Virus record (IMG/VR): IMGVR_UViG_3300023174_000112
Location: 1 to 64,000 of that record
Reading direction: 5' to 3' (one strand)
Source: a virus
DNA length: 64,000 bases
The position numbers were made by a program, and so were the translations under genes. Under the pieces are notes generated by a model. That model was not told where the DNA came from, ran no database searches, and saw only the letters and a list, made by a program, of their open reading frames with translations. Below are positions 1-64,000 of this stretch, one piece after another; the first letter of the stretch is position 1, and the number at the start of each line of letters is the position of its first letter.

Positions 1-1
1 A

Positions 2-1795
2 GGTATCAAATACGCAGATGCAGTTAAACTGGGAATTTTTGCCACCAAAGATCTAGCAGACGAATACAGCAAGATAACAGAAGATCAAAAAAATGGAGGC
101 ATAGAAGGCAAAAAAGCTGCTGATGCATTGACGGATGCCAACATCAAACTGGCTCAAGCGCAACAACAAGCCATGTTGGACCTGCAGGCAGTCACAGCCA
201 AAAGCATGTTGAGTGTGACTGAGCTGTCAATTGAAATGGCCAATGCTGGCGGAGACATGGCCGAAGTCTACGATGAATTAACTCCGTTGATGCAGCAATT
301 TACTGAACTCATGAAAGAGTTAGTAAAAGAGTTGATGCCTTTGTTGATTGACGGTTTCAAACTTCTATTAAAAGCAGTCAACGCAATCATCGAACATGTC
401 AATGGCACAATTGAAGCAGGTAAAAAAGTTGCCGAAGGCGATATAAAAGGTGCTGCTGAGGCTGGTATTGGCAAGCATGCTGGAACATTGGGTGTGGGGG
501 CCGCCGGCGCTTATGCTGGCATGGCAGCCGGCGGCGCATTGGGGGTGTTAACTGGCCCGTTAGCGCCACTAATGGTTCCACTACTGACAACTTTAGGTGG
601 GGCGGCTGGTGCTTACTTGGGCGGCAAGGTGGGTGGATACCTGGGCGAGATGGGCGACAAAGATACTGTAGAACATGGTGGAGTTGCTGGACGCTTACAA
701 GGTAGAGCGTCGGGCGGACCTGTTTCATCTAAAACTCCATACATTGTGGGTGAACAAGGTCCTGAACTGTTCATGCCCAAGCATGCTGGTAATATTATCA
801 ACAATGAACAATTCATGAATAATATGACCATGCCCAAACTGCCTGACATGCCTGAAATGAGTGCTGAGTACAAAAAGATTGAATCAGGAATTCTTGGCGC
901 TTCTAAAAATTCACAGATGCTGGCGGATCAGACTCCAGAATACAAAAAAATTGATTTGGCTGTCAAAGACATTGCGGCAGACATACAAAGTATGGCCAAA
1001 TATGATGATCTGCGATCTACTACAACCAAAACATTTACAGAAAAATACACTGATTACACCAAGTCCATGTCTGACTTGCTGGATCAGGACCTGGTCAACA
1101 CAACACGATTCATGGAAGCCGGTGGAACTTCGTCGGTCAGCGGTGCTATGTCCAGTGGCGGCTACGGCAGCGGGCAAGGTATCAAATCCACCGGCAGCGG
1201 CGCACCAGGCATGACCAGCGGCGACAGCCTTCAAGGCCTAAAAATGAAAAAAGGAGATGTACAAGCCGAAGGAGCAGGTGTACATCCAAAGCTGATTGAA
1301 ATGGCCAAACAAGTGCAGGCCAATATGCCAAATTTTGCATACTTCAGTGCGTTCAACGACCAGTATCATCAGGAAAATGCACCCAGCAGTTTCCATACCA
1401 AAGGCCTGGCCATGGACTTTGCATTGAACAAAGCACCAACCAAAGAAGAAGGGCAAGCCATTGTAAAATATCTACAAAGCATAGGTGCCAGCACAGCCAT
1501 CGACGAGTACAACAATCCCAGCAGTAAAGCCACAGCAGGGCATATTCATGCTCAGATTCCCGGATTTGCCGACGGCGGCATAGCACTGGAACCTACCATT
1601 GCCATGGTAGCTGAAAAAGGTCCAGAAGTCATGATGCCATTGACCAATGACGGATTTTTGGGACAATTGAACACTGGTATCAACAGCTTATTGCCACAAC
1701 AACAACGCATGATATTATTGCTAGAAGATATCAGCCGTAGCCAAAATGCCACGGCTGTGGCCAGTGAGCGAATGGCCGCCGTGGCCAGCAACTAA
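2..1795 (+). CDS. Tape-measure-like tail protein, C-terminal part (5' truncated), with a peptidase M15/LAS-like Zn motif
   Basis: Frame is open from base 2. Helical Ala/Gly/Leu-rich region, two TMP-type motifs (RASGGPV..YIVGEQGPELFMP; FADGGI..AMVAEKGPE) and H-x6-D...HxH (SFHTKGLAMD...GHIH). Confidence 0.7.
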   Translation, partial: GIKYADAVKLGIFATKDLADEYSKITEDQKNGGIEGKKAADALTDANIKLAQAQQQAMLDLQAVTAKSMLSVTELSIEMANAGGDMAEVYDELTPLMQQFTELMKELVKELMPLLIDGFKLLLKAVNAIIEHVNGTIEAGKKVAEGDIKGAAEAGIGKHAGTLGVGAAGAYAGMAAGGALGVLTGPLAPLMVPLLTTLGGAAGAYLGGKVGGYLGEMGDKDTVEHGGVAGRLQGRASGGPVSSKTPYIVGEQGPELFMPKHAGNIINNEQFMNNMTMPKLPDMPEMSAEYKKIESGILGASKNSQMLADQTPEYKKIDLAVKDIAADIQSMAKYDDLRSTTTKTFTEKYTDYTKSMSDLLDQDLVNTTRFMEAGGTSSVSGAMSSGGYGSGQGIKSTGSGAPGMTSGDSLQGLKMKKGDVQAEGAGVHPKLIEMAKQVQANMPNFAYFSAFNDQYHQENAPSSFHTKGLAMDFALNKAPTKEEGQAIVKYLQSIGASTAIDEYNNPSSKATAGHIHAQIPGFADGGIALEPTIAMVAEKGPEVMMPLTNDGFLGQLNTGINSLLPQQQRMILLLEDISRSQNATAVASERMAAVASN

Positions 1796-1811
1796 CAATA
1801 AATAATAAATC

Positions 1812-3599
1812 ATGGCAGAACCCAAACAACCCGGCTGGCGCAAGTATTTCAAAGTAGCAGACACTTCAGGTGTGATGAGCCCTATTTCAGGCAGGAACCA
1901 GTATGGTCTTCCTGGCTACACCAAAAACGATGGCTCAGACACAGGCATGCCAGCAGACTTTGTGTTTCGAAATTATGCGTCAAGACTGCCTGAAGTTTAC
2001 TCCGGACACCCCAATCGTATTGAACGCTATAATCAGTACGAAAACATGGACATGGATTCAGAGATTAATGCTTGTTTGGACATCATTGCTGAGTTCAGCA
2101 CACAGATGAACGAACAAAACGGCACGCCGTTCCTGGTTGATTATGCAGACAAGCCTACTGACAATGAAGTCAGCATCATCAAGAAACAACTGCAACAGTG
2201 GATCAAGCTCAACAAGTTAGACCAGCGTATTTTCAAACTTTTTCGCAATACCATCAAGTATGGTGATCAGGTGTTTGTGCGTGATCCAGAAACATTTGAA
2301 ATGATGTGGGTGGACATGAGCAAATTGGCCCGTGTGATTGTAAACGAATCAGAAGGCAAGCGTCCTGAGCAGTATGTGATCCGCGACATCAACCCCAACT
2401 TTCAAAACATGACTGTGGCAGCAAAAACCACCACAGACTACATGACCAACCCTGTGACAGGTTCAATCTCGGGCAATGCCAACTATACCATGCCCAATGG
2501 CGGCACTGGTGGCGGTGTGGGCAACAGCAGATTTATGACTGCCATGAACGAAGTTTGCTTGGATGCCAAGCACGTGGTACACATCAGCTTGAACGAAGGC
2601 TTAGACGTGTTTTGGCCATTTGGACGTAGCATACTAGAACAGATTTACAAAGTATTCAAGCAAAAAGAACTGCTGGAAGATGCTATTTTAATCTATCGTG
2701 TGAGCCGTGCTCCAGAACGCAGGATTTTCAAAATTGACGTGGGCAACATGCCCAGCCACTTGGCCATGGCCTTTGTGGAACGTGTGAAGAATGAAATGTA
2801 TCAGCGGCGAATTCCCACCATGACTGGCGGCGGCCAAAACATGATGGATGCGTCATACAATCCACTCAGCACCAACGAAGACTACTTCTTTCCCCAAGGT
2901 CAAGACGGACGTGGCTCATCAGTAGAAACACTTCCTGGCGGGCAGAACCTAGGCGAAATTGACGATTTGAAATACTTCAACAACAAAATGGCTCGTGGTT
3001 TGCGTGTACCGTCAAGCTATTTGCCCACTGGTCCTGACGATTCAGACCGTGCCATGAGCGACGGCAAAGTAGGCACAGCCTTGATCCAAGAGTACAGATT
3101 CAACCAGTATTGCGAGCGTTTGCAAGCATTGATTGTGCAAAAGTTAGACGACGAATTCAAGATGTTTATGAAATGGCGTGGGTTTAACATAGACTCTAGC
3201 CTGTTCTCTTTGAAGTTTAATGCACCTCAAAACTTTGCAAGCTATCGTCAAAGCGAGCTGGATACCACACGTATCACTGCATTTGCACAGTTAGAACCGC
3301 TGCCTTACTTGAGCAAACGCTTTTTGTTGCAACGATACTTGGGCTTGACCGAAGAAGAAATTGCAGAAAACGAAGAAATGTGGCGTGAAGAACGTGATGA
3401 GCCTGAACTGGAAACCAATGCAGGACAAGACATGCGTAGTATTGGTATCACGCCCGGTGGCTTGGAAGCAGACATCGAAACAGGCGAAGCAGTGGCTGGT
3501 ATGCAACCTGCTGGCGCCGGTACACCACCAGGCGGGCCTCCGGCTGCTGCACCTCCTGCACCTGCTGGTGGAGCCGCACCTGCACTCGGTGCAGTATAA
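1812..3599 (+). CDS. gp20: Portal protein (T4 gp20-like)
   Basis: LLEDAILIYRVSRAPERRIFKIDVGNMP and EDYFFP..GRGSSVETLPGGQNLGEIDD motifs; sits upstream of protease, scaffold and capsid genes. Confidence 0.95.
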   Translation: MAEPKQPGWRKYFKVADTSGVMSPISGRNQYGLPGYTKNDGSDTGMPADFVFRNYASRLPEVYSGHPNRIERYNQYENMDMDSEINACLDIIAEFSTQMNEQNGTPFLVDYADKPTDNEVSIIKKQLQQWIKLNKLDQRIFKLFRNTIKYGDQVFVRDPETFEMMWVDMSKLARVIVNESEGKRPEQYVIRDINPNFQNMTVAAKTTTDYMTNPVTGSISGNANYTMPNGGTGGGVGNSRFMTAMNEVCLDAKHVVHISLNEGLDVFWPFGRSILEQIYKVFKQKELLEDAILIYRVSRAPERRIFKIDVGNMPSHLAMAFVERVKNEMYQRRIPTMTGGGQNMMDASYNPLSTNEDYFFPQGQDGRGSSVETLPGGQNLGEIDDLKYFNNKMARGLRVPSSYLPTGPDDSDRAMSDGKVGTALIQEYRFNQYCERLQALIVQKLDDEFKMFMKWRGFNIDSSLFSLKFNAPQNFASYRQSELDTTRITAFAQLEPLPYLSKRFLLQRYLGLTEEEIAENEEMWREERDEPELETNAGQDMRSIGITPGGLEADIETGEAVAGMQPAGAGTPPGGPPAAAPPAPAGGAAPALGAV

Positions 3600-3607
3600 A
3601 TACACTC

Positions 3608-3826
3608 ATGCTGTTAAACGAATTTTTTCACAAAAGTCCTGATGCCTATCAGGATGTGTCGCAAGACAATAGTCAGGTGCAACTCAGCGACTTGCGTAAA
3701 ACTCGTCTCACACTGCGTCAGTTAAACAAACTGCGCAAAATGAATGATGTGAGAACTTATGAGTTCAAGGAAAAACTCAAACTAGTTCGCAAACAATACG
3801 CACCACCTCCTGCCCCACCAGTTTAA
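3608..3826 (+). CDS. Small basic protein, putative prohead core component
   Basis: 72-aa ORF between portal and core genes; TAAATA lies 5 nt upstream of the ATG; N-terminus MLLNEF. Confidence 0.65.
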   Translation: MLLNEFFHKSPDAYQDVSQDNSQVQLSDLRKTRLTLRQLNKLRKMNDVRTYEFKEKLKLVRKQYAPPPAPPV

Positions 3827-3935
3827 CGCTACTGTAATAAAACTAGACATTTATACCTAGTTTTCACCTCTTAAACCTGGTGTTTTTCTCCTACATCGTA
3901 AATAACAGCACACTTTACCTATAGGAGTTTCCCAT

Positions 3936-4763
3936 ATGAACCGTTTTGAACAATTGATTGAATATGTAATCAATGACGAAGAGGCGAAAGCCCGCGAACT
4001 TTTCCACGACATCGTTGTGGAAAAAAGCCGTCAGATCTATGAAAATATCATGGCTGAAGAAGCCCAAGAAGAGCTAGACGAAGCTGAAGACATCGAAGAA
4101 GCCGACATGGGTGGCGATGCCGCCGACAGCCTAATCGACGACGTGGAAATGGAAGAGGAATCTGACATGAACATGGAAAGCGAAGAAGACGAAGCTGACG
4201 TAGAATTTGACAACGACGCCGAAGAAGCTGGCGACGACTTAACACACGATTTGGAAGCCGGTCACGATGGTGAAGAAGCAGCTACCAAAGACGACATTAT
4301 GAATTTAGAAGACAAACTGGACCAGTTGATGGCTGAGTTTGAAGACCTCATGGGCGGTGACGACATGGGCGACGGCGACGGCTTTGGTCCTGACGAAGGC
4401 GGCGACGCTATTGAAATGGACGACACTGACGAAATGGAACCAGGCATGATGGAAGCTGTGAATTTAAAAGCAGCCCCAAAGCCAGTTACCAGTGAAGAAG
4501 GCGGCGTAAACAAGAAGTCTACCTATGCAGCCAACAGCGGACAAGCAGGCATGGCCAGCCGTCCAGTACACACTGGTGCCAGCGAAGGTGGACATCATGA
4601 CACATCTGCTTACAGCATGAACACCAAAGAATTGATTGGCAAAGTTGGCAACACACCTGCACAAGGCACACAAAAGCCTTCAGCAGCACCAAAGCCTAAA
4701 ATGGGCGACAACAGCGCAGGTCAAAACAACAAGAGCCCACTCCCTAGCGGACGTAAGGGTTAA
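3936..4763 (+). CDS. Highly acidic prohead core/scaffold-like protein
   Basis: Asp/Glu-rich; lies between portal and protease, like T4 gp67/68; SD GGAG upstream. Confidence 0.65.
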   Translation: MNRFEQLIEYVINDEEAKARELFHDIVVEKSRQIYENIMAEEAQEELDEAEDIEEADMGGDAADSLIDDVEMEEESDMNMESEEDEADVEFDNDAEEAGDDLTHDLEAGHDGEEAATKDDIMNLEDKLDQLMAEFEDLMGGDDMGDGDGFGPDEGGDAIEMDDTDEMEPGMMEAVNLKAAPKPVTSEEGGVNKKSTYAANSGQAGMASRPVHTGASEGGHHDTSAYSMNTKELIGKVGNTPAQGTQKPSAAPKPKMGDNSAGQNNKSPLPSGRKG

Positions 4764-4767
4764 TTAG

Positions 4768-5406
4768 ATGTCATCTAGATACCTAAGAGAAGATTTAACT
4801 TTTAGCCAGGCCAACATTCGAGTCTTAGAAGAGTCGGATGTGTCTGGCAAAAAGCATCTCTACCTTGAAGGCATTTGTATTGAAGGCGACAAGCGCAATG
4901 CAAATGAACGTATCTATCCGCGACACGAAATTATCAAGGCAGTTGAAACCATTAACGAACAGATACTGAAAGGTAACTCCGTTTTAGGTGAAGTGGACCA
5001 TCCAGATGATTTAAAAATCAATTTGGATCGAGTTTGCCACACAGTGGAAAAAATGTGGATGGACCAACATGCCGGTTGCGGCAAGTTGAAAATCCTGCCA
5101 ACTCCCATGGGAGAATTGATTAAAACGCTGATCACATCAGGTGTAAAACTTGGCGTCAGCAGTCGTGGCAGCGGTAACGTAGACGACAGAACAGGACATG
5201 TAAGTGACTTTGAAATTGTCACTATAGATGTGGTTGCACAACCCAGCGCACCCAATGCTTATCCAACAGCAATTTATGAAGGTCTCATGAACATGAAGCA
5301 CGGTCATAAGCTGATGGAGATGGCTCGGGAATCTGGTGAAGGCGACAAAGTACAGAGATACCTAAAGAATGAAGTTAAAAGACTCATTCGGGATCTCAAA
5401 ATCTAA
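4768..5406 (+). CDS. gp21: Prohead core protease (T4 gp21-like)
   Basis: NANERIYP, LGEVDHP, GVSSRGSG and DVVAQPSAPNA motifs. Confidence 0.95.
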   Translation: MSSRYLREDLTFSQANIRVLEESDVSGKKHLYLEGICIEGDKRNANERIYPRHEIIKAVETINEQILKGNSVLGEVDHPDDLKINLDRVCHTVEKMWMDQHAGCGKLKILPTPMGELIKTLITSGVKLGVSSRGSGNVDDRTGHVSDFEIVTIDVVAQPSAPNAYPTAIYEGLMNMKHGHKLMEMARESGEGDKVQRYLKNEVKRLIRDLKI

Positions 5407-5418
5407 GGAGAACCAGGC

Positions 5419-6507
5419 ATGTTTGATGCAATTAAACCCTTGCTTGATAGTGGCCTAATTAACGAAGACGTTAGTCAAGAACTCAACGAAGCTTGGGAAT
5501 CAAAACTAAACGAAGCCCGTGAACAGGTACGTGGAGAACTCAGAGAAGAGTTCGCACAACGCTACGAGCATGACAAGACAGTAATGGTAGAAGCCCTAGA
5601 CAAGATGGTAACAGAAGGTTTGGCCGCAGAAATTGCGCAAGTGGCTGCTGAGAAGCAAGCACTTGCGGAAGATCGCGTCAAGTTTCAAGGCAAGATGAAA
5701 GAATCAGCACAGAAGTTTAACGGCTTCTTGGTTAGCAAACTTGCAGAAGAAATTGGCGAATTGCGCAAAGACCGTAAAATGCACACTGAAGGAGTTGCAA
5801 AACTCGAAAACTTTGTGGTGCAAGCATTGGCACGTGAAATCACAGAATTCGCCAAAGACAAACGCGATGTCGTAGAGACAAAGGTGCGTCTGGTACGTGA
5901 AGCACGTGGCAAACTTGAATCGTTGAAGAGCCGTTTCGTAAAAGAATCAGCTGAGAAAATGAGTCAAGCTGTTAGCCGTCATCTCAAGGCTGAGTTGAAT
6001 CAGTTACAAGAAGACATCAAAGTTGCTCGTGAGAACAACTTTGGTCGCAGAATCTTTGAAGCGTATGCAGCAGAGTTCGGAGCCACTCATTTGAATGAGA
6101 AGGCAGAAGTCCGTAAACTGTATGATGTTATTGCTGAGAAGGATCAGAAATTGCGTAAAGCAATCGACATTACCCGTACTGCAAAGGCCGTGGTAGAGTC
6201 AAAAGAACGTGAACTGCGTATAATCAAAGAATCCAACGAGCGTGAAAGCACAATGGATGAATTGCTACGTCCCTTAAACAAGGAAAAGCAAGAAGTTATG
6301 CGTAATTTACTCGAAAGCGTTCAAACACCCCGTTTGAAAAATGCTTTTGAAAAGTATCTACCAGCAGTGTTGGAAGACAAATCTGTAAAAGCCCGTAAAG
6401 TAATTGCAGAATCTGTTACCTCAGTAACTGGTGATAAAACTACTGTTCCCAGTGTGTCGGAAGATCGCAGCAACGTGATTGACCTCAAGCGCCTGGCAGG
6501 TCTTTAA
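5419..6507 (+). CDS. gp22: Prohead scaffolding protein (T4 gp22-like)
   Basis: Coiled-coil, Glu/Lys/Ala-rich; lies between protease and capsid genes; SD AAGGAG. Confidence 0.85.
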   Translation: MFDAIKPLLDSGLINEDVSQELNEAWESKLNEAREQVRGELREEFAQRYEHDKTVMVEALDKMVTEGLAAEIAQVAAEKQALAEDRVKFQGKMKESAQKFNGFLVSKLAEEIGELRKDRKMHTEGVAKLENFVVQALAREITEFAKDKRDVVETKVRLVREARGKLESLKSRFVKESAEKMSQAVSRHLKAELNQLQEDIKVARENNFGRRIFEAYAAEFGATHLNEKAEVRKLYDVIAEKDQKLRKAIDITRTAKAVVESKERELRIIKESNERESTMDELLRPLNKEKQEVMRNLLESVQTPRLKNAFEKYLPAVLEDKSVKARKVIAESVTSVTGDKTTVPSVSEDRSNVIDLKRLAGL

Positions 6508-6526
6508 TCTTAACAAGGAGACTTAA

Positions 6527-7723
6527 ATGTCACAAGAACTATTAGAAAGTCGTTGGGGCGAAACCAAAGAGGCACTGTTAGAAGGTCTTAATGGAACCAA
6601 ACGCAATAGCATGAGCGTTATCCTAGAAAATACTCGTCGCTATTTGAAAGAGAATGCAAGTGCAGGTTCAACTGCATCTGGTAACATTGCCACACTTAAC
6701 CGTGTGATTCTGCCAGTGATTCGTCGTGTTATGCCTACCGTTATTGCTAACGAGTTGGTTGGCGTTCAGCCCATGACTGGTCCTGTTGGTCAAATCCACA
6801 CCCTGCGTGTGCGTTATGCCCAAAGTTTGACAGACACTTCTGCAGCCGCTACTAGCGTCGCAGCTGGTGAAGAAGCATTGAGCCCATTCAAAATTGCTCA
6901 AGCATATTCTACTGTGCCACAAGCTACAACAACTGCTACCAACTACACTGGTAACAACACAGCTACCATGGAAGGTACTGGCGGTAAGCAAATTTCCGTT
7001 CAAATCCTGAAACAAGCTGTTGAAGCTCGCACACGTAAGTTGCAAGCTCGCTGGACATTTGAATCTGCACAAGACGCACAAGCCATGCATGGCATTGACG
7101 TTGAAGCAGAAATTATGGCAGCATTGGCTCAAGAGATTACAGCTGAGATCGACCAAGAGATTCTCTTGTCATTGCGCTCACTGGCCTCTACTGAGTTCAC
7201 ATACAACCAAGCTACCGTTTCTGGTACAGCAACATTCGTTGGTGACGAACACGCCGCTTTGGCCGTGTTGGTTAACCGCGTTGCTAACTTGATTGCTCAA
7301 CGCACACGTCGTGGCGCTGGTAACTACGCTGTGGTTAGTTCAGCCGCCTTGACAGTGTTGCAATCTGCAACTACTTCTGCTTTTGCTCGCACTACAGAAG
7401 GTACATTTGAAGCACCTACCAACACCAAGTTTGTTGGTACATTGAACGGTTCTATGCGTGTTTTCGTTGACAGCTATGCCAGCGATACACAATCAGTACT
7501 GGTTGGTTACAAAGGTTCTTCAGAAGCAGACGCACCAGCATTCTACTGCCCATACATCCCATTGATGTCTTCAGGCGTTGTGTTGGATCCAAGCACATTC
7601 GAACCAGTCGTGTCATTCATGACACGTTATGGTTACATCGAACTGACAAACACTGCATCTAGCTTCGGCAATGCTGGTGACTATGTTGGTGAGATCGCTG
7701 TGTCTAACCTTTCATTCTCCTAA
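6527..7723 (+). CDS. gp23: Major capsid protein (T4 gp23-like)
   Basis: VGVQPMTGPVGQI, RKLQARWTFESAQD, EITAEIDQE, FYCPYIPL and MTRYG motifs. Confidence 0.97.
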   Translation: MSQELLESRWGETKEALLEGLNGTKRNSMSVILENTRRYLKENASAGSTASGNIATLNRVILPVIRRVMPTVIANELVGVQPMTGPVGQIHTLRVRYAQSLTDTSAAATSVAAGEEALSPFKIAQAYSTVPQATTTATNYTGNNTATMEGTGGKQISVQILKQAVEARTRKLQARWTFESAQDAQAMHGIDVEAEIMAALAQEITAEIDQEILLSLRSLASTEFTYNQATVSGTATFVGDEHAALAVLVNRVANLIAQRTRRGAGNYAVVSSAALTVLQSATTSAFARTTEGTFEAPTNTKFVGTLNGSMRVFVDSYASDTQSVLVGYKGSSEADAPAFYCPYIPLMSSGVVLDPSTFEPVVSFMTRYGYIELTNTASSFGNAGDYVGEIAVSNLSFS

Positions 7724-7752
7724 TCAGAGAATCCAACCCAGGGATGGGAAGG

Positions 7753-7784
7753 AACAAAAAAGCACCCTCGGGTGCTTTTTTGTT
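7753..7784. terminator. Bidirectional intrinsic terminator
   Basis: AACAAAAAAGCACCC-TC-GGGTGCTTTTTTGTT inverted repeat between the convergent capsid and glycosyltransferase genes. Confidence 0.9.
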
Positions 7785-7786
7785 GG

Positions 7787-8935
7787 CTATACTTTGAACC
7801 ACGTTAGATATTGCTCTATCTTCTTGGTCACACTGGTCCAGTCATCCTGTGCAGGCTGTCGGAATATTCTCATGCTGCTGTACCAAGGACTGCTATCGCG
7901 ATTCAACATCCAACGCCAGCATGGTGCAAACCAATTCAACATCAACCAAGTGGGTCTGCCCAGAGCCGCACTCAAATGTGCAATGCTTGTGTCCACACTC
8001 AACACCACGTCCATGTGTGCAATCAATGCCGCAGTGTCAGCAAAATTTCTGATAGTGCCAGGATAGCGTGTGACTCCCAGTGCAGCCAATACAGAATCTT
8101 CTTCAGCGCTGGCATCTACTTGTAAATTAACCCATTCGTACGTGGGATTGTTTTTTATCAACTCCATCATCTTATCAAACGGCATGCCCTTGTGTGTGTT
8201 GAGCCAGTTGTCTTTGCGACCACTCCAACAAAATCCCACTCGCATGCGTTTTTTTGGACCTAGGCGTTCTTGCCATTGTTGAAACAAGTCTTGATGTGCA
8301 TTCAAGTAGCTGACCTGCTTGGGCAAGTTTTCCGTGGTTACACCCAATATACCAGGCAAGCTCATGATGGGAATCCAGTAATCAAACTCAGGAGGGGTAT
8401 CAACATATCTGCCCACCCAATCGACCACGTTGCTGCCTGACAGCATGGGAATCAATCCATCTGTGACCTGAAACAATACTCGTGCTCCGGCGGCGTGCAA
8501 GTTGAACAAGAATCGCATGAATTGAATGTTGTCTCCATGCCCTTGTTCACCTATGACCAAAATAGTTTTGTCTCGGAGATCTTGCCCGGCCCAACGAGGC
8601 TGAGCAAATTGTGGTTGGGTGCCTGCTAGGTGTTCGTAATTCCAACGACATTCGTAGGCAGGCCAACCACGAGCATAGTCGCCCTGAATCAGATAACTCA
8701 CAGCCAGGTTGAATTGTGCTGTGGGATTGTCAGGTTGCAACACCAAGGCATGTTGTAGAAATGGTATGGCTCGTTGTGGCTGACCAATTTCACGCAACAC
8801 ATTGCCGTAGTTGTTGAACGCCGACGCTGAGTCAGGATCGTCAACAAATGCCTGTGCATAACATTTAAGAGCTGCCACTGGTTGTCGGTCAGCTCTGAGT
8901 TGATTGCCTTGTTCAATTAGTTCAGATGAATTCAT
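7787..8935 (-). CDS. TPR-repeat protein fused to a GT-B (GT9-like) glycosyltransferase domain
   Basis: N-terminal TPRs (AFNNYGNVL, AQFNLAVSYL), then EQGHGDNIQF and MDVVLSVDTSIAHLSAALGRPTW motifs. Confidence 0.85.
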   Translation of the reverse strand: MNSSELIEQGNQLRADRQPVAALKCYAQAFVDDPDSASAFNNYGNVLREIGQPQRAIPFLQHALVLQPDNPTAQFNLAVSYLIQGDYARGWPAYECRWNYEHLAGTQPQFAQPRWAGQDLRDKTILVIGEQGHGDNIQFMRFLFNLHAAGARVLFQVTDGLIPMLSGSNVVDWVGRYVDTPPEFDYWIPIMSLPGILGVTTENLPKQVSYLNAHQDLFQQWQERLGPKKRMRVGFCWSGRKDNWLNTHKGMPFDKMMELIKNNPTYEWVNLQVDASAEEDSVLAALGVTRYPGTIRNFADTAALIAHMDVVLSVDTSIAHLSAALGRPTWLMLNWFAPCWRWMLNRDSSPWYSSMRIFRQPAQDDWTSVTKKIEQYLTWFKV

Positions 8936-8983
8936 GAGATATTTACAGTATATACAGGGTGGTTAATTATTTTAACAGGTCCA

Positions 8984-8989
8984 TAAATA
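8984..8989 (+). promoter_or_regulatory. T4-late-type promoter motif TAAATA, divergent from a second copy at 8940-8945 on the minus strand
   Basis: Matches the core of the T4 late promoter TATAAATA; the same motif recurs upstream of about 20 late genes in the window. Confidence 0.7.
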
Positions 8990-8990
8990 A

Positions 8991-9060
8991 AAGTCAACGC
9001 AATTCTGCGTTTTATGCGGCGTTAACCCACCGCGTAGCGACTAGAACTCGCATCGGGCTT
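8991..9060 (+). ncRNA. Candidate structured cis-regulatory leader RNA (four-way junction)
   Basis: Closing stem AAGTC/GGCTT encloses three hairpins (AACGCA/TGCGTT, TATGCGG/CCGCGTA, GCGA/TCGC); lies between a late promoter and the SD at 9065-9070. Confidence 0.55.
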
Positions 9061-9078
9061 CTTTAAGGAGAAATACAA

Positions 9079-9918
9079 ATGGGAAGAGCTCTCAAAATTC
9101 AAAAAAACAACGTTGGTTCAGGAACCACCGTCACTGGATCACCCCCAGTTACCTCATACAATCAAACCATTCTCACAGATGCTGCTTACCCACCGTTTTC
9201 AGCATTGACCAATCCGGTGTACAATTCACCAGTTCAGACACTTGACAGTGCTCAGTTTTTGGGAGTGGTTGGTGGATCACCAGCTACTAGCACACCTACT
9301 GCTACCTATCCTGAAATTTCTGCATTGGTCAACATTACCTTGGCCGACGGTTCAGACAGCTACACCGCCACAAGTTCATACACAGGTCGTATCATACGCC
9401 AAAAAGGTTCACACAAGTTCCTGGTTGCAGCCACTGGCGCAACCATTGCTGACGAAGATATGATCGTGGGACAAGCCTATCAAATTGCTGTGCTTGGAAC
9501 AACCAATTGGCAAGCCTGTGGTGCACCAGCTGGTGCCGCGTTGGGCGATGTGTTTACTTGCACAGCAGATGCTGGTGCAGGCACAGGCGAAGTTTATGCA
9601 GTTGGACAATGTGTGTTGTCAAACACTGCTACTCCAGCAACTGGCTACATGAGTATTCTATATTCAGTGGGCGACAGCGCCGCTGTGTATGCCAGCTACA
9701 TCACCAACAAGTGGGTGCGTGACTGGAACGGTATGACATATCAAAACTATTCTCCTACCAACTACGGTGTCAACATTCAAAGCAGCGAAAACTTCTATGT
9801 TACCAACTTCTTCACAGACGAAGGCACAGTTACATGGTCTGGTGCAGAAGTTATCAACAGTGCTTACGCACAAAATGGTACACTGCAATTGGCTCAGATC
9901 GCCAGCGTTACTTCTTAA
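9079..9918 (+). CDS. Putative virion structural protein of unknown function
   Basis: Strong SD, late promoter and own terminator; Thr/Ser/Gly/Ala-rich; IIRQKGSHKFLV motif. Confidence 0.6.
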   Translation: MGRALKIQKNNVGSGTTVTGSPPVTSYNQTILTDAAYPPFSALTNPVYNSPVQTLDSAQFLGVVGGSPATSTPTATYPEISALVNITLADGSDSYTATSSYTGRIIRQKGSHKFLVAATGATIADEDMIVGQAYQIAVLGTTNWQACGAPAGAALGDVFTCTADAGAGTGEVYAVGQCVLSNTATPATGYMSILYSVGDSAAVYASYITNKWVRDWNGMTYQNYSPTNYGVNIQSSENFYVTNFFTDEGTVTWSGAEVINSAYAQNGTLQLAQIASVTS

Positions 9919-9935
9919 TTTGTTGAGTAACCCAG

Positions 9936-9966
9936 TCCTCCCAGCTACATACTGGGAGGATTTTTT
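9936..9966 (+). terminator. Intrinsic terminator that sequesters the SD of the next gene
   Basis: TCCTCCCAG-ctacata-CTGGGAGGA followed by T6, directly before the ATG at 9967. Confidence 0.8.
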
Positions 9967-10554
9967 ATGAGCGCATCATTTGTACTGGGCAACGGCGTCA
10001 GCAGACTGGCCGTGGATTTAAACCAACTAAAACAACGTGGAAAGATCTACGGGTGCAATGCCTTGTACAGAGAATTTGTGCCAGATGTGTTGATCAGCAC
10101 AGACAAAGCCATTGCTGGCGCCATACAAAATTCAGGCTATGCTCAAAGCAATCTCATGTACACTCGCAGACCCTTGCCAGGACTGGGGGCAAGAACTGTG
10201 CCCCAAAACTACTACGGCTATAGTTCAGGCCCTATTGCAGTGGCCATGGCAGCCCTGGAACGACCATTGGCTGTGTATCTCTTGGGGTTTGACATGGGGC
10301 CAAAGCCAGGCAACCGATTCAACAATGTTTACGCAGACACAGAATACTACAAAAAGAGTTCAGCGAATCCCACTTTCACTGGAAACTGGGTCAGGCAATT
10401 GGTCACAGTGACCAAAGATTTTCCCTTGATCAGTTTTCACCGTGTGACAGGCGATACCACAGCGTCAATTGCAGAGTTGGAAAATATTAAAAATCTGCAT
10501 CACATGCCCATGACAGACTTTGTTGACCGTATAAATAATCAAAAGGATCTTTAA
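9967..10554 (+). CDS. Rossmann-like protein resembling Maf/DUF115/GT42-type glycosyltransferase domains
   Basis: FVLGNGVSR, IYGCNALYR, PDVLISTD, SSGPIA and VYLLGFD motifs. Confidence 0.55.
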   Translation: MSASFVLGNGVSRLAVDLNQLKQRGKIYGCNALYREFVPDVLISTDKAIAGAIQNSGYAQSNLMYTRRPLPGLGARTVPQNYYGYSSGPIAVAMAALERPLAVYLLGFDMGPKPGNRFNNVYADTEYYKKSSANPTFTGNWVRQLVTVTKDFPLISFHRVTGDTTASIAELENIKNLHHMPMTDFVDRINNQKDL

Positions 10555-10770
10555 ATGTCAGCAGTCAAAAATGTCAACGGCGACTATACTATTCAAACCA
10601 CTGGCGCAGGCACAACTGTGGCAATCAACTCAACTGCATTGATTGTTCCTTCATACACCAATACCACTGCTAGAGATGCTGCTATCACCAGTCCAAAAAA
10701 AGGAATGATAGTGATAGCCGCCACCACTTTCTATGGCTACACTGGCGCTGCTTGGGTCGCATTAAATTAA
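10555..10770 (+). CDS. Small fibre-associated/virion protein
   Basis: 71 aa; TAAATA at 10532 and SD upstream; VPSYTNTTARDAAITSPKKGMIV motif of the kind seen in fibre proteins. Confidence 0.6.
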   Translation: MSAVKNVNGDYTIQTTGAGTTVAINSTALIVPSYTNTTARDAAITSPKKGMIVIAATTFYGYTGAAWVALN

Positions 10771-10828
10771 ACTGAAAAACTGTAATCTCGTGCTCTGGTA
10801 AATACAACTAAGAGGACGAAATTTACCT

Positions 10829-13800
10829 ATGGCACAGCAGATCATCAACACCGGTGCAAACGCAAACGACGGCACCGGTGAACCCTTACGTGAAGCATTT
10901 ACCGCAGTAAATGACAACTTCACGGAGATCTACACCGCCGGCCCAGTAGGCACAGATGTACGCATTGTTGGTAATACAATTACCACTCTGCAGATCAATC
11001 AGAATCTAACACTCAAGCCCAACGGCATCGGGTTAATTCAAGCCAATGCCACAGTAGTCCCCAGTGTAAATCTAGTATATGATTTGGGTTCTCCCACCAA
11101 GCAATGGGACAGCGTTTATGCTGGATACTTCATTGGTAATGGCGCATTACTAACAGGCGTTGTTGGTGGCAATGCAAGCAACAGTTTCTCAACCATCTCA
11201 GCCAATGGCATCAACATTGTAGCAAATTCTTCCACTGGTGTTCTTACATTAACTCCTGGCAACAACATTACCATTGTTGGTTCTGCTGGATCAAACACCG
11301 TAACGTTTGGAGTATCAGCTTCTCCTAGTTTTTCTGGCAATGTCTCTGGTGGTAATTTTTTAACTGGTGGCACAGTCAGTGCTGCTGGCAACATAACTGG
11401 TGCTAACTTACGCACCACTGGATCAATTTCCACTGCTGGCAATATCACAGCCAACAACATTGTGTTCAGTGGCAACTTGGTTGGCAACATATCTACCACT
11501 GGCAACATCATTGCTGGCAATGTGATATCCACGCAGGCCATAATTGCCGCGTCAGACATCACTTCGGCGGCCAACATCACAGGCAATTACATTTTTGGTA
11601 ATGGTGCATTTTTAACTGGCATTTCGGGCGGTGCTGGCAATTACAGCAATGCTAACGTTTCTGCATTCTTGCCCACATACACTGGCAATGTTTCTGGTGC
11701 TTATTTCATAGGCAATGGTAGTCAGTTAACTTCCGTCACTGGTGCCAATGTTGTGGGCATAGTGTCAAGAGCCAACATTGCCAATGTGGCATATTCAGTT
11801 GCTGGCGCCAACGTTACAGGCACGGTAGACAATGCCAACTATGCTGGCTTTGCCAATCTTGCGTATACTGCATACGGCAATGGCATCATTGGTTCTGTGG
11901 CCACAGCCAACATTGCCAATGTGGCATATTCAGTATCAGGTGCCAATGTGGTGGGCACTGTGGCCAATGCCACCTACGCTGTCACCGCCGGAACAGCTAC
12001 CACTGCCAACACTGCCAATACTGCTAATCGAGCCAATATTGCCAATGTGGCATATTCAGTTGCTGGAGCCAATGTCACAGGCAATGTGGCCAATGCCACC
12101 TATGCTGAATTTGCCAATTTGGCATACTATGCATATGGCAATGGCATTATTGGATCAGTCGGCAGTGCTAACACAGCCAACATTGCCAATGTGGCATACT
12201 CAGTATCAGGTGCCAATGTTGTGGGCACTGTGGCCAACGCCACTTATGCTGTGTCAGCAGGTTCAGCAGGTTCAGCCAACACCGCCGGCCAGGCCAATAT
12301 TGCCAACATTGCCAATGTGGCATATTCAGTTGCTGGAGCCAATGTCACAGGCAATGTGGCCAATGCCACCTATGCTGAATTTGCCAATCTTGCATACTAT
12401 GCATATGGCAATGGCATTATTGGTTCAGTCGGCAGTGCTAATACTGCCAACATTGCCAACATTGCTAATGTGGCATACTCAGTTTCAGGAGCCAATGTTG
12501 TAGGCACAGTTGCCAATGCCACCTATGCGGTCACAGCAGGATCAGCCAACACTGCCAACCGAGCCAACATTGCCAACGTGGCATACTCGGTTGCAGGGGC
12601 TAACGTCACAGGCAACGTGGCCAATGCCACCTACGCTGAATATGCCAATCTTGCATACTATGCCTGGGGCAATGGTATTGTTGGACAAATTAGTACAACC
12701 AGCAACATCATTGCTGGCAATATTTCAACCACAGGTAATGTTACCAGCACATATTTCTTAGGCAATGGATCACAACTCACCGGCGTTGTTGCCACTGATG
12801 TTGGAGTATTGCCCAGTCTCAGTGTCACTGGCAATGCACAAATTGGCAACGTAAGAACAGCAGGACAAGTTAGTGCTGCTGGAAACGTTACCACAGGAAA
12901 TTATTTTGTAGGTAATGGCGCATTTTTAACAGGCATTGTGGCCAGTGCAGGCAGTGAAATATTATATGCCTGTAGCAGTGTAAGAATTGGTGGCGCCAAC
13001 GCCAATGTCACAGTCAGTGTCAATGCGGTGAGCAATGTGGCGGTGTTTACCACTGGTGGCATGTCTACCACGGGAAATATTATTGCCAACGCCAATGTTC
13101 TTGCCAATGGGCAGATATCAGCAGTAGGCAACGTCACTGGTAATTATATTTTTGGTAATGGCGCATTACTAACTGGAGTCATTACCAGTGTAGCCAACAT
13201 CAACAATGGCACAAGTAATGTTACTGTGGTCAGTTCAGGTGGTAACATCACTGTTGGAGTCAACGGCTCTGGCAACATAGTAGTTTTTGCCAACACTGGA
13301 GCCTATGTTGATGGGGTGGTCAGCGCAAGTGGCAACATAACAGCCAATTACTTCATTGGTAACGGATCACAACTGACTGGGGTTACTGCCGCTGGGGTCA
13401 ATGCCGCAGCATTAACAGGTACTACGTTAAGCTCAAATGTTTTATATTCGAGCTTGACACAAGTTGGCAACTTATCCAATTTAAGTATTGTTGGTAACAC
13501 AGTTGGTGGTAATTTATTAACAGCCGGTATAGTAAGCGCCGCAGGTAATATCTCAGCCAATTACTTTATTGGTAACGGATCACAACTGACTGGCATTGAT
13601 GCTACCAGTATTCAAAACGGCAACAGCAATGTAAAAGTTTATGCCAATGGCAATGTGTCAACATCAATAAATGGCACATCAAACATTGTAGTAGTGTCTG
13701 ACGCAGGACAATATGTTACAGGGGCAGTTTCCGCGTCAGGTAATATCACTGGTGCTAACTTAGTTACAAGTGGCCTGGCATCTGTCACTGGCAATATTAT

Positions 13801-16800
13801 TGGTGGTAATGTAAGCATCACAGGCGGCATGTTGGCATTTGCCAATGCTAATATTTCACAAACTAACCCGCTAGATTTAGCAATCACTGGTGCCTATCAA
13901 ATTAGTGTAAAACCAGCTGGCGGAACATATCAATGGACGTTTGGTAACGATGGTGCTTTAACTGGGGCAACTGGAGTTGGTGTCACTGGGTATCTATCAG
14001 CAGGCGGCAATGTAACTGGTGGCAATTTGTTAACAGGTGGCCTAATCAGCGCCACTGGTAATATTATTGGTAGTAATATTAACACCAGTAACATTCGACC
14101 CGTCACCGGCGGCCTAACAATCAGCACAGGGACTGGCAATTTAACACTACAACCTGCTGGCAACATTGTGTTGGCCAACACCATTATCAACAGTGTAGCA
14201 TATCCGCAACAAGATCAAGATGCTGCCAGCAAGATATATGTTGACAACATGGTGTCAACTGGTTTGTCATATCACTCACCTGTGACAGCAGCCACCACCA
14301 CAACTTTGGCAATTACCACAGGCGGTACAATAACCTATACACAGCCCAATGGCATTGCCAACGGCATTGGGGCACTGCTGACCACCACTGGCAGCTTCAA
14401 TTTAATTGACACAGCCAACGTGCAAACAGTTGGCATACGCATCTTGGTTAAAAATGAAGGCAACGCAGTATACAATGGCGTGTATACCTGGGCAAATGCC
14501 ACTAACATTGTGCGTTCAACTGACACAGACCAATACGGACCAGACAGCACAGAAGCGTTGAGCCTCAACGACTATTTCTTTGTTCAAAGTGGTAACATCA
14601 ACAAAGGTGGCGCTTGGGTGGTCAGCGCACCCCCTGGCACAATCACTTTTGGCTCAAGCAATATTGAATTCAGTCAGTTCAGTAGTTCACAAACATACAC
14701 TGCCAACACCTCAGCTGGTATAAGTCTGGCAGGCACTCAAATCAATGCCAAAGTTGATGAGAATACCACATCATTTGACGGTGGTGGCAATATCATTGTC
14801 AAAGCTGGTGCAAATCTCACAACACCCAACATTGGTGCAGCCACTGGTACAAGTTTGAGTTTGACTGGCAATGCAACCGCTGGTAATCTAAATGCTGTTG
14901 GCCTGAGTTTGAGTGGCAATGTAGTATCAACACTCAATGTCACTGGTAACATTGCTGGCGGTAACATCACAACACCTGGACTGATCTCTGCCACGGGCAA
15001 TATATCTGGTAATTATTTCCTTGGTAATGGTAGTCAACTCACTGGTGTTATTGCAGCCGGAGGCCAAGGCAATACCATTACATTGGGCACACCCACAGAC
15101 GGTAATCTCACAGGTAATGACGTTGCTTATCAAGGTTGGACCACTAGTACTTTTGTCACTGATGGCCTTGACGACTTGAACCAAGTGGCGCTGAACATTG
15201 CCGGCAATACTTTTGTGGGCAACACCTACATCACTGCCAACGTGAGTTCAGGACCCAGCCCATTGAGCGTGGCGTTAACAGGTCGTTATATTGGCAACCC
15301 CAATGCGTACTTGTGGCAGTTCGGTGATGGTACCGCCAATGTGACCACAGCCAATGCTGTACATACATTTAGCAATGTGTCAGGCGGCACATTCACAGTG
15401 TCTTACACTGCGTACAACACCAATGGCACACACGCAGGCAATGCTGCCAATGGAGCCAAAGGGTCAACCAGCACAGCCACCACAACAATAACACTGTACA
15501 CTCCCACCCCAATACCGTCGTTTACAGCCAACAGAACCAGTTTGGATACTCCTGGCGATGTGCTCATAACCAACACCAGTCAGTACGCAGAGACATACTC
15601 AATCAACTGGGGTGATGGCACCATTGTTATTCCAGCCAACAACTGGACCACAGCCAGCCACACTTTCACCAATTCTTCAGCCAACACTGATACATTGTAT
15701 GGCGTTAATTTAACTGGCAACAGCGCCAATGCAGGTGCTTCTCCAGTGAGTGTGACATCGGCCAATACCAATGTCAAAGTGTATTCTTCTCAAGCCAGCA
15801 ATGTATTCTTCACAGCCAACGTGGCCAATGTGATCAACGGCGTTGGTACAATAAGTTTTAGAAACGATTCTAACGGTGCACCTGGTAACACAGCAAGTTT
15901 TGGCGCACAACAGTTGTACAGTTGGAATTATGGCGATGGCAACATCAGCAATGTCAACATCCAATCAGGTCTTGCTGGAAATCCTGGTGCAGCCAATGTC
16001 ACACACACATTTGCGCTGAGCGCTGCCAACCAGTCTGGCAACAAGTACGAACAATACACAGCAAATTTGTGGTTGTACACTGGTTACAGTACCAGTCCAT
16101 TCAAGAGTGGCAATGTTACCATTACCATTGAACCGCAGACACGTGCCAACTACATTGGAACCACTGCCAATGTGATCACAGATGCCACAGCCAACACAGG
16201 CAATGCCAGAGTGGGTTACTTGTACACAGACTACAATGGAGCCAACCGTTCAACATTTACATTCCAGAATACCAGCGAAAACAGCAACATCGCCAACTGG
16301 ACCTGGGGCGATGGCACATTCAGCAATGGTGTATCAAATGTGGGCAACGTTTTAAAGACCTATACCAGTACCGGTGCCAAAACAGTGACTTTGCAGGCCA
16401 ATGGTACTCCCAATGGCATTACCAACACTGCTCAAAGCAATTCTTACAGTGTGACTGGTTATATTTTTATTGCCAACAACCCCACAGCACCCACTGATCT
16501 CAGCGGATTTGCCAATTTGGCCATAGCCAACGCCAGTCAATTTACCAATGCACCGTTGTTGGCAGCCGGAGCGGCAGATGCCACAGGCGGAAATATTCCA
16601 GCCAACGGTGCATCGGTCACACGTTTTGCAACCACAACACCAATCATGACCTATGCCAACGTGGTCAACGCCAATACATCAACCACAGGCACATTGGCTG
16701 CCTATGTGAACAACGCCAACGCTGGCGGTGTGGCTCTCAGCGTGGCAGGCAACGCAGTCACAGCCAGTCCATACGGAGCATTGGTTGTGTCAGCTGACAG

Positions 16801-18127
16801 AGACTTGCACGTGGCCAATGCCGCAGTGCCCAGTTATTTCTACAAAGTGTTCAGCGCCAACATAAGTTGTGCCTTGGCCAGTTTGAGCACAGGCTACAAC
16901 AACTACAAACTGGTACATTCAACATCGGGCAACACCAACTATGTGGGATTTGTCAAAGACAACTTGAATTCAGCACCAACCTTGGTTACCAGCAATGTGG
17001 TCATGGTTGAAGCCACAGCTGGCACCTACAGATATATTTCAGGTATTCCTTACTACAACACAGGATCGCCAACCATTACCATTGCCAACGTAGAAGTGCA
17101 GAATTTGGCAGGGCAAACATACACCAGCACCACTCCATTCACCCTGGCCAGCGGCACAGTGCTTGAAGGTTCAGGTGCTGTGCTTTCAGCCAATCAGACC
17201 AAGACACTGGCACAGATTGACAATGCAGCCAACAGTATGTTGACCGGCAGCAACGTCAAAGCCAACATTGGCATTGGTACAAATTATACTCTAGGCAACT
17301 TGACTGCCACCCTGGGCGGCTCAAACAACAGCGTGAGCACATTGCAGGCCAACATATTGAATGTGATTGGTACCAGCACCACAGTGCAGTTGCCGGCCAA
17401 TGTGCAAATGTATGCAGGTGCCAACTCTGGCATAAACGAGCAGGCCATTGTTGCATCAACTGCAGGAAATACGCAAGTGGGTGTGCGCATTGTGATGAGC
17501 ACCGCAGGCAATACTCCGGTGTTTGATGGATCAATCAACTACTACACTGCCAATGCCTGGTCAGGAGCGCAAACCATTGCTGGAACTCCAGAAGCAGTCA
17601 CCCGTTACGGCAACGTCAAACACTTTGTCACAAACTTGGCCACCGGCTACTTGCCCGTGGGACCAAATTTAAACACTGGTAGATCAGGCACACAATACTT
17701 TACTTTTGCATTTAGAAGACCAAGCCTGGCCAACTTTGACATAATCTTGACCACAAGCACTGGCATTGCCGGCCTCTGGGTGGCATTGCCAGGCACCACA
17801 ATTGACACTGGTGGGTTCACATCTCCCACACCTGGGTATCCTGGTCCTACCAGTACCATCAATGGTTGGCTGGAAGGATTCACACAGAATCAAAATGCTG
17901 GAGTACCAGGTGCCAGTGCCACTGGTGGCAACCCCAGTGGTACCAATGGATGTGCGGTAACCGGCGCTGACGTAATTCCGTTAAATACAGCAATTAGCAA
18001 TCAGAGATATACCATGACCTTTGGTACAATGAATGCGTCATACAGCACCGGTAACAATATGTTGATTAGAATTGCACTGAGCAGTGGTCAAACACTGTCT
18101 GACTTACAGATAGGGCCAGCAACATAA
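10829..18127 (+). CDS. Giant baseplate/fibre protein (2432 aa): T4 gp9/gp10-like N-terminus, GN-rich repeats, PKD-like domains
   Basis: N-terminal INTGANANDGTGEPLREAF..VNDNFTEIY; YFxGNGxxLTG repeats; W-x-(F/W/Y)-GDG PKD-like motifs at about 15300-16320. Confidence 0.75.
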   Translation: MAQQIINTGANANDGTGEPLREAFTAVNDNFTEIYTAGPVGTDVRIVGNTITTLQINQNLTLKPNGIGLIQANATVVPSVNLVYDLGSPTKQWDSVYAGYFIGNGALLTGVVGGNASNSFSTISANGINIVANSSTGVLTLTPGNNITIVGSAGSNTVTFGVSASPSFSGNVSGGNFLTGGTVSAAGNITGANLRTTGSISTAGNITANNIVFSGNLVGNISTTGNIIAGNVISTQAIIAASDITSAANITGNYIFGNGAFLTGISGGAGNYSNANVSAFLPTYTGNVSGAYFIGNGSQLTSVTGANVVGIVSRANIANVAYSVAGANVTGTVDNANYAGFANLAYTAYGNGIIGSVATANIANVAYSVSGANVVGTVANATYAVTAGTATTANTANTANRANIANVAYSVAGANVTGNVANATYAEFANLAYYAYGNGIIGSVGSANTANIANVAYSVSGANVVGTVANATYAVSAGSAGSANTAGQANIANIANVAYSVAGANVTGNVANATYAEFANLAYYAYGNGIIGSVGSANTANIANIANVAYSVSGANVVGTVANATYAVTAGSANTANRANIANVAYSVAGANVTGNVANATYAEYANLAYYAWGNGIVGQISTTSNIIAGNISTTGNVTSTYFLGNGSQLTGVVATDVGVLPSLSVTGNAQIGNVRTAGQVSAAGNVTTGNYFVGNGAFLTGIVASAGSEILYACSSVRIGGANANVTVSVNAVSNVAVFTTGGMSTTGNIIANANVLANGQISAVGNVTGNYIFGNGALLTGVITSVANINNGTSNVTVVSSGGNITVGVNGSGNIVVFANTGAYVDGVVSASGNITANYFIGNGSQLTGVTAAGVNAAALTGTTLSSNVLYSSLTQVGNLSNLSIVGNTVGGNLLTAGIVSAAGNISANYFIGNGSQLTGIDATSIQNGNSNVKVYANGNVSTSINGTSNIVVVSDAGQYVTGAVSASGNITGANLVTSGLASVTGNIIGGNVSITGGMLAFANANISQTNPLDLAITGAYQISVKPAGGTYQWTFGNDGALTGATGVGVTGYLSAGGNVTGGNLLTGGLISATGNIIGSNINTSNIRPVTGGLTISTGTGNLTLQPAGNIVLANTIINSVAYPQQDQDAASKIYVDNMVSTGLSYHSPVTAATTTTLAITTGGTITYTQPNGIANGIGALLTTTGSFNLIDTANVQTVGIRILVKNEGNAVYNGVYTWANATNIVRSTDTDQYGPDSTEALSLNDYFFVQSGNINKGGAWVVSAPPGTITFGSSNIEFSQFSSSQTYTANTSAGISLAGTQINAKVDENTTSFDGGGNIIVKAGANLTTPNIGAATGTSLSLTGNATAGNLNAVGLSLSGNVVSTLNVTGNIAGGNITTPGLISATGNISGNYFLGNGSQLTGVIAAGGQGNTITLGTPTDGNLTGNDVAYQGWTTSTFVTDGLDDLNQVALNIAGNTFVGNTYITANVSSGPSPLSVALTGRYIGNPNAYLWQFGDGTANVTTANAVHTFSNVSGGTFTVSYTAYNTNGTHAGNAANGAKGSTSTATTTITLYTPTPIPSFTANRTSLDTPGDVLITNTSQYAETYSINWGDGTIVIPANNWTTASHTFTNSSANTDTLYGVNLTGNSANAGASPVSVTSANTNVKVYSSQASNVFFTANVANVINGVGTISFRNDSNGAPGNTASFGAQQLYSWNYGDGNISNVNIQSGLAGNPGAANVTHTFALSAANQSGNKYEQYTANLWLYTGYSTSPFKSGNVTITIEPQTRANYIGTTANVITDATANTGNARVGYLYTDYNGANRSTFTFQNTSENSNIANWTWGDGTFSNGVSNVGNVLKTYTSTGAKTVTLQANGTPNGITNTAQSNSYSVTGYIFIANNPTAPTDLSGFANLAIANASQFTNAPLLAAGAADATGGNIPANGASVTRFATTTPIMTYANVVNANTSTTGTLAAYVNNANAGGVALSVAGNAVTASPYGALVVSADRDLHVANAAVPSYFYKVFSANISCALASLSTGYNNYKLVHSTSGNTNYVGFVKDNLNSAPTLVTSNVVMVEATAGTYRYISGIPYYNTGSPTITIANVEVQNLAGQTYTSTTPFTLASGTVLEGSGAVLSANQTKTLAQIDNAANSMLTGSNVKANIGIGTNYTLGNLTATLGGSNNSVSTLQANILNVIGTSTTVQLPANVQMYAGANSGINEQAIVASTAGNTQVGVRIVMSTAGNTPVFDGSINYYTANAWSGAQTIAGTPEAVTRYGNVKHFVTNLATGYLPVGPNLNTGRSGTQYFTFAFRRPSLANFDIILTTSTGIAGLWVALPGTTIDTGGFTSPTPGYPGPTSTINGWLEGFTQNQNAGVPGASATGGNPSGTNGCAVTGADVIPLNTAISNQRYTMTFGTMNASYSTGNNMLIRIALSSGQTLSDLQIGPAT
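11770..12680 (+). repeat. Intragenic tandem repeats (ANIANVAYSVxGANVxGxVANATYA units)
   Basis: Alternating near-identical units visible in both DNA and protein; the differences inspected are mostly synonymous. Confidence 0.9.
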
Positions 18128-19458
18128 TGGCTGCCACATTTACTGAATCACAACAGCTAGACTATCTGTGGAAGAAGATTGGCTACGGGGTAGCCAAAAC
18201 AGCCGAACCGTCGGCATTGAATGCATCCAATGAGGCCACACCCAGTCCTCTTTTGTATCGCGGTGACTTGGTATGGGCACAAAGTGGTGATATTCCTGCT
18301 ACTCCTCCTGCATCAACCACCAGCATTGTACAAGTTTACACTGACACTGTTGCAGTACAAACCACAGAAATTCCCAGTGCTCCAGATAATCAAAGCTGGA
18401 CTACCAATTTAACCAACTGGATTCCCACGCAGTTTGGGCCCAACTATCTGGTACGAGTGTATGCTGGACCACCAGGTGCAGCCAACATACGAGCAACTGG
18501 TACACAATTAAATCAAAACGGGTCAGGCGTAGATGACACCTGGTTCTTTGACTATCAAGCTGGCATAGTAAACTTCAACGGTGCCAATATCCCAACCGCT
18601 ATTGGCACATCAACTGCCAACACCATATATGTCATGGGCTACAGATATGTGGGTGTCTATGGAGTTGACGGAACTGTCAAAAGTTCAATATCCAATGGCA
18701 CATCAAATGTAAGTGTGGTCAGTTCGGGTGGCAATGTTACTATAGGTATCAACGGCACCAGCAATGTGGCGGTTTTTGCTAACACGGGTGCGTATATTAC
18801 TGGACTGCTCAGTGCCACAGGCAACATACTTGGTGGAAATGTCATCAGCAATGCTGCAATATCTGCCCTGGGCAACATAATCAGCAACAACATAATTTCT
18901 GCACTGGGCAACATTGTTGGTGGCAATGTCATAACGTCAGGGGCAGTTAGTGCTGCCTCAATGAGTTCTTCGGGTAATATTACGGGCAATAACTTGAATG
19001 CCGCAGGATTGAGCTTGAGTTCAAATGTGGTATCAAATTTAAATGTCACAGCAAACATTGCTGGCGGCAATATCACAACACCAGGAATAATTTCTGCAGT
19101 GGGCAACATCGCCGGCAATTATTTCATTGGCAACGGCGTTGCATTAACAAGTACCCTGACAGATCGTGGGTCAGATTCTAATAATTGGAACACGCTGACT
19201 CAAATGGGCGTGTACACGGTAAATAGAACAAGTTGGGCTGGAACCACCAATACACCGTTGGACAGCCAGGTTTTTGTGGGGTTGTTAGAGGTAAAAAACA
19301 GTATGAATATGGCCATTGAACAAACTTTTTATCCCGGTACAATTGACAGTACCAATGTAAAAATGCAATGGACTCGTACCTATTGGAACGGCACCTGGGT
19401 GCCATGGGTATTGATGACAAATGATGGACAGACGCTGAGTGGCGGCGAGTTTTCTTAA
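18127..19458 (+). CDS. Tail fibre-like protein with a C-terminal knob-like domain
   Basis: GN repeats followed by NWNTLTQMGVY..GLLEV..QTFYP..WTRTYWNGTWVPW, resembling pyocin-knob-type fibre domains. Confidence 0.65.
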   Translation: MAATFTESQQLDYLWKKIGYGVAKTAEPSALNASNEATPSPLLYRGDLVWAQSGDIPATPPASTTSIVQVYTDTVAVQTTEIPSAPDNQSWTTNLTNWIPTQFGPNYLVRVYAGPPGAANIRATGTQLNQNGSGVDDTWFFDYQAGIVNFNGANIPTAIGTSTANTIYVMGYRYVGVYGVDGTVKSSISNGTSNVSVVSSGGNVTIGINGTSNVAVFANTGAYITGLLSATGNILGGNVISNAAISALGNIISNNIISALGNIVGGNVITSGAVSAASMSSSGNITGNNLNAAGLSLSSNVVSNLNVTANIAGGNITTPGIISAVGNIAGNYFIGNGVALTSTLTDRGSDSNNWNTLTQMGVYTVNRTSWAGTTNTPLDSQVFVGLLEVKNSMNMAIEQTFYPGTIDSTNVKMQWTRTYWNGTWVPWVLMTNDGQTLSGGEFS

Positions 19459-19486
19459 AATAAATACAGGATACAGGAAGATATAA

Positions 19487-22400
19487 ATGGCAAATACAAT
19501 ATTAATCAAGCGCTCAGGCAATGTTTCCGCACAACCAAGCGGGGCACAACTAGCCTTAGGCGAACTGGCAATCAACTACACCGATGGCAACTTGTTCTAC
19601 AAAGACAATGCAGGTGCCATTCAAGTAATTGCTAGTAAGCAATTTGTTTCAGTCACTGGCAATATCACTGGTGGAAACATACTGACTGGTGGATTGATCT
19701 CAGCCACAGGCAACGTAACTGGCGGCAATATCATAACTGCTGGAGCAATTTCCGGCTCAAGTGTCAGTGTCAGCGGCAATGTAACTGGCGGTAATTTGAA
19801 TGCCTCAGGTTTGAGCTTGAGCTCAAACGTTTTGTCAGCGTTGAATTCCACATCAAATATCACCACCACAGCCAACATCGCTGCCAATTACTTCATTGGT
19901 AATGGATCGCAACTGACTGGTATTGATGCCACCAGCATCCAAAACGGCAACAGCAACGTAAAAGTTTATGCCAATGCCAACGTAACCACCAGCGTAAATG
20001 GCGTAGCAAATGTTGTAGTAGTGTCAGATACAGGTCAATATGTTACAGGGCTGATTTCAGCCACAGGCAACATCATCGGTGGCAACATCACTACCACTGG
20101 ATCTGGCGGCAACATTTCTGGCGCCAATGTAATTTCTGGTACCACACTCAGTGCCACTGGCAACGTCAACGCCACTGTTGTCAGTGCCACAGGCAATGTA
20201 ATTGCGGGCAATTTAAATGCTGCTGGCCTGAGCTTGAGCTCAAATGTTGTATCCGCACTCAATGTCACAGGTAATATTGCTGGTGCAAATGTAACAACTC
20301 CTGGTCTAATTTCAGCCACAGGCAATATTGCTGGCGGCAACGTCAACACAGGTATTGTCAGTGCCACAGGTAACGTACAAGCCGGCAACTTGAATGCTGC
20401 TGGTTTGAGCCTAAGTTCAAACGTTGTTAGTACATTGAACGTCACAAGCAATATTGCTGGTGGCAACTTAACAACTCCTGGTCTAATTTCAGCTACAGGC
20501 AATATTGCAGGTGGCAACGTCAACACTGGCATTGTCAGCGCTACAGGTAATGTTCAATCTGGCAATGTCAATACTGGTAATTTGAGCCTGAGTGGCAATA
20601 TTATCAGTGCATTGAATGTCACTGGCAATGTAACTGGCGGCAATATTATATCTGTTGCTGCTATTTCCGGCGCTTCGGTAAGTGTGAGTGGCAATGTTGA
20701 CGGTGCCAATGTCAATGGCACAACTGTAAGTGCAACTGGCAATGTGGTAGCTGGCAATGTAAATGCTGGCTCAGGCTCAATTTCTACCACCGGCAACGTC
20801 AATGGTGGTAACATCAATACTAATAGTATTGTTGGTACTGGTACTGCAATCAAATCCACAGGCGATTTAACTCTAAGTACAACTGGTAATGTTGTAGTTA
20901 ATAGCTATATCAATGGAGTAACAAGCCCAGTACAAGATTCAGACGCAGCCAACAAAGCCTACGTTGATTCAGTTGCTCAAGGACTTGATGTCAAGGCCTC
21001 AGTGGTATACGCCACAACTGTGGCATTGCCAGCTTACACTTATAATAACGGCACAGCAGGTGTTGGCGCAACTATTACAGCCAACACCTTTGGCACATTG
21101 AGCATTGACAGCTCGTCGCCTAGTGCCACCAATCGCGTGTTGATTAAAAATGAAACCGGTGCCAATGAGCCTTACAATGGTATCTACGTGGTTACCAATG
21201 CTGGCGGGGTAGGCGCTGCATTTGTATTGACTCGGGCCACTGATTTTGACAATGGATCTCCATCAGGAGAAATTCCAGGAGCATTTACATTCGTCGAAGC
21301 AGGTTCTACTAATGCTGATACTGGTTGGGTATGTACCACTAATTCGCCAGTTGTTGTGGGTACCACCAATATTGTGTTTGCTCAGTTCTCAGGTGCAGGT
21401 CAATACACAGCCAACACGTCAGCAGGTCTAAGTCTAATTGGCACTCAGTTCAACGCCAAAGTTGATGGTATTACTACCGCATTTGATGTTGGTGGCAATA
21501 TCATTGTCAAAGCCAGTGCAAATCTCACAACTCCAAATATTGGTGCAGCCACTGGTACAAGTTTAAGCACAACTGGTTCCATAACCGGTGATGTGGTAAC
21601 TGGTAACACAGTTAGCTCAGTGGGCAATGTGATTGCAGGCAACTTGAATGCTGCTGGTTTGAGCTTGAGCTCAAACGTTGTTAGCAATTTGAATGTAAGT
21701 GGCAACGTTGCTGGCAGTAACATAACAACTCCAGGATTGATCAGTGCTACTGGTAACATCGCTGGTGGTAATGTCAATACTGGCATTGTCAGTGCCACAG
21801 GCAATGTGGTAGCAGGCAACTTGAACGCCGCAGGATTGAGTCTAAGTTCAAATGTTGTCAGTGCATTGAATGTCACAGGTGATATTGCTGGTGCAAATGT
21901 AACCACACCTGGACTGGTTTCAGCCACAGGCAACATCACTGGTGGCAATGTCAACACAGTACTGGTCAGTGCTAGTGGCAATGTGATTGCTGGCAACTTG
22001 AATGCTGCTGGCTTGAGCTTGTCAAGCAACGTTGTTAGTGCATTGAATGTCACTAGCAACATTGCTGGCGGTAACTTAACAACACCTGGACTGATTTCAG
22101 CAACTGGTAATATTGCTGGCGGTAACGTTAACACTACCAACTTGAGTTTGAGTGGTAATGTTGTCAGTGCATTGAACGTAACTGGCAACGCTACCGCAGG
22201 CAATATCATATCTGTTGGAGCAGTTTCTGGTGCAAGTGTCAGCGCTTCAGGCAATGTTGATGGTGGCAATGTCAACACCACTATTGTCAGCGCAACTGGT
22301 AATGTCATAGCTGGCAATGTCAATGCAACCAATTTGAGCCTAAGTGGTAACGTTGTCAGCGCATTGAACATAACTGGCAATGCCACAGCAGGTAACCTTA

Positions 22401-25400
22401 TATCTGTTGCTGCCATTTCAGGCGCAAGTGTCAGTGCTTCGGGCAACATCACTGGTGGTAATTTAAACGCTGCTGGCTTGAGTTTGAGTTCAAACGTAGT
22501 ATCTGCGTTGAATTCAACATCAAATATCACTACCACAGCCAACATCGCTGCCAATTATTTTATTGGTAACGGATCACAACTAACTGGCATTGATGCTACC
22601 AGCATCCAAAATGGCAATAGCAATGTAAAAGTCTATGCCAACGGTAATGTAACAACATCTGTGAATGGCACAGCAAATGTGTTAGTAGTAACAGACACTG
22701 GACTGAATGTCACTGGCACAATAAGTTCCAATGGCAATGTAACTGGCGGTAACATCATTACCAGTGCCGCAGTAAGTGCTGGCTCTGTATCAGCAAGTGG
22801 CAACATCACAGGCGGCAATTTGAATGCTGCTGGTTTGAGCCTTTCGAGCAATGTTGTTAGTTCATTGAATGTCACAGGTGATGTTGCTGGTGCAAATGTA
22901 ACAACTCCTGGACTGGTTTCAGCCACTGGCAACATCACCGGTGGCAACGTCAACACTACCAATTTAAGCCTAAGCGGCAATGTTATCAGTGGACTGAATG
23001 TCACTGGCAACGCCACAGCAGGCAACGTTATATCTGTTGGCGCCATTTCAGGCGCATCGGTATCTTCAAATGGCAACGTAACTGGTGGCAATTTGATCAC
23101 CACGGCTGCTGTCAGCGCTGGATCTGTATCTTCAAGTGGCAATGTAACTGGCGGTAACATCATAACCAGTGCTGCTGTAAGTGCTGGATCTGTATCAGCA
23201 AGTGGCAACGTAACCGGTGGTAACTTGAATGCTGCTGGATTGAGCCTGAGCTCAAATGTTGTGAGTGATTTGAATGTAACTTCAAACATTGCCGCCGGCA
23301 ATGTAACAACACCTGGCTTGATTTCGGCCACAGGCAACGTTGCTAGTGGCAACGTCAACACAGGCAACTTGAGTCTGAGCGGCAACGTTATCAGCAACTT
23401 GAATGTCACTGGTAACGCCACAGCAGGCAATATCATATCTGTTGGTGCCATTTCAGGCAGCTCAGTAAGCGTAAGTGGCAATGTAACTGGTGGCAATTTG
23501 AATGCCTCAGGATTGAGCCTGAGCGGTAATGTGTTGAGTGCTATAAACTCAACATCAAACATCACCACCACAGCCAATATTTCTGCCAATTATTATATTG
23601 GTAATGGTAGCCAATTAACTGGTGTATCAGCTGACACAGCCAAGAGAATAGCCAACGGCACATCAAATGTAGACATAGCTGTGGCCGGCGGTAATATTAC
23701 CACTGGTGTAAACGGCACAGCAAATGTCATTGTAGTGTCAGATGGCGGACAGTATGTCACTGGGTTGATCAGCGCAAATGGCAACATCACCGGTGGTAAT
23801 TTACTGACTTCTGGTAATGTACGCACTGAAAACATAGTTAATCCAACAGCCAACACAAGTATTGGAATGGGCAACGGCAGCGGTATAGTAGTAATTACTT
23901 CAGCCGGCAACTCAACACAATTCAAGCCAGGTGGTCAAGTAGAATTAGGCGGTGCTTCACAAATTATTGGCGGAACATTTGGTGGGTCTGGTGTCACATT
24001 AGGCGGTAGTCAAACAGACATATTCCAAAATCGTGGTGGCAATGTAACAGTACAAGTTGGCACAGGCGGAACAATCGCCAATACTTGGACATTTGCACAA
24101 GATGGTTCGTTCAGCTCTCCTGGTGCAATTTCCGCAGTGGGCAACGTAACTGGTGGCAACTTGAATGCTGCTGGATTAAGTTTGTCAAGCAATGTTGTTA
24201 GTAATTTGAACGTGACATCAAACATTGCCGGCGGTAACGTAACAACACCTGGCTTGATTTCAGCCACAGGCAATATTGCAGGTGGCAATGTCAATACCAC
24301 TATTGTGAGTGCTACAGGCAACGTGGTTGCTGGTAATTTGAATGCAGCTGGCCTCAGCTTGAGCTCAAATGTGGTCAGCAATTTGAATGTCACCAGCAAC
24401 ATTGCTGGTGGCAACGTAACAACACCTGGCTTGATCTCAGCCACAGGCAATGTAACAGGCGGTAATATTATAACCAGTGCCGCAGTAAGTGCTGGCAGTG
24501 TGAGTGCAAGTGGCAACATTGATGGTGGTAACTTGAATGCCGCTGGTCTAAGTTTGAGTTCAAACGTTGTCAGCAACTTGAACGTAACTGGCCAAATTGC
24601 TGGTTCTAATATCACAACTCCTGGACTGATCAGTGCTACAGGCAACATCACCGGCGGAAACCTAATCACTAGTGCTGCTGTAAGTGCTGGATCTGTAAGT
24701 GCAAGTGGCAATGTCACAGGCGGCAATTTGAATGCCGCTGGATTGAGTTTATCCAGCAATGTTGTCAGCAACTTGAATGTTACTGCTAATATTGCAGGCG
24801 GCAACTTAACAACTCCTGGTTTAATTTCGGCCACAGGCAACGTACAAGCTGGCAATGTCAACACCACCAATCTGAGTTTGAGTGGCAACGTGGTCAGTGG
24901 ACTGAATGTCACAGGCAATATCACTGGCGGCAACATCATATCCATAGCAGCTATTAGTGGTGCATCAGTATCGGTCAGCGGCAATGTCGATGGTGCCAAT
25001 GTCAACGCAACAACTGTAAGCGCCACAGGTAACGTGATTGGTGCCAATGTCAATGCAACAACTCTAAGTGCTATAGGCAACGTGATTGCTGGCAACGTTA
25101 ACACCAACACTGTTGTTGGTACTGGCACCACAATCAAATCCACAGGCGATTTGACTCTAAGCTCTACAGGCAACGTTGTGGTCAACAGCTACATCAATGG
25201 AGTAACAACACCAGTACAAGACTCTGATGCGGCCAACAAAGCCTATGTTGACTCAGTTGCACAAGGACTGGATGTCAAAGCATCGGTTGTGTATGCCACA
25301 ACTGCACCATTGCCCGCTTACACTTATAATAATGGCACAGCAGGAGTGGGCGCGACCATTACAGCCAACGCATTTGGAGCACTGAGTATTGACAGCTCAT

Positions 25401-28400
25401 CGCCCAGTGCCACAAATCGTGTGTTGATCAAGAATGAAACTGGTGCTAACCAGCCATACAATGGTATCTATTTGGTTACCAATGCTGGTAGTGCCGGAGC
25501 TGCATTTGTACTGACTCGTGCAACAGATTTTGACAATGGATCTCCGTCAGGTGAAATCCCAGGTGCATTCACATTCGTTGAAGATGGACCGGTCAATGCT
25601 GACACTGGCTGGGTATGCACCACAAATTCTCCAGTCACGGTAGGCACAACAAACATTGTGTTTGCTCAGTTCTCTGGTGCAGGACAGTACACAGCCAATA
25701 CTTCAGCAGGCCTGAGCCTGATTGGTACTCAATTCAATGCCAAAGTTGACAATGACACCACAGCATTTGACGTATCAGGTAATATTATTGTCAAAGCTGG
25801 TGCAAATCTTACTACTCCAAATATTGGTGCTGCTACTGGTACAAGTTTGAGCACGACAGGCAACATTACTGGTAATGTATTATTTGGTAACACAGTTAGC
25901 TCAGTGGGTAATGTTATTTCGGGCAATGTCAACACTGGTAACATAAGCCTGAGTGGCAACGTTATCAGCAACTTGACAGTCACTGGTCAAGTAACTGGTA
26001 GCAATATCTACTCCAATGGATATATATCAGCTTCTGGCACCATTGATACGTTGGGCAATATTGGTGGCGGCAATTTAAACACTGGAGGTTTGGTCAGTGC
26101 CACAGGCAACGTCCGTGGTGGTAATATCACCACAGCCAATGCTGTAACTGCTGGGTCAGTCAGTGCAAGTGGCAATGTCACTGGCGGCAATGTATTAACC
26201 GGTGGATTGATTAGTTCTACTGGTAACATCACAGGCAGCAATGTCAACACAGGCATTGTCAGCGCCACAGGCAATGTTGTTGCTGGCAACTTGAATGCAG
26301 CTGGATTGAGTCTAAGTTCAAATGTTGTATCTGCACTCAATGTCACAGGCAATATTGCTGGTGCAAATGTAACCACACCGGGATTGATTAGTGCCACAGG
26401 CAATGTCACAAGTGGCAACGTCAACACTGGCATTGTCAGTGCAACTGGCAACATTATTGGTGGAAACTTAAATGCAGTTGGATTGAGCCTAAGTGGCAAT
26501 GTTATCAGTGCATTGAACGTAACTGGCAATGTCAATGCTGGCAATGTCAATGCCACAGCAAACATTTATACTGATGGATACATTTACGCCAACACAGAAA
26601 TTGGTGGTGCTAACATAATATCACCTGGATTTGTAAGTGCTAATGGCAACATCATTGGTGGCAATGTCAAAACTGGTAATTTAAGCCTAAGTGGCAATGT
26701 ATTGAGCGCTATCAACTCAACATCAAATATCACCACAAGTGCTAACATTGCAGCCAACTACTTTATTGGTAACGGGTCACAGTTAACTGGACTGCCAAGT
26801 CCTAATAAAATTTACAACGGCACCTCAGAAGCCAACATTGGTACTGCAAACGGCAATGCCAATATTTCTATAAACGGCACATCAAATGTTGCTGTGTTCA
26901 GTCAAGACGGACTGGCGGTAACAGGAACTGTTTCCTCTAGTGGTAACATTACCACAGGCGGTTCTATTATCACAGGCGGTACTGGCACTGGTAACATCAC
27001 AGGTGCCAATGTTGTTTCGGCAATCACATTGAGTGCCACAGGCAATGTCATTGGCGGAAATGTCAATGCTGGCCAATTGTCTGTAAGTGGCAATGTAATC
27101 AGTCCATTGGATGTGACAGGCAATATCACCGCAGGTAATATCATATCTGTGGCTGCTGTTTCGGGTGCAAGTGTTAGTGCAAGTGGCAACATCACTGGCG
27201 GCAATTTGAATGCTGCTGGGTTGAGTTTAACCAGCAATGTTGTCAGTGCATTGAATGTCACAGGTAACATAGCTGGTGGCAATGTAACTACACCTGGACT
27301 GATCAGCGCTACAGGCAACGTCACTGGTGGTAACGTAAATGCAACCAACTTGAGTCTGAGTGGTAACGTTGTCAGTGCATTGAATGTCACTGGCAACGCC
27401 ACAGCAGGTAATATTATATCTATTGCTGCTATTTCAGGTGCTAGTGTCAGCGCAAGTGGTAACATCACTGGCGGCAATGTCAACACTGGTATTGTCAGTG
27501 CCACAGGCAACATTGAAGGTGGCAACATCAATGCAACAACATTGAGTGCTACAGGCAATGTCAATGGCGGCAATGTCAACACCAACAATGTTGTTGGTAC
27601 CGGTACTACAATCAAATCTACAGGCGATTTGAATCTGAGTGCAACTGGCAATGTTGTTGTCAATAGTTACATTAACAATGTAACAACTCCTGTGCAAGAC
27701 TCTGACGCAGCCAACAAAGGCTACGTTGACTCAGTGGCGCAAGGACTTGACCCCAAAGCATCAGTGGCTTATGCCACAACTGGTGCATTGCCAGCTTATA
27801 CCTACAACAATGGTACAAGTGGAGTTGGTGCTACCATCACTGCCAACACCAATGGTGCTTTGAGCATTGACAGCTCATCGCCTGGCGTCACAAATCGTGT
27901 GTTGGTTAAAAATGAAACAGGTGCTAATGCTCCTTACAACGGCATCTATGTGGTCACTGACACAGGTGGCGCAGGCTCACCATTTATATTGACCCGGGCC
28001 AGCGACTTCAATCAGCCTAGTGAAATTCCAAGTGCGTTTACTTTTGTTGAAGATGGTCCTACAAATGCTGACACTGGTTGGGTATGTACTACTAATGCTC
28101 CAGTCACTATTGGAACAACAAACATTGTATTTTCTCAGTTCTCTGGTGCAGGACAATACACAGCCAACACCTCAGCTGGTTTGAGCCTAACTGGTACAGT
28201 ATTCAGTGCCAAAGTTGACCAAAATACCACTGCATTTGATGGGTCAGGCAACATCATTGTCAAGGCCAATGCAAATCTTACAACACCCAATATTGGTGCG
28301 GCCACTGGTACAAGTTTAAGCACCACTGGCAACATCACTGGCAATGTGTTGATTGGTAACACAATCAGTACCACAGGCAATGTGATTGCAGGTAATTTGA

Positions 28401-31400
28401 ATGCCGCTGGATTGAGTTTGAGCTCAAACGTTGTCAGCAACTTGAATGTAACTGGCGTTATTGCTGGTGCTAACGTAACAACACCTGGACTGGTTTCAGC
28501 CACAGGCAACATCACGGGTGGCAACGTCAACACTGGCATTGTCAGTGCTTCAGGCAATGTTCAAGCAGGCAATTTGAATGCCGCTGGATTGAGTTTGAGC
28601 TCAAATGTTGTGAGTGACTTGAATGTTACCAGCAACATCACTGGTGGTAATGTACAGGCTGTCTCATTGTTGAAGACCAATAATTTCAGCATCAGCGGCA
28701 ATGTCACCGGTGATTTGTTGCCCAGTGCCAACATCACATATGATTTGGGTAGCAGTACACAACGCTGGAAAGATTTGTGGTTGTCTGGCACTAGCATCAA
28801 ACTAGGTGCACAGACAATATCAGCCAATGCTACAGCAGTCAGTGTTGGCGCCACAACTGATATTGCAGCCAACAATGTCACAGCAGTAAGTCAGGTAAGT
28901 GGTGCCACAGTCAGTGCAAGTGGCAACGTAACCGGTGGCAACGTATTGACTGGTGGATTGATTAGTGCCACAGGCAACGTAACTGGTGGCAATTTGGTCA
29001 CTGGTGCGGCAGTCAGTGCTGGTAGTGTCAGTGCAAGTGGCAACGTAACTGGTGGCAATATTGTAACCAGTGCCGCAGTCAGCGCCGGATCAGTTAGTGC
29101 AAGTGGCAATGTAACCGGTGGCAATCTAAACGCCGCTGGACTAAGTTTGTCAAGCAATGTTGTATCTGCACTCAATGTCACAGGTGACATTGCCGGTGCT
29201 AACGTAACAACACCTGGACTGATCTCAGCCACAGGCAACGTAACTGGTGGCAACATTGTAACCAGTGCCGCTGTAAGTGCTGGTTCTGTGAGTGCAAGTG
29301 GCAATGTAACCGGTGGCAATCTGAATGCCTCAGGATTGAGTCTAAGTGGCAATGTGTTGAGTGTGATTAATAGCACTTCAAACATCACCACAACTGGCAA
29401 TATTGCTGCCAACTACTTGTTGGGTAACATTGCATACGCAAATGGTTACAGTGCCAGCAAAATTTACAATGGCGTCAGCGAAGTCAACATTGGCATTGCC
29501 AACGGCAATGCCAATATCAGCATAAACGGCAGCTCAAATGTTGCTGTGTTCAGCACAAGTGGTTTGGACATCACTGGTACAATAAGTGCCAATGGTAATA
29601 TCACTGGTGGCAATCTGAATGCAACCAACTTGAGCCTAAGTGGCAATGTGGTGAGTGCATTGAACATCACTGGCAATGCCACAGCAGGTAACATTATATC
29701 TGTGGCAGCTATCTCGGGGGCCAGTGTCAGCGCAAGTGGTAATGTTCAAGCAGGCAACGTCAATGCCACTGGACTGAGCCTAAGTGGCAATGTGGTGAGT
29801 GCATTGAACATCACAGGCAATGCCACAGCAGGCAACATCATATCTGTGGCAGCTATTAGTGGTGCAAGTGTCAGTGCAAGTGGCAACATCACAGGTGGCA
29901 ACGTCAACACCGGTATTTTGAGCGCCACAGGCAACATTGAGGGTGGCAACATCAATGCAACCACACTGAGTGCCACAGGCAATGTCAATGGTGGCAATGT
30001 CAATACCAATAGTATTGTTGGTACCAGCACCACAATCAAGTCCACAGGTGATTTAAATTTGAGTGCTACAGGTAATGTTGTGGTCAACAGCTACATCAAC
30101 GGCGTCACAGCCCCTGTACAAGACACAGATGCAGCCAACAAAGCCTATGTTGATTCAGTTGCACAAGGACTGGATGTCAAAGCATCAGTGCTTTATGCTA
30201 CAACCACTGCACTGCCTGCTTATACCTACAACAATGGCACAGCAGGAGTAGGCGCAACCATCACTGCTAACGCATTTGGTACTTTGAGCATTGACAGCTC
30301 ATCACCCAGTGCCACAAGTCGTGTGCTGATCAAGAACGAAACAGGAGCCAATGCACCTTACAACGGTATCTATTTGGTCACCAACGCTGGTGGTGCTGGT
30401 GCTGCATTTGTTCTGACTCGTGCCACTGATTTTGATAACGGATCTCCATCTGGAGAAATTCCTGGCGCATTTACTTTTGTTGAAGATGGTCCTACCAACG
30501 CCGACACTGGTTGGGTGTGTACTACCAATGCTCCAGTCACAGTGGGCACAACAAACATTGTGTTTGCTCAGTTCTCAGGTGCAGGACAATACACAGCCAA
30601 CACTTCTGCTGGTTTAAGTCTAATTGGTACGCAGTTCAATGCCAAAGTTGACAACAACACCACAGCGTTTGACGTATCAGGCAATATCATTGTCAAAGCC
30701 AGTGCCAATTTGACCACACCCAACATTGGTGCTGCCACAGGTACTAGCCTAAGCACCACTGGCAACATCACTGGTGATGTGGTAATTGGTAATGTGATCA
30801 GCACAACTGGCAACGTAATTGCTGGCAATTTGAATGCTGCTGGTTTGAGTCTAAGCTCAAATGTTGTTAGTAATCTAAATGTCAGTGGCAATGTTGCTGG
30901 TTCAAATATCACAACTCCTGGATTGATCTCTGCCACAGGCAACGTCACAGGTGGTAATGTTATTACCAGCGCCGCAGTCAGTGCAGGTTCAATGAGTGCA
31001 AGCGGCAACATCACTGGTGGTAATTTGAATGCTGCTGGATTGAGTTTGTCAAGCAATGTTGTCAGCAACTTGAATGTCACAGCAAATATTGCTGGTGGCA
31101 ATGTAACCACCGCTGGACTGGTTTCAGCCACAGGCAACATCACCGGCGGCAATTTAATCACCAGTGCTGCCGTCAACGCAGGCAGTGTCAGTGCAAGTGG
31201 CAATGTCAATGGTGGCAACATCATATCTGCCGCAGCAATATCAGGCGCAAGTGTTAGTGCCAGTGGCAACGTTGACGGCGGTAATGTCAATACAACAATA
31301 TTGAGTGCCACAGGCAACATCATTGGCGGTAACTTGAATGCTGCTGGATTGAGTTTGTCAAGCAATGTTGTCAGCGCATTGAATGTAACAGGCGCCATCG

Positions 31401-32755
31401 CTGGCGCAAATGTAACAACTCCTGGACTGATTAGTGCTACAGGCAATATCACTGGTGGCAACTTGATTACCAGTGCTGCTGTCAGTGCTGGTAGTATCAG
31501 TGCAAGTGGCAACGTTGACGGCGGTAATGTCAATACAACAATATTGAGTGCCACTGGCAACATCACAGGTGGCAATGTCAATACTGGTATTTTGAGTGCC
31601 ACAGGCAATGTTCAAGCAGGCAATGTAAATGCAACCAACTTGAGTCTGAGCGGCAATGTTGTGAGTGCATTGAATGTCACAGGCAATGCCACAGCAGGCA
31701 ACGTCATATCTGTTGGTTCTGTCAGTGGTGCAAGTGTTAGTGCAAGTGGCAACATCACTGGTGGTAACGTATTAACTGGTGGATTGAGCCTGAGTGGCAA
31801 TGTGTTGAGTGTTATCAACTCAACTTCAAACATTACCACAAGTGCAAACATTGCTGCCAGCTACTTTATTGGTAATGGTAGCCAATTGACTGGAGTGTCA
31901 GCTAATACTGCCAAGAGAATTGCAAATGGCACATCAAACGTAGACATAGCTGTGGCCAATGGTAACATTACTACCGGTGTAAACGGCACAGCAAACGTTG
32001 TAGTAGTAGCTGACTCAGGACAATATGTTACCGGATTGATTTCAGCAAGTGGTAATGTGACCGGTGGCAACTTGATCACTGGTGCTGCGGTCAGTGCTGG
32101 TAGTGTTAGTGCAAGTGGCAACATCACTGGCGGCAATTTGAATGCAGCTGGATTGAGTCTAAGCTCAAATGTTGTGAGTGCATTGAATGTCACAGGCGAC
32201 ATTGCTGGTGCAAATGTGACCACACCAGGTCTAATTTCTGCAACTGGCAATATTGCTGGCGGTAACGTCAACACTGGCATTTTGAGTGCAACTGGCAATA
32301 TTGTTGGCGGTAACTTGAATGCGGTGGGATTGAGCCTAAGTGGCAATGTCGTTAGCGCATTGAACATCACTGGCAATGCCACAGCAGGCAATATTATATC
32401 TGTTGGGGCTGTCAGCGGTGCAAGTGTCAGCGCAAGTGGTAATGTTATAGCAGGTAACTTGAATGCAGCTGGACTGAGCCTGAGTTCAAACGTTGTGAGT
32501 GCATTGAATGTCACAGCAAACATTGCTGGTGGCAACATTACCACAGCTGGATTGATTTCAGCAACCGGCAACATCACTGGTGGCAACATCAGCATTATTG
32601 GCAACACCGTATCAACCAGCACCAGCACTGGTGCGCTGATTATCACAGCCAGTGGAGGATTAGGAGTTGGTGGCGCAATTTATGCTACTCAAATTTTTGA
32701 TGGTGGATCTCGTGTACTAACTGTTGACAGCACAGTTGATGGCGGTACTTTCTAA
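19487..32755 (+). CDS. Giant repetitive fibre protein (4422 aa)
   Basis: N-terminal ILIKRS..LALGELAINYTDGNLFYKD fibre-attachment-type domain; many GN(I/V)TGGN units; four copies of a ~210-aa DAANKxYVD module. Confidence 0.85.
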   Translation: MANTILIKRSGNVSAQPSGAQLALGELAINYTDGNLFYKDNAGAIQVIASKQFVSVTGNITGGNILTGGLISATGNVTGGNIITAGAISGSSVSVSGNVTGGNLNASGLSLSSNVLSALNSTSNITTTANIAANYFIGNGSQLTGIDATSIQNGNSNVKVYANANVTTSVNGVANVVVVSDTGQYVTGLISATGNIIGGNITTTGSGGNISGANVISGTTLSATGNVNATVVSATGNVIAGNLNAAGLSLSSNVVSALNVTGNIAGANVTTPGLISATGNIAGGNVNTGIVSATGNVQAGNLNAAGLSLSSNVVSTLNVTSNIAGGNLTTPGLISATGNIAGGNVNTGIVSATGNVQSGNVNTGNLSLSGNIISALNVTGNVTGGNIISVAAISGASVSVSGNVDGANVNGTTVSATGNVVAGNVNAGSGSISTTGNVNGGNINTNSIVGTGTAIKSTGDLTLSTTGNVVVNSYINGVTSPVQDSDAANKAYVDSVAQGLDVKASVVYATTVALPAYTYNNGTAGVGATITANTFGTLSIDSSSPSATNRVLIKNETGANEPYNGIYVVTNAGGVGAAFVLTRATDFDNGSPSGEIPGAFTFVEAGSTNADTGWVCTTNSPVVVGTTNIVFAQFSGAGQYTANTSAGLSLIGTQFNAKVDGITTAFDVGGNIIVKASANLTTPNIGAATGTSLSTTGSITGDVVTGNTVSSVGNVIAGNLNAAGLSLSSNVVSNLNVSGNVAGSNITTPGLISATGNIAGGNVNTGIVSATGNVVAGNLNAAGLSLSSNVVSALNVTGDIAGANVTTPGLVSATGNITGGNVNTVLVSASGNVIAGNLNAAGLSLSSNVVSALNVTSNIAGGNLTTPGLISATGNIAGGNVNTTNLSLSGNVVSALNVTGNATAGNIISVGAVSGASVSASGNVDGGNVNTTIVSATGNVIAGNVNATNLSLSGNVVSALNITGNATAGNLISVAAISGASVSASGNITGGNLNAAGLSLSSNVVSALNSTSNITTTANIAANYFIGNGSQLTGIDATSIQNGNSNVKVYANGNVTTSVNGTANVLVVTDTGLNVTGTISSNGNVTGGNIITSAAVSAGSVSASGNITGGNLNAAGLSLSSNVVSSLNVTGDVAGANVTTPGLVSATGNITGGNVNTTNLSLSGNVISGLNVTGNATAGNVISVGAISGASVSSNGNVTGGNLITTAAVSAGSVSSSGNVTGGNIITSAAVSAGSVSASGNVTGGNLNAAGLSLSSNVVSDLNVTSNIAAGNVTTPGLISATGNVASGNVNTGNLSLSGNVISNLNVTGNATAGNIISVGAISGSSVSVSGNVTGGNLNASGLSLSGNVLSAINSTSNITTTANISANYYIGNGSQLTGVSADTAKRIANGTSNVDIAVAGGNITTGVNGTANVIVVSDGGQYVTGLISANGNITGGNLLTSGNVRTENIVNPTANTSIGMGNGSGIVVITSAGNSTQFKPGGQVELGGASQIIGGTFGGSGVTLGGSQTDIFQNRGGNVTVQVGTGGTIANTWTFAQDGSFSSPGAISAVGNVTGGNLNAAGLSLSSNVVSNLNVTSNIAGGNVTTPGLISATGNIAGGNVNTTIVSATGNVVAGNLNAAGLSLSSNVVSNLNVTSNIAGGNVTTPGLISATGNVTGGNIITSAAVSAGSVSASGNIDGGNLNAAGLSLSSNVVSNLNVTGQIAGSNITTPGLISATGNITGGNLITSAAVSAGSVSASGNVTGGNLNAAGLSLSSNVVSNLNVTANIAGGNLTTPGLISATGNVQAGNVNTTNLSLSGNVVSGLNVTGNITGGNIISIAAISGASVSVSGNVDGANVNATTVSATGNVIGANVNATTLSAIGNVIAGNVNTNTVVGTGTTIKSTGDLTLSSTGNVVVNSYINGVTTPVQDSDAANKAYVDSVAQGLDVKASVVYATTAPLPAYTYNNGTAGVGATITANAFGALSIDSSSPSATNRVLIKNETGANQPYNGIYLVTNAGSAGAAFVLTRATDFDNGSPSGEIPGAFTFVEDGPVNADTGWVCTTNSPVTVGTTNIVFAQFSGAGQYTANTSAGLSLIGTQFNAKVDNDTTAFDVSGNIIVKAGANLTTPNIGAATGTSLSTTGNITGNVLFGNTVSSVGNVISGNVNTGNISLSGNVISNLTVTGQVTGSNIYSNGYISASGTIDTLGNIGGGNLNTGGLVSATGNVRGGNITTANAVTAGSVSASGNVTGGNVLTGGLISSTGNITGSNVNTGIVSATGNVVAGNLNAAGLSLSSNVVSALNVTGNIAGANVTTPGLISATGNVTSGNVNTGIVSATGNIIGGNLNAVGLSLSGNVISALNVTGNVNAGNVNATANIYTDGYIYANTEIGGANIISPGFVSANGNIIGGNVKTGNLSLSGNVLSAINSTSNITTSANIAANYFIGNGSQLTGLPSPNKIYNGTSEANIGTANGNANISINGTSNVAVFSQDGLAVTGTVSSSGNITTGGSIITGGTGTGNITGANVVSAITLSATGNVIGGNVNAGQLSVSGNVISPLDVTGNITAGNIISVAAVSGASVSASGNITGGNLNAAGLSLTSNVVSALNVTGNIAGGNVTTPGLISATGNVTGGNVNATNLSLSGNVVSALNVTGNATAGNIISIAAISGASVSASGNITGGNVNTGIVSATGNIEGGNINATTLSATGNVNGGNVNTNNVVGTGTTIKSTGDLNLSATGNVVVNSYINNVTTPVQDSDAANKGYVDSVAQGLDPKASVAYATTGALPAYTYNNGTSGVGATITANTNGALSIDSSSPGVTNRVLVKNETGANAPYNGIYVVTDTGGAGSPFILTRASDFNQPSEIPSAFTFVEDGPTNADTGWVCTTNAPVTIGTTNIVFSQFSGAGQYTANTSAGLSLTGTVFSAKVDQNTTAFDGSGNIIVKANANLTTPNIGAATGTSLSTTGNITGNVLIGNTISTTGNVIAGNLNAAGLSLSSNVVSNLNVTGVIAGANVTTPGLVSATGNITGGNVNTGIVSASGNVQAGNLNAAGLSLSSNVVSDLNVTSNITGGNVQAVSLLKTNNFSISGNVTGDLLPSANITYDLGSSTQRWKDLWLSGTSIKLGAQTISANATAVSVGATTDIAANNVTAVSQVSGATVSASGNVTGGNVLTGGLISATGNVTGGNLVTGAAVSAGSVSASGNVTGGNIVTSAAVSAGSVSASGNVTGGNLNAAGLSLSSNVVSALNVTGDIAGANVTTPGLISATGNVTGGNIVTSAAVSAGSVSASGNVTGGNLNASGLSLSGNVLSVINSTSNITTTGNIAANYLLGNIAYANGYSASKIYNGVSEVNIGIANGNANISINGSSNVAVFSTSGLDITGTISANGNITGGNLNATNLSLSGNVVSALNITGNATAGNIISVAAISGASVSASGNVQAGNVNATGLSLSGNVVSALNITGNATAGNIISVAAISGASVSASGNITGGNVNTGILSATGNIEGGNINATTLSATGNVNGGNVNTNSIVGTSTTIKSTGDLNLSATGNVVVNSYINGVTAPVQDTDAANKAYVDSVAQGLDVKASVLYATTTALPAYTYNNGTAGVGATITANAFGTLSIDSSSPSATSRVLIKNETGANAPYNGIYLVTNAGGAGAAFVLTRATDFDNGSPSGEIPGAFTFVEDGPTNADTGWVCTTNAPVTVGTTNIVFAQFSGAGQYTANTSAGLSLIGTQFNAKVDNNTTAFDVSGNIIVKASANLTTPNIGAATGTSLSTTGNITGDVVIGNVISTTGNVIAGNLNAAGLSLSSNVVSNLNVSGNVAGSNITTPGLISATGNVTGGNVITSAAVSAGSMSASGNITGGNLNAAGLSLSSNVVSNLNVTANIAGGNVTTAGLVSATGNITGGNLITSAAVNAGSVSASGNVNGGNIISAAAISGASVSASGNVDGGNVNTTILSATGNIIGGNLNAAGLSLSSNVVSALNVTGAIAGANVTTPGLISATGNITGGNLITSAAVSAGSISASGNVDGGNVNTTILSATGNITGGNVNTGILSATGNVQAGNVNATNLSLSGNVVSALNVTGNATAGNVISVGSVSGASVSASGNITGGNVLTGGLSLSGNVLSVINSTSNITTSANIAASYFIGNGSQLTGVSANTAKRIANGTSNVDIAVANGNITTGVNGTANVVVVADSGQYVTGLISASGNVTGGNLITGAAVSAGSVSASGNITGGNLNAAGLSLSSNVVSALNVTGDIAGANVTTPGLISATGNIAGGNVNTGILSATGNIVGGNLNAVGLSLSGNVVSALNITGNATAGNIISVGAVSGASVSASGNVIAGNLNAAGLSLSSNVVSALNVTANIAGGNITTAGLISATGNITGGNISIIGNTVSTSTSTGALIITASGGLGVGGAIYATQIFDGGSRVLTVDSTVDGGTF
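20926..30754 (+). repeat. Four dispersed copies of a ~640-bp module (about 20926-21568, 25211-25852, 27688-28321, 30112-30754)
   Basis: Each copy encodes PVQDxDAANKxYVDSVAQGLD...NADTGWVCTTN...TPNIGAATGTSLS. Confidence 0.9.
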
Positions 32756-32764
32756 ATTGGAACT

Positions 32765-32800
32765 AACTCTGGCGCTCAAAATATTGCCAGAGTTGCTTCT
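32765..32800 (+). terminator. Possible hairpin/terminator after the giant fibre gene
   Basis: AACTCTGGC...GCCAGAGTT inverted repeat followed by a pyrimidine-rich tract. Confidence 0.5.
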
Positions 32801-32821
32801 TTAAAGTGATAAGTACACCGT

Positions 32822-34906
32822 ATGACTAACACAGTATTAATCAAACGCTCAGCCACAGCAAATGCAGTGCCCACGTCAGGGCAGTTAGCCAACGGCGAAA
32901 TTGCCATAAATTACGCCGACGGCAACTTGTTTTTTAAAGATTCTGGCGGATCAGTACAAACACTGGCCAGCCAAAAATTTGTTTCAGTTTCGGGCAACAT
33001 CACCGGTGGCAACGTCAACACTGGCATTGTCAGTGCCACAGGTAATGTCACAGCAGGCAATCTAAATGCTGCCGGATTGAGTTTGAGCTCAAATGTTGTT
33101 GGTGCATTGGTATCTGCCGCAAATATCACCACAACTGCCAACATTGCAGGTGGGTATTTTATTGGCAACGGCTCACAACTGACCGGATTGCCTGCGTCAT
33201 ACAGCAATGCCAATGTTGCCACACTGCTCTCTAATTTTGGTTCAAACGTCATTTCAACAACTGGAAATGTCACAACTGGTAACCTGACAGTCAACGGCAA
33301 CATCACTTATGTCAACAGCAATGTTGTTACCATAAACGACAAATTTATCAATGTGGCCAACAATGCAGCCACTGCCGGTGCTGCCAATGGCGGTGGACTG
33401 GGGGTAGGCCCTGTGGACGCTGAATATGCCACACTTACATTCAACAATGGTACCACAGCCTGGAACACCAACATTCCACTCAGTGTCAACGGCAATGTTG
33501 CCGGCAGTTACTTTGTGGGCAATGGATCAGCGTTGACCAGTATCACAGGTGCCAATGTTACTGGTACTGTGGCCAATGCTACCTATGCGGTCAGTGCTGG
33601 TAGTGCTGGATCAGCTATCACAGCAGAACAAATAACCTATGCCATTCAATCCAATATCACAGGAGTTGGCACACTGGGCAATTTGAGTGTGTCGGGCAAC
33701 ACCACAGTTGGTAACTTGAGCACTGGTGGATTTGTATCAGCCACAGGCAACATCACCGGCAGTTATTTCATTGGCAATGGTTCATTGTTAACAGGCATTG
33801 CCGTATCAAGTTATGGCAATGCCAATGTGGTGGCCAATCTTGCCGCACTGGGTAGCAATCCAATATCAACTACTGGCAACGTAACTGGTGGTAACGTATT
33901 AGGCGGAGCCAACGTTAATGCCACACTGTTTACAGGTACCACTGTGTCAGTAACTGGCAACATCACTGGTGGTAACGTATTAGGCGGAGCCAACGTTAAT
34001 GCCACAACACACACCGGTACCACTGTTTCAGTAACTGGTAATATAACTGGTGGTAATATTTTAGGTGGAGCCAACGTCAATGCCACCACACACACAGGCA
34101 CTACAGTAAGTGTAACTGGTAATATCACCGGCGGTAACATATCCACTGCTGGTATATTGTCTGGAGCAAATAATTTCATAATCAACGCACCCAGCCCAAG
34201 TGCTGAAGGTGCGCAGATTGTTATGGCCTGGGCCAATATTAGTGGATTGGTTGGACAAGCCAATTCTACTTGGAATCTTGATGTTGATGCCACCAACAAC
34301 TTCCGTATTTTTTATCAAAATGCCACAGGTGGTACAGCAGTTCCGATCACTATCACACAAAGTACCAATGCTATAAGCATGATTGGCGCACTGTCAGCGG
34401 CCAGTCTGTCAGTATCCACTGGCAACGTTACTTTAGGCAACATTGTCAATGCAGGCGCCAATGGGGTGGGTAATATTGGAACAGTAGGCGGATATTTCAA
34501 CACTGTGTTTGCCAAAGCCACATCAGCACAATACGCTGACTTGGCAGAATATTACTCAGCAGACGCTGAATATGAACCTGGAACTGTGGTTAGTTTTGGT
34601 GGCGTTCAAGAAATCACAATGTGTACAGCAATCAATGATCCACGGGTAGCCGGGGTAATATCTACAAATCCTGCGCATGTGATGAATTCAGGACTTGACA
34701 GTGAACATGTGGCCACAGTGGCTCTGACCGGGCGAGTGCCTACCTTGGTAATAGGCCCAGTATTGCCTGGTGATATGATGGTTTCAGCAGGCGGCGGCCG
34801 AGCAAAAGCCTGTGCAACTCCTGCCATGGGCACAGTGATCGGAAAGGCCTTGCAAGCACACCCTGGTGGACAGGGTGTAATTGAAGTTGTAATTGGCAGA
34901 ATATAA
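32822..34906 (+). CDS. Tail fibre/spike with a C-terminal intramolecular-chaperone (peptidase G2-like) domain
   Basis: N-terminus paralogous to the 19487 ORF; C-terminal SAQYADLAEYY..GTVVSFGG..VISTNPA..VALTGRVP..IGKAL. Confidence 0.75.
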   Translation: MTNTVLIKRSATANAVPTSGQLANGEIAINYADGNLFFKDSGGSVQTLASQKFVSVSGNITGGNVNTGIVSATGNVTAGNLNAAGLSLSSNVVGALVSAANITTTANIAGGYFIGNGSQLTGLPASYSNANVATLLSNFGSNVISTTGNVTTGNLTVNGNITYVNSNVVTINDKFINVANNAATAGAANGGGLGVGPVDAEYATLTFNNGTTAWNTNIPLSVNGNVAGSYFVGNGSALTSITGANVTGTVANATYAVSAGSAGSAITAEQITYAIQSNITGVGTLGNLSVSGNTTVGNLSTGGFVSATGNITGSYFIGNGSLLTGIAVSSYGNANVVANLAALGSNPISTTGNVTGGNVLGGANVNATLFTGTTVSVTGNITGGNVLGGANVNATTHTGTTVSVTGNITGGNILGGANVNATTHTGTTVSVTGNITGGNISTAGILSGANNFIINAPSPSAEGAQIVMAWANISGLVGQANSTWNLDVDATNNFRIFYQNATGGTAVPITITQSTNAISMIGALSAASLSVSTGNVTLGNIVNAGANGVGNIGTVGGYFNTVFAKATSAQYADLAEYYSADAEYEPGTVVSFGGVQEITMCTAINDPRVAGVISTNPAHVMNSGLDSEHVATVALTGRVPTLVIGPVLPGDMMVSAGGGRAKACATPAMGTVIGKALQAHPGGQGVIEVVIGRI

Positions 34907-34973
34907 TGAACACAACTTTAAATCTCATTTTGACGCTAAATATACCAGTTACTAAAATACAGGAAGAACAAGT

Positions 34974-35135
34974 ATGTCATCAGGACCTTTAACATTTGGA
35001 CCCGGGATTGTGATTGAAGCCGGCGGCATTCAAGCAGGCCCAGATGTCATTGTGATAAATTTTGAGTATCTTATAACCGAAACCGGCGATTTTTTAATGA
35101 CTGAAGCTGGTGAGTATTTAGGCACCGAACAATAA
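34974..35135 (+). CDS. Small 53-aa acidic protein, not in the ORF track
   Basis: Translated by hand: MSSGPLTFGPGIVIEAGGIQAGPDVIVINFEYLITETGDFLMTEAGEYLGTEQ. SD AGGAAG and TAAATA lie upstream; LxTExG repeats. Confidence 0.7.
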   Translation: MSSGPLTFGPGIVIEAGGIQAGPDVIVINFEYLITETGDFLMTEAGEYLGTEQ

Positions 35136-35145
35136 TAGGAATATC

Positions 35146-38100
35146 ATGACAACAGTGGCAATTTCAGCCTTACCGGCAACAAATACAGTAGATGCAACCA
35201 CAGTTGCTCCAGTGGTTTACAATGGTTCAACATACAAAGCCACACTGACAACACTAGGTGCGTTTATCAATACCAATGCTGCCACAGTGTCAGCTAGTGG
35301 TAATATCACAGGTGGCAACTTAAATGCTGCTGGATTGAGCCTAAGCAGCAATGTTGTATCAGCACTCAATGTGACAGCAAATATTGCTGGCGGCAATGTA
35401 ACAACCCCTGGACTGATCAGTGCCACTGGCAACATCACAGGTGGCAACATTTTAGGTGGTGCCAACGTCAATGCTACTACACATACAGGTGCCACAGTTT
35501 CAGTAACTGGCAACATCACTGGTGGCAACTTAAATGCCGCTGGGTTGAGCCTGAGTTCAAACGTTGTGAGTGCATTGAATTCTACATCGAATATCACCAC
35601 TTCGGCCAACATCAGCGGCAGTTATTTCCTGGGCAATGGTAGTCAATTAACTGGTATTGACGCCACTAGCATACAAAACGGCACCAGCAACGTGCGTGTG
35701 CTAAGTTCAGGTGGCAATGTTTCAGTTGGTATTGGTGGAACATCAAATGTGGCAGTGTTTGCTACCACAGGTGAATATGTCACTGGTGAGATAAGTGCAA
35801 GTGGTAATGTAACCGGTGGCAACTTGATCACATCAGCAGCCATTTCAGGTGCAAGTGTCAGTGCGTCAGGCAATGTCACAAGTGGCAATTTAAACGCCGC
35901 AGGGTTAAGTTTGTCAAGCAATGTTGTTTCCGCACTCAATGTTACAGCAAACATTGCTGGTGGCAATGTACGCGGCTCAAGTTTGACTGGTAACGTAATA
36001 TCAGTATCAGGCAATATCACTGGTGCCAATATCATTGGGATTATTGCAGCTGGTTCCAACGCAATCACCACAACTGGCAACATCACCGGTGGTAACTTGA
36101 TCACTGGTGCCGCGGTCAGTGCTGCTTCTGTGAGTGTCAGTGGCAATATCACTGGCGGCAATATAGATGTTGGCACAGGCAACATCACTGGTGGCAACAT
36201 CAGTCTCAGTGGCAACAGCATTCCTGCCAATTTATTAACTGGTGGTGTTGTCAGCGCCACAGGCAATGTCACTGGCGGCAACATCATTGGTACCACAGCA
36301 GTTGTGGTGCCCACAGTTCGCAATACCGCTGCACTCACAATCAGCACCAGTGCAGGCAATTTGAATTTGAGCCCAACTGGCAATATTGTGGTCAACAGCA
36401 AGTACATCAATGGTGTCACAGATCCTGTGCAAGATCAAGACGTTGCTACTAAAAAATATGTTGATAATTTTGCCACAACTGGCATTGCATATCACACTCC
36501 AGTGGCAGCAGCCACCACTACAACAATGGCCGCTGCTACAGGTGGTACAATCTCATACACTCAACCTAATGGTGCAGGCAATGGCGTTGGTGCATTGTTG
36601 ACCACAACTGGTGCATTCAACTTGATTGACACTGCTAATGTGCAGACTGTTGGAACACGTATCCTGGTCAAGAATGAAGCCAATGCTGTATACAACGGGG
36701 TGTATACCTGGGCCAATGCCACCAACATTGTTCGCGCCACTGATGCAGACGAATACGGACCAGACTCAATCATAGCGTTGAGTATAAATGATTATTTCTT
36801 TACCTCAGGCGGCAACGTCAATGCAGGTTCTGCTTTTGTGGTCAGCGAACCCTCGGGCACAATCACTTTTGGCACCAGCAACATCACATTCAGCACTTTT
36901 AGTACCAGCCAAGTGTACACAGCCAACACTTCAGCTGGTGTCAGCCTAAACGGCACAGTGATCAATGCCAAAGTTGATGGCACCACAACTGCATTTGACG
37001 GCGGCGGCAACATTGCCGTTAAAGCGTCGGCTGTATTGACCACTCCCAATATTGGTGCTGCCACAGGTACAAGTTTAAGCGTCACTGGCAACATCACAGG
37101 TGGCAACGTTAATGTAAGCAGAATTGTGAATGGCACCAGTGAACTTGCTATTGCTGCCAACGCCAACACCACAATCAAAGTAGGTGGCGATGTGGCAGCA
37201 GTATTCAGCGGATCACTGCTTGATTTGAGCCAATTGCCCGGCTACCGTATCAGCGCAACTGGCAATATTTCAGGCGCCAACTTGAACGTTGCATCCGGCG
37301 GCAAGGTTGGTGTGGGCACAGCCACTCCTGATGCAGCAGTTACGATTGTGGCCACTCCACAAACTGTGGTTTACCCAATAACTGGCAACAGTACTGCAGA
37401 GGGTACAGACTTGCACATTTCTGGTTCTAACAGTACAATCACCCGCATCACACAAGATGCATTTGGTACCTCAAATTATCCAGCATTCACTGGACGATCT
37501 TCCAGAGGCACAGCCGCCGCACCCACTCAATCACAACTCAATGACGTGTTGAATCAGTTCACTGCACGTGGTTTCAGCAATGGTACACTGCAATTTGGCA
37601 ATGCATCATCTGGACGATTGGACGTTGTTGCAGCTGAAGCCTTCACTGATACCAGCAGAGCTACCAAGTTGATAGTGTATACCACTCCAGTTGGTTCTAT
37701 TACACCAGTTGCCACTGCGCTGTTTGACAGCACAGGTGCATTCAGTGTAACAGGCAACATCACCGGTGGCAACGTAATTACCGGCGGAGCATTGAGTGCG
37801 GCATCATTGAGCCTAAGTGGTGCCAGTCAAGCAGCCAGTTACAGTGCAGGCACTGGCAACATCACTGGTGGCAACATTGTCAACGGAGGTGCCAACGGTG
37901 TAGGCAACATTGGTAATGCCACAACTTATTTCAACACAGTGTTTGCCAAAGCCACATCAGCACAATACGCTGACTTGGCAGAAAAATACACAGCTGACGC
38001 AGAATATGCATCAGGCACTGTGTTGAGTTTTGGCGGCGCCCAAGAAGTCACTGTAACGTTGATTGACGCAGATCATCGTGTGGCAGGTGTTGTGTCCACC

Positions 38101-38340
38101 AATCCTGCTACCATCATGAATGCAGGTCTAATTGGTGAACATGTGGCCACAGTGGCACTAACTGGTCGTGTACCATGTTCAGTAACAGGCACAGTGCGCA
38201 AAGGCGACAGCATGGTGTCAGCTGGCAATGGTGTTGCTAGAGCAGAAGCCAATCCTGCTGTAAGCACAGTGATTGGTAAAGCTCTTGCTGATTTTGACGG
38301 CGAGTCAGGCGTGATTGAAATTGTAGTTGGACGAGTCTAA
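35146..38340 (+). CDS. Tail fibre/spike (1064 aa) with a C-terminal intramolecular-chaperone domain
   Basis: N-terminal ISALPA motif, GN repeats, a DVATKKYVD module and a C-terminal YADLAEKY..VALTGRVP..IGKAL domain. Confidence 0.75.
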   Translation: MTTVAISALPATNTVDATTVAPVVYNGSTYKATLTTLGAFINTNAATVSASGNITGGNLNAAGLSLSSNVVSALNVTANIAGGNVTTPGLISATGNITGGNILGGANVNATTHTGATVSVTGNITGGNLNAAGLSLSSNVVSALNSTSNITTSANISGSYFLGNGSQLTGIDATSIQNGTSNVRVLSSGGNVSVGIGGTSNVAVFATTGEYVTGEISASGNVTGGNLITSAAISGASVSASGNVTSGNLNAAGLSLSSNVVSALNVTANIAGGNVRGSSLTGNVISVSGNITGANIIGIIAAGSNAITTTGNITGGNLITGAAVSAASVSVSGNITGGNIDVGTGNITGGNISLSGNSIPANLLTGGVVSATGNVTGGNIIGTTAVVVPTVRNTAALTISTSAGNLNLSPTGNIVVNSKYINGVTDPVQDQDVATKKYVDNFATTGIAYHTPVAAATTTTMAAATGGTISYTQPNGAGNGVGALLTTTGAFNLIDTANVQTVGTRILVKNEANAVYNGVYTWANATNIVRATDADEYGPDSIIALSINDYFFTSGGNVNAGSAFVVSEPSGTITFGTSNITFSTFSTSQVYTANTSAGVSLNGTVINAKVDGTTTAFDGGGNIAVKASAVLTTPNIGAATGTSLSVTGNITGGNVNVSRIVNGTSELAIAANANTTIKVGGDVAAVFSGSLLDLSQLPGYRISATGNISGANLNVASGGKVGVGTATPDAAVTIVATPQTVVYPITGNSTAEGTDLHISGSNSTITRITQDAFGTSNYPAFTGRSSRGTAAAPTQSQLNDVLNQFTARGFSNGTLQFGNASSGRLDVVAAEAFTDTSRATKLIVYTTPVGSITPVATALFDSTGAFSVTGNITGGNVITGGALSAASLSLSGASQAASYSAGTGNITGGNIVNGGANGVGNIGNATTYFNTVFAKATSAQYADLAEKYTADAEYASGTVLSFGGAQEVTVTLIDADHRVAGVVSTNPATIMNAGLIGEHVATVALTGRVPCSVTGTVRKGDSMVSAGNGVARAEANPAVSTVIGKALADFDGESGVIEIVVGRV

Positions 38341-38353
38341 CTGCAACACCCAC

Positions 38354-38385
38354 AAAAAAACCCGCTTAGGCGGGTTTTTCTTTTT
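38354..38385. terminator. Bidirectional intrinsic terminator
   Basis: AAAAAAACCCGC-TTAG-GCGGGTTTTT between convergent genes; overlaps the NUDIX stop codon. Confidence 0.85.
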
Positions 38386-38785
38386 CCAACAATGCAATTT
38401 TGTCTTGCACAGCTTCTATGTTCATGGTTGACCATAATCCTGGGTGCATTGGTCTAGGCCACTGCCCAGGATCAATCCAGGCATAGCCCAGGTGTTCGTA
38501 GTTCAACACCGGCACAAATTCGTCAGCTACTACACAAACCCAGGTATTGTATTCAAATTGTCCGTCGGCACTTGTGAATTTTTCCAAAGGAACCAGGCGT
38601 GTATACTCAGGAAAAAATCCCAGCTCTTCTATGCACTCACGTTCCATGGCACCCAGCAAGGTTTCTCCAGTTTCCACCTTGCCTCCGGGCAGTCCCCAAG
38701 CACCTGGGTGTCTGTCATCGTTGCGCAACAAATAAAGATACCTGCCGGTGGCACTGCTACGAAACCAAACTCCCACTGCTTTCAA
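38366..38785 (-). CDS. NUDIX hydrolase
   Basis: Nudix box GGKVETGETLLGAMERECIEELG; likely TTG start overlapping the stop of the upstream gene. Confidence 0.9.
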   Translation of the reverse strand: MKAVGVWFRSSATGRYLYLLRNDDRHPGAWGLPGGKVETGETLLGAMERECIEELGFFPEYTRLVPLEKFTSADGQFEYNTWVCVVADEFVPVLNYEHLGYAWIDPGQWPRPMHPGLWSTMNIEAVQDKIALLEKEKPA

Positions 38786-40182
38786 AGCACAATGCTCCAA
38801 GTTCCGCCATCGTATACCCCTTGATAGCTTTTGATCCACTGTGTTCCGGTCCACTCGTATTGTGTGCCAGTGTGTATGTTGGTAACATAATTTGCAGTGG
38901 ACTGATCACTGGACACAAACACCACACGCCAACGTGCGCCATCAAATTCAATGATGTCATTGGCCGATGCTACCAGTGGTTGTCCACCAGTACCAGCCCA
39001 GGCCGTGGGATTGGCTGGATTGGCATGATCGCCAGTGCCCTCAGTCAACAAATATCGTTGTCCCAACAGCGCACTGTCTAAGCCGTCACCAGGTCCACTC
39101 AACAGCGGATTGATAATGGCATCAATTGGTGCCAAGGTATTTTGTGGTGCAGTATCTGGGTCCACGTCAAAAATCACCAGTCGGTCATCATTGGGGTTGA
39201 TTACAATGGTGCCCACAATCACTGATCCGTCGGCTTGGTCTAAACGTATTTGACTGATGCCTGGACGATACACGCCATAAGCACTGATCAACGCAGGCCA
39301 CAACAAATTGCTGCCAGCCACAATTTGCGTGGGTACCAGGGTGTCTAAACTGCCGTCGGGCACTATGGTGGGTGCGTACAAACACTGTATTTGATTTTCA
39401 ATCACAACCAGTTTGTAGTTCCATGGAGTAACTAATAGTCGTGTGCCCAGCAACAAATCATTGTTGGTAATGGCATCATTCAAATCGCCTTGAGCATCGT
39501 ACATTGACGCAACAACACGTTCCACCACACCCAATTTCTTGACCTTGGCCGGTGGAGATAACCAAATTGGCATGCTAAATGTCAAAGTAGCAATATCAAT
39601 GGGATTTTCTGTGCCAATGGGCACAGTACGACTTGACCATACTGTTCTGTCCAGGTACATCACACTCAAACTGGTCCAGTCAATGTAGTTGTCTGTGCTT
39701 TGAATTTCCAAACTGGGATTGAACAGCGTCAAAATCTGTTCCAGTAACTGCAATTTCTGATTGGTGTTTGACGTCCATATGTCCACATTGACAGTGAGTT
39801 TGAATGGCACAGGCATGAGTCGTTCAACTGTGAATGCATTGCCTTGTGTGGTTTCGTAACTTTCAGTCACACTGTCATAAGTGCGTTGTCGTACATTGAT
39901 CTTGCTCACAAAGTATGGATCTTGTGTGCGACTTTGTTCGTAGTCCAGGCCGGTGATGTAAAAAGTTATCAACGGAGTTGATGGCAAACTGTTGCGACTG
40001 TTTTCTTGTATGATGGTTTGTGCGTTGCGAGTAGCGTCACCATAGCGCACAGGCACACGGATCAGCGCGGCATTGTTTACCCCGTCATTTTCGTTGCCGT
40101 ATTCAATTTGAAAACCTGAAAACACTCTTGTGATTTGCAACAAGAATCGGCGTATTTGGGCATCATAAAAAAATTGTTGCAT
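38782..40182 (-). CDS. gp15: Tail sheath stabiliser/terminator (T4 gp15-like) with a C-terminal extension
   Basis: FFYDAQIRR, RVPVRYG, MPVPFKL and QLLEQILTLFNP motifs. Confidence 0.75.
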   Translation of the reverse strand: MQQFFYDAQIRRFLLQITRVFSGFQIEYGNENDGVNNAALIRVPVRYGDATRNAQTIIQENSRNSLPSTPLITFYITGLDYEQSRTQDPYFVSKINVRQRTYDSVTESYETTQGNAFTVERLMPVPFKLTVNVDIWTSNTNQKLQLLEQILTLFNPSLEIQSTDNYIDWTSLSVMYLDRTVWSSRTVPIGTENPIDIATLTFSMPIWLSPPAKVKKLGVVERVVASMYDAQGDLNDAITNNDLLLGTRLLVTPWNYKLVVIENQIQCLYAPTIVPDGSLDTLVPTQIVAGSNLLWPALISAYGVYRPGISQIRLDQADGSVIVGTIVINPNDDRLVIFDVDPDTAPQNTLAPIDAIINPLLSGPGDGLDSALLGQRYLLTEGTGDHANPANPTAWAGTGGQPLVASANDIIEFDGARWRVVFVSSDQSTANYVTNIHTGTQYEWTGTQWIKSYQGVYDGGTWSIVL

Positions 40183-40185
40183 AAG

Positions 40186-41559
40186 TTAACTTGACTTTTG
40201 TCCTGGTTGTGTTAGCGGGAAAGGCTTGGGTGATTTACCACCATCTTGATTGCCGTTGTCAGCCTTGGGTCGCAGTATTTCGCTGAGACTCTGGCGACTG
40301 GGAATGTTGCCTTGATCAGTTGTGTTCACAGTGTATGTATTGTTTACAAAGGTACTGCGTAAAGTATTGTTGGTAGGCCCATTGTTGAGATTGGTACGCA
40401 CATTGTCCTCAATTTTGATCCATCTTGTGCCATCGTAACGGAACAGTCTATTTGGCATGTAATCCAATCGCAAAGCATAATCTCCAGCCACAGGGTTCAG
40501 TGGGAAACTCACACCTGGAGTGACTGGCAAGCCATTTGGTGCCTGACCATCCCCAGTGAGATAGCCCATGGTATAGCCTTCTCCACGCGGTGTCACATTC
40601 ATGCCACCTTGTGTTCCGTCCACAGTGTCGCCAGACTGGTTGGTCAATGACACAGGATTGGCTGGCTGTCCATCCAGTAGTGTGGGCACAATGTAGAACT
40701 TGGTAACATCATAACCTGACAGCGGAACGTCAGCATCTGCTTGAATCAGGATGGCATCATTGATTTGTGTGTCTTTATCGCGAGTGCCCTGGATGTCACT
40801 GATTGTGGCAGGAGTGTATGGCTTCCAAAATTCTGTGTTGTTGATATCTGTGTCAGCAGGAGTATTTTTCTGTGCTTGATAGTAGGTATCGCCATAGTTC
40901 ACAATAGTGCCAGCAGGATAAAAATTGCCCGGATCCCAGATGTTTTCTTGTACAAATGGCTTGTTGGTAATTTGTGCAAACTCTTGTTGATCTTTCATTG
41001 GTGTGCATTTTACACGCCACAAGTGAGGCAACCAAGTTACTGAAAATCCTTCACTTGCAAAGTCAGCATCTTGTATCACATAGTATCTAGGCAATGCTCT
41101 GGGGATGTCCTGATTCAGCGGATGATAGTCTTTCAAATTGGGAATCTCTATCACATCACCGTTCATGAGCTTGCGACCAAATGTGTCAATCATGGTGTTG
41201 TAGTGAAACGTCATGAATATGGTGTCGTTGTTCAAGAACAAGCCAAATTGTGTCAAGTCAAAGTCCACATCTTGTGTGTTGTACACACCGCGCATGACAT
41301 ACACATCTGGATCATAGATCCTGTCACGGTTTTCTAGCAACAGCAAGTCTTGAATGTTCAGCACATCTACATCTGCGTAGGTAGGTTGTGTGGCATCAAA
41401 GTTTCCTGAGAATGCAGAATCCTCGCCTCCAGCTTGTGGTCCCATGTAGCGATGGATGTAAATATCAAGGCCACCAACAGTGTACATTTCACGTATGGTG
41501 CGGTCCAGGAATTGGTAATCTCTGGTGCGATTTGGGCGGTATAGGGATAAGCGTGGCAT
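40186..41559 (-). CDS. gp14: Neck/head-closure protein (T4 gp14-like) with extra domains
   Basis: Adjacent to the gp15-like gene; FDLTQFGLF and GDVIEIP motifs. Start placed at MPRLSLY, 4 nt from TAAATA. Confidence 0.6.
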   Translation of the reverse strand: MPRLSLYRPNRTRDYQFLDRTIREMYTVGGLDIYIHRYMGPQAGGEDSAFSGNFDATQPTYADVDVLNIQDLLLLENRDRIYDPDVYVMRGVYNTQDVDFDLTQFGLFLNNDTIFMTFHYNTMIDTFGRKLMNGDVIEIPNLKDYHPLNQDIPRALPRYYVIQDADFASEGFSVTWLPHLWRVKCTPMKDQQEFAQITNKPFVQENIWDPGNFYPAGTIVNYGDTYYQAQKNTPADTDINNTEFWKPYTPATISDIQGTRDKDTQINDAILIQADADVPLSGYDVTKFYIVPTLLDGQPANPVSLTNQSGDTVDGTQGGMNVTPRGEGYTMGYLTGDGQAPNGLPVTPGVSFPLNPVAGDYALRLDYMPNRLFRYDGTRWIKIEDNVRTNLNNGPTNNTLRSTFVNNTYTVNTTDQGNIPSRQSLSEILRPKADNGNQDGGKSPKPFPLTQPGQKSS

Positions 41560-41594
41560 TCTATATTTATAGTACTTTGGGTTTACCGTCAAGC

Positions 41595-41626
41595 GGGTTG
41601 ACCAATAATTCCCAAAATGCTATAAT
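41595..41626 (+). promoter_or_regulatory. Sigma70-type early promoter, copy 1
   Basis: TTGACC-17 nt-TATAAT with an extended -10 TG. Confidence 0.85.
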
Positions 41627-41653
41627 ACGGACTTAACAACAAAGGAGCCAACA

Positions 41654-41923
41654 ATGAGTGATTTAGTTACCGATTTGCACAGCGAGATGATCAACAGTGT
41701 AGCACCAAATTACAGTATCAATTATGAAGCAGAGGCTCTTGCTAGTTTTGAAGACTCAGGTTATGACTTGATGGAAGCACTTGAGACTCGTGCTACAGAC
41801 TTTATTGCAGAGACAACTGGGGCAGATGTGCGCGAGGACTTGGGTGGGCTCACAGTATTTTTCCGTGGTAATACTTTGGTTGCATTTTACGATTACGAGC
41901 GATTTAAAGGGCATGTGTTCTAA
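41654..41923 (+). CDS. Hypothetical acidic early protein
   Basis: SD AAGGAG; lies between an early promoter and a hairpin. Confidence 0.75.
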   Translation: MSDLVTDLHSEMINSVAPNYSINYEAEALASFEDSGYDLMEALETRATDFIAETTGADVREDLGGLTVFFRGNTLVAFYDYERFKGHVF

Positions 41924-41925
41924 TA

Positions 41926-41949
41926 CCCTGAGCCCGAAAGGGCTTTGGG
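41926..41949 (+). terminator. GAAA-tetraloop hairpin, probable terminator or processing site
   Basis: AGCCC-GAAA-GGGCT followed by TT. Confidence 0.6.
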
Positions 41950-41978
41950 TTGACCAATAATTGCCATTCTGCTATAAT
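41947..41978 (+). promoter_or_regulatory. Sigma70-type early promoter, copy 2
   Basis: TTGACC-17 nt-TATAAT; shares GGGTTGACCAATAATT and TGCTATAAT with copy 1. Confidence 0.85.
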
Positions 41979-42001
41979 TACATATAATTTAAGGAGCCCT
42001 G

Positions 42002-43135
42002 ATGAACGCAACACGAGCCGCTGTCAAGCCATTGAACCCTCGCAGTCCTGATACCAAGTACACAGGGCTGGAGCCCACATGGCGTGTGCAACCCACAGAT
42101 GACCGCACCAGTCAAATGAGTTCGGCATTTTCGTGGTACAATTACTTCTACGGCAAAAAAGATGCACGTGAAATGCTGGTAGCATATTTAGAAAGCCATG
42201 GACGCCGAGCAGATGTTCGTGCATTAAAAGGAGTGCCAGATCACGCTATACGACTGACCACTGCATGGTTGTGCCGTATGAGCATGGTGGGATTGGAACT
42301 AACAGACACTGAGACAGTGCGATTGGAAGGCTACATTCAGGAAATACTAAAATCACGTGAACCCGAAGTGGTACAACAAGAAGTGGTAGCAGTGGCCAAA
42401 CCCAACATTCAAGACCGGTTGCGAGAAAAGGTATCGGAATGTGCCGGAGAGCTGGATGGCATGTTTGATGAGTTTGTTGTTGCTGGCGCTAAAATGTCAG
42501 CAGACTACAAACCAATCACAGTTATCCGTGGACTGAATGTAGCACCGCAGATGATTTCGGACATTGCAAATATTTGGAAAGCCAAATTGTCAGAGTTTGA
42601 AACTGTGATTGAGGGCAAAGATGCACAGTTGGTAGAAGGCTACAGTCACCTCAGCAAAATCCAAATGCGTAATCTTGTGAAGTTCTGTGAAGCAGTGATC
42701 AATGACTGCGGCGCTTATGTGCAGATCAAGAAAGTTGAACGCAAGCCACGCAAGGTCAAGGCAGTGCCACCTGAGAAACGTGCCGCAAAATTCAAAGTGC
42801 TCATGGACTTTGCTGAGCTCAAACTCAAAGGCCTGCCAGCCGCAAGTCTTGTGGACAAAGCCGAAGCATGGTTGTACGATACCAAGAAGCGCAAGTTGAT
42901 ACATCTTGTTGCTGACAGCCACACACAGGCATTCACTGTGAAAAGCAACAGCATCATTGGTTTCAGCACCATAGAGACCATGCAGAAAACTGTGCGCAAA
43001 CCAGCAGATGTTGTCAAGGCTGTGCAAGCCGCAGGCAAGCCAGCGGCACGTAAGATCTACAAAGACCTTACCACAACAGAAACCCCGTTCAATGGACGCG
43101 GCACAGAGAATTTGATGGTGCTCAAAGCCTGGTAA
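42002..43135 (+). CDS. Hypothetical early protein (377 aa) with a basic C-terminus
   Basis: SD AAGGAG and early promoter; no catalytic motif recognised. Confidence 0.8.
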   Translation: MNATRAAVKPLNPRSPDTKYTGLEPTWRVQPTDDRTSQMSSAFSWYNYFYGKKDAREMLVAYLESHGRRADVRALKGVPDHAIRLTTAWLCRMSMVGLELTDTETVRLEGYIQEILKSREPEVVQQEVVAVAKPNIQDRLREKVSECAGELDGMFDEFVVAGAKMSADYKPITVIRGLNVAPQMISDIANIWKAKLSEFETVIEGKDAQLVEGYSHLSKIQMRNLVKFCEAVINDCGAYVQIKKVERKPRKVKAVPPEKRAAKFKVLMDFAELKLKGLPAASLVDKAEAWLYDTKKRKLIHLVADSHTQAFTVKSNSIIGFSTIETMQKTVRKPADVVKAVQAAGKPAARKIYKDLTTTETPFNGRGTENLMVLKAW

Positions 43136-43142
43136 GTAGTAC

Positions 43143-44087
43143 ATGCTCGAAAACACTAGATATTTGCTGGACAAGGTCGAATTTTACATCACGAATGTTT
43201 GCAACTTAAATTGTGATCAGTGCAACCGATTCAATGATTATAAATTTACCGGATGGCAACGTTGGAGTGACTATGAGGCCATTCATCAACGTTGGGCTAA
43301 ATTGATTGACATCAAGCACCTGGTTATCCTTGGTGGCGAGCCGTTGCTCAATCCTTCTATAAATGAATGGATAACAGGATTAGGCAACATATGGAAAAGG
43401 CCGATACAGATCTTAACCAACGGAACACGATTAAATCAAACACCGGGACTTTATGAAACATTGCTGTCCTGGGATCCAGACCCCACACACCTAAAGCATT
43501 GGATTGGTATCAGTGTTCACAATATGGCAGACATGGATTTTTATGTACAAGAAGCCAAAAAATTTCTTCACGGAGATATACAAACTTCAACAGATAAAGC
43601 AACCATATATGGAGCTGATTTGGCACTAGTGGACGAGAACGGCGTTCGAGTACATTTTTGGATACAAGACAATTTTTACAATGCCGCAGTTACCAACAAT
43701 AACAACGGCGAGTTAACATTGTTCAACAACGATCCAGAACTGGCACACCGACACTGTGGATTTGTACAATGGAAAAACTATCATTTTATACGTGGTACTT
43801 TGAACAAGTGCGGTCCTGCCCCATTGTTTCCTGAGTTTGATCAACAACATCCACTGGCCATCAGCTCAGCTGATCGTGAACTGATCAATGCATATCGGCC
43901 CTACATCATAGATCAAGTGGAACAGCAAGGCACTGATATTCTAAAGACAATTGACGACATGCTGCCTCAATGCAAATTTTGCCCAGTGCCTGCAGATATG
44001 AAATATCGACAAATTCATGCTACACTGAAAAATAAAACAATTCCTATATCGCAAATCAAAGCAAAAGAACTGCAGGAATTGCAATAA
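43143..44087 (+). CDS. Radical SAM protein
   Basis: CNLNCDQC (CxxxCxxC), GGEPLL and TNG motifs, plus C-terminal Cys residues. Confidence 0.9.
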   Translation: MLENTRYLLDKVEFYITNVCNLNCDQCNRFNDYKFTGWQRWSDYEAIHQRWAKLIDIKHLVILGGEPLLNPSINEWITGLGNIWKRPIQILTNGTRLNQTPGLYETLLSWDPDPTHLKHWIGISVHNMADMDFYVQEAKKFLHGDIQTSTDKATIYGADLALVDENGVRVHFWIQDNFYNAAVTNNNNGELTLFNNDPELAHRHCGFVQWKNYHFIRGTLNKCGPAPLFPEFDQQHPLAISSADRELINAYRPYIIDQVEQQGTDILKTIDDMLPQCKFCPVPADMKYRQIHATLKNKTIPISQIKAKELQELQ

Positions 44088-44109
44088 ATACAGGGACTTG
44101 GAGTCCCAC

Positions 44110-44880
44110 ATGCCAGAACAGCAACAACAATCACTGCCCACACTGAAGCAGAACTTAATCGAATATGTCAAGCTACAGTTGGGCGGCGACATAATTGATT
44201 TAGAATTAGACCCCTCACACTACGAAGCGGCTTATCAAAAAACCATTGGCACTTACCGCCAACGAGCCAACAATGCCTATGAAGAAAGCTACAGTTTCAT
44301 GCAGTTGGTCCAGGACGTTAACATTTATGAACTGCCACAAGAAGTCATAAGTGTGCGACAAATCTTTCGCAGAACATTTGGCGACAGTTCAGGTCCGTTT
44401 GCATCAAACTTTGATCCGTTTGCACAAGCTTCGGTCAACGTTTATCTAATGAACTTCAACGTGGCAGGTGGCTTGGCCACTTACGATTTCTACAGTCAAT
44501 ACATTGAACTGGCTGGTCGTATGTTTGGCGCATTCATGGCCTACACATACAATCCCGTGACAAAGAAACTGCAACTGATCCGTGACCCCAAAGGCTCAGG
44601 CGAAACTGTGTTGCTGTGGAGTTATAACTTGAAGCCTGAATTTAACTTGTTGAGCGATTATCAAATTAGTCAATGGATCCGTGATTACATGGTGGCCAAC
44701 TGCAAAATGATCATTGGCGAAGCACGTGAGAAATTTGGCACCATTGCTGGACCGCAGGGCGGCGGAACCTTAAATGGCGCTGCCATGAAGACTGAAGCAC
44801 AGACTCAAATGGACGCTCTCATTGAACAACTCAAAATGTACGTGGACGGTTCACAGCCACTCACCTGGGTCATTGGATAA
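44110..44880 (+). CDS. gp13: Neck protein (T4 gp13-like)
   Basis: YVKLQLG..IDLEL, WIRDY and REKF..IAGPQGGGTLNG motifs; TAAATA upstream. Confidence 0.75.
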   Translation: MPEQQQQSLPTLKQNLIEYVKLQLGGDIIDLELDPSHYEAAYQKTIGTYRQRANNAYEESYSFMQLVQDVNIYELPQEVISVRQIFRRTFGDSSGPFASNFDPFAQASVNVYLMNFNVAGGLATYDFYSQYIELAGRMFGAFMAYTYNPVTKKLQLIRDPKGSGETVLLWSYNLKPEFNLLSDYQISQWIRDYMVANCKMIIGEAREKFGTIAGPQGGGTLNGAAMKTEAQTQMDALIEQLKMYVDGSQPLTWVIG

Positions 44881-44884
44881 GGAA

Positions 44885-45586
44885 TTGACAATAATAAAAG
44901 ATGTATTGATTGTAGGGTGCAGTTTTGTTCATGCCTTGCAGAATATTAATTACTCAAGAATTGATCGATACGGATCTTGTGCGGCATCAAATACCAGCAT
45001 TGCGTCAAGAGTAATGTATCAACTTGCCCAGCAAGAATATAAAAAAGTAGTTGTAATATGGTCCGGAATTAATCGACTCAGTGTCCCGGTAGATGTTGAG
45101 TTACACAAGTTATACCAACTTGATAGGGATCCTTACACGTTTTATGACAATCAAGATCCAATGGTATGGTATCACAGCGGTGGAATACTAGCCGCTGAGG
45201 TTCACTCAAATATTCCAAAGTTTATTAAAAACTATTTTAAAGCTCAATATAAAACAGTTTCTCCTCGTTACTTAACAGATCAAACATTACAAAACATTAT
45301 TGGAGTTCAGTCGTTGTTGGAAAATAAAAAAATCAAGTACGAGATGAACTTTATATACGATATACACAAAGATTATTCAACATTTAGATGGGGATACTCA
45401 TTGGGAAAAATTGATACCAGTTCTCCATTGTATACCGCAGTGAACTGGGATAAGATTACTCAACACACCAGCCTATATGAATGGGCAAAATTACACGGTC
45501 ATCTGGCAGATGATCAGTGGCATATTACGTCAAACGGAATGATCAAATGGTTTGAGTCTGATTTGGGAATAGACTTACTCTCTTAG
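44885..45586 (+). CDS. SGNH/GDSL-like hydrolase or acyltransferase
   Basis: N-terminal VLIVGCSF, central WSGINR and C-terminal DDQWH (DxxH). AT-rich; probable TTG start. Confidence 0.5.
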   Translation: MTIIKDVLIVGCSFVHALQNINYSRIDRYGSCAASNTSIASRVMYQLAQQEYKKVVVIWSGINRLSVPVDVELHKLYQLDRDPYTFYDNQDPMVWYHSGGILAAEVHSNIPKFIKNYFKAQYKTVSPRYLTDQTLQNIIGVQSLLENKKIKYEMNFIYDIHKDYSTFRWGYSLGKIDTSSPLYTAVNWDKITQHTSLYEWAKLHGHLADDQWHITSNGMIKWFESDLGIDLLS

Positions 45587-45587
45587 A

Positions 45588-45616
45588 TAGACACGTATCT
45601 AATATCCTGCTATAAT
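45588..45616 (+). promoter_or_regulatory. Sigma70-type promoter, probably giving a leaderless transcript
   Basis: TAGACA-17 nt-TATAAT with TG extension; the -10 box ends 5 nt before the ATG at 45622. Confidence 0.75.
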
Positions 45617-45621
45617 CAATC

Positions 45622-46140
45622 ATGGACTTGATGATTGACATTGAAGGTTTGGCCACAGGCCCTGAAGCAACAATCTTAACCATTGCGGCCCAGGCGTTTG
45701 ATCCTCTTGGCGCTGGCTACTACAAACAGCAGTATTATGCCAGGGTTGATCTTGAAAGCCAAGAAACACGTACCATTGAACAAGGCACTATTAATTGGTG
45801 GGCCACTCAAGGCGCCGCACAAGACGAAGCCTTTGCAGAAGATGGTCGTATACCCTTGGACCAAGCACTAGATGAATTGCACAAGTTGTGTTGGAAATGC
45901 AATCGTATCTGGATGAACGGACCCACCTACGACGCCAACATACTTGAGCATGCTTACAAGAGTTATGGTAAGCCTTTACCTTGGCAATATTATAAGATAC
46001 GTGATGCACGAACAGTGTACAGTTTATATCCAGGGTTGCCCAAACCTGCGACCAGCCACCATGCGCTGGAAGACTGCCGCAGACAAATCGACATGCTGCA
46101 AGCCACTCTTAAACATTTAAACGTTACTGAATTGGCCTAA
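45622..46140 (+). CDS. DEDDh 3'-5' exonuclease (Rv2179c/DexA-like)
   Basis: LMIDIE, WMNGPTYD, IRDART and HHALEDC motifs. Confidence 0.88.
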   Translation: MDLMIDIEGLATGPEATILTIAAQAFDPLGAGYYKQQYYARVDLESQETRTIEQGTINWWATQGAAQDEAFAEDGRIPLDQALDELHKLCWKCNRIWMNGPTYDANILEHAYKSYGKPLPWQYYKIRDARTVYSLYPGLPKPATSHHALEDCRRQIDMLQATLKHLNVTELA

Positions 46141-48076
46141 TCCAGTTTCCTGTGCCTTGCCAGGGAAATTTGAAAACAAAATCTTTTCCGAATTCACCAG
46201 GTGGATGATCCTGTCCATGAATGAAAATTTCATGGTCAAAGTCGGCATGCCAATCACCGTTGATATCTATTTTAAATAGGTACCTGGCTTTGTAGTAACT
46301 GTTCATCCTTGGTAAATTAAATACGCCTAGTTCTTGTGTGTCGTACTCAGGATCAAATTTTAAATCTAATTCATATGGACCCAAGGCCAACCATAGCACT
46401 CTTAGCAAAGGCCAAATTTCGTTGACCACAGTGGCATTCAATGGATGGTCAGTTATTTTGATAATATCAAAATCAAACTGTTCGTAAGGTATGTCAGTGA
46501 TAATGTTTGCTGGATCATATGTTAATGTATAGTGCTCGGGCTTTTCCAGGCCTGGCCGCTCATTCATAGTATGAAAACCATGTCTGCGATTTTTTATCAA
46601 ATGGTTCAAAATAACATTGACACATTTATAACGTATCAACCGTTGAAAAATAGTGTTGGTAAAATCATTACTACGCCATTGATGAGTCATTTGATGCTCT
46701 GAAATTCCAAACTTTGATCGTTCATAGTTCAATGGAGTATCCATGCCAATTTGACAAGTACCAAAACTCCGACCAAATATGTTATAATTTCGAGTGCGCC
46801 ATAGCAGTGTCATGGTATCTGCTACATCATTGTAGCCTTCGCCAGGGAACCCCACAAACCAATTGGTGTGACACTGAATGCCTGCCTTTGTAAAATCTTT
46901 TAAGTTTTGTTCAACTGCATCTCTCTTAACATTCTTTTTCATTAGATCAAGCACACGCTGGCTACCAGATTCGATACCAAAGCTCAACATGCCGCACCCA
47001 CCTTTTTTGAGAATTTTGATATACTCGAGATCCATTCGCCCGTCACATCTTGCATATCCCATCCAGTGCAAGTAAATTTTACGGTCAATTAATCCTTGGG
47101 CAAATTCTTTTAATTCTTTTAAATTGCCGTTGACCAAGCTATCAATAAACCATACACTGGTAATTCCAAGGGTGTTGTATTGATATTCCAGTTCATCTAA
47201 TATGTTGGTTGCTTGCCTACCCCGATATCTCCAAAAAGTGGTTTCGCTACAAAATTGACACTTTGCCACACATCCTCGACTGAGTTCGGCACTCACGCCT
47301 TTTTGGTTATACATTGATAGATCAAAATCGCTGTAGTCTGGGTATGGTAAACTGTCAAGATCTATTCTGATACTTTTGTCATGCACTAGAAATTTTTCAT
47401 CAATCTTGATACCAGATTCAATTTTTTCCATTAAATCTAAGAATACCACTTCTCCTTCGCCCACTACAATATGATCTATTATGCTGGTATCTTCAATTTT
47501 TTCTTGTATGGCAGTTGGACCACCTGCAATTATAACAATATCAGGTAAAAGGATACGCAGTTGTTGAATCATCCATTTTGTGGCTTTGTTGGTAGTGGTA
47601 AAAATACTAAATCCCATGACATCGGGTTTGAATGCCACAATTTTTTCCAAGTATTCATTCAACAGGGGTTCGATCATTGGATGTATTTCGGTATAATAAT
47701 CATCGTTGGTCCACTTCCAATCCTTGTACCCGCCCCAATAAGTTTTGTCAAATTTTGAATAGCATGCGGCATTTATATCATATGACACAGTTGCAAATCC
47801 ACTGGCTCTACTGAGTGCAGTGATCCTGGCCAAGTTATATGGAGGAATGTACGGGGCCCACTCAGGCAGTAGAGCCAATGCCAACCGTGTTTTTCTAGTA
47901 GATTGATGATTGATAACAGGTTGAATGAGATTTTTTTGTGGTGTTGATTTTCTGAGATTGGCCAGCTGCAATGCCTTGAGCATGGCCATATCCCGAGCGC
48001 CACCATCGGTGGTTTCAACTAATTTTGTGAGATCTGGAGCAGCCGCAGACTGTATATCAAAAATCTTATTATTCAT
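46124..48076 (-). CDS. Cobalamin-binding (class B-like) radical SAM protein
   Basis: B12-binding-type region (PPYNLA, IIAGGP, VVGEGE), SRGCVAKCQFC and FGIESGSQRVLDLMKK. Confidence 0.9.
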   Translation of the reverse strand: MNNKIFDIQSAAAPDLTKLVETTDGGARDMAMLKALQLANLRKSTPQKNLIQPVINHQSTRKTRLALALLPEWAPYIPPYNLARITALSRASGFATVSYDINAACYSKFDKTYWGGYKDWKWTNDDYYTEIHPMIEPLLNEYLEKIVAFKPDVMGFSIFTTTNKATKWMIQQLRILLPDIVIIAGGPTAIQEKIEDTSIIDHIVVGEGEVVFLDLMEKIESGIKIDEKFLVHDKSIRIDLDSLPYPDYSDFDLSMYNQKGVSAELSRGCVAKCQFCSETTFWRYRGRQATNILDELEYQYNTLGITSVWFIDSLVNGNLKELKEFAQGLIDRKIYLHWMGYARCDGRMDLEYIKILKKGGCGMLSFGIESGSQRVLDLMKKNVKRDAVEQNLKDFTKAGIQCHTNWFVGFPGEGYNDVADTMTLLWRTRNYNIFGRSFGTCQIGMDTPLNYERSKFGISEHQMTHQWRSNDFTNTIFQRLIRYKCVNVILNHLIKNRRHGFHTMNERPGLEKPEHYTLTYDPANIITDIPYEQFDFDIIKITDHPLNATVVNEIWPLLRVLWLALGPYELDLKFDPEYDTQELGVFNLPRMNSYYKARYLFKIDINGDWHADFDHEIFIHGQDHPPGEFGKDFVFKFPWQGTGNWIRPIQ

Positions 48077-48142
48077 AGCGTATTTACAGCAATTGGATAA
48101 CTATGATATTGTTTCTTTATTTGAAAGATGTTAATATACACT

Positions 48143-48799
48143 ATGAGTAAAATTATTGGCGTTTGTGGATTTATTGGTTCAGGCAAAGATACCATTGCAG
48201 ATTATCTTGTAAATTTACATCACTTCCGTAGAGAAAGTTTTGCCAACACACTCAAAGACGCTGTGAGTGCTGTGTTTGGCTGGGACCGGACCATGCTGGA
48301 GGGCCGCACCAAGCAAGCCCGTGAATGGCGTGAACAAGTGGATCCTTGGTGGGCCGAACGTCTGGGAATACCACACTTGACACCACGTTGGATATTACAA
48401 AACTGGGGCACAGAAGTATGCCGCAAAAATTTTCACGATGACATTTGGATTGCCAGCTTGGAAAACAAACTACGTGCCAGCACCGACGACATTGTTATAA
48501 GCGACTGCAGATTTCCCAACGAAATAGCAGCCATCAAAAAAGCTGGTGGGCGGGTGGTGCGTGTGGTACGTGGCGCTGAGCCTGAGTGGTATGGCGCAGC
48601 CGTGAGCCGCAATCGTGGACCCAACGGCAACTCAAGCTGGGCACTCAGTGGCAGGAAACTAGAACAACTGGGCATTCATGACAGTGAAACAGCCTGGGTA
48701 GGCACACGATTTGATGCTGTGCTAGACAACAATGGTACCTTGGAAGACCTATATCAGCAGGTCAAGCGTCTGGCTCAAGATCCCCCGGCCGCCAAATAG
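48143..48799 (+). CDS. Deoxynucleoside monophosphate kinase (T4 gp1-like)
   Basis: IIGVCGFIGSGKDT P-loop, LQNWGTE, ISDCRFPNE and HDSE motifs. Confidence 0.9.
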   Translation: MSKIIGVCGFIGSGKDTIADYLVNLHHFRRESFANTLKDAVSAVFGWDRTMLEGRTKQAREWREQVDPWWAERLGIPHLTPRWILQNWGTEVCRKNFHDDIWIASLENKLRASTDDIVISDCRFPNEIAAIKKAGGRVVRVVRGAEPEWYGAAVSRNRGPNGNSSWALSGRKLEQLGIHDSETAWVGTRFDAVLDNNGTLEDLYQQVKRLAQDPPAAK

Positions 48800-49106
48800 T
48801 TTCAACACGTGAAATTTCTTCCACACAATTCCTGCACACTGTGCGAAGATTTTTCAAAGCTGAATTGTTGAGATCTCCATCCACATGATAAACCAGCAGT
48901 TGACTGATAATTCTAGCCCTGAACCCACATCGATCACATGTGGGTTTTTTCTTGTATCCTGAGGATTGCCAACGAGGCACTGGCGGCTTTAGTTTTTTTC
49001 TTTTTTTGATGCAAGTGGTACACTGAGATCGATAATACACTCGATCGTATTTGTGGTAAGCAATGGCTCGGTGCCGGATTTTACAAACGCTACACATGGG
49101 TCTCAT
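48762..49106 (-). CDS. Zn-finger HNH-like endonuclease
   Basis: Multiple CxxC pairs and CDRCGF..YHVDGDLNN..NLRTVCRNC. Confidence 0.75.
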   Translation of the reverse strand: MRPMCSVCKIRHRAIAYHKYDRVYYRSQCTTCIKKRKKLKPPVPRWQSSGYKKKPTCDRCGFRARIISQLLVYHVDGDLNNSALKNLRTVCRNCVEEISRVETIWRPGDLEPDA

Positions 49107-49202
49107 ACGGTTATTTATCATACGGACCTATATATAGGCCGCCGTAACACACCTTTTTTTGGATATACCTATAAATATCTACAACTTGAAAAGGAAGCAA
49201 TC

Positions 49203-52200
49203 ATGGCACTAACATCACCAGGCGTAGAAGTAGTAGTAATTGACGAAAGTCAGTATATCCCTTCTGCGGTAAACACAGTACCCTATTTTTTAATCGCCAC
49301 TGCACAGAACAAAGCTGATGCAGCCGGCGTAGGCGTTGCAGCCGGCACAACTGCTGCTAATGCAAACAAAGTTTATCTCATTACCAGTCAGCGAGATTTG
49401 GCAGCCACTTATGGTGTGCCATTCTTCTACAACACCACAACTGGCACACCTATCAACGGATACGAACTCAACGAATATGGTTTGTTGGCAGCGTATTCTG
49501 CACTGGGAGTTACAAACCGTGCATATATTCAACGTGTGGACATTGATTTGACAGAACTCACTGCAAGTTTGAGTCGTCCCACAGGCAATGCCAACAATGG
49601 TTCTTATTGGTTGGATGCCAGCACCAGTCTTTGGGGCATTTTCCAATGGAATCAAACCACCGCTGCATTCACAAATCAAGTGCCCATGGTACTCACCAGC
49701 ACAGCTGATGTTGTAGATGCGGCCACTGAAGACTACACTCCTTTGCAAACTATTGGTAGCATTGGTGACTATGCAGTCAGCGCAGTCAGCACCGACAATC
49801 AAACATATTACAAACGCGGTGGCCCTACTGCTACTGAAACTAGTGTCACCGCATTGAGCAATCTTTACAACACCTGGGTACTGGTGGGCAGTGATAATTG
49901 GAAAACTTCTTGGCCCGCAGTGCAAGGAACAAATTCAGTTAGCGTTGCATTGACCAATGGTTACAACATGTATCTCAATGGTCAGTTGGTCACAGTTGGC
50001 GCAGGTGGTACGGCACTTACTGTTGCTGGATTTGCAACAGCCATCAACAATGCCAACATCACAGGCGTGTATGCAGCCTCTATCAGCAACAAGCTCACAA
50101 TTTATGCTGATTCAACTGCAAGCAACGACGGATCAACTGCTAACGGTGGCGTTGTTTCAGTTATTGCTGGTCCCAATGGTGGTACTTCTTTGTTGACAAC
50201 ATTGGGTATTGCAGATGCTGAATATCGTGCTCCAAGTTATTTGCCAGGATACAGCTATCAAGCACCACGTTGGTCATCAACTCAACCACAACCAGCACCC
50301 ACAGGTAGTGTGTGGCAAAACATCAGCTCAGCAGGCAACGGTATGAGTTTGAAAGTCAAAACATACAGTGCCGCATTGGATACATGGGTACCACAAGTCA
50401 GCAACGTTTACGGCAATGACGCTGAAGCCAACTACACACTTGACCCCACAGGCGGCGGCAGAAACATTCCAGTAGGCACAACTTATGTGCAATGGGGTGT
50501 ATTAGACTATGTTGATAACCAGCCCGTTTCGGCTTTTACTTTGCTTGAAAGAAATGCTCTAGGAGCCACTGTAATTACAGGTGACACTGTGCCTACCACC
50601 TTTATAAGTGGTAACAGTTTTAACTTGGCTGCTTCCCAAGCCGGCTCATCTGCATACATTGACTATACAGTGACTTTGGCTGGCACAACAGTCAGTGCAT
50701 TTATCAATGCTGTGAGCGCTGCCAACATTCCTTATGTTAGCGCATCTGTTAATACTGCTGGTAACATTGTGTTTACACACAGCCAAGGTGGATCAATTTA
50801 TTTGTTGAATGTCACTGGCACGCCAATTACAACTGCAGGCTTTACATTGAGCACTACCAATGTAAGACAATCTTCCTACAATGCCACTGAATTGGTTTTG
50901 AGTAATTGGGTTACCGCACCTGAATTCACTTATACTGCCAGCGACACTGCACCAGATCAAAATCCTGCAGACGGACGTTTGTGGTATTACAGTTCAGTGG
51001 ATGACGTTGACATCATGATCCAAGAAAATGGAGAGTGGATGGGTTATCAAAACGTAACCAACGACACACGTGGCTTTGATTTGACATTGACCAATGCATC
51101 TGGTCCTATTGTTGCAGCAACAGCACCTACCACACAAAACAACACAGCCGAAAGCCCATTGCAATACGGTGACTTGTGGATTGACAGCAGCGACTTAGAA
51201 AACTATCCCATGTTGTATCGTTGGGAACAAGTCAGTGGTGTTGATCAATGGGTGTCAGTCAACACTACAGATCAAACATCATCAAATGGTATTTTGTTTG
51301 CTGATGCACGTTGGGCACCAAACGGCACAACAGATCCAGTGGCAGATCCATTCCCGACCATTGTGAGTTTGTTGACCAGTGACTATTTGGACTTGGATGC
51401 GCCTGATCCTGCACTGTACCCCCAAGGTATGTTGTTGTGGAACACACGCCGTTCAGGGTACAATGTCAAGAGCTTCCAATTGAACTATTTCAATTCAACC
51501 ACATTCCCTGATGATATATTGCCCACAGTGACCAACACATGGCTCACAACGTCAGGCAACAAAGCTGATGGTGCAATGTATGCTGGTCGTCAGGCACAAC
51601 GTGCATTGATTGTGGCTGCAATGAAATCAGGTCTTGATACAAGTTTAACAGCAAGAGAAGAGCAAAATCAATTCAACTTGATTGCGGCTCCTGCTTATCC
51701 TGAACTGGCACCAAACATGGTTGCACTCAGCAATGAACGTGCCAACACACTGTTTGTGGTGGGTGATACTCCCATGCGTTTGGCGGCCAACGGAACTGAC
51801 CTGGTCACTTACGCCACAGACAACGGTGGATTAGGATTACCAACAGGAGATGGATTGGTCATTGGATCGCCTTACTCTGCTGTTTTCTATCCTTCATGTC
51901 AGACCACAGACTTGTCAGGCAACATAGTTGTACAACCGCCAAGTCACATGATGATACGCACAATCTTGCGCAGTGATGCTGTGAGTTATCCATGGTTGGC
52001 TCCTGCTGGCACACGTCGTGGTGTGATTGACAATGCCACAGCAATTGGTTATATCCAATCAGCCACTGGTGAGTTTGTACAAACCGCCATTGGACAAGGC
52101 TTGCGTGATGTGTTGTATTCATACAATATCAATCCAATTACATTTATTCCAGGAGTTGGTATCACTAACTTTGGTAACAAAACACGCCAAGCCACCAACA

Positions 52201-52532
52201 CTGCATTGGATCGTATCAACGTTGCTCGACTGATTTGTTTCTTGCGTGGTCGCTTAGAAGAAATTGGCAAACAGTATTTGTTTGAACCCAACGATCAAAT
52301 CACACGCAATCAGATCAGCAATACCATCAACAGTTTGATGATTGACCTTGTGGCTAAACGTGCCTTGTACGATTACTTGGTGGTGTGTGATTTGAGCAAC
52401 AATACTCCATTCCGCATTGACAACAATGAACTATGGGTTGACGTAGCTATTGAACCAGTGAAAGCTGTGGAGTTTATCTATATTCCACTGCGCATCAAGA
52501 ACACTGGAGAAATCAGCGGTGTGGCAGCATAA
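49203..52532 (+). CDS. gp18: Tail sheath protein (T4 gp18-like) with large insertions
   Basis: MALTSPGVEV N-terminus; PWLAPAGTRRG, INPI, ALDRINVARL, FEPND and PVKAVEFIYI motifs. Confidence 0.95.
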   Translation: MALTSPGVEVVVIDESQYIPSAVNTVPYFLIATAQNKADAAGVGVAAGTTAANANKVYLITSQRDLAATYGVPFFYNTTTGTPINGYELNEYGLLAAYSALGVTNRAYIQRVDIDLTELTASLSRPTGNANNGSYWLDASTSLWGIFQWNQTTAAFTNQVPMVLTSTADVVDAATEDYTPLQTIGSIGDYAVSAVSTDNQTYYKRGGPTATETSVTALSNLYNTWVLVGSDNWKTSWPAVQGTNSVSVALTNGYNMYLNGQLVTVGAGGTALTVAGFATAINNANITGVYAASISNKLTIYADSTASNDGSTANGGVVSVIAGPNGGTSLLTTLGIADAEYRAPSYLPGYSYQAPRWSSTQPQPAPTGSVWQNISSAGNGMSLKVKTYSAALDTWVPQVSNVYGNDAEANYTLDPTGGGRNIPVGTTYVQWGVLDYVDNQPVSAFTLLERNALGATVITGDTVPTTFISGNSFNLAASQAGSSAYIDYTVTLAGTTVSAFINAVSAANIPYVSASVNTAGNIVFTHSQGGSIYLLNVTGTPITTAGFTLSTTNVRQSSYNATELVLSNWVTAPEFTYTASDTAPDQNPADGRLWYYSSVDDVDIMIQENGEWMGYQNVTNDTRGFDLTLTNASGPIVAATAPTTQNNTAESPLQYGDLWIDSSDLENYPMLYRWEQVSGVDQWVSVNTTDQTSSNGILFADARWAPNGTTDPVADPFPTIVSLLTSDYLDLDAPDPALYPQGMLLWNTRRSGYNVKSFQLNYFNSTTFPDDILPTVTNTWLTTSGNKADGAMYAGRQAQRALIVAAMKSGLDTSLTAREEQNQFNLIAAPAYPELAPNMVALSNERANTLFVVGDTPMRLAANGTDLVTYATDNGGLGLPTGDGLVIGSPYSAVFYPSCQTTDLSGNIVVQPPSHMMIRTILRSDAVSYPWLAPAGTRRGVIDNATAIGYIQSATGEFVQTAIGQGLRDVLYSYNINPITFIPGVGITNFGNKTRQATNTALDRINVARLICFLRGRLEEIGKQYLFEPNDQITRNQISNTINSLMIDLVAKRALYDYLVVCDLSNNTPFRIDNNELWVDVAIEPVKAVEFIYIPLRIKNTGEISGVAA

Positions 52533-52533
52533 T

Positions 52534-52567
52534 GAAACGGGGGCCTGATTACCAGGCCTCCATTTCA
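52534..52567 (+). terminator. Hairpin between sheath and tube genes
   Basis: TGAAA.GGGGGCCTG-atta-C.AGGCCTCC.TTTCA imperfect inverted repeat, followed by TAAATA at 52570. Confidence 0.55.
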
Positions 52568-52597
52568 GGTAAATAAACACAACAGGAGATATAACAA

Positions 52598-53233
52598 ATG
52601 CCATCAGCATCACTAAACAATATGACAGTACCATTGGCCAGCGATCAAAGCGCTAGTAGCCAAGGTCTGTTGATGCCCAAACTCAAATATCGCTTTAGAG
52701 TGAGTTTTGAAAATTTTGGACCACAAAGTGCAACCCCAGTAACTGAATTAACCAAACAAGTGATAAGTTTTACTCGCCCTAACTTGACCTTTGAAGAAAT
52801 TGCATTGCCTATTTACAATTCAACACTGAAACTGGCTGGACGTCATTCATGGGCCGACTGCACATGTTCAGTGCGTGATGACGCTGGTGGTAACATTACC
52901 ACTTTGATCGGACAGCAAATGCAGAAACAAATGGACTTTTTGGAAATGAGTTCGGCTGCATCCGGCATCGATTACAAATTCACAACCAAAGTTGAAGTAC
53001 TTGACGGCGGCAATGGTGCCACTGCTCCAGTGGTATTGGAAACATGGGAACTGTATGGTTGTTACCTCAAAGGTGCCAACTACGGTGACTTGAACTACGG
53101 CACTAACGAAGCAGTCACAGTAGAAATGACCATTGCTTACGACAACGCCAATCAAAGCCCAACTGGTGTTGGTGTTGGTACAGGATTTGGACGTACTATT
53201 GCAGGTGCTGTTACAGGTGCCGGTCAGGCTTAA
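52598..53233 (+). CDS. gp19: Tail tube protein (T4 gp19-like)
   Basis: Follows the sheath gene; PKLKYRFRV, LAGRHSW and WELYGC..LNY..MTIAYD motifs. Confidence 0.88.
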   Translation: MPSASLNNMTVPLASDQSASSQGLLMPKLKYRFRVSFENFGPQSATPVTELTKQVISFTRPNLTFEEIALPIYNSTLKLAGRHSWADCTCSVRDDAGGNITTLIGQQMQKQMDFLEMSSAASGIDYKFTTKVEVLDGGNGATAPVVLETWELYGCYLKGANYGDLNYGTNEAVTVEMTIAYDNANQSPTGVGVGTGFGRTIAGAVTGAGQA

Positions 53234-53235
53234 AC

Positions 53236-54483
53236 ATGTCAAATTTTGGACAAGACTTCCTCAAAGGGGTCACCCAAGGGATTGACTTCAAAAGTTTTGG
53301 CAAAAATGTAGTCGAAGGATTCATAGGCAACGATGTCTTGCGTGATTACACTCACGCAAGCAAAACTTTTACCACCAACGCCTACGAACTCAAACCAAGA
53401 TTTAAGTTTTTATTTCATGTCAGCTTCACGCTGAATGTCACCGAGATTCCTTATTTGAATGGTGCATTCAGTGCCGACGATCAAATGAATCTCAGTCTCA
53501 CAGTAAAAACTGTTGACCTCCCCAAGTTTACCATCGAAACTGACACACTGAACCAGTACAATCGCAAAAGAATTATACAGAAAAAACTCAAGTATGAGCC
53601 AGTGAATATAACATTTCATGACACCAGCAATGATTTGGTGCGTAAAATGTGGTATTACTACATGAGCTACTACTACAAAGATCCATCAAACCGATACCTA
53701 GATCCCAACAACAACAATGGCACCAATGGTGCCAGTAGCTTGCGACAAGCAGGCTTTGGCTACAACGATCGAGACATCTACGACCGACAACGCATTGGCA
53801 ATGTCAACGACTGGGGTTACATTGGCGAAGCCTACAACGATGGCAACACTACTGGTACCACTGGCAAACCCCCATTTTTCAGAGACATCAGAATTTACGG
53901 CATGGACCAACGCAAGTTTGCTGAATATGTTTTGATCAATCCATTGATTACCAGTTGGTCCGGTGACACATACAGTTATGCCGAAGGTGGCGGCATCATG
54001 CAGAACACCATGACCGTAGACTATGAAACAGTGAAATACTATTCAGGTGCTGTAGGCTCGGCACAATCTGGCGGAGATCCAAATGTGCAAGGATTTGCCA
54101 CTGATGCACACTATGACAAAACAGTCAGCCCCATTGCTAGGCCTGGCGCCAATGCCACAGTGTTTGGCCAAGGCGGCCTGTTGGAAACTGGTGCCGGAAT
54201 CATTGGCGACCTGCAAAGTGGTAGTGTGCTGGGCTTGATTGGTGCCGCGCAAAAAGCAGCACGTCTCAATCAAACATTCAAAGGCAAAAATCTTGGCAGC
54301 CTGGCTGCCAGTGAAGCTGTGAGACTAGGAACACAAACCATTCAACAAGGTGTCACACCAGGTGGTGTCAGAGCAGTGGCCAACAAAGTTGATGGATGGA
54401 TATTCCCCACGCCACAAAACACTGGACAAAATGGATCAGCTCAAGGCAGAACCAATCCCAACCCATTGACAAATCAGAGATGA
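53236..54483 (+). CDS. Tube-fold baseplate/tail-tube initiator (gp48/gp54-like)
   Basis: VKTVDLPKF..NQYNRKR..YEPVNITFHD and MTVDYE tube-like motifs. Confidence 0.6.
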   Translation: MSNFGQDFLKGVTQGIDFKSFGKNVVEGFIGNDVLRDYTHASKTFTTNAYELKPRFKFLFHVSFTLNVTEIPYLNGAFSADDQMNLSLTVKTVDLPKFTIETDTLNQYNRKRIIQKKLKYEPVNITFHDTSNDLVRKMWYYYMSYYYKDPSNRYLDPNNNNGTNGASSLRQAGFGYNDRDIYDRQRIGNVNDWGYIGEAYNDGNTTGTTGKPPFFRDIRIYGMDQRKFAEYVLINPLITSWSGDTYSYAEGGGIMQNTMTVDYETVKYYSGAVGSAQSGGDPNVQGFATDAHYDKTVSPIARPGANATVFGQGGLLETGAGIIGDLQSGSVLGLIGAAQKAARLNQTFKGKNLGSLAASEAVRLGTQTIQQGVTPGGVRAVANKVDGWIFPTPQNTGQNGSAQGRTNPNPLTNQR

Positions 54484-54839
54484 GTACTGTAAATTACACC
54501 AATCCCAACACAGACTTGTCTGTGAGAATTTTTGACAGCTTCTATGACTATGATGTCAATATTCCCGCTGACGAATATGATGTGGTACACACTTATTTTT
54601 TAAGTGTGATGACCACCCGGCAAGCTGCTGGAAACTTTACTGTGAGTTTGTTCAGAGTAGCACAAGACACTGGCATTAACCCACTGACATTGTTGAAAGA
54701 ATTTCAAGGTCTCAATGGCACAAATCTCAGTGCAAGTTTAGCCTATTATCTCAACAGTATTCGCAGTAGAGCTACACTGTTGGGGGTTGGAGCTCCTGTG
54801 ACTCCAAACTTTTATCAGGCTAGAAATGTATTGGTATGA
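54480..54839 (+). CDS. Hypothetical protein
   Basis: ATGA overlap with both neighbours; start revised to MSTVNY. Confidence 0.7.
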   Translation: MSTVNYTNPNTDLSVRIFDSFYDYDVNIPADEYDVVHTYFLSVMTTRQAAGNFTVSLFRVAQDTGINPLTLLKEFQGLNGTNLSASLAYYLNSIRSRATLLGVGAPVTPNFYQARNVLV

Positions 54840-55267
54840 GTCACTGGGCACAAGGACCGTACACAGTAATTAACCGCGAAAAATACGTGGGCAATGGCAC
54901 ACCACGTTATAGATCTGGGTGGGAACTCAGCTTCATGAAGTTTTGCGATAGCAATGATCATGTGTTGCAGTGGGCAAGTGAGAGCATTGCTATTCCGTAT
55001 CGTCATCCACTCACAGGCAAGATGACACAGTACATTCCAGATTTTTTGATCACGTATCGTACCAGCAACAACACAATCAAAGCCGAGTTAATCGAAATCA
55101 AGCCTAAAAAACAAAGCGTGGTAGAATCAAAAATGAGTGCCAAAGATCGTGCTGTAGTGGCAATAAACTACGCCAAATGGGATGCAGCCACCAAATGGGC
55201 ACGCCGCAACGGGCTGATGTTTAGAGTCATCACTGAGAACGATATGTTTCACAACGGCCGAGCTTGA
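54836..55267 (+). CDS. gp4: Head completion nuclease (T4 gp4-like, PD-(D/E)xK fold)
   Basis: YRSGWE, WASE..IPY, YIPDF, IEIKP and N.AKW.AA motifs. Confidence 0.9.
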   Translation: MSHWAQGPYTVINREKYVGNGTPRYRSGWELSFMKFCDSNDHVLQWASESIAIPYRHPLTGKMTQYIPDFLITYRTSNNTIKAELIEIKPKKQSVVESKMSAKDRAVVAINYAKWDAATKWARRNGLMFRVITENDMFHNGRA

Positions 55268-55281
55268 CCCATAAATAGGGC

Positions 55282-55803
55282 ATGACTCGTAAACTGGAAG
55301 AACTATTTGATTTGCCCACAACAGAACAGGCCGAAGTAGCAGCCGCAGTTGATGCCATCAGTCGTGACGATGTGCGCACTCAACTACAAACCCTGGATGA
55401 AACCATAGACAAAATTGATTCTGCCTTGCCCGGAGTGCGTGGCCTAGAAGCCAATGACGAAGAAATGGACAATCTAGCAGACTTGGCCAAAAGCAGTTAC
55501 AATGATCTCATGGATCTTGGTATGCAAGTGGACTCAAGATTTGCCAGCGAAATCTTCAGTGTAGCCAGCAACATGTTGGGACATGCCATCACAGCAAAAA
55601 CAGCCAAGATGGACAAGAAGCTGAAAATGATTGACTTGCAGTTGAAGAAGATGCGGCTGGATCAGCAACAAAGTGTGATAGATGCCAAGGCCGCAGATGC
55701 CGGCGGCGAAGCCATGCAAACAGCACAGGGCATGGTGCTGAGTCGCAATGATCTGCTGGAACGACTGTTGGCCAGCAAAGATCAAAAAGATAAAAAAGAA
55801 TAA
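55282..55803 (+). CDS. Helical protein, possible small terminase subunit
   Basis: Coiled-coil of suitable size; C-terminal VLSRNDLLERL; the function is an inference. Confidence 0.4.
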   Translation: MTRKLEELFDLPTTEQAEVAAAVDAISRDDVRTQLQTLDETIDKIDSALPGVRGLEANDEEMDNLADLAKSSYNDLMDLGMQVDSRFASEIFSVASNMLGHAITAKTAKMDKKLKMIDLQLKKMRLDQQQSVIDAKAADAGGEAMQTAQGMVLSRNDLLERLLASKDQKDKKE

Positions 55804-55823
55804 ATATGTTACAGGAACCTGAT

Positions 55824-56432
55824 ATGAAAAATTTTGCCCATTACCTAGCCGAAAGCGAACGTACCTACAACTATCGTATCAAACTGCTGGGTAAACCACC
55901 TGGCGATTTGGTGTCGCAGTTGAAGAAAAAGCTGGATCAATTTGATCCTGTAAAGATGGGTGATCCCAAGACTACCCCTATACAGATCATACCCACTGAC
56001 TTTCCCAATCACAAAAATGATTCGGTCACAATGTTTGATGTCAGTTTCAAGTATCCAGCCATTGAGCCACAGATCAAACAACTGGCACAGTTGTTGGGTT
56101 TTGACCCCAATCACATCATCATGCAGACCACACCACACGTGGATGGCCTGGTGGATGAGTACGAACAAATTGATGCTGAAAACAAAGACCTGTTGGGTGA
56201 CACTGATTACCCTGCTCCTGACGCAGAACAACGTGCATTGAGCAAAGACTACTCAACTGGTCCTTATGACCATGCTGTGTTGAAAAATGCATACCGCAGT
56301 GACTTCACCATTGCTGGTGGTAAAACACCACCTGCTAAAACCACAAATGATATTGCTCAAGGCGATAAGAGCCCAATGACCAAGATCAATCGTCCACCCA
56401 AGCCAGCTACTGGCGCCAACCCAAGAGGATAA
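55824..56432 (+). CDS. Putative internal head protein
   Basis: Start MKNFAHYLAE resembles the T4 capsid-targeting sequence; SD AGGA upstream. Confidence 0.55.
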   Translation: MKNFAHYLAESERTYNYRIKLLGKPPGDLVSQLKKKLDQFDPVKMGDPKTTPIQIIPTDFPNHKNDSVTMFDVSFKYPAIEPQIKQLAQLLGFDPNHIIMQTTPHVDGLVDEYEQIDAENKDLLGDTDYPAPDAEQRALSKDYSTGPYDHAVLKNAYRSDFTIAGGKTPPAKTTNDIAQGDKSPMTKINRPPKPATGANPRG

Positions 56433-56436
56433 TACA

Positions 56437-58941
56437 ATGACATTTTTTTATGATTTAAACAAAAAGCTAGACAGCATTCGCGAAAAGCCTGAAGTCACAC
56501 ACAAACAATTGAATGAACGTGACGAAGGCAAGCCAGGCAAAAACTTTGCCAAAATTGCCAAGGATGCTGGTGACCGTTATGGCAGCAAGGCTGCTGGTGA
56601 ACGTGTGGCTGGTGCTGTGCGCAACAAACTCCGAGATCAAGGCAAGTTGGAAGAAGAAGGCATGAGCCGTGCTGCCAAAGGCTATGAAAAGTACGGCCGA
56701 GAAGGCATGGAAGCCTTGGCCAAAGCCGGACGCGAAGGCAAATCTCTTGACCCTGTTAGAAAAAAATACGACAAGTATGACGAAAGCCAACAAGTTGATG
56801 AGATCAGTGATGAACTAGCAAACAGAGCCGCTCAAGGTAGACGAGACCAATTTGATGCTGCCAAAAAGAAAAGTCAGGCTGCAATCAATGCTGAACGAAA
56901 CACTGTTGGCGGTTCTGAGGATGAAAAATGGGCCAGATGGGATAATTCTTTAGCTCTAAACAATGCTACAAATCAAGCAGGTGTAAAGATGGGTCAAAAT
57001 ATGCAGTTGCAAAAGTCCAGACTGGCACGTCAAGCTAATGCTGCTGTGGCTGAAGGTGGATCCTACTTGAACTATGCAGATTCCCATGATGAAAATGTTC
57101 GTGCTGGAAAAAAACCAGCTGCACCCACAGCACCAAAGCCACAAGGCGTAATGGACAAAATGAAAAGTGTTGGCAAGAAAGTTGCTGGCGGTATCAACAA
57201 ACTAGTTGGCCATGGTTCAGATGAAGAGATGCGTAAAGACGTGCAACGCAAAGCAGGTGCCGCTGTCACAGGCAAAATGCCACAACAAGTCAAAGAAAAA
57301 ATGTCACCAGCAAAACAAAAAAGTTTTGCAGCATTAGCACCTCCCACAGACAAAATTACTTTTGCTGACAAAATTGCCGGTGCCAAAAAAGAAGTTGACG
57401 AAATGCTGGGCCAAGTGGCTGCCGAAGCCATGCGCAATGCAGTCGGCGGCGGTCAAGGTCGTAATGCTGCCATGGACGAAGAACGTTCCAAAGGCACCGC
57501 GTTTGACATGAGCACACCAAGAGCTACCAAGCCCAAAGTTGGCAGCATTGAACGTGGTCACAAACACGACATCAAACACACAGCTACAGGCCGTATGGTC
57601 ACACGTCGTGTAGACGACCAAGGCAACAGTGTAGGCGCTGATGATGATTCAGATACACAAGCAGGGCCACGTGGACGTGGCAGACCAAAAGGCACTAAGG
57701 GTGCTATTGGCGCCAAAGGACCCAGCGGCCGGTCAAAGTTAATGACCAAAGAAGGTGCAAATCAAGGCCAAGCACAACAAATTGTTGATGATCTTGCTGA
57801 ACTCCGAGCAATGGCAAAGCAAGCACAACGTGGCGGCGAATTTCCACAAGGATTTGCCAGTCAGTTGGAGGTTGCACTGTATGCGGCAATGACATTGATC
57901 AAGAATCAACAGTCAGGCGATGCACAAGTTCGCGAAGAGTCTACAACCAAAAAAGACGACCGTGCTGAAAAGGCTGGTAAAAAGGTCACTAAAGACATCG
58001 AGTACGATGAAGGTCACAAAGGTAAAGATGACAACAAAGCTGAAAAGGCTGGCAAAAAGGTCACCAAAGACATTGAGTACGATGAAAAGAAAAAAGACAA
58101 AGAAGAAGAAGAAGTTGATGAGTCAACTACCAGTGGTTCGATTGCTACCAGCACTACCACCAAAGGCAGCAAAGGCGGTGTGTACGGCAAAGGCATTTAT
58201 GACTCAATGAACTTTGAGTTGGAACAAATGATTGCTGAATCAATGAGCATTAACATGAGTGATTCAACTGAAGGCAACAAAAGCCTTACAGTAACAGCCA
58301 CTGATGATGACGCACTGAAACTGGGCATGATGTTGAAAAATTCCGGACTGGGTGGCGGAGATTCACACAGTGGTGACATGCACTCACATGAAGAGTCATG
58401 CCCCACATGTGGCATGGAAGATTGTGGCTGTGGCGATGTGCAAGAAGCAGTGGACGAAAATGCACCTGACTGGCCCACAAACACAGAAACTTCAGACAAT
58501 GCGATGCAATACTCGGGTGGCTTGAACAAGCCCAAAGCAAGTGGCATGGCTACTGTTCCTGTCACAGACGTTAGTGTAGATGGAGAAGATATGTTTGGAA
58601 AACAAGCCAATGAAGATGCACTACGTAGAATGATGGAAATGGCTGGTATCAAACAAGCTGAACTTGAGCCATGGAAAGAGACCATGAAGGAAACAGCCGA
58701 CGACGTCTGCAATGATTGCCACAAAGATCCTTGCGAGTGCGATGAGAGTGTGGAAGAAAGCATTCAACGCATGCGAGAAATTGCCGGAATCAAGGAAGCC
58801 AAAAAGCCAGACTTTTTGGACATGGACAAAGATGGCGACAAAAAAGAGCCCATGACCAAGGCCATCAAGGACAAAGAAGAAAAGAAAGTTGATGAAAGCA
58901 TTTTTGCTTTGACCAACCAATGGAAAGCATACCGGGGGTAA
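56437..58941 (+). CDS. Charged mosaic protein (834 aa), putative internal head polyprotein
   Basis: Many hydrophobic-x-E sites, an AT-hook (GRGRPKG), two Cys mini-motifs, an EF-hand-like DMDKDGD and an internal duplication. Confidence 0.6.
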   Translation: MTFFYDLNKKLDSIREKPEVTHKQLNERDEGKPGKNFAKIAKDAGDRYGSKAAGERVAGAVRNKLRDQGKLEEEGMSRAAKGYEKYGREGMEALAKAGREGKSLDPVRKKYDKYDESQQVDEISDELANRAAQGRRDQFDAAKKKSQAAINAERNTVGGSEDEKWARWDNSLALNNATNQAGVKMGQNMQLQKSRLARQANAAVAEGGSYLNYADSHDENVRAGKKPAAPTAPKPQGVMDKMKSVGKKVAGGINKLVGHGSDEEMRKDVQRKAGAAVTGKMPQQVKEKMSPAKQKSFAALAPPTDKITFADKIAGAKKEVDEMLGQVAAEAMRNAVGGGQGRNAAMDEERSKGTAFDMSTPRATKPKVGSIERGHKHDIKHTATGRMVTRRVDDQGNSVGADDDSDTQAGPRGRGRPKGTKGAIGAKGPSGRSKLMTKEGANQGQAQQIVDDLAELRAMAKQAQRGGEFPQGFASQLEVALYAAMTLIKNQQSGDAQVREESTTKKDDRAEKAGKKVTKDIEYDEGHKGKDDNKAEKAGKKVTKDIEYDEKKKDKEEEEVDESTTSGSIATSTTTKGSKGGVYGKGIYDSMNFELEQMIAESMSINMSDSTEGNKSLTVTATDDDALKLGMMLKNSGLGGGDSHSGDMHSHEESCPTCGMEDCGCGDVQEAVDENAPDWPTNTETSDNAMQYSGGLNKPKASGMATVPVTDVSVDGEDMFGKQANEDALRRMMEMAGIKQAELEPWKETMKETADDVCNDCHKDPCECDESVEESIQRMREIAGIKEAKKPDFLDMDKDGDKKEPMTKAIKDKEEKKVDESIFALTNQWKAYRG
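57964..58086 (+). repeat. 48-bp direct repeat encoding AEKAGKKVTKDIEYDE twice
   Basis: Copies at 57964-58011 and 58039-58086 differ only at synonymous positions. Confidence 0.9.
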
Positions 58942-58944
58942 ACT

Positions 58945-59133
58945 ATGAGTTCAAACAACATGATGAGACCTTACAGTGAAGTGGCAGCAGAAATTGCACA
59001 GCGCAATGCCAACAACTATGTGCCACCTGCTGTGCCATCAGTGAAACAAACACCTGTGGAAATTCCAGGTGTTATGTATCAAGCACGAGAACTATTTCAA
59101 CCCATAGTCTCCAACACTCAAGGTGACAAATAA
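58945..59133 (+). CDS. Hypothetical protein (62 aa)
   Basis: Tightly packed in the operon; stop overlaps the next start (TAATG). Confidence 0.6.
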   Translation: MSSNNMMRPYSEVAAEIAQRNANNYVPPAVPSVKQTPVEIPGVMYQARELFQPIVSNTQGDK

Positions 59134-59459
59134 TGGCTGTTCAAGTAGTTAATTCAGCAAGCAACGTGGCCTGGACCGCAGACAAAGTAGAATTTGCCAC
59201 CACCGCAGCCAATGTGACTTTTCAAGTTAGTTTGACTCAAACAACTTATCAACAGTCCAATGGCACACCGGCCAACACCAGTATGCCAACTGGCAACTTG
59301 TACGCCAATGCCATTGTTGTGCCAGGTAATTCAGTGCAAACATACTATGTGGGTGCAGGCAACTATCTAAACATTGTGACAGGCACTGGTTTCACTGCCA
59401 CAGCAATGGGCACCACTACATCAGGAACAAGTGGCGTATACGGATCAACATCAACTTAA
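59133..59459 (+). CDS. Putative small virion protein
   Basis: Thr/Ser/Gly-rich, beta-strand-like 108-aa ORF. Confidence 0.65.
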   Translation: MAVQVVNSASNVAWTADKVEFATTAANVTFQVSLTQTTYQQSNGTPANTSMPTGNLYANAIVVPGNSVQTYYVGAGNYLNIVTGTGFTATAMGTTTSGTSGVYGSTST

Positions 59460-59461
59460 TC

Positions 59462-59836
59462 ATGAGAGCCACTGAGTTCCTTGTTGAAAAGCAAGAAGGT
59501 AAAATCCGACATAGATACCATCAGGCCACTCGTGGCTTGAACAAATTTCGTGATCCAGGTGGCTATGATCGTACCTATGAACTCAACCGCGTGATGATGG
59601 CAGTGGCCTGTGCTGACGGCACAGATGCTCCAATAGACATGGACTCAGCCAGTTGGGTGGGCAAATACAACACAGCACATCCCTACACTGACCAAGAAGC
59701 CAAGATGATGAAGCAGGCTTTCAAAGCAGTGGGCAGTGAAACACATGACATGAACCATGGGGACAATCGCAGTCAAGAACCAGATGACACCAACACCACC
59801 AGTCTGTTGAAAGCGTTCAAAGGATATCCCCGATGA
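59462..59836 (+). CDS. Putative internal head protein, paralog A
   Basis: Starts MRATEFLVE and ends KAFKGYPR. Confidence 0.7.
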   Translation: MRATEFLVEKQEGKIRHRYHQATRGLNKFRDPGGYDRTYELNRVMMAVACADGTDAPIDMDSASWVGKYNTAHPYTDQEAKMMKQAFKAVGSETHDMNHGDNRSQEPDDTNTTSLLKAFKGYPR

Positions 59837-60225
59837 GAGCTCACGAATTTCTTACCGAACAAGCAACGTTGCCTGCTGAACAAGCAGATCCCATGCGTTA
59901 TACCTATGTAATTCCTGGCCTCAGTGCAGCCGATCCTTATCGCAACTATCGATTTGGTGTGGCCATGGCACGAGCAAGAAGTGATGCTGGCGCTGATGAT
60001 CACTCAATAGATCCTTTTAAACCAGCCTGGAGTCCAGAAACAGCATTTGGAGAACACGGAGTGGTTGTGGGTATGAATAGCAGTATTGAGCAAGTTATTG
60101 ATCAAGCATTGACAATGACCAACACTCCCGGCGGCAAAAAAATAGTAAGCACTCCCACAAGCACAGAACCCAACTTTGTTGATGTACAAAGCCCAGTAAA
60201 AGCCTTTGCTGGCTACCCTCGTTAA
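59833..60225 (+). CDS. Putative internal head protein, paralog B
   Basis: Starts MRAHEFLTE and ends KAFAGYPR. Confidence 0.7.
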   Translation: MRAHEFLTEQATLPAEQADPMRYTYVIPGLSAADPYRNYRFGVAMARARSDAGADDHSIDPFKPAWSPETAFGEHGVVVGMNSSIEQVIDQALTMTNTPGGKKIVSTPTSTEPNFVDVQSPVKAFAGYPR

Positions 60226-60289
60226 ACTTCTCACCTTTTTATAATAGTCCTTGTTTCGCTAAATAAAGCAACTTAGGAATATTTAGATC

Positions 60290-60895
60290 ATGGCTAATCC
60301 GCCTCCACCATATGACAACATCACAGGCATAAGCCGTGCTGTAATGAAGGACAACGCACAAGAAACTATTGGTGCATACAACGGTGTTGCACGACCCAGC
60401 GAACTTGTGGTTGATCAACTCACACAAAACTTATATGTGGGCAACACCAACGGCAATCTAAACTTGATAGCATTTGGCTCTGGGGTCTCAACTCCAACAG
60501 CATTTGACCCACAATGGACCGACGGCAGCAGCACCACTGCTGGTTCAACAGTCACAGCATCATACACATTGATGGGACCGCTGTGTTATTTTCAAATTTA
60601 TGTAGACTTTGCAACCTGTACCAACTTTGGCACATTGGGGTATCAAATCACTTTGCCATTCCCGTCTGCGCAGACCATACGCATGGCCAATGGCACCTTG
60701 CATCAAACATCGGGCACAGGCAGTCCAGCAAATTTTCACATTGCTGGCATCACCGACATAGACGTCAGTACCACAGTTCACAAACTGTATTATTCAGGCA
60801 GCACCACAGACCTAGCCTGGAAATACAACACACCAGTCAACGCTACCAACACTGGCAGCCACTTTGACCTCTGTGGCATCTACCAAATAGCATAA
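60290..60895 (+). CDS. Putative virion/receptor-binding-like protein
   Basis: Late motif and SD upstream; ELVVD..NLYVGN N-terminal motif and a beta-rich C-terminus (ITLPF). Confidence 0.55.
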   Translation: MANPPPPYDNITGISRAVMKDNAQETIGAYNGVARPSELVVDQLTQNLYVGNTNGNLNLIAFGSGVSTPTAFDPQWTDGSSTTAGSTVTASYTLMGPLCYFQIYVDFATCTNFGTLGYQITLPFPSAQTIRMANGTLHQTSGTGSPANFHIAGITDIDVSTTVHKLYYSGSTTDLAWKYNTPVNATNTGSHFDLCGIYQIA

Positions 60896-60908
60896 TATAA
60901 ATACCCAT

Positions 60909-61715
60909 ATGAAAAAACTACTATTTGTGCTGTTGCTCACAGCCTTTCAATCAGCACAGGCCTGGGATCAAACTGCCCCTCTAGCAGTGGACCACTGTAA
61001 AGCCCACAATCCTTATGGTTGGGCACAGACTAGCAAACCGGTCACAGCCATTTGTCGTAGAGCATACTTTGTTGCTTATGATGCAGCCGCAAAGATTCCC
61101 AACTATGTCACATACACATTGACACCACCCAATGCACTAGGCTGCTGGCCAAGAACCAATGCGTTTGTGGCTGATGCTAGTGTAGCCAATGGACCACGTC
61201 CAGATGACTATGCTGGCACCGGCTACGACAAAGGTCATGCTGCACCTGATGGTGACTTATCATGGGACCAACAAGTGGAATACGAAAGTTTCTTAATGAC
61301 CAACATGTATCCACAACTGGGTGGACTTAATCGTGGCATTTGGAAACTGCTGGAAACTTCAGTGCGTGGCTGGACTGTGCAACAAAATCAAGCCTACACA
61401 ATCTATGTGGGTGCAGTATACAACACAGCCACTGATAAGAAAATTGGCAATGGTGTTGTTGTGCCACATGGTTTCTACAAGATTGTGATCAACAACCAAA
61501 CAGGTGCCATGGCTGGTTGGTACTTCCGACACGAAGGTGGACAGGGCAATGATTTGACCAAGGCTCGTGCAGCCATATCGGCTATAGAAAACAAAGCCGG
61601 AGTGAAGTTTGCTTATCCTGCCAATGCCCGGGAACTGCCCATTGGCAGCGAATGGCCCGTGGACTTTGGCGCACTCACAACGGCCAAACGTGCCAAATGC
61701 AAAAACAGTGACTGA
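60909..61715 (+). CDS. DNA/RNA non-specific endonuclease (NucA/Serratia-type) with a Sec signal peptide
   Basis: YDKGHAAP, SFLMTNMYPQ..LNRGIW and VPHGFYKIV motifs; N-terminus MKKLLFVLLLTAFQSAQA. Confidence 0.9.
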   Translation: MKKLLFVLLLTAFQSAQAWDQTAPLAVDHCKAHNPYGWAQTSKPVTAICRRAYFVAYDAAAKIPNYVTYTLTPPNALGCWPRTNAFVADASVANGPRPDDYAGTGYDKGHAAPDGDLSWDQQVEYESFLMTNMYPQLGGLNRGIWKLLETSVRGWTVQQNQAYTIYVGAVYNTATDKKIGNGVVVPHGFYKIVINNQTGAMAGWYFRHEGGQGNDLTKARAAISAIENKAGVKFAYPANARELPIGSEWPVDFGALTTAKRAKCKNSD

Positions 61716-61717
61716 GC

Positions 61718-61846
61718 ATGATTCACTATCACTTGTATCACGCCGCTTGGACAGCGGCGTTTGCATGGTTGATATGGCAACATGGTTGGATTCCGTTTGT
61801 CGTAGCGTATCTGGTCATTGGCACCATTTGTTTCTGGCGAGCCTGA
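61718..61846 (+). CDS. Small 42-aa hydrophobic membrane protein, not in the ORF track
   Basis: Translated by hand: MIHYHLYHAAWTAAFAWLIWQHGWIPFVVAYLVIGTICFWRA. It fills the gap between the nuclease and the next late motif. Confidence 0.5.
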   Translation: MIHYHLYHAAWTAAFAWLIWQHGWIPFVVAYLVIGTICFWRA

Positions 61847-61863
61847 TTCACCGTAAATAACGC

Positions 61864-63024
61864 ATGTCTAACTTTTATTGTGCCGCGCCCTGGCGGGGAC
61901 TGCATATCAATCCCCGAGGCGATGTCAAAACCTGCTGTGCTGGTGACCCCAACATGTTGGGCAACCTCAATGATCATAGCATTGAACAAATACTCAATAG
62001 CAATTTAATGACTGAGATACGTGCCAGTCTCTCACAAGGACAAGCACACGAATACTGTTCAAACTGTGTGCGAGCAGAACGGTTTGGCGCAGACTCAGAA
62101 CGTGCCTGGCACAACAATGTCAATCCTGACTTTGATTACAGCACCGCAGGCGATCAATACCATTATCCTGTGATTGTAGACGTGCGTTGGAATACCACAT
62201 GCAATTTGAGTTGCAACTATTGTGGCGAAGCATGCAGTAGTAAATGGGCAGGAATCAAAAACATACCTTTTAAATCTGGTGCTAGGCCCTACTATGAACA
62301 AGTGTGTGACTTCATTGAACAACACTATGAACACATACACGAAGTTGCGCTAGTGGGCGGCGAGCCGTTGTTGCTGCCAGAGAACGATCGACTACTGGAT
62401 GTTATCCCAGACACTGCTATTGTCACACTGATCACTAACTTGAATGTGGATTTACAAACAAACAAAATATTCCGTAAATTAGCACAGCGCAAAAGAGTTG
62501 GCTGGAGCATGAGCTTTGACAACATAGACCAACGTTTTGAATACGTACGACACGGCGGCAACTGGATGGTGTTGCAAGAAAACTTAAAGACCATACAACA
62601 GTTAATGAAGTCACAAGGACAGTGGGGCGGTGTTCATGCAGTGTACAACATGTACAATGCCACACGCATTTGTGAATTCAGACAGTTTGTGCAAGATGCA
62701 GGCGCCACTGTATTATGGCAAAACTTGTTTCAACCTGAGTACTTGGATCCGTTCCTGCACGGACCTGAGTTAGCTGATTTGGCTGCACAAGAAATTGAAA
62801 ATTTCTATGCCATGAATATAGCAACACCAGCTGAACGCCAATTCTTTGATCAGGCATTAAATAATTATCGTGCAATAAAACAAGAACGTCCTGGGATAAC
62901 ACAGCAGTTCCGCCAGCACATACATGACAACGAATCCAAGTATCATACTGATACTGCTGGTAAGTTCAAACAGTTATGGCCTGAATTAGCAGAAAGAATA
63001 TTGAATGATATCGCCACCAAATAA
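61864..63024 (+). CDS. Radical SAM protein with an N-terminal SPASM/twitch-like domain
   Basis: FYCAAPW..GDVKTCC..LGNL..CSNC, then CNLSCNYC and GGEPLL. Confidence 0.9.
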   Translation: MSNFYCAAPWRGLHINPRGDVKTCCAGDPNMLGNLNDHSIEQILNSNLMTEIRASLSQGQAHEYCSNCVRAERFGADSERAWHNNVNPDFDYSTAGDQYHYPVIVDVRWNTTCNLSCNYCGEACSSKWAGIKNIPFKSGARPYYEQVCDFIEQHYEHIHEVALVGGEPLLLPENDRLLDVIPDTAIVTLITNLNVDLQTNKIFRKLAQRKRVGWSMSFDNIDQRFEYVRHGGNWMVLQENLKTIQQLMKSQGQWGGVHAVYNMYNATRICEFRQFVQDAGATVLWQNLFQPEYLDPFLHGPELADLAAQEIENFYAMNIATPAERQFFDQALNNYRAIKQERPGITQQFRQHIHDNESKYHTDTAGKFKQLWPELAERILNDIATK

Positions 63025-64000
63025 AAATTTAGAAACGGTGCTGGTCAAAGCACCACACCGTAAAGAAGTATACACTGAAGATGAACTACTAGAGTTTGCG
63101 GCCTGTGCTGACCCTGTCACAGGTCCATTGTACTTCATGGATAATTTCTTTTTTATTCAGCATCCCACACGCGGCAAAATGCTGTATCATCCGTTTGAAT
63201 ATCAAACCAGACTGATAGAAACCTATCACAACTATAGATATTCAATAAGTCTAATGCCTCGACAAACAGGCAAGTCAACTTCGGCAGCCGGGTACTTGTT
63301 GTGGTACGCTATGTTTGTGCCAGACAGCACAATTTTAGTGGCTGCACACAAATACACAGGCGCACAGGAGATCATGCAACGCATTAGATACGCATATGAA
63401 CTGTGTCCCAATCATATTAGGGCCGGTGCCACTAGTTACAACAAGAATTCACTAGAGTTTGAAAATGGAAGTCGTATTGTGGCACAGACCACAACTGAAA
63501 CAACCGGACGGGGTATGAGTATTTCACTCTTGTACGCTGATGAGTTCGCATTTGTGCGACCCACTATTGCCAGGGAGTTTTGGACTTCTATCTCACCCAC
63601 ACTGGCCACAGGTGGTAAAGCTATTATTACAAGCACTCCCAACAGTGATGAAGATCAGTTTGCGTACTTGTGGAAAGGTGCCAACAAAACTGAAGATGAA
63701 CATGGCAACACCACAACACTGGGCATCAATGGATTCCGTGCTTTTAGAAGTGACTGGCGTGAACACCCTGACAGAGATGAGCAATGGGGACTGGAGCAAC
63801 TGGCACAACTAGGCGAAGACCGATTCCGCCGAGAGATGGAATGTGAATTTGTTATCAATGATGAGACCTTGATTGCTCCTACCAAACTGTTGGATCTAGA
63901 AGGGGTAGAACCCAATCGCCGTACTGGGCAAGTGCGTTGGTATAAAACTCCGGTCAAAGACAAGATATACATTGTGGCCTTGGACCCTAGCTTGGGCACA
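63005..64000 (+). CDS. gp17: Terminase large subunit (T4 gp17-like), 3' truncated; absent from the ORF track
   Basis: Translated by hand: PFEYQ, Walker A MPRQTGKST, GRGMS, Walker B LLYADEFAF, ITSTPN and the start of the nuclease domain VALDPS. Confidence 0.95.
   Translation, partial: MISPPNKNLETVLVKAPHRKEVYTEDELLEFAACADPVTGPLYFMDNFFFIQHPTRGKMLYHPFEYQTRLIETYHNYRYSISLMPRQTGKSTSAAGYLLWYAMFVPDSTILVAAHKYTGAQEIMQRIRYAYELCPNHIRAGATSYNKNSLEFENGSRIVAQTTTETTGRGMSISLLYADEFAFVRPTIAREFWTSISPTLATGGKAIITSTPNSDEDQFAYLWKGANKTEDEHGNTTTLGINGFRAFRSDWREHPDRDEQWGLEQLAQLGEDRFRREMECEFVINDETLIAPTKLLDLEGVEPNRRTGQVRWYKTPVKDKIYIVALDPSLGT

Follow-up and report, generated by a model that had tools for sequence, protein, structure and literature searches.

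A conserved glycosyltransferase module beside the fibre genes of giant T4-like lake phages, with a possible role in virion glycosylation

A three-gene module between capsid and fibre genes

The window, a stretch of 64,000 nucleotides (positions 1 to 64,000 of IMG/VR record IMGVR_UViG_3300023174_000112), derives from an uncultured giant T4-like freshwater (lake) myovirus. It is a member of an abundant jumbo lineage whose capsid protein shares ~65% identity with its counterpart in the PA5oct/Rak2-like phage group. All genes listed in an earlier note on this DNA are present: a glycosyltransferase (GT), a Maf-like gene, fibres, a NUDIX gene, an SGNH-motif gene (by motif evidence only) and three radical-SAM genes. 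The features are as follows.

7787..8935, minus strand: TPR-GT, a TPR + GT9-like GT-B glycosyltransferase of 382 aa with three repeats at aa 1-100 (Pfam, AF2, VIA, Foldseek)
8936..9078, no strand assigned: divergent control region, read directly from the sequence
9079..9918, plus strand: conserved S/T-rich protein of 279 aa between the two transferases, a possible virion protein or acceptor
9967..10554, plus strand: mini-Maf, 195 aa, predicted Maf/GT42/MptE nucleotide-binding fold (AF2, VIA, Foldseek)
10829..38340, plus strand: five fibre genes (2432, 443, 4422, 694 and 1064 aa), candidate acceptors by composition
38366..38854, minus strand: NUDIX hydrolase (PF00293, 53.5 bits) with a complete Nudix box
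43143..44087, plus strand: radical SAM 1, 314 aa, generic MoaA/viperin-like core (PF04055; TAAGTA-N4-ATG)
44822..45586, plus strand: SGNH-motif protein; homologues start ~22 aa later
46124..48076, minus strand: radical SAM 2, class B (B12-binding + radical SAM), 650 aa (PF02310, PF04055; TAAATA-N4-ATG)
61864..63024, plus strand: radical SAM 3, N-terminal-twitch NF033640 (TAAATA-N4-ATG), directly before the terminase gene

Every member of the lineage keeps a module of three genes, encoding TPR-GT, the Ser/Thr-rich protein and mini-Maf, between its capsid and fibre genes. All 44 related IMG/VR loci show one gene order, running from the capsid gene through TPR-GT, the S/T-rich gene and mini-Maf to the fibres, and the same order recurs in all four complete relatives (343-364 kb). 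In these four and in one incomplete relative, both transferases are single-copy and lie ~1 kb apart. Across the 44 loci the capsid proteins share ~95% identity, compared with only 55-70% for the GT module. Every related locus carries the S/T-rich gene, which exists as several allelic types (43-97% identity); its product has no Pfam, PHROG or PDB match. Contigs of a lake metatranscriptome map on this gene; they are uninformative for the GT.

Fold and relatives of the two transferases

A TPR-linked, GT9-like gene had been proposed at this position, and profile searches bear this out: TPR families match with E-values of 1e-9 to 1e-12, and PF01075 (Glyco_transf_9) scores 26.2 bits against a cut-off of 22, over residues 297-329 only, which correspond to the donor motif. 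In the AF2 model (pLDDT 86.8), residues 3-100 form the TPR helices and residues 117-382 a GT-B domain. The two-Rossmann fold of the latter is closest to solved GT9 enzymes: VIA aligns residues 117-382 with the GT9 structure 3tov (Z 18.6, 250 aa, rmsd 3.2), followed by WaaF (1psw, Z 18.0), WaaC (17.3) and TibC (16.5). The sequence fits the C-terminal donor motif D-T-x-x-x-H-L-x-x-A-L-x-x-P; its segment VVISVDTavaHLsgALgRP aligns with WaaC residues 256-275, with a weak profile E-value of 0.17. Residues D315, T316, H320, L321, G326 and P328 are invariant across 24 homologues.

We rejected orthology to the LPS heptosyltransferases I/II (WaaC/WaaF): the models TIGR02193 and NF008204 give 24.7 and 18.3 bits against cut-offs of 185.3 and 437, and the extra N-terminal TPR domain also opposes it. 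Instead, the predicted architecture, an N-terminal TPR array followed by a C-terminal GT-B domain, is of the FlmG/OGT/SPY type, and SPY/OGT are the top full-length Foldseek matches of the model. The GT41 family is absent among the Pfam matches; Pfam assigns the domain to GT9. Distant homologues in unrelated phages likewise adjoin capsid or tail-fibre genes, with genes of FkbM methyltransferase, galT-like, acyltransferase or sulfotransferase type among those nearby.

The Maf/GT42-like gene of the earlier note corresponds, by predicted fold, to 9967..10554; the S/T-rich reading frame at 9079..9918 is a different gene. In a VIA comparison of the mini-Maf model (pLDDT 85.8) with the full PDB, the Magnetospirillum Maf 5mu5_A ranks first of 48,161 chains (Z 12.6, 166 of 195 residues, rmsd 3.2), leading by ~3.6 Z units over CstI (9.0) and the MptE HPPK (8.9). 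Foldseek also returns 5mu5 at the top (E 3e-4). The sole family-level support is a language-model (atlas) lead to PF01973, scored 0.90; the Pfam search itself gives no PF01973 match even at E <= 1, and no match to any other family. In Pelagibacter myophages, mini-Maf homologues are placed between uvsY and uvsW, away from the fibres.

Several characterized systems resemble this pair in part. The GT9-like enzymes TibC and AAH (PDB 4rap, 4rb4) act in the cytoplasm, where they O-heptosylate many serines of long, repetitive surface proteins with a beta-helical fold. They share the GT-B fold with TPR-GT (244 aa aligned at the Z-score above); however, TibC has no TPR domain and forms an iron-binding dodecamer, and WaaC, WaaF and 3tov score slightly above it. 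FlmG, the flagellin O-glycosyltransferase of Caulobacter crescentus, has the same order of TPR and GT-B domains and binds flagellin through its TPR domain (PMC7591256). It is likewise soluble and cytoplasmic, and its gene adjoins those of a filament-forming, Ser/Thr-modified structural protein (PMC7591256). This likeness is one of domain architecture: FlmG, with 596 aa, is a pseudaminic acid transferase (PMC7591256), whereas the phage enzyme has 382 aa, only three TPRs and a GT9 (ADP-heptose-type) donor motif.

Mini-Maf aligns structurally with the central catalytic domain of Maf (5mu5 residues 272-513), a fold common to Maf and GT42 sialyltransferases. At one third of Maf size (190-229 aa among homologues in relatives), it lacks the ~600-aa multi-domain architecture, including the N- and C-terminal TPR or helical domains that bind the acceptor, and stays below the PF01973 threshold; in Shewanella, which has Maf-1 and Maf-2, acceptor choice by Maf-1 uses a TPR domain (bioRxiv 10.1101/2023.12.03.569772). 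The phage encodes no nonulosonic-acid pathway: neither a nonulosonic-acid synthase nor a CMP-sugar synthetase was found in the complete relatives, and any such donor of mini-Maf must therefore be host-derived. Altogether, these data support the presence of credible glycosylation enzymes in the lineage, two of which have architectures known for cytoplasmic glycosylation of filament proteins.

Late-type promoters, fibre composition and the scattered tailoring genes

The motif TAARTA-N4-ATG occurs at seven sites in the window against 1.09 expected, a number reached in 0 of 100 shuffles. These sites include TPR-GT, the three radical-SAM genes, a virion protein gene at 41559 (minus strand) and a gene at 55282. 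The exact spacing of 4 nt claimed earlier thus stands for TPR-GT and all three radical-SAM genes; the likeness to several structural genes is loose only: in most clearly structural genes, TAAATA lies 6-33 nt ahead of the start, with a Shine-Dalgarno site after it. In the divergent control region, one TAAATA (8940-8945, minus strand) ends 4 nt before the GT start codon and another (8984-8989, plus strand) precedes a long leader to the 9079 gene. TAAATA-N4-ATG is kept before the GT in 42 of 43 homologues while spacer and flanks vary, and dozens of relatives retain TAARTA-N4-ATG in front of their GT and radical-SAM orthologues. TAAATA also precedes portal, fibre, tube and virion-protein genes, with TAAATA/TAAGTA lying 5' of the fibre-region starts 10829, 19487 and 32822; the same promoter type serves an endonuclease and other genes as well. 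A gp55-type late sigma factor is encoded by all four complete relatives. These observations support placing both transferases behind a T4-type late-promoter motif, and going by that motif they would act late.

The fibres are rich in N, S, T and G (10-14% Asn, 21-25% Ser+Thr), with 3.7-7.7% D+E+K+R, 0-4 cysteines each and 2.9-5.0 sequons per 100 aa. Their description as nearly uncharged and sequon-dense is correct as composition and fails as a glycosylation signal: the density of N-x-S/T carries no directional signal because the reverse motif, S/T-x-N, is equally enriched. Sequon enrichment says nothing about glycosylation here. Known relatives of TPR-GT and mini-Maf O-link to Ser/Thr.

The earlier note had also joined the radical-SAM, SGNH-like and NUDIX genes with the transferases in one system. 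Only the adjacency of GT and Maf to the fibres survives from that grouping, as a strictly conserved position in the capsid-to-fibre interval; the joint basis of the remainder is a shared promoter type alone. None of the radical-SAM genes shows a link to the GT-fibre module. Radical SAM 1 (CxxxCxxC at residue 20) has full-length close homologues in 15 IMG/VR loci (78-94% identity), in the same slot wherever flanking sequence is present and preceded by the late motif in 14 of the 14 with upstream sequence. Radical SAM 2 scores 39.2 bits with PF02310 and 62.5 with PF04055 and carries CVAKCQFC (CxxxCxxC) at residue 269; its best NCBIfam matches, PhpK and RiPP C-methyltransferases, are far below cut-off and reach no equivalog. 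A pattern scan of IMG/VR gave no relative of it; a 43% orthologue lies elsewhere in genome G002. Radical SAM 3, also with CxxxCxxC, covers model positions 1-396 of 398 of NF033640 (214.4 bits, cut-off 170); its family occurs in 176 IMG/VR stretches, with the late motif conserved before its orthologues.

The SGNH gene shows blocks I (GxS), II (G), III (GxN) and V (DxxH) in order, with G32-C33-S34, G82, N84 and D231/H234 invariant in 28 homologues at 33-90% identity. It has no Pfam, NCBIfam or PDB-sequence match, and none of 105 homologues has a Pfam domain; the sole family lead is DUF6071, in 14% of the members of one neighbouring cluster. The gene is missing from two close relatives (L045, L046) and paired with a different B12 radical SAM in L047, so that SGNH and B12 radical SAM form a strain-variable cassette. 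The NUDIX product has the box GX5EX7REUXEEXGU (GKVETGETLLGAMERECIEELGF at residue 58), its real start is probably the GTG at 38776, and its gene is conserved beside a gp15-like gene in relatives. Its NCBIfam matches are weak and mixed (MutT, NudG, NudI, NudE) and reveal no sugar-specific signature; this generic enzyme does not bear out a place in a glycosylation system.

The radical-SAM family is moreover expanded elsewhere: relatives hold 11-21 such genes each, 9-17 of them above the NF033640 cut-off, many in operons of 5-7 overlapping genes with a NodU/CmcH carbamoyltransferase; one such operon (in G004) includes a 40% homologue of radical SAM 1. The radical-SAM, SGNH-like and NUDIX genes are probably not obligate parts of the module. 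They are separate late-promoter cassettes, some strain-variable, and the lineage's full set of radical-SAM and tailoring genes, to which they belong, is much larger. From this copy number, from the swappable SGNH and B12-radical-SAM pairs and from a second B12-radical-SAM type co-operonic with a small nucleotidyltransferase, one could go further and assign the radical-SAM, SGNH-like, carbamoyltransferase and methyltransferase genes to an independent pathway sharing only late timing with GT/Maf. Its product would be a small molecule or cofactor-like compound, a tailored sugar nucleotide, or direct protein C-methylation or epimerisation, for example of the fibres. We regard this as somewhat unlikely: no precursor peptide or known pathway was recognised, the genes interleaved in the operons gave no match in a Pfam search, the near-Cys-free fibres rule out thioether cross-links, and the same enzymes may tailor the GT/Maf glycan.

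A possible route to a glycosylated virion

We tentatively propose a sugar-coated virion, in which TPR-GT and mini-Maf would O-glycosylate a phage structural protein late in infection. The enzymes, their conserved position and the late motif are what remains of the earlier proposal of virion glycosylation; its sequon argument and its one-system grouping do not. In the cytoplasm, the TPR domain would hold the putative acceptor, either the S/T-rich neighbour or the fibres, which are giant, uncharged and rich in Ser, Thr and Asn. Once bound, this protein would receive an O-linked sugar from the GT9-like domain, probably of heptose type and drawn from an ADP-activated donor, much as TibC/AAH heptosylate beta-helical autotransporters or FlmG glycosylates flagellin. 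A further sugar could be attached by mini-Maf, perhaps an ulosonic acid whose CMP-activated form the host would supply.

Beyond the window, the contig carries GT2, GT8, FkbM and three further methyltransferase-like genes, which might extend and methylate the glycan (one methyltransferase being FkbM-type). It also encodes an RfaE-II-like + cupin nucleotidyltransferase, conserved at 70-75% identity in five of five relatives. The ADP-activated donor could come from the host or from this RfaE-domain-II-like enzyme; as its match of 70.9 bits is far below the equivalog cut-off of 181.5, the heptose idea is only a lead. For mycobacteriophages, virion glycosylation by phage glycosyltransferases is described as proven (Freeman et al. 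2023, as cited in PMC12619734). There too the GTs are phage-encoded within the structural gene block; according to that source, virion decoration is shown there, whereas here it is proposed, and the system differs in enzyme families, in its actinobacterial hosts and in its targets, the C-termini of capsid and tail-tube subunits.

The same transferases, with the downstream glycan cluster, could instead remodel the host envelope (LPS core, capsule, flagellin or pilin), which could prevent superinfection or keep progeny from adsorbing to debris. LPS heptosyltransferases are the closest solved folds of the TPR-GT catalytic domain, GT2, GT8 and FkbM are families characteristic of polysaccharide synthesis, the nearest solved relative of mini-Maf glycosylates a host protein, flagellin, and the title of a 2026 preprint refers to envelope-associated proteins in huge phages. 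We nevertheless hold this alternative to be unlikely: no TPR domain occurs in LPS heptosyltransferases, the NCBIfam WaaC/RfaC models reach 18-25 bits against cut-offs of 185-437, and the late-type promoter and invariant place within the virion-gene block suit a virion role better. Besides, the phage looks strictly lytic and T4-like, hence with no evident use for seroconversion.

Thymidylate-synthase/dCMP-hydroxymethylase and TGT/DpdA are the two best-known entries to base hypermodification. Because the four complete relatives lack the ThyA/dCMP-hydroxymethylase and TGT/DpdA families, DNA modification looks less likely. An anti-restriction pathway of DNA or nucleotide hypermodification, combining GTs, radical-SAMs, dNMP kinase and NUDIX, is very improbable in our estimate: T4-like phages do glucosylate DNA, viral DNA-hypermodifying glycosyltransferases are documented (Pyle et al. 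2024, as cited in PMC12619734), radical SAM 2 adjoins a dNMP kinase and an exoribonuclease, and other radical-SAM genes are located among gp32 and UvsX, but the TPR domain points to a protein partner and the GT and mini-Maf lie in the structural rather than the replication block.

Returning to virion glycosylation, a broader version of it, which we consider distinctly doubtful, would have several dozen genes build a tailored glycan on the giant charge-free fibres. These would comprise the GT9-TPR enzyme, mini-Maf, GT2, GT8, several methyltransferases, the ADP-heptose-type nucleotidyltransferase, the carbamoyltransferase, SGNH esterases and the 9-17 paralogous N-twitch radical-SAM enzymes. If true, the lineage would possess a phage equivalent of the machinery that glycosylates the fibrils of Mimivirus, and radical-SAM chemistry would diversify the sugars between strains.

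A transferase pair between the capsid and fibre genes

The window makes up the first 64 kb of a viral contig of 90 kb. Among its gene products are a T4-type portal, prohead protease, scaffold, Gp23-type capsid protein, sheath, tube, gp15-like protein and large terminase. Capsid protein identity is 65% with Pseudomonas phage PA5oct and Vibrio phage 2.275.O, and 61-64% with other jumbo phages; Megablast against cultured phages gave no nucleotide-level match to the window. IMG/VR and other metagenome assemblies contain abundant relatives, with complete genomes of 343-364 kb among them (two with terminal repeats), and the RNA runs containing parts of the window are lake, freshwater and estuary metatranscriptomes. 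The three-gene module under study and the fibre genes beside it are as follows:

7787-8935, minus strand: TPR-GT (382 aa), three TPRs followed by a domain above the Pfam GT9 cut-off
9079-9918, plus strand: S/T-rich protein (279 aa)
9967-10554, plus strand: mini-Maf (195 aa), without a Pfam hit, with a confident AF2 model (pLDDT 85.8)
10829-38340, plus strand: five fibre genes

The predicted structure of TPR-GT (pLDDT 86.8, pTM 0.85) combines a three-TPR arm with a GT-B domain. Its catalytic domain lies nearest to GT9 structures: 3tov (Z 18.6), WaaF (18.0), WaaC (17.3) and the protein heptosyltransferase TibC (16.5). In a catalytic-domain profile, the invariant VVISVDT..HL..AL.RP aligns with WaaC residues 256-275. 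TPR-GT is not a WaaC/WaaF orthologue, since its NCBIfam scores are far below the cut-off. In Foldseek, the full architecture ranks alongside SPY and OGT. The same TPR and GT-B architecture is found in FlmG, a dedicated cytoplasmic O-glycosyltransferase of a filament protein that binds its acceptor through the TPR arm (PMC7591256); Maf-1 too employs a TPR domain (bioRxiv 10.1101/2023.12.03.569772).

For mini-Maf, the top Foldseek match is the Maf glycosyltransferase 5mu5. An unbiased search of 48,161 PDB chains returned the same structure (Z 12.6, 166 of 195 residues aligned), followed by CstI (9.0) and the HPPK MptE (8.9). Structure prediction, suggested in the earlier note as a check, supports both fold assignments. 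The 9079-9918 ORF was rejected as the Maf-like gene, being S/T-rich and of no detectable family. PDB-sequence profile searches with mini-Maf, the S/T-rich protein and the SGNH-like protein described below yielded nothing significant. Mini-Maf homologues (34-39% identity) also occur between uvsY and uvsW in pelagimyophages, namely phage Mosig and Pelagibacter phage HTVC008M (stretch L159, 6995-7825); three places in HTVC008M match mini-Maf.

All 44 IMG/VR loci recovered with TPR-GT keep the order capsid, TPR-GT (on the opposite strand), S/T-rich protein, mini-Maf, fibres, with a capsid protein identity of ~95% vs 55-70% for the three module genes. The co-occurrence of enzymes and fibres that the earlier note proposed to check is seen for TPR-GT and mini-Maf; radical SAM 1, radical SAM 2 and the SGNH-like gene vary between relatives. 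TPR-GT and mini-Maf are each single-copy and ~1 kb apart in five relatives, four of them complete and one incomplete. The slot between the capsid gene and TPR-GT, empty in the window, is an insertion hot spot in relatives (for example, L001 3345-4094, L005 1048-1809, L022 11139-11987, L002 11146-11922), occupied by GIY-YIG-like and HNH-like endonucleases, a His-box membrane protein, unannotated genes of 339-374 aa and others. We discarded a radical-SAM gene beside TPR-GT as a conserved trait: no such gene consistently adjoins it, and only one locus of the relatives has a radical-SAM-like insert.

Farther afield, the domain of TPR-GT belongs to a very large family of 37,706 cluster representatives, of which the best-scoring are giant proteins, each with 2-6 matched stretches of the domain. 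Structural modules of unrelated phages also house distant TPR-GT homologues. In a 44-kb podovirus, the homologue follows the capsid gene and has an FkbM methyltransferase, a galT-like gene and an acyltransferase close by; in a Synechococcus myovirus it is flanked by tail-fibre and VrlC-type genes; and in S-SRM01 it is near a tail-fibre gene and a sulfotransferase. A scan of bacterial genomes with the transferase alignment gave a single full-length match (52% identity) on NZ_JBBAKG010000001.1 (L153, 183 kb, from a Haliscomenobacter sp. MAG bin). It is probably a related phage contig sitting in a bacterial bin, whose name is at best a weak hint to the host.

Late-type control elements

The earlier note had singled out a TAARTA motif, which is indeed over-represented: TAARTA-N4-ATG has 7 sites in the window vs an expectation of 1.09, and no shuffle out of 100 attains 7. 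Across the full contig, 13 TAARTA sites are followed 4-5 nt later by ATG or TTG, and 10 of them open ORFs of at least 80 aa. Of 43 relatives, 42 keep the arrangement ahead of TPR-GT; radical SAM 1 has it in 14 of 14 close relatives, and so do most orthologues of radical SAM 3, each time with variable spacer and flanks. Two promoter-like motifs stand back to back in the 143-bp spacer between TPR-GT and the 9079 gene.

The late promoter of T4 has TATAAATA at -10. A T4-type late promoter is a reasonable reading of the TAARTA motif, because TAAATA also precedes structural genes (portal, three fibre genes, tube and one virion protein gene) and a gp55-type late sigma factor is encoded in all four complete relatives. 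At these structural genes TAAATA usually lies farther upstream, with a Shine-Dalgarno site after it; the 4-5 nt spacer implies leaderless or nearly leaderless mRNAs. We infer from the motif that the module genes would be expressed late. The common arrangement does not by itself define a functional system, since a non-specific endonuclease (60909) and unannotated genes have it too.

Two near-identical sigma70-type promoters (TTGACC-N17-TATAAT; window 41593-42001) lie ahead of 41654 and 42002, so that control elements of early and late type are intermixed inside the structural block. Coverage of 6000-12000 by lake metatranscriptome contigs is heavy on the capsid gene and light on the 9079 gene, in a mapping at 88% likeness that leaves the fast-evolving TPR-GT beyond judgement and gives no transcript starts or timing.

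Radical-SAM, SGNH-like and NUDIX genes

The earlier note placed further enzymes in one system with the transferases. Its gene list holds throughout, by Pfam, AF2 models and motifs, with 9967-10554 as the Maf/GT42-like gene:

38366-38854, minus strand: NUDIX, with a complete Nudix box
43143-44087: radical SAM 1
44822-45586: SGNH-like by motif, of a 105-member family with invariant GCS, G..N and DxxH
46124-48076, minus strand: radical SAM 2, B12-binding, class B
61864-63024: radical SAM 3, N-twitch, family NF033640

All three radical-SAM genes are genuine, and each is of a different kind. What does not stand is their membership, with SGNH and NUDIX, in a single system. The closest relatives (L045, L046) lack radical SAM 2 and the SGNH-like gene (window 44098-48799), and the same slot of relative L047 contains a different pair (SGNH 38% and B12 radical SAM 26% identical). 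Judged by gene content, the pair behaves as a swappable cassette. Radical SAM 2 has only distant tblastn matches, and no family or PDB match supports the fold of the SGNH-like protein. Radical SAM 1 is present in only a subset of relatives (21 loci); its homologue in the related genome G004 lies inside a radical-SAM operon. The likeness of the NUDIX protein is generic (MutT, NudG, NudI, NudE). With the listed GTG 38854 as start, its ORF overlaps the gp15-like gene (window 38700-38860); the likely start, read from the sequence, is GTG 38776, 5 nt past the gp15-like stop codon, giving ~136 aa. The tail module also contains a gene with a TnsA-like endonuclease N-terminal domain (window 54836-55267), probably a homing-type endonuclease.

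NF033640, the family of radical SAM 3, is expanded to 9-17 paralogues above cut-off in each complete 343-364 kb relative, and has no copy above cut-off in any of 14 control genomes. Many paralogues sit in overlapping-gene operons of 5-7, in which unannotated proteins and a NodU/CmcH carbamoyltransferase are interspersed. Sites of the expansion are found in relatives G001-G004 (for example, L157 6294-15920 and L158 3576-18497) and past the window at contig 68524-73697. The radical-SAM repertoire may form a separate pathway, and we recognised no known one behind the expansion.

Possible target and sugar donor of the module

As previously noted, the fibres are nearly uncharged (3.7-7.7% charged residues); they contain 10-14% Asn and 21-25% Ser+Thr. 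Their density of N-X-S/T, previously taken as a sign of glycosylation, was rejected as evidence of N-glycosylation: the reverse motif S/T-x-N matches it in enrichment (4422-aa fibre, 240 vs 220; 2432-aa fibre, 84 vs 85), and N-S/T neighbours are depleted. This is the i/i+2 polar alternation expected in beta strands. Known relatives of TPR-GT and mini-Maf O-link. Thioether cross-linking of the fibres is excluded, as they have almost no Cys.

Of the proposed glycosylation system, the GT/mini-Maf module survives in part, by its folds and fixed synteny; the sequons, and the inclusion of the radical-SAM, SGNH and NUDIX genes, are not supported. It is plausible, on predicted structures and gene order, that this module glycosylates the virion. 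A role on the host envelope would agree with LPS enzymes being the closest solved folds. We nevertheless favour a phage protein as the target, in view of the TPR arm, the late motif and the module's fixed position amid virion genes. DNA as the substrate is a weakened alternative, the PF00303 (ThyA/dCMP-hydroxymethylase) and PF01702 (TGT/DpdA) families being absent from the four complete relatives.

Just outside the window, the contig encodes GT8, GT2, an FkbM methyltransferase, three weaker methyltransferase-domain matches and an SDR-like Rossmann protein; 'KpsS/KpsC-like' paralogues in this downstream cluster were discarded, without Pfam support even at E <= 1. At contig 74888-75655 (L146 11888-12655), a nucleotidyltransferase+cupin fusion stands behind TAAATA-N5-ATG. 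Its best NCBIfam match, below cut-off, is RfaE domain II of ADP-heptose synthase (E 1e-19), and the gene is kept at 70-75% identity in 5 of 5 relatives. Together, a GT9-type transferase and an RfaE-II-type enzyme suggest, as a lead, an ADP-heptose-like donor, possibly supplied to TPR-GT by the fusion protein. The NeuB and CTP_transf_3 families, sought as a nonulosonic-acid pathway, are absent from the four complete relatives.

To our knowledge, demonstrated cases of virion glycosylation by the virus's own enzymes are limited to mycobacteriophages and giant eukaryotic viruses. In aquatic jumbo phages named 'moraphages' (2025), core glycosyltransferases were noted, with virion glycosylation as a possibility only (PMC12619734). 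The literature, as searched, yielded no description of the GT/mini-Maf module or of the radical-SAM expansion, itself a separate pointer: very large, in the same phages and of no recognised pathway. If true, our reading would extend virion glycosylation to an abundant, globally distributed lake-phage lineage and offer glyco-engineering two compact, soluble enzymes (382 and 195 aa) that glycosylate proteins. The conserved flagellin-type transferase module would then affect host recognition by the fibres, virion resistance to proteases and grazing, and how fibre structure predictions should be read.

What the first reader, a model, noticed from the sequence alone, without database searches (positions are those of the whole stretch)
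8991..9070. Cloverleaf-like four-way-junction RNA in a late 5' leader
Seen: the leader between TAAATA (8984-8989) and the SD (9065-9070) is unusually long and GC-rich for this window. It folds by eye into a closing stem (8991-8995/9056-9060) and three hairpins (8996-9011; 9013-9036; 9037-9051 with loop CTAGAAC). It lacks tRNA T-loop and CCA features. Inference: a cis-regulatory RNA, such as a translational operator for the downstream 279-aa protein, or a processed small RNA involved in assembly. I cannot assign it to a known family from memory.
Basis: partly seen in the sequence, partly recalled or inferred. Interest (0 to 1): 0.7.

Follow-up and report, generated by a model that had tools for sequence, protein, structure and literature searches.

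The report
Known freshwater-2 phage leader RNA
The folded stretch is real, but it is a full-length copy of an RNA motif already catalogued in Rfam with unknown function (freshwater-2); it forms the 5' leader of a one-gene late message beside the capsid gene of an uncultured giant T4-like phage, only its three inner hairpins are conserved, and one loop appears to pair with the start codon.

Summary
Window 8995-9081 (+) matches Rfam RF02980, freshwater-2, over the whole model (64.4 bits; gathering score 49.9). It is the only family above threshold in the window. This scan has reported the same motif several times on other DNA.

They are supported by compensatory changes in 42 homologous leaders and in 100 more distant ones.

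The closing stem (8991-8995/9056-9060) exists in this sequence but is not conserved. It is 62.6% paired with no compensatory change, its 3' strand is absent from 54 of 136 distinct leaders, and its 5' strand lies at about -4 to +1 of the presumed late promoter. A conserved four-way junction is therefore not supported.

The window is a fragment of a jumbo T4-like phage. The motif occurs once per genome, behind a TAAATA late-promoter box. It always precedes a gene whose product begins MGRP/MGRA, of unknown function and with a Tudor/SH3-like core.

A lead from earlier scan notes held up. The P2 loop CCCA (9026-9029) can pair with UGGG at the start codon (9080-9083). Leaders starting AUGGC carry GCC in that loop in 9 of 27 cases, against 0 of 133 AUGGG leaders.

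Likely role: cis control of translation initiation. The mechanism is inferred.

The parts
8982..8989 (+). T4-type late-promoter-like box CATAAATA (NATAAATA type)
   Evidence: Sequence. A TAAATA box lies within 60 nt upstream in 131 of 136 distinct leaders, most often 23 nt before P2, as here. NATAAATA is the late promoter described for T4-like cyanophages (PMC2984593). Function as a promoter is inferred.
8995..9081 (+). Full-length match to Rfam RF02980, freshwater-2 (model positions 1-84 of 84)
   Evidence: 64.4 bits against a gathering score of 49.9. E = 5.2e-09 for a 2-kb scan and 1.7e-07 for the whole window. It is the only family above threshold in the window.
8996..9011 (+). Hairpin P1 (8996-9001 pairs with 9006-9011)
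   Evidence: Minimum-free-energy fold. 97.6% paired, with 3 of 5 pairs showing compensatory changes in A1. Four to five pair types per position in 100 diverse leaders.
9013..9036 (+). Hairpin P2 (9013-9019 pairs with 9030-9036; loop 9020-9029). The stem sequence UAUGCNG/CNGCGUA is nearly invariant and includes a U-G wobble.
   Evidence: 100% paired. The one variable pair covaries (A-U 24, G-C 17, U-A 1) in leaders selected only through the downstream protein. The Rfam consensus is upper-case here.
9037..9051 (+). Hairpin P3 (9037-9040 pairs with 9048-9051; loop CUAGAAC at 9041-9047). It abuts P2 with no spacer.
   Evidence: 100% paired, with 3 of 4 pairs compensatory. 98.7% paired in the wide set. 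The loop sequence is conserved.
9026..9029 (+). CCCA at the 3' end of the P2 loop: proposed 5' strand of a pseudoknot with the start codon
   Evidence: GCC occurs in this loop in 9 of 27 distinct leaders that start AUGGC and in 0 of 133 that start AUGGG (Fisher p = 3e-8). These fall in at least 6 protein lineages whose nearest AUGGG relatives carry CCC.
9080..9083 (+). UGGG (the UG of AUG plus GG of codon 2): proposed 3' strand of the pseudoknot
   Evidence: Same test. The pairing in this window is read from the sequence.
9052..9064 (+). Linker AUCGGGCUUCUUU. CUUCU (9058-9062) can pair with AGGAG (9066-9070).
   Evidence: RNAalifold on A1 predicts this helix in place of the closing stem. All five pairs are invariant, so there is no covariation. 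The GGRCU linker is absent from 54 of 136 distinct leaders, so the helix is clade-specific.
8991..8995 (+).
   Evidence: forms in this sequence; not conserved. It lies at about -4 to +1 of the presumed late promoter, given that the T4 late box sits about one helical turn upstream of the start (PMC2988020).
9065..9070 (+). Shine-Dalgarno AAGGAG
   Evidence: Invariant in A1 and part of the Rfam model.
9079..9918 (+). ORF of 279 aa (P0001) beginning MGRALK; member of the MGRP-start family that always follows the motif
   Evidence: 2178 metagenomic homologues. No Pfam or PHROG family. AF2 model with pLDDT 83.6, all-beta, and no clear PDB match. The shared core of the small relatives is Tudor/SH3-like at weak Z (at most 5.4).
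9934..9968 (+). Intrinsic-terminator-like hairpin plus T run after the stop codon
   Evidence: 11-pair stem followed by TTTTT. Together with the promoter box this suggests a one-gene late transcription unit (inferred).

Best explanation
This is a canonical copy of the Rfam motif freshwater-2 (RF02980). It forms the 5' leader of a one-gene late mRNA in an uncultured jumbo T4-like phage. Transcription probably starts about 6 nt after the CATAAATA box, near 8995, so the RNA begins with hairpin P1. P1, P2 and P3 follow one another with spacers of 0-2 nt. The 3' end of the P2 loop (CCCA) pairs with the U and G of the AUG and the GG of codon 2. This forms a pseudoknot that holds the start codon while the strong SD stays in the intervening single strand. 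I infer that this fold acts in cis on translation initiation of the MGRP-start gene. It may do so through a trans-acting factor that reads the nearly invariant P2 stem and P3 loop. It may also stabilise the message.

Shown: family membership, the three helices, the loop-to-start covariation, the single copy per genome, and the strict linkage to one gene family in late structural modules.

Inferred: the start site, the direction of the effect on translation, and any protein partner.
For: - Rfam hit over the full model, above the gathering score.
- All 60 IMG/VR loci found through the protein carry the motif upstream.
- All 120 loci found through an RNA pattern have an SD followed by an ORF starting MG/MA (mostly MGRP), 116-460 aa long.
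- Helix covariation.
- The U-G wobble kept in all 100 distinct sequences, and other G-U pairs, fit an RNA read from the + strand only.
- One copy in each of five relatives of 175-525 kb, four of them at least 91% complete.
- Pseudoknot covariation: GCC loop with AUGGC start in 9 of 27 against 0 of 133, in at least 6 lineages.
- Gene order protease, scaffold, gp23 capsid, then motif plus gene, then giant ORFs, both here and in a distant relative.
- Late-box spacing and the late-promoter literature (PMC2984593, PMC2988020).
- Terminator after the ORF.
- RNA-library contigs from two studies run from the leader into the coding sequence.
Against: - No experiment exists; Rfam lists the function as unknown.
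- The pseudoknot is only 4 bp here. 18 of 27 AUGGC leaders are not compensated, and a few loops lack CC altogether.
- Gly2/Ala2 may also be constrained at the protein level.
- The invariance of P2 in the wide set is partly forced by my search pattern, though it also holds in the protein-selected set.
- In some clades P1 lies 15-30 nt from the late box, so it is not always at the 5' end.
- The RNA libraries may contain DNA, and contigs cannot map a start.
Confidence: 0.6

Rival explanations
1. Passive stabiliser and enhancer. The stacked 5' hairpins only protect the late message from 5'-end-dependent decay and keep the SD exposed for very high expression. There is no switch and no trans factor.
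For: P1 begins at about the predicted +1 in this window and in the commonest spacing class. The SD is strong and invariant. The gene is a late gene of the structural module, presumably needed in many copies. T4 gene 32 mRNA is a precedent for an unusually stable, structured leader (PMC3014915).
Against: Protection needs structure, not sequence. Yet the P2 stem bases, the U-G wobble and the P3 loop are nearly invariant, while the protein has diverged to about 25% identity. The loop-to-start covariation also implies a specific interaction with the initiation site. In several clades P1 is not at the 5' end.
Confidence: 0.2
2. One reading: a cloverleaf-like four-way junction closed by 8991-8995/9056-9060 is the functional fold and serves as the operator.
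For: The stem is part of the minimum-free-energy fold of this sequence. AAGUC/GRCUU complementarity recurs in a few relatives such as L001, L049, L126 and L053.
Against: The stem is 62.6% paired with no compensatory pair, and its outer pairs are unpaired in 30-35 of 42 sequences. It is absent from the RNAalifold consensus and from the Rfam model. Its 3' strand is missing in 54 of 136 distinct leaders, and only 12 of 79 class II leaders reach 5 contiguous pairs.
Confidence: 0.05
3. A riboswitch: the three-hairpin core binds a small molecule and the pseudoknot is its expression platform.
For: The core is compact and highly conserved, lies next to the ribosome-binding site, and contacts the start codon by a pseudoknot. 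Rfam types it Cis-reg without a known ligand.
Against: There is no resemblance to any riboswitch family in Rfam at E up to 10. The element always controls one gene, of unknown function and probably structural, rather than a metabolic or transport gene. The conserved bases lie mostly in a regular stem and a hairpin loop rather than in junctions.
Confidence: 0.06
4. A separate small RNA cut from the leader, for example with a role in assembly.
For: None direct. The size (about 57 nt) and the compact fold would allow it.
Against: The spacing to the SD and AUG is fixed and tight in all copies. The covariation links the element to the start codon of the same message. RNA-library contigs bridge the leader and the coding sequence. 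The element occurs once per genome and only with this gene.
Confidence: 0.03

Closest known systems
freshwater-2 RNA motif, Rfam RF02980 (type Cis-reg). From memory, it was found in the 224-motif comparative screen of Weinberg et al. 2017 (PMC5737381), in aquatic metagenomes, with no classified organism and no function assigned.
   Same: It matches the full model above threshold. It has the same three hairpins, the same conserved P2 stem and P3 loop, and the same SD and AUG at the 3' end.
   Different: Nothing structural differs. This analysis adds context that, as far as I can check, the database entry lacks: a jumbo T4-like phage origin, a late-promoter box, one copy per genome, the MGRP-start gene family, and a probable pseudoknot between the P2 loop and the start codon. 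The main text of the paper does not mention the motif and its supplements are not held, so I could not verify what its authors wrote.
E. coli rpsO (ribosomal protein S15) translational operator
   Same: Both are leaders in which a hairpin loop pairs with sequence at the initiation site to form a pseudoknot (rpsO is described in PMC3014915). A conserved G-U/U-G pair in a helix is part of what S15 recognises (from my own knowledge), and P2 keeps a U-G in all copies.
   Different: There is no sequence or Rfam relationship. No binding protein is known here. This is a resemblance in mode of action, not membership.
Phage T4 gene 32 and gene 43 autogenous translational operators
   Same: Both are T4-type phage leaders containing a pseudoknot (gene 32) or a hairpin with a conserved loop (gene 43) that the gene's own product binds to shut off translation (PMC3014915).
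   Different: Those are early or middle replication genes whose products are known nucleic-acid binders. The gene 32 pseudoknot lies 67 nt upstream and acts through cooperative binding over an A/U-rich tract. Here the gene is a late gene of the structural module, the pseudoknot involves the start codon itself, and the product has not been shown to bind RNA.
T4 gene e / soc type start-site-dependent leader structures
   Same: [quoted passage not shown]
   Different: In T4 the excluded stem hides the ribosome-binding site in longer early transcripts. Here the excluded 'closing stem' is not conserved and no upstream same-strand gene feeds transcripts into it.

Membership tests
Rfam RF02980 freshwater-2 | Covariance-model score at or above the curated gathering score, over the whole model | tested here: met
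   64.4 bits against 49.9, model positions 1-84 of 84, no truncation.
Rfam RF02980 freshwater-2 | Three consecutive hairpins supported by covariation | tested here: met
   97.6-100% paired with 7 compensatory pairs in 42 leaders. 98.6% paired with 9 compensatory pairs in 100 leaders.
Rfam RF02980 freshwater-2 | Conserved primary sequence UUAUGCNG...CNGCGUAG and hairpin loop YUAGAAC | tested here: met
   Window sequence 9012-9047 and the alignment to the model consensus.
Rfam RF02980 freshwater-2 | Lies directly upstream of the SD and start codon of a protein-coding gene (Cis-reg type) | tested here: met
   SD at 9065-9070, AUG at 9079, ORF of 279 aa.
Rfam RF02980 freshwater-2 | Aquatic or freshwater metagenomic origin | tested here: inconclusive
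   The window's source is not disclosed. Contigs 80-99% alike occur in two lake-water and one river RNA library. Relatives are IMG/VR metagenome contigs.
tRNA or tRNA-like cloverleaf | Acceptor-type closing helix, T-loop, anticodon arm | tested here: not met
   ARAGORN finds no tRNA or tmRNA in the window. No tRNA-clan hit at E up to 10. The closing helix is not conserved.
   62.6% paired, no compensatory change. Not in the RNAalifold consensus. The 3' strand is absent from 54 of 136 distinct leaders.
S15/rpsO-type pseudoknot operator (works-like comparison only) | Pseudoknot between a leader hairpin loop and the initiation region | tested here: met
   Loop GCC with start GGC against loop CCC with start GGG: 9 of 27 against 0 of 133, in at least 6 lineages.
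S15/rpsO-type pseudoknot operator (works-like comparison only) | The gene's own product binds and stabilises the pseudoknot | not testable with these tools
   No protein-RNA prediction or assay is available. The product only shows a weak Tudor/SH3/KOW-like barrel (Z at most 5.4) and a basic N-terminus.
Known riboswitch classes | Match to a described aptamer family | tested here: inconclusive
   No riboswitch family appears at E up to 10 in 8000-10000. This does not exclude an undescribed ligand.

The most novel reading that the evidence does not exclude
Autogenous 'assembly-coupled' control. The conserved basic N-terminus (G/A-R-P-L-K...) and the Tudor/SH3/KOW-like barrel shared by all MGRP-start proteins would bind the invariant P2 stem and P3 loop of their own leader and lock the start-codon pseudoknot. 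Free, unassembled protein would then shut off its own translation. That would be an S15- or gp32-like operator for a late virion protein, conserved across marine and freshwater jumbo T4-like phages.
Probability: 0.12. Interest if true: 0.6.

Novelty: already known. Interest (0 to 1): 0.3.

Why it matters
As an object it is catalogued (RF02980), and this scan has met it repeatedly, so the finding itself is not new.

The modest value lies in the context for an orphan motif:
- It is the leader of a single late gene, once per genome, in uncultured jumbo T4-like phages.
- The RNA is more conserved than the protein it precedes.
- There is comparative evidence that one loop holds the start codon.

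If an experiment confirmed a trans-acting partner, it would be a rare case of structured-RNA translational control of a late phage gene. It would also give a function to a very abundant aquatic phage protein family (2178 homologues).

Tried and rejected
1. Literature. A full-text search for 'freshwater-2' returned only unrelated papers. The main text of Weinberg 2017 has no occurrence and no supplements are held. What the discoverers wrote therefore rests on my memory.

2. Cultured relatives. tblastn of the protein and blastn of the leader against 50,697 GenBank phage records gave no match.

3. Protein function. There was no informative result from Pfam, PHROGs, Foldseek against PDB, a PDB sequence profile, or the ESM Atlas. 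BFVD matched only uncharacterised proteins of uncultured phages. VIA-align gave only weak SH3/Tudor-type rows, with Z at most 3.8 for the 279-aa model and at most 5.4 for a 149-aa relative.

4. Pseudoknot between the P3 loop UAGAA and UUCUA in the linker: rejected. Linker variants UACU and UCCU are not compensated in the invariant loop, and 54 of 136 leaders lack the linker.

5. Anti-SD helix CUUCU/AGGAG. RNAalifold predicts it, but all pairs are invariant and it exists only in leaders with the long linker. I kept it as a clade-specific possibility, not as a family feature.

6. A long-range helix 9055-9064/9083-9091 appears in the fold of 8995-9095. GGRC and GYYC pair in different registers in relatives, and small-protein clades lack it. 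I did not pursue it.

7. RNA libraries. All three runs hold only small shares and are contigs. No contig covers 8929-8975. Plus-strand contigs end at about 9004-9007 in two studies, and an adapter junction falls in the equivalent P1 3' half in the third. This is at most a weak hint of a start near P1. No DNA run was available for comparison, and the libraries may contain DNA.

8. The same pattern scanned in 185,579 prokaryote genomes gave 26 stretches, of which only 3 are real copies by the covariance model. This gives no firm host assignment.

Full report
**What is in the sequence.** The gap 8936-9078 lies between a minus-strand gene (7787-8935, a TPR plus GT9-like protein) and a plus-strand ORF of 279 aa (9079-9918). 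CATAAATA is at 8982-8989, AAGGAG at 9065-9070 and ATG at 9079.

The fold is not better than shuffled sequence (z = -1.9; z = -1.1 for 8985-9082).

The leader is long and relatively GC-rich. There are 89 nt from the box to the ATG, against 17-31 nt for eight other TAAATA-SD-ATG units in the window. GC is 0.51, against 0.46 for the window and 0.27 for the promoter-side half of the same gap. ARAGORN finds no tRNA.

**What it is.** A scan of Rfam 15 matches 8995-9081 (+) to RF02980, freshwater-2 (type Cis-reg), over all 84 model positions. The score is 64.4 bits against a gathering score of 49.9. It is the only family above threshold in the 64-kb window. It has no closing helix.

A look-up of earlier notes of this scan shows the same motif was reported on many other genomes, each time resolved as freshwater-2.

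**Genomic setting.** The window belongs to an IMG/VR virus record of 90,132 bp that CheckV rates 26% complete. It encodes a T4-type portal (gp20), a prohead protease (gp21), a scaffold-like protein and the gp23 major capsid protein just upstream (1812-7723). ORFs of 2432 and 4422 aa lie downstream.

Near-complete relatives are 318-525 kb long, and each holds exactly one copy of the motif. An intrinsic-terminator-like hairpin follows the ORF at 9934-9962, so the unit looks like a one-gene late message.

NATAAATA is the late promoter described for T4-like cyanophages (PMC2984593). In T4 the 8-bp box sits about one helical turn upstream of the start (PMC2988020). That places +1 near 8995, the first base of the Rfam match and one base before P1. 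The start site is an inference.

**Comparative test of the fold.** All 60 IMG/VR loci recovered through the 279-aa protein (56-97% identity) carry the motif in the same place. I aligned 42 distinct leaders from the TAAATA box to the ATG, with these results:
- P1 is 97.6% paired, and P2 and P3 are 100% paired. Seven pairs show compensatory changes.
- Sliding the 3' partners by 1-3 columns drops pairing to 29-51%.
- The closing stem is 62.6% paired with no compensatory change. Its two outer pairs are unpaired in 35 and 30 sequences.

RNAalifold, run independently, returns the three hairpins plus a small helix CUUCU(9058-9062)/AGGAG(9066-9070), not the closing stem.

A pattern scan for the P2/P3 core in IMG/VR gave at least 120 further loci. 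A covariance model built from the 42 leaders aligned 100 distinct copies. These are 98.6% paired, with four to five pair types at most positions of P1 and P3. P2's invariance in that wider set is partly imposed by my pattern, but it also holds in the protein-selected set.

Of 136 distinct flank/linker combinations, 54 lack the GGRCU linker that supplies the 3' strand of the closing stem. Of the 79 leaders with that linker for which the 5' flank could be read, only 12 reach five contiguous pairs. The stem's 5' strand also lies at -4 to +1 of the presumed promoter. A four-way junction is therefore not a property of this RNA family. At most it is a local accident of this clade.

**Linkage to one gene family.** Every copy examined is followed by an SD and an ORF beginning M-G/A-R-P/A-[LIV]-[KN]. 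These ORFs are 116-460 aa long. They share a core with the motif [YF]I[IV]xQKGxxK[FY] and a C-terminal ...NxYTW...DDS...LTAI block, which the window's protein also contains (GRIIRQKGSHKFLV). Synonymous variation in codons 2-4 (GGA/GGU, CGU/CGC/AGA, CCU/CCA/CCG) shows that the N-terminus is conserved as protein.

In a distant relative with a 153-aa version, the gene order is again protease, scaffold, gp23, motif plus gene, then a giant ORF. In another relative the gene sits among sheath and fibre-like genes.

The protein's function is unknown. It has no Pfam or PHROG family. AF2 gives an all-beta model (pLDDT 83.6) with no convincing PDB match. The small relatives give only a weak Tudor/SH3/KOW-type barrel. 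'Virion protein' is an inference from position and late control.

**A loop that reaches the start codon.** Earlier scan notes proposed that a loop pairs with the start codon, and I tested this here. The 3' end of the P2 loop is almost always CC(C)A. In the window, CCCA (9026-9029) is complementary to UGGG (9080-9083), which is the UG of AUG plus the GG of codon 2.

Most copies cannot vary at these positions, so I fetched leaders whose second codon begins GC (start AUGGC) with a pattern that placed no condition on the loop. The results were as follows:
- GCC occurs in the P2 loop of 9 of 27 distinct AUGGC leaders and of 0 of 133 AUGGG leaders (Fisher p = 3e-8).
- The nine fall into at least six protein lineages.
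- Their nearest AUGGG relatives carry CCC. One of these lineages is the window's own 279-aa family, at 79-88% identity.

This is a genuine two-sided change, though the sequences are not phylogenetically independent and 18 AUGGC leaders are uncompensated. I regard the pseudoknot as probable, not proven.

**How it most likely works.** Several facts point to specific recognition at the initiation site rather than mere bulk structure:
- The RNA is more conserved than the protein behind it.
- The P2 stem bases, a U-G wobble kept in all 100 distinct copies, and the P3 loop CUAGAAC are nearly invariant.
- The wobble pairs make the fold strand-specific, so it is RNA and not a DNA element.
- The start codon is held by a loop while the SD stays unpaired.

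The closest working analogies are the rpsO (S15) pseudoknot operator and the T4 gene 32 and gene 43 autogenous operators (PMC3014915). These are resemblances in mode of action only; there is no sequence or Rfam relationship.

I give 0.6 to 'cis-acting leader that gates translation initiation through the start-codon pseudoknot, possibly with a trans factor'.

Contigs from two RNA libraries run from the leader into the coding sequence (9023-9385 and 9007-9233). This speaks against a separate small RNA, although those libraries may contain DNA.

**Verdict.** The three hairpins and the long, GC-rich leader are real, and the closing stem is not conserved. Novelty: already known. Interest is low to moderate (0.3). 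The residual value is the phage context and the start-codon pseudoknot, which make an orphan Rfam motif experimentally approachable.

Noticed in passing
window 7787-8945 (-) and 9967-10554 (+): The leader's gene is flanked by two sugar-transferase-like genes. One is a divergent TPR plus GT9 (heptosyltransferase-like) gene with its own TAAATA on the minus strand at 8945-8940. The other is a 195-aa ORF with a weak sialyltransferase-like PHROG hit. The Ser/Thr/Ala-rich 279-aa protein lies between them and could be a glycosylation substrate. Earlier scan notes discuss a possible virion glycosylation system in relatives.
   Followed up: partly
window 10829-18127 and 19487-32755 (+): Two giant ORFs of 2432 and 4422 aa lie downstream of the capsid module, each preceded by a TAAATA box (10799 and 19461). 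They are presumably fibre-like proteins.
   Followed up: no
L073:1426-1515 and L073:3142-3232: One IMG/VR relative carries two copies of the leader about 1.7 kb apart, suggesting a tandem pair of MGRP-start genes, each with its own leader.
   Followed up: no
L199 and L236 (IMG/VR): An outlier copy with good P1-P3 has a P2 loop AACUAA without CC. Its ORF begins MATKK instead of MGRP. It is a variant in which the start-codon pairing would be absent.
   Followed up: no
L266, L274 (Haliscomenobacter sp. MAG EUL_031, contigs of 183 and 148 kb); L272 (Rickettsiales MAG MED657, 54 kb): These are the only true copies of the motif in 185,579 prokaryote genomes. They sit on long contigs of two MAGs and are probably phage contigs binned with the bacteria. 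They could be weak host hints.
   Followed up: partly
window 9055-9064 with 9083-9091: When the transcript is folded from 8995, the best fold adds a 9-bp helix (with one bulge) between the linker GGGCU.CUUU and codons 2-5. This encloses the SD and AUG in an 18-nt loop. It looks clade-specific.
   Followed up: partly
window 9079-9918; alignments A2 and A4: The MGRP-start proteins (116-460 aa) share a core of about 110 residues, and the 279-aa form looks like that core with insertions. The family has 2178 metagenomic homologues in the near-length search alone, and no named relative.
   Followed up: partly
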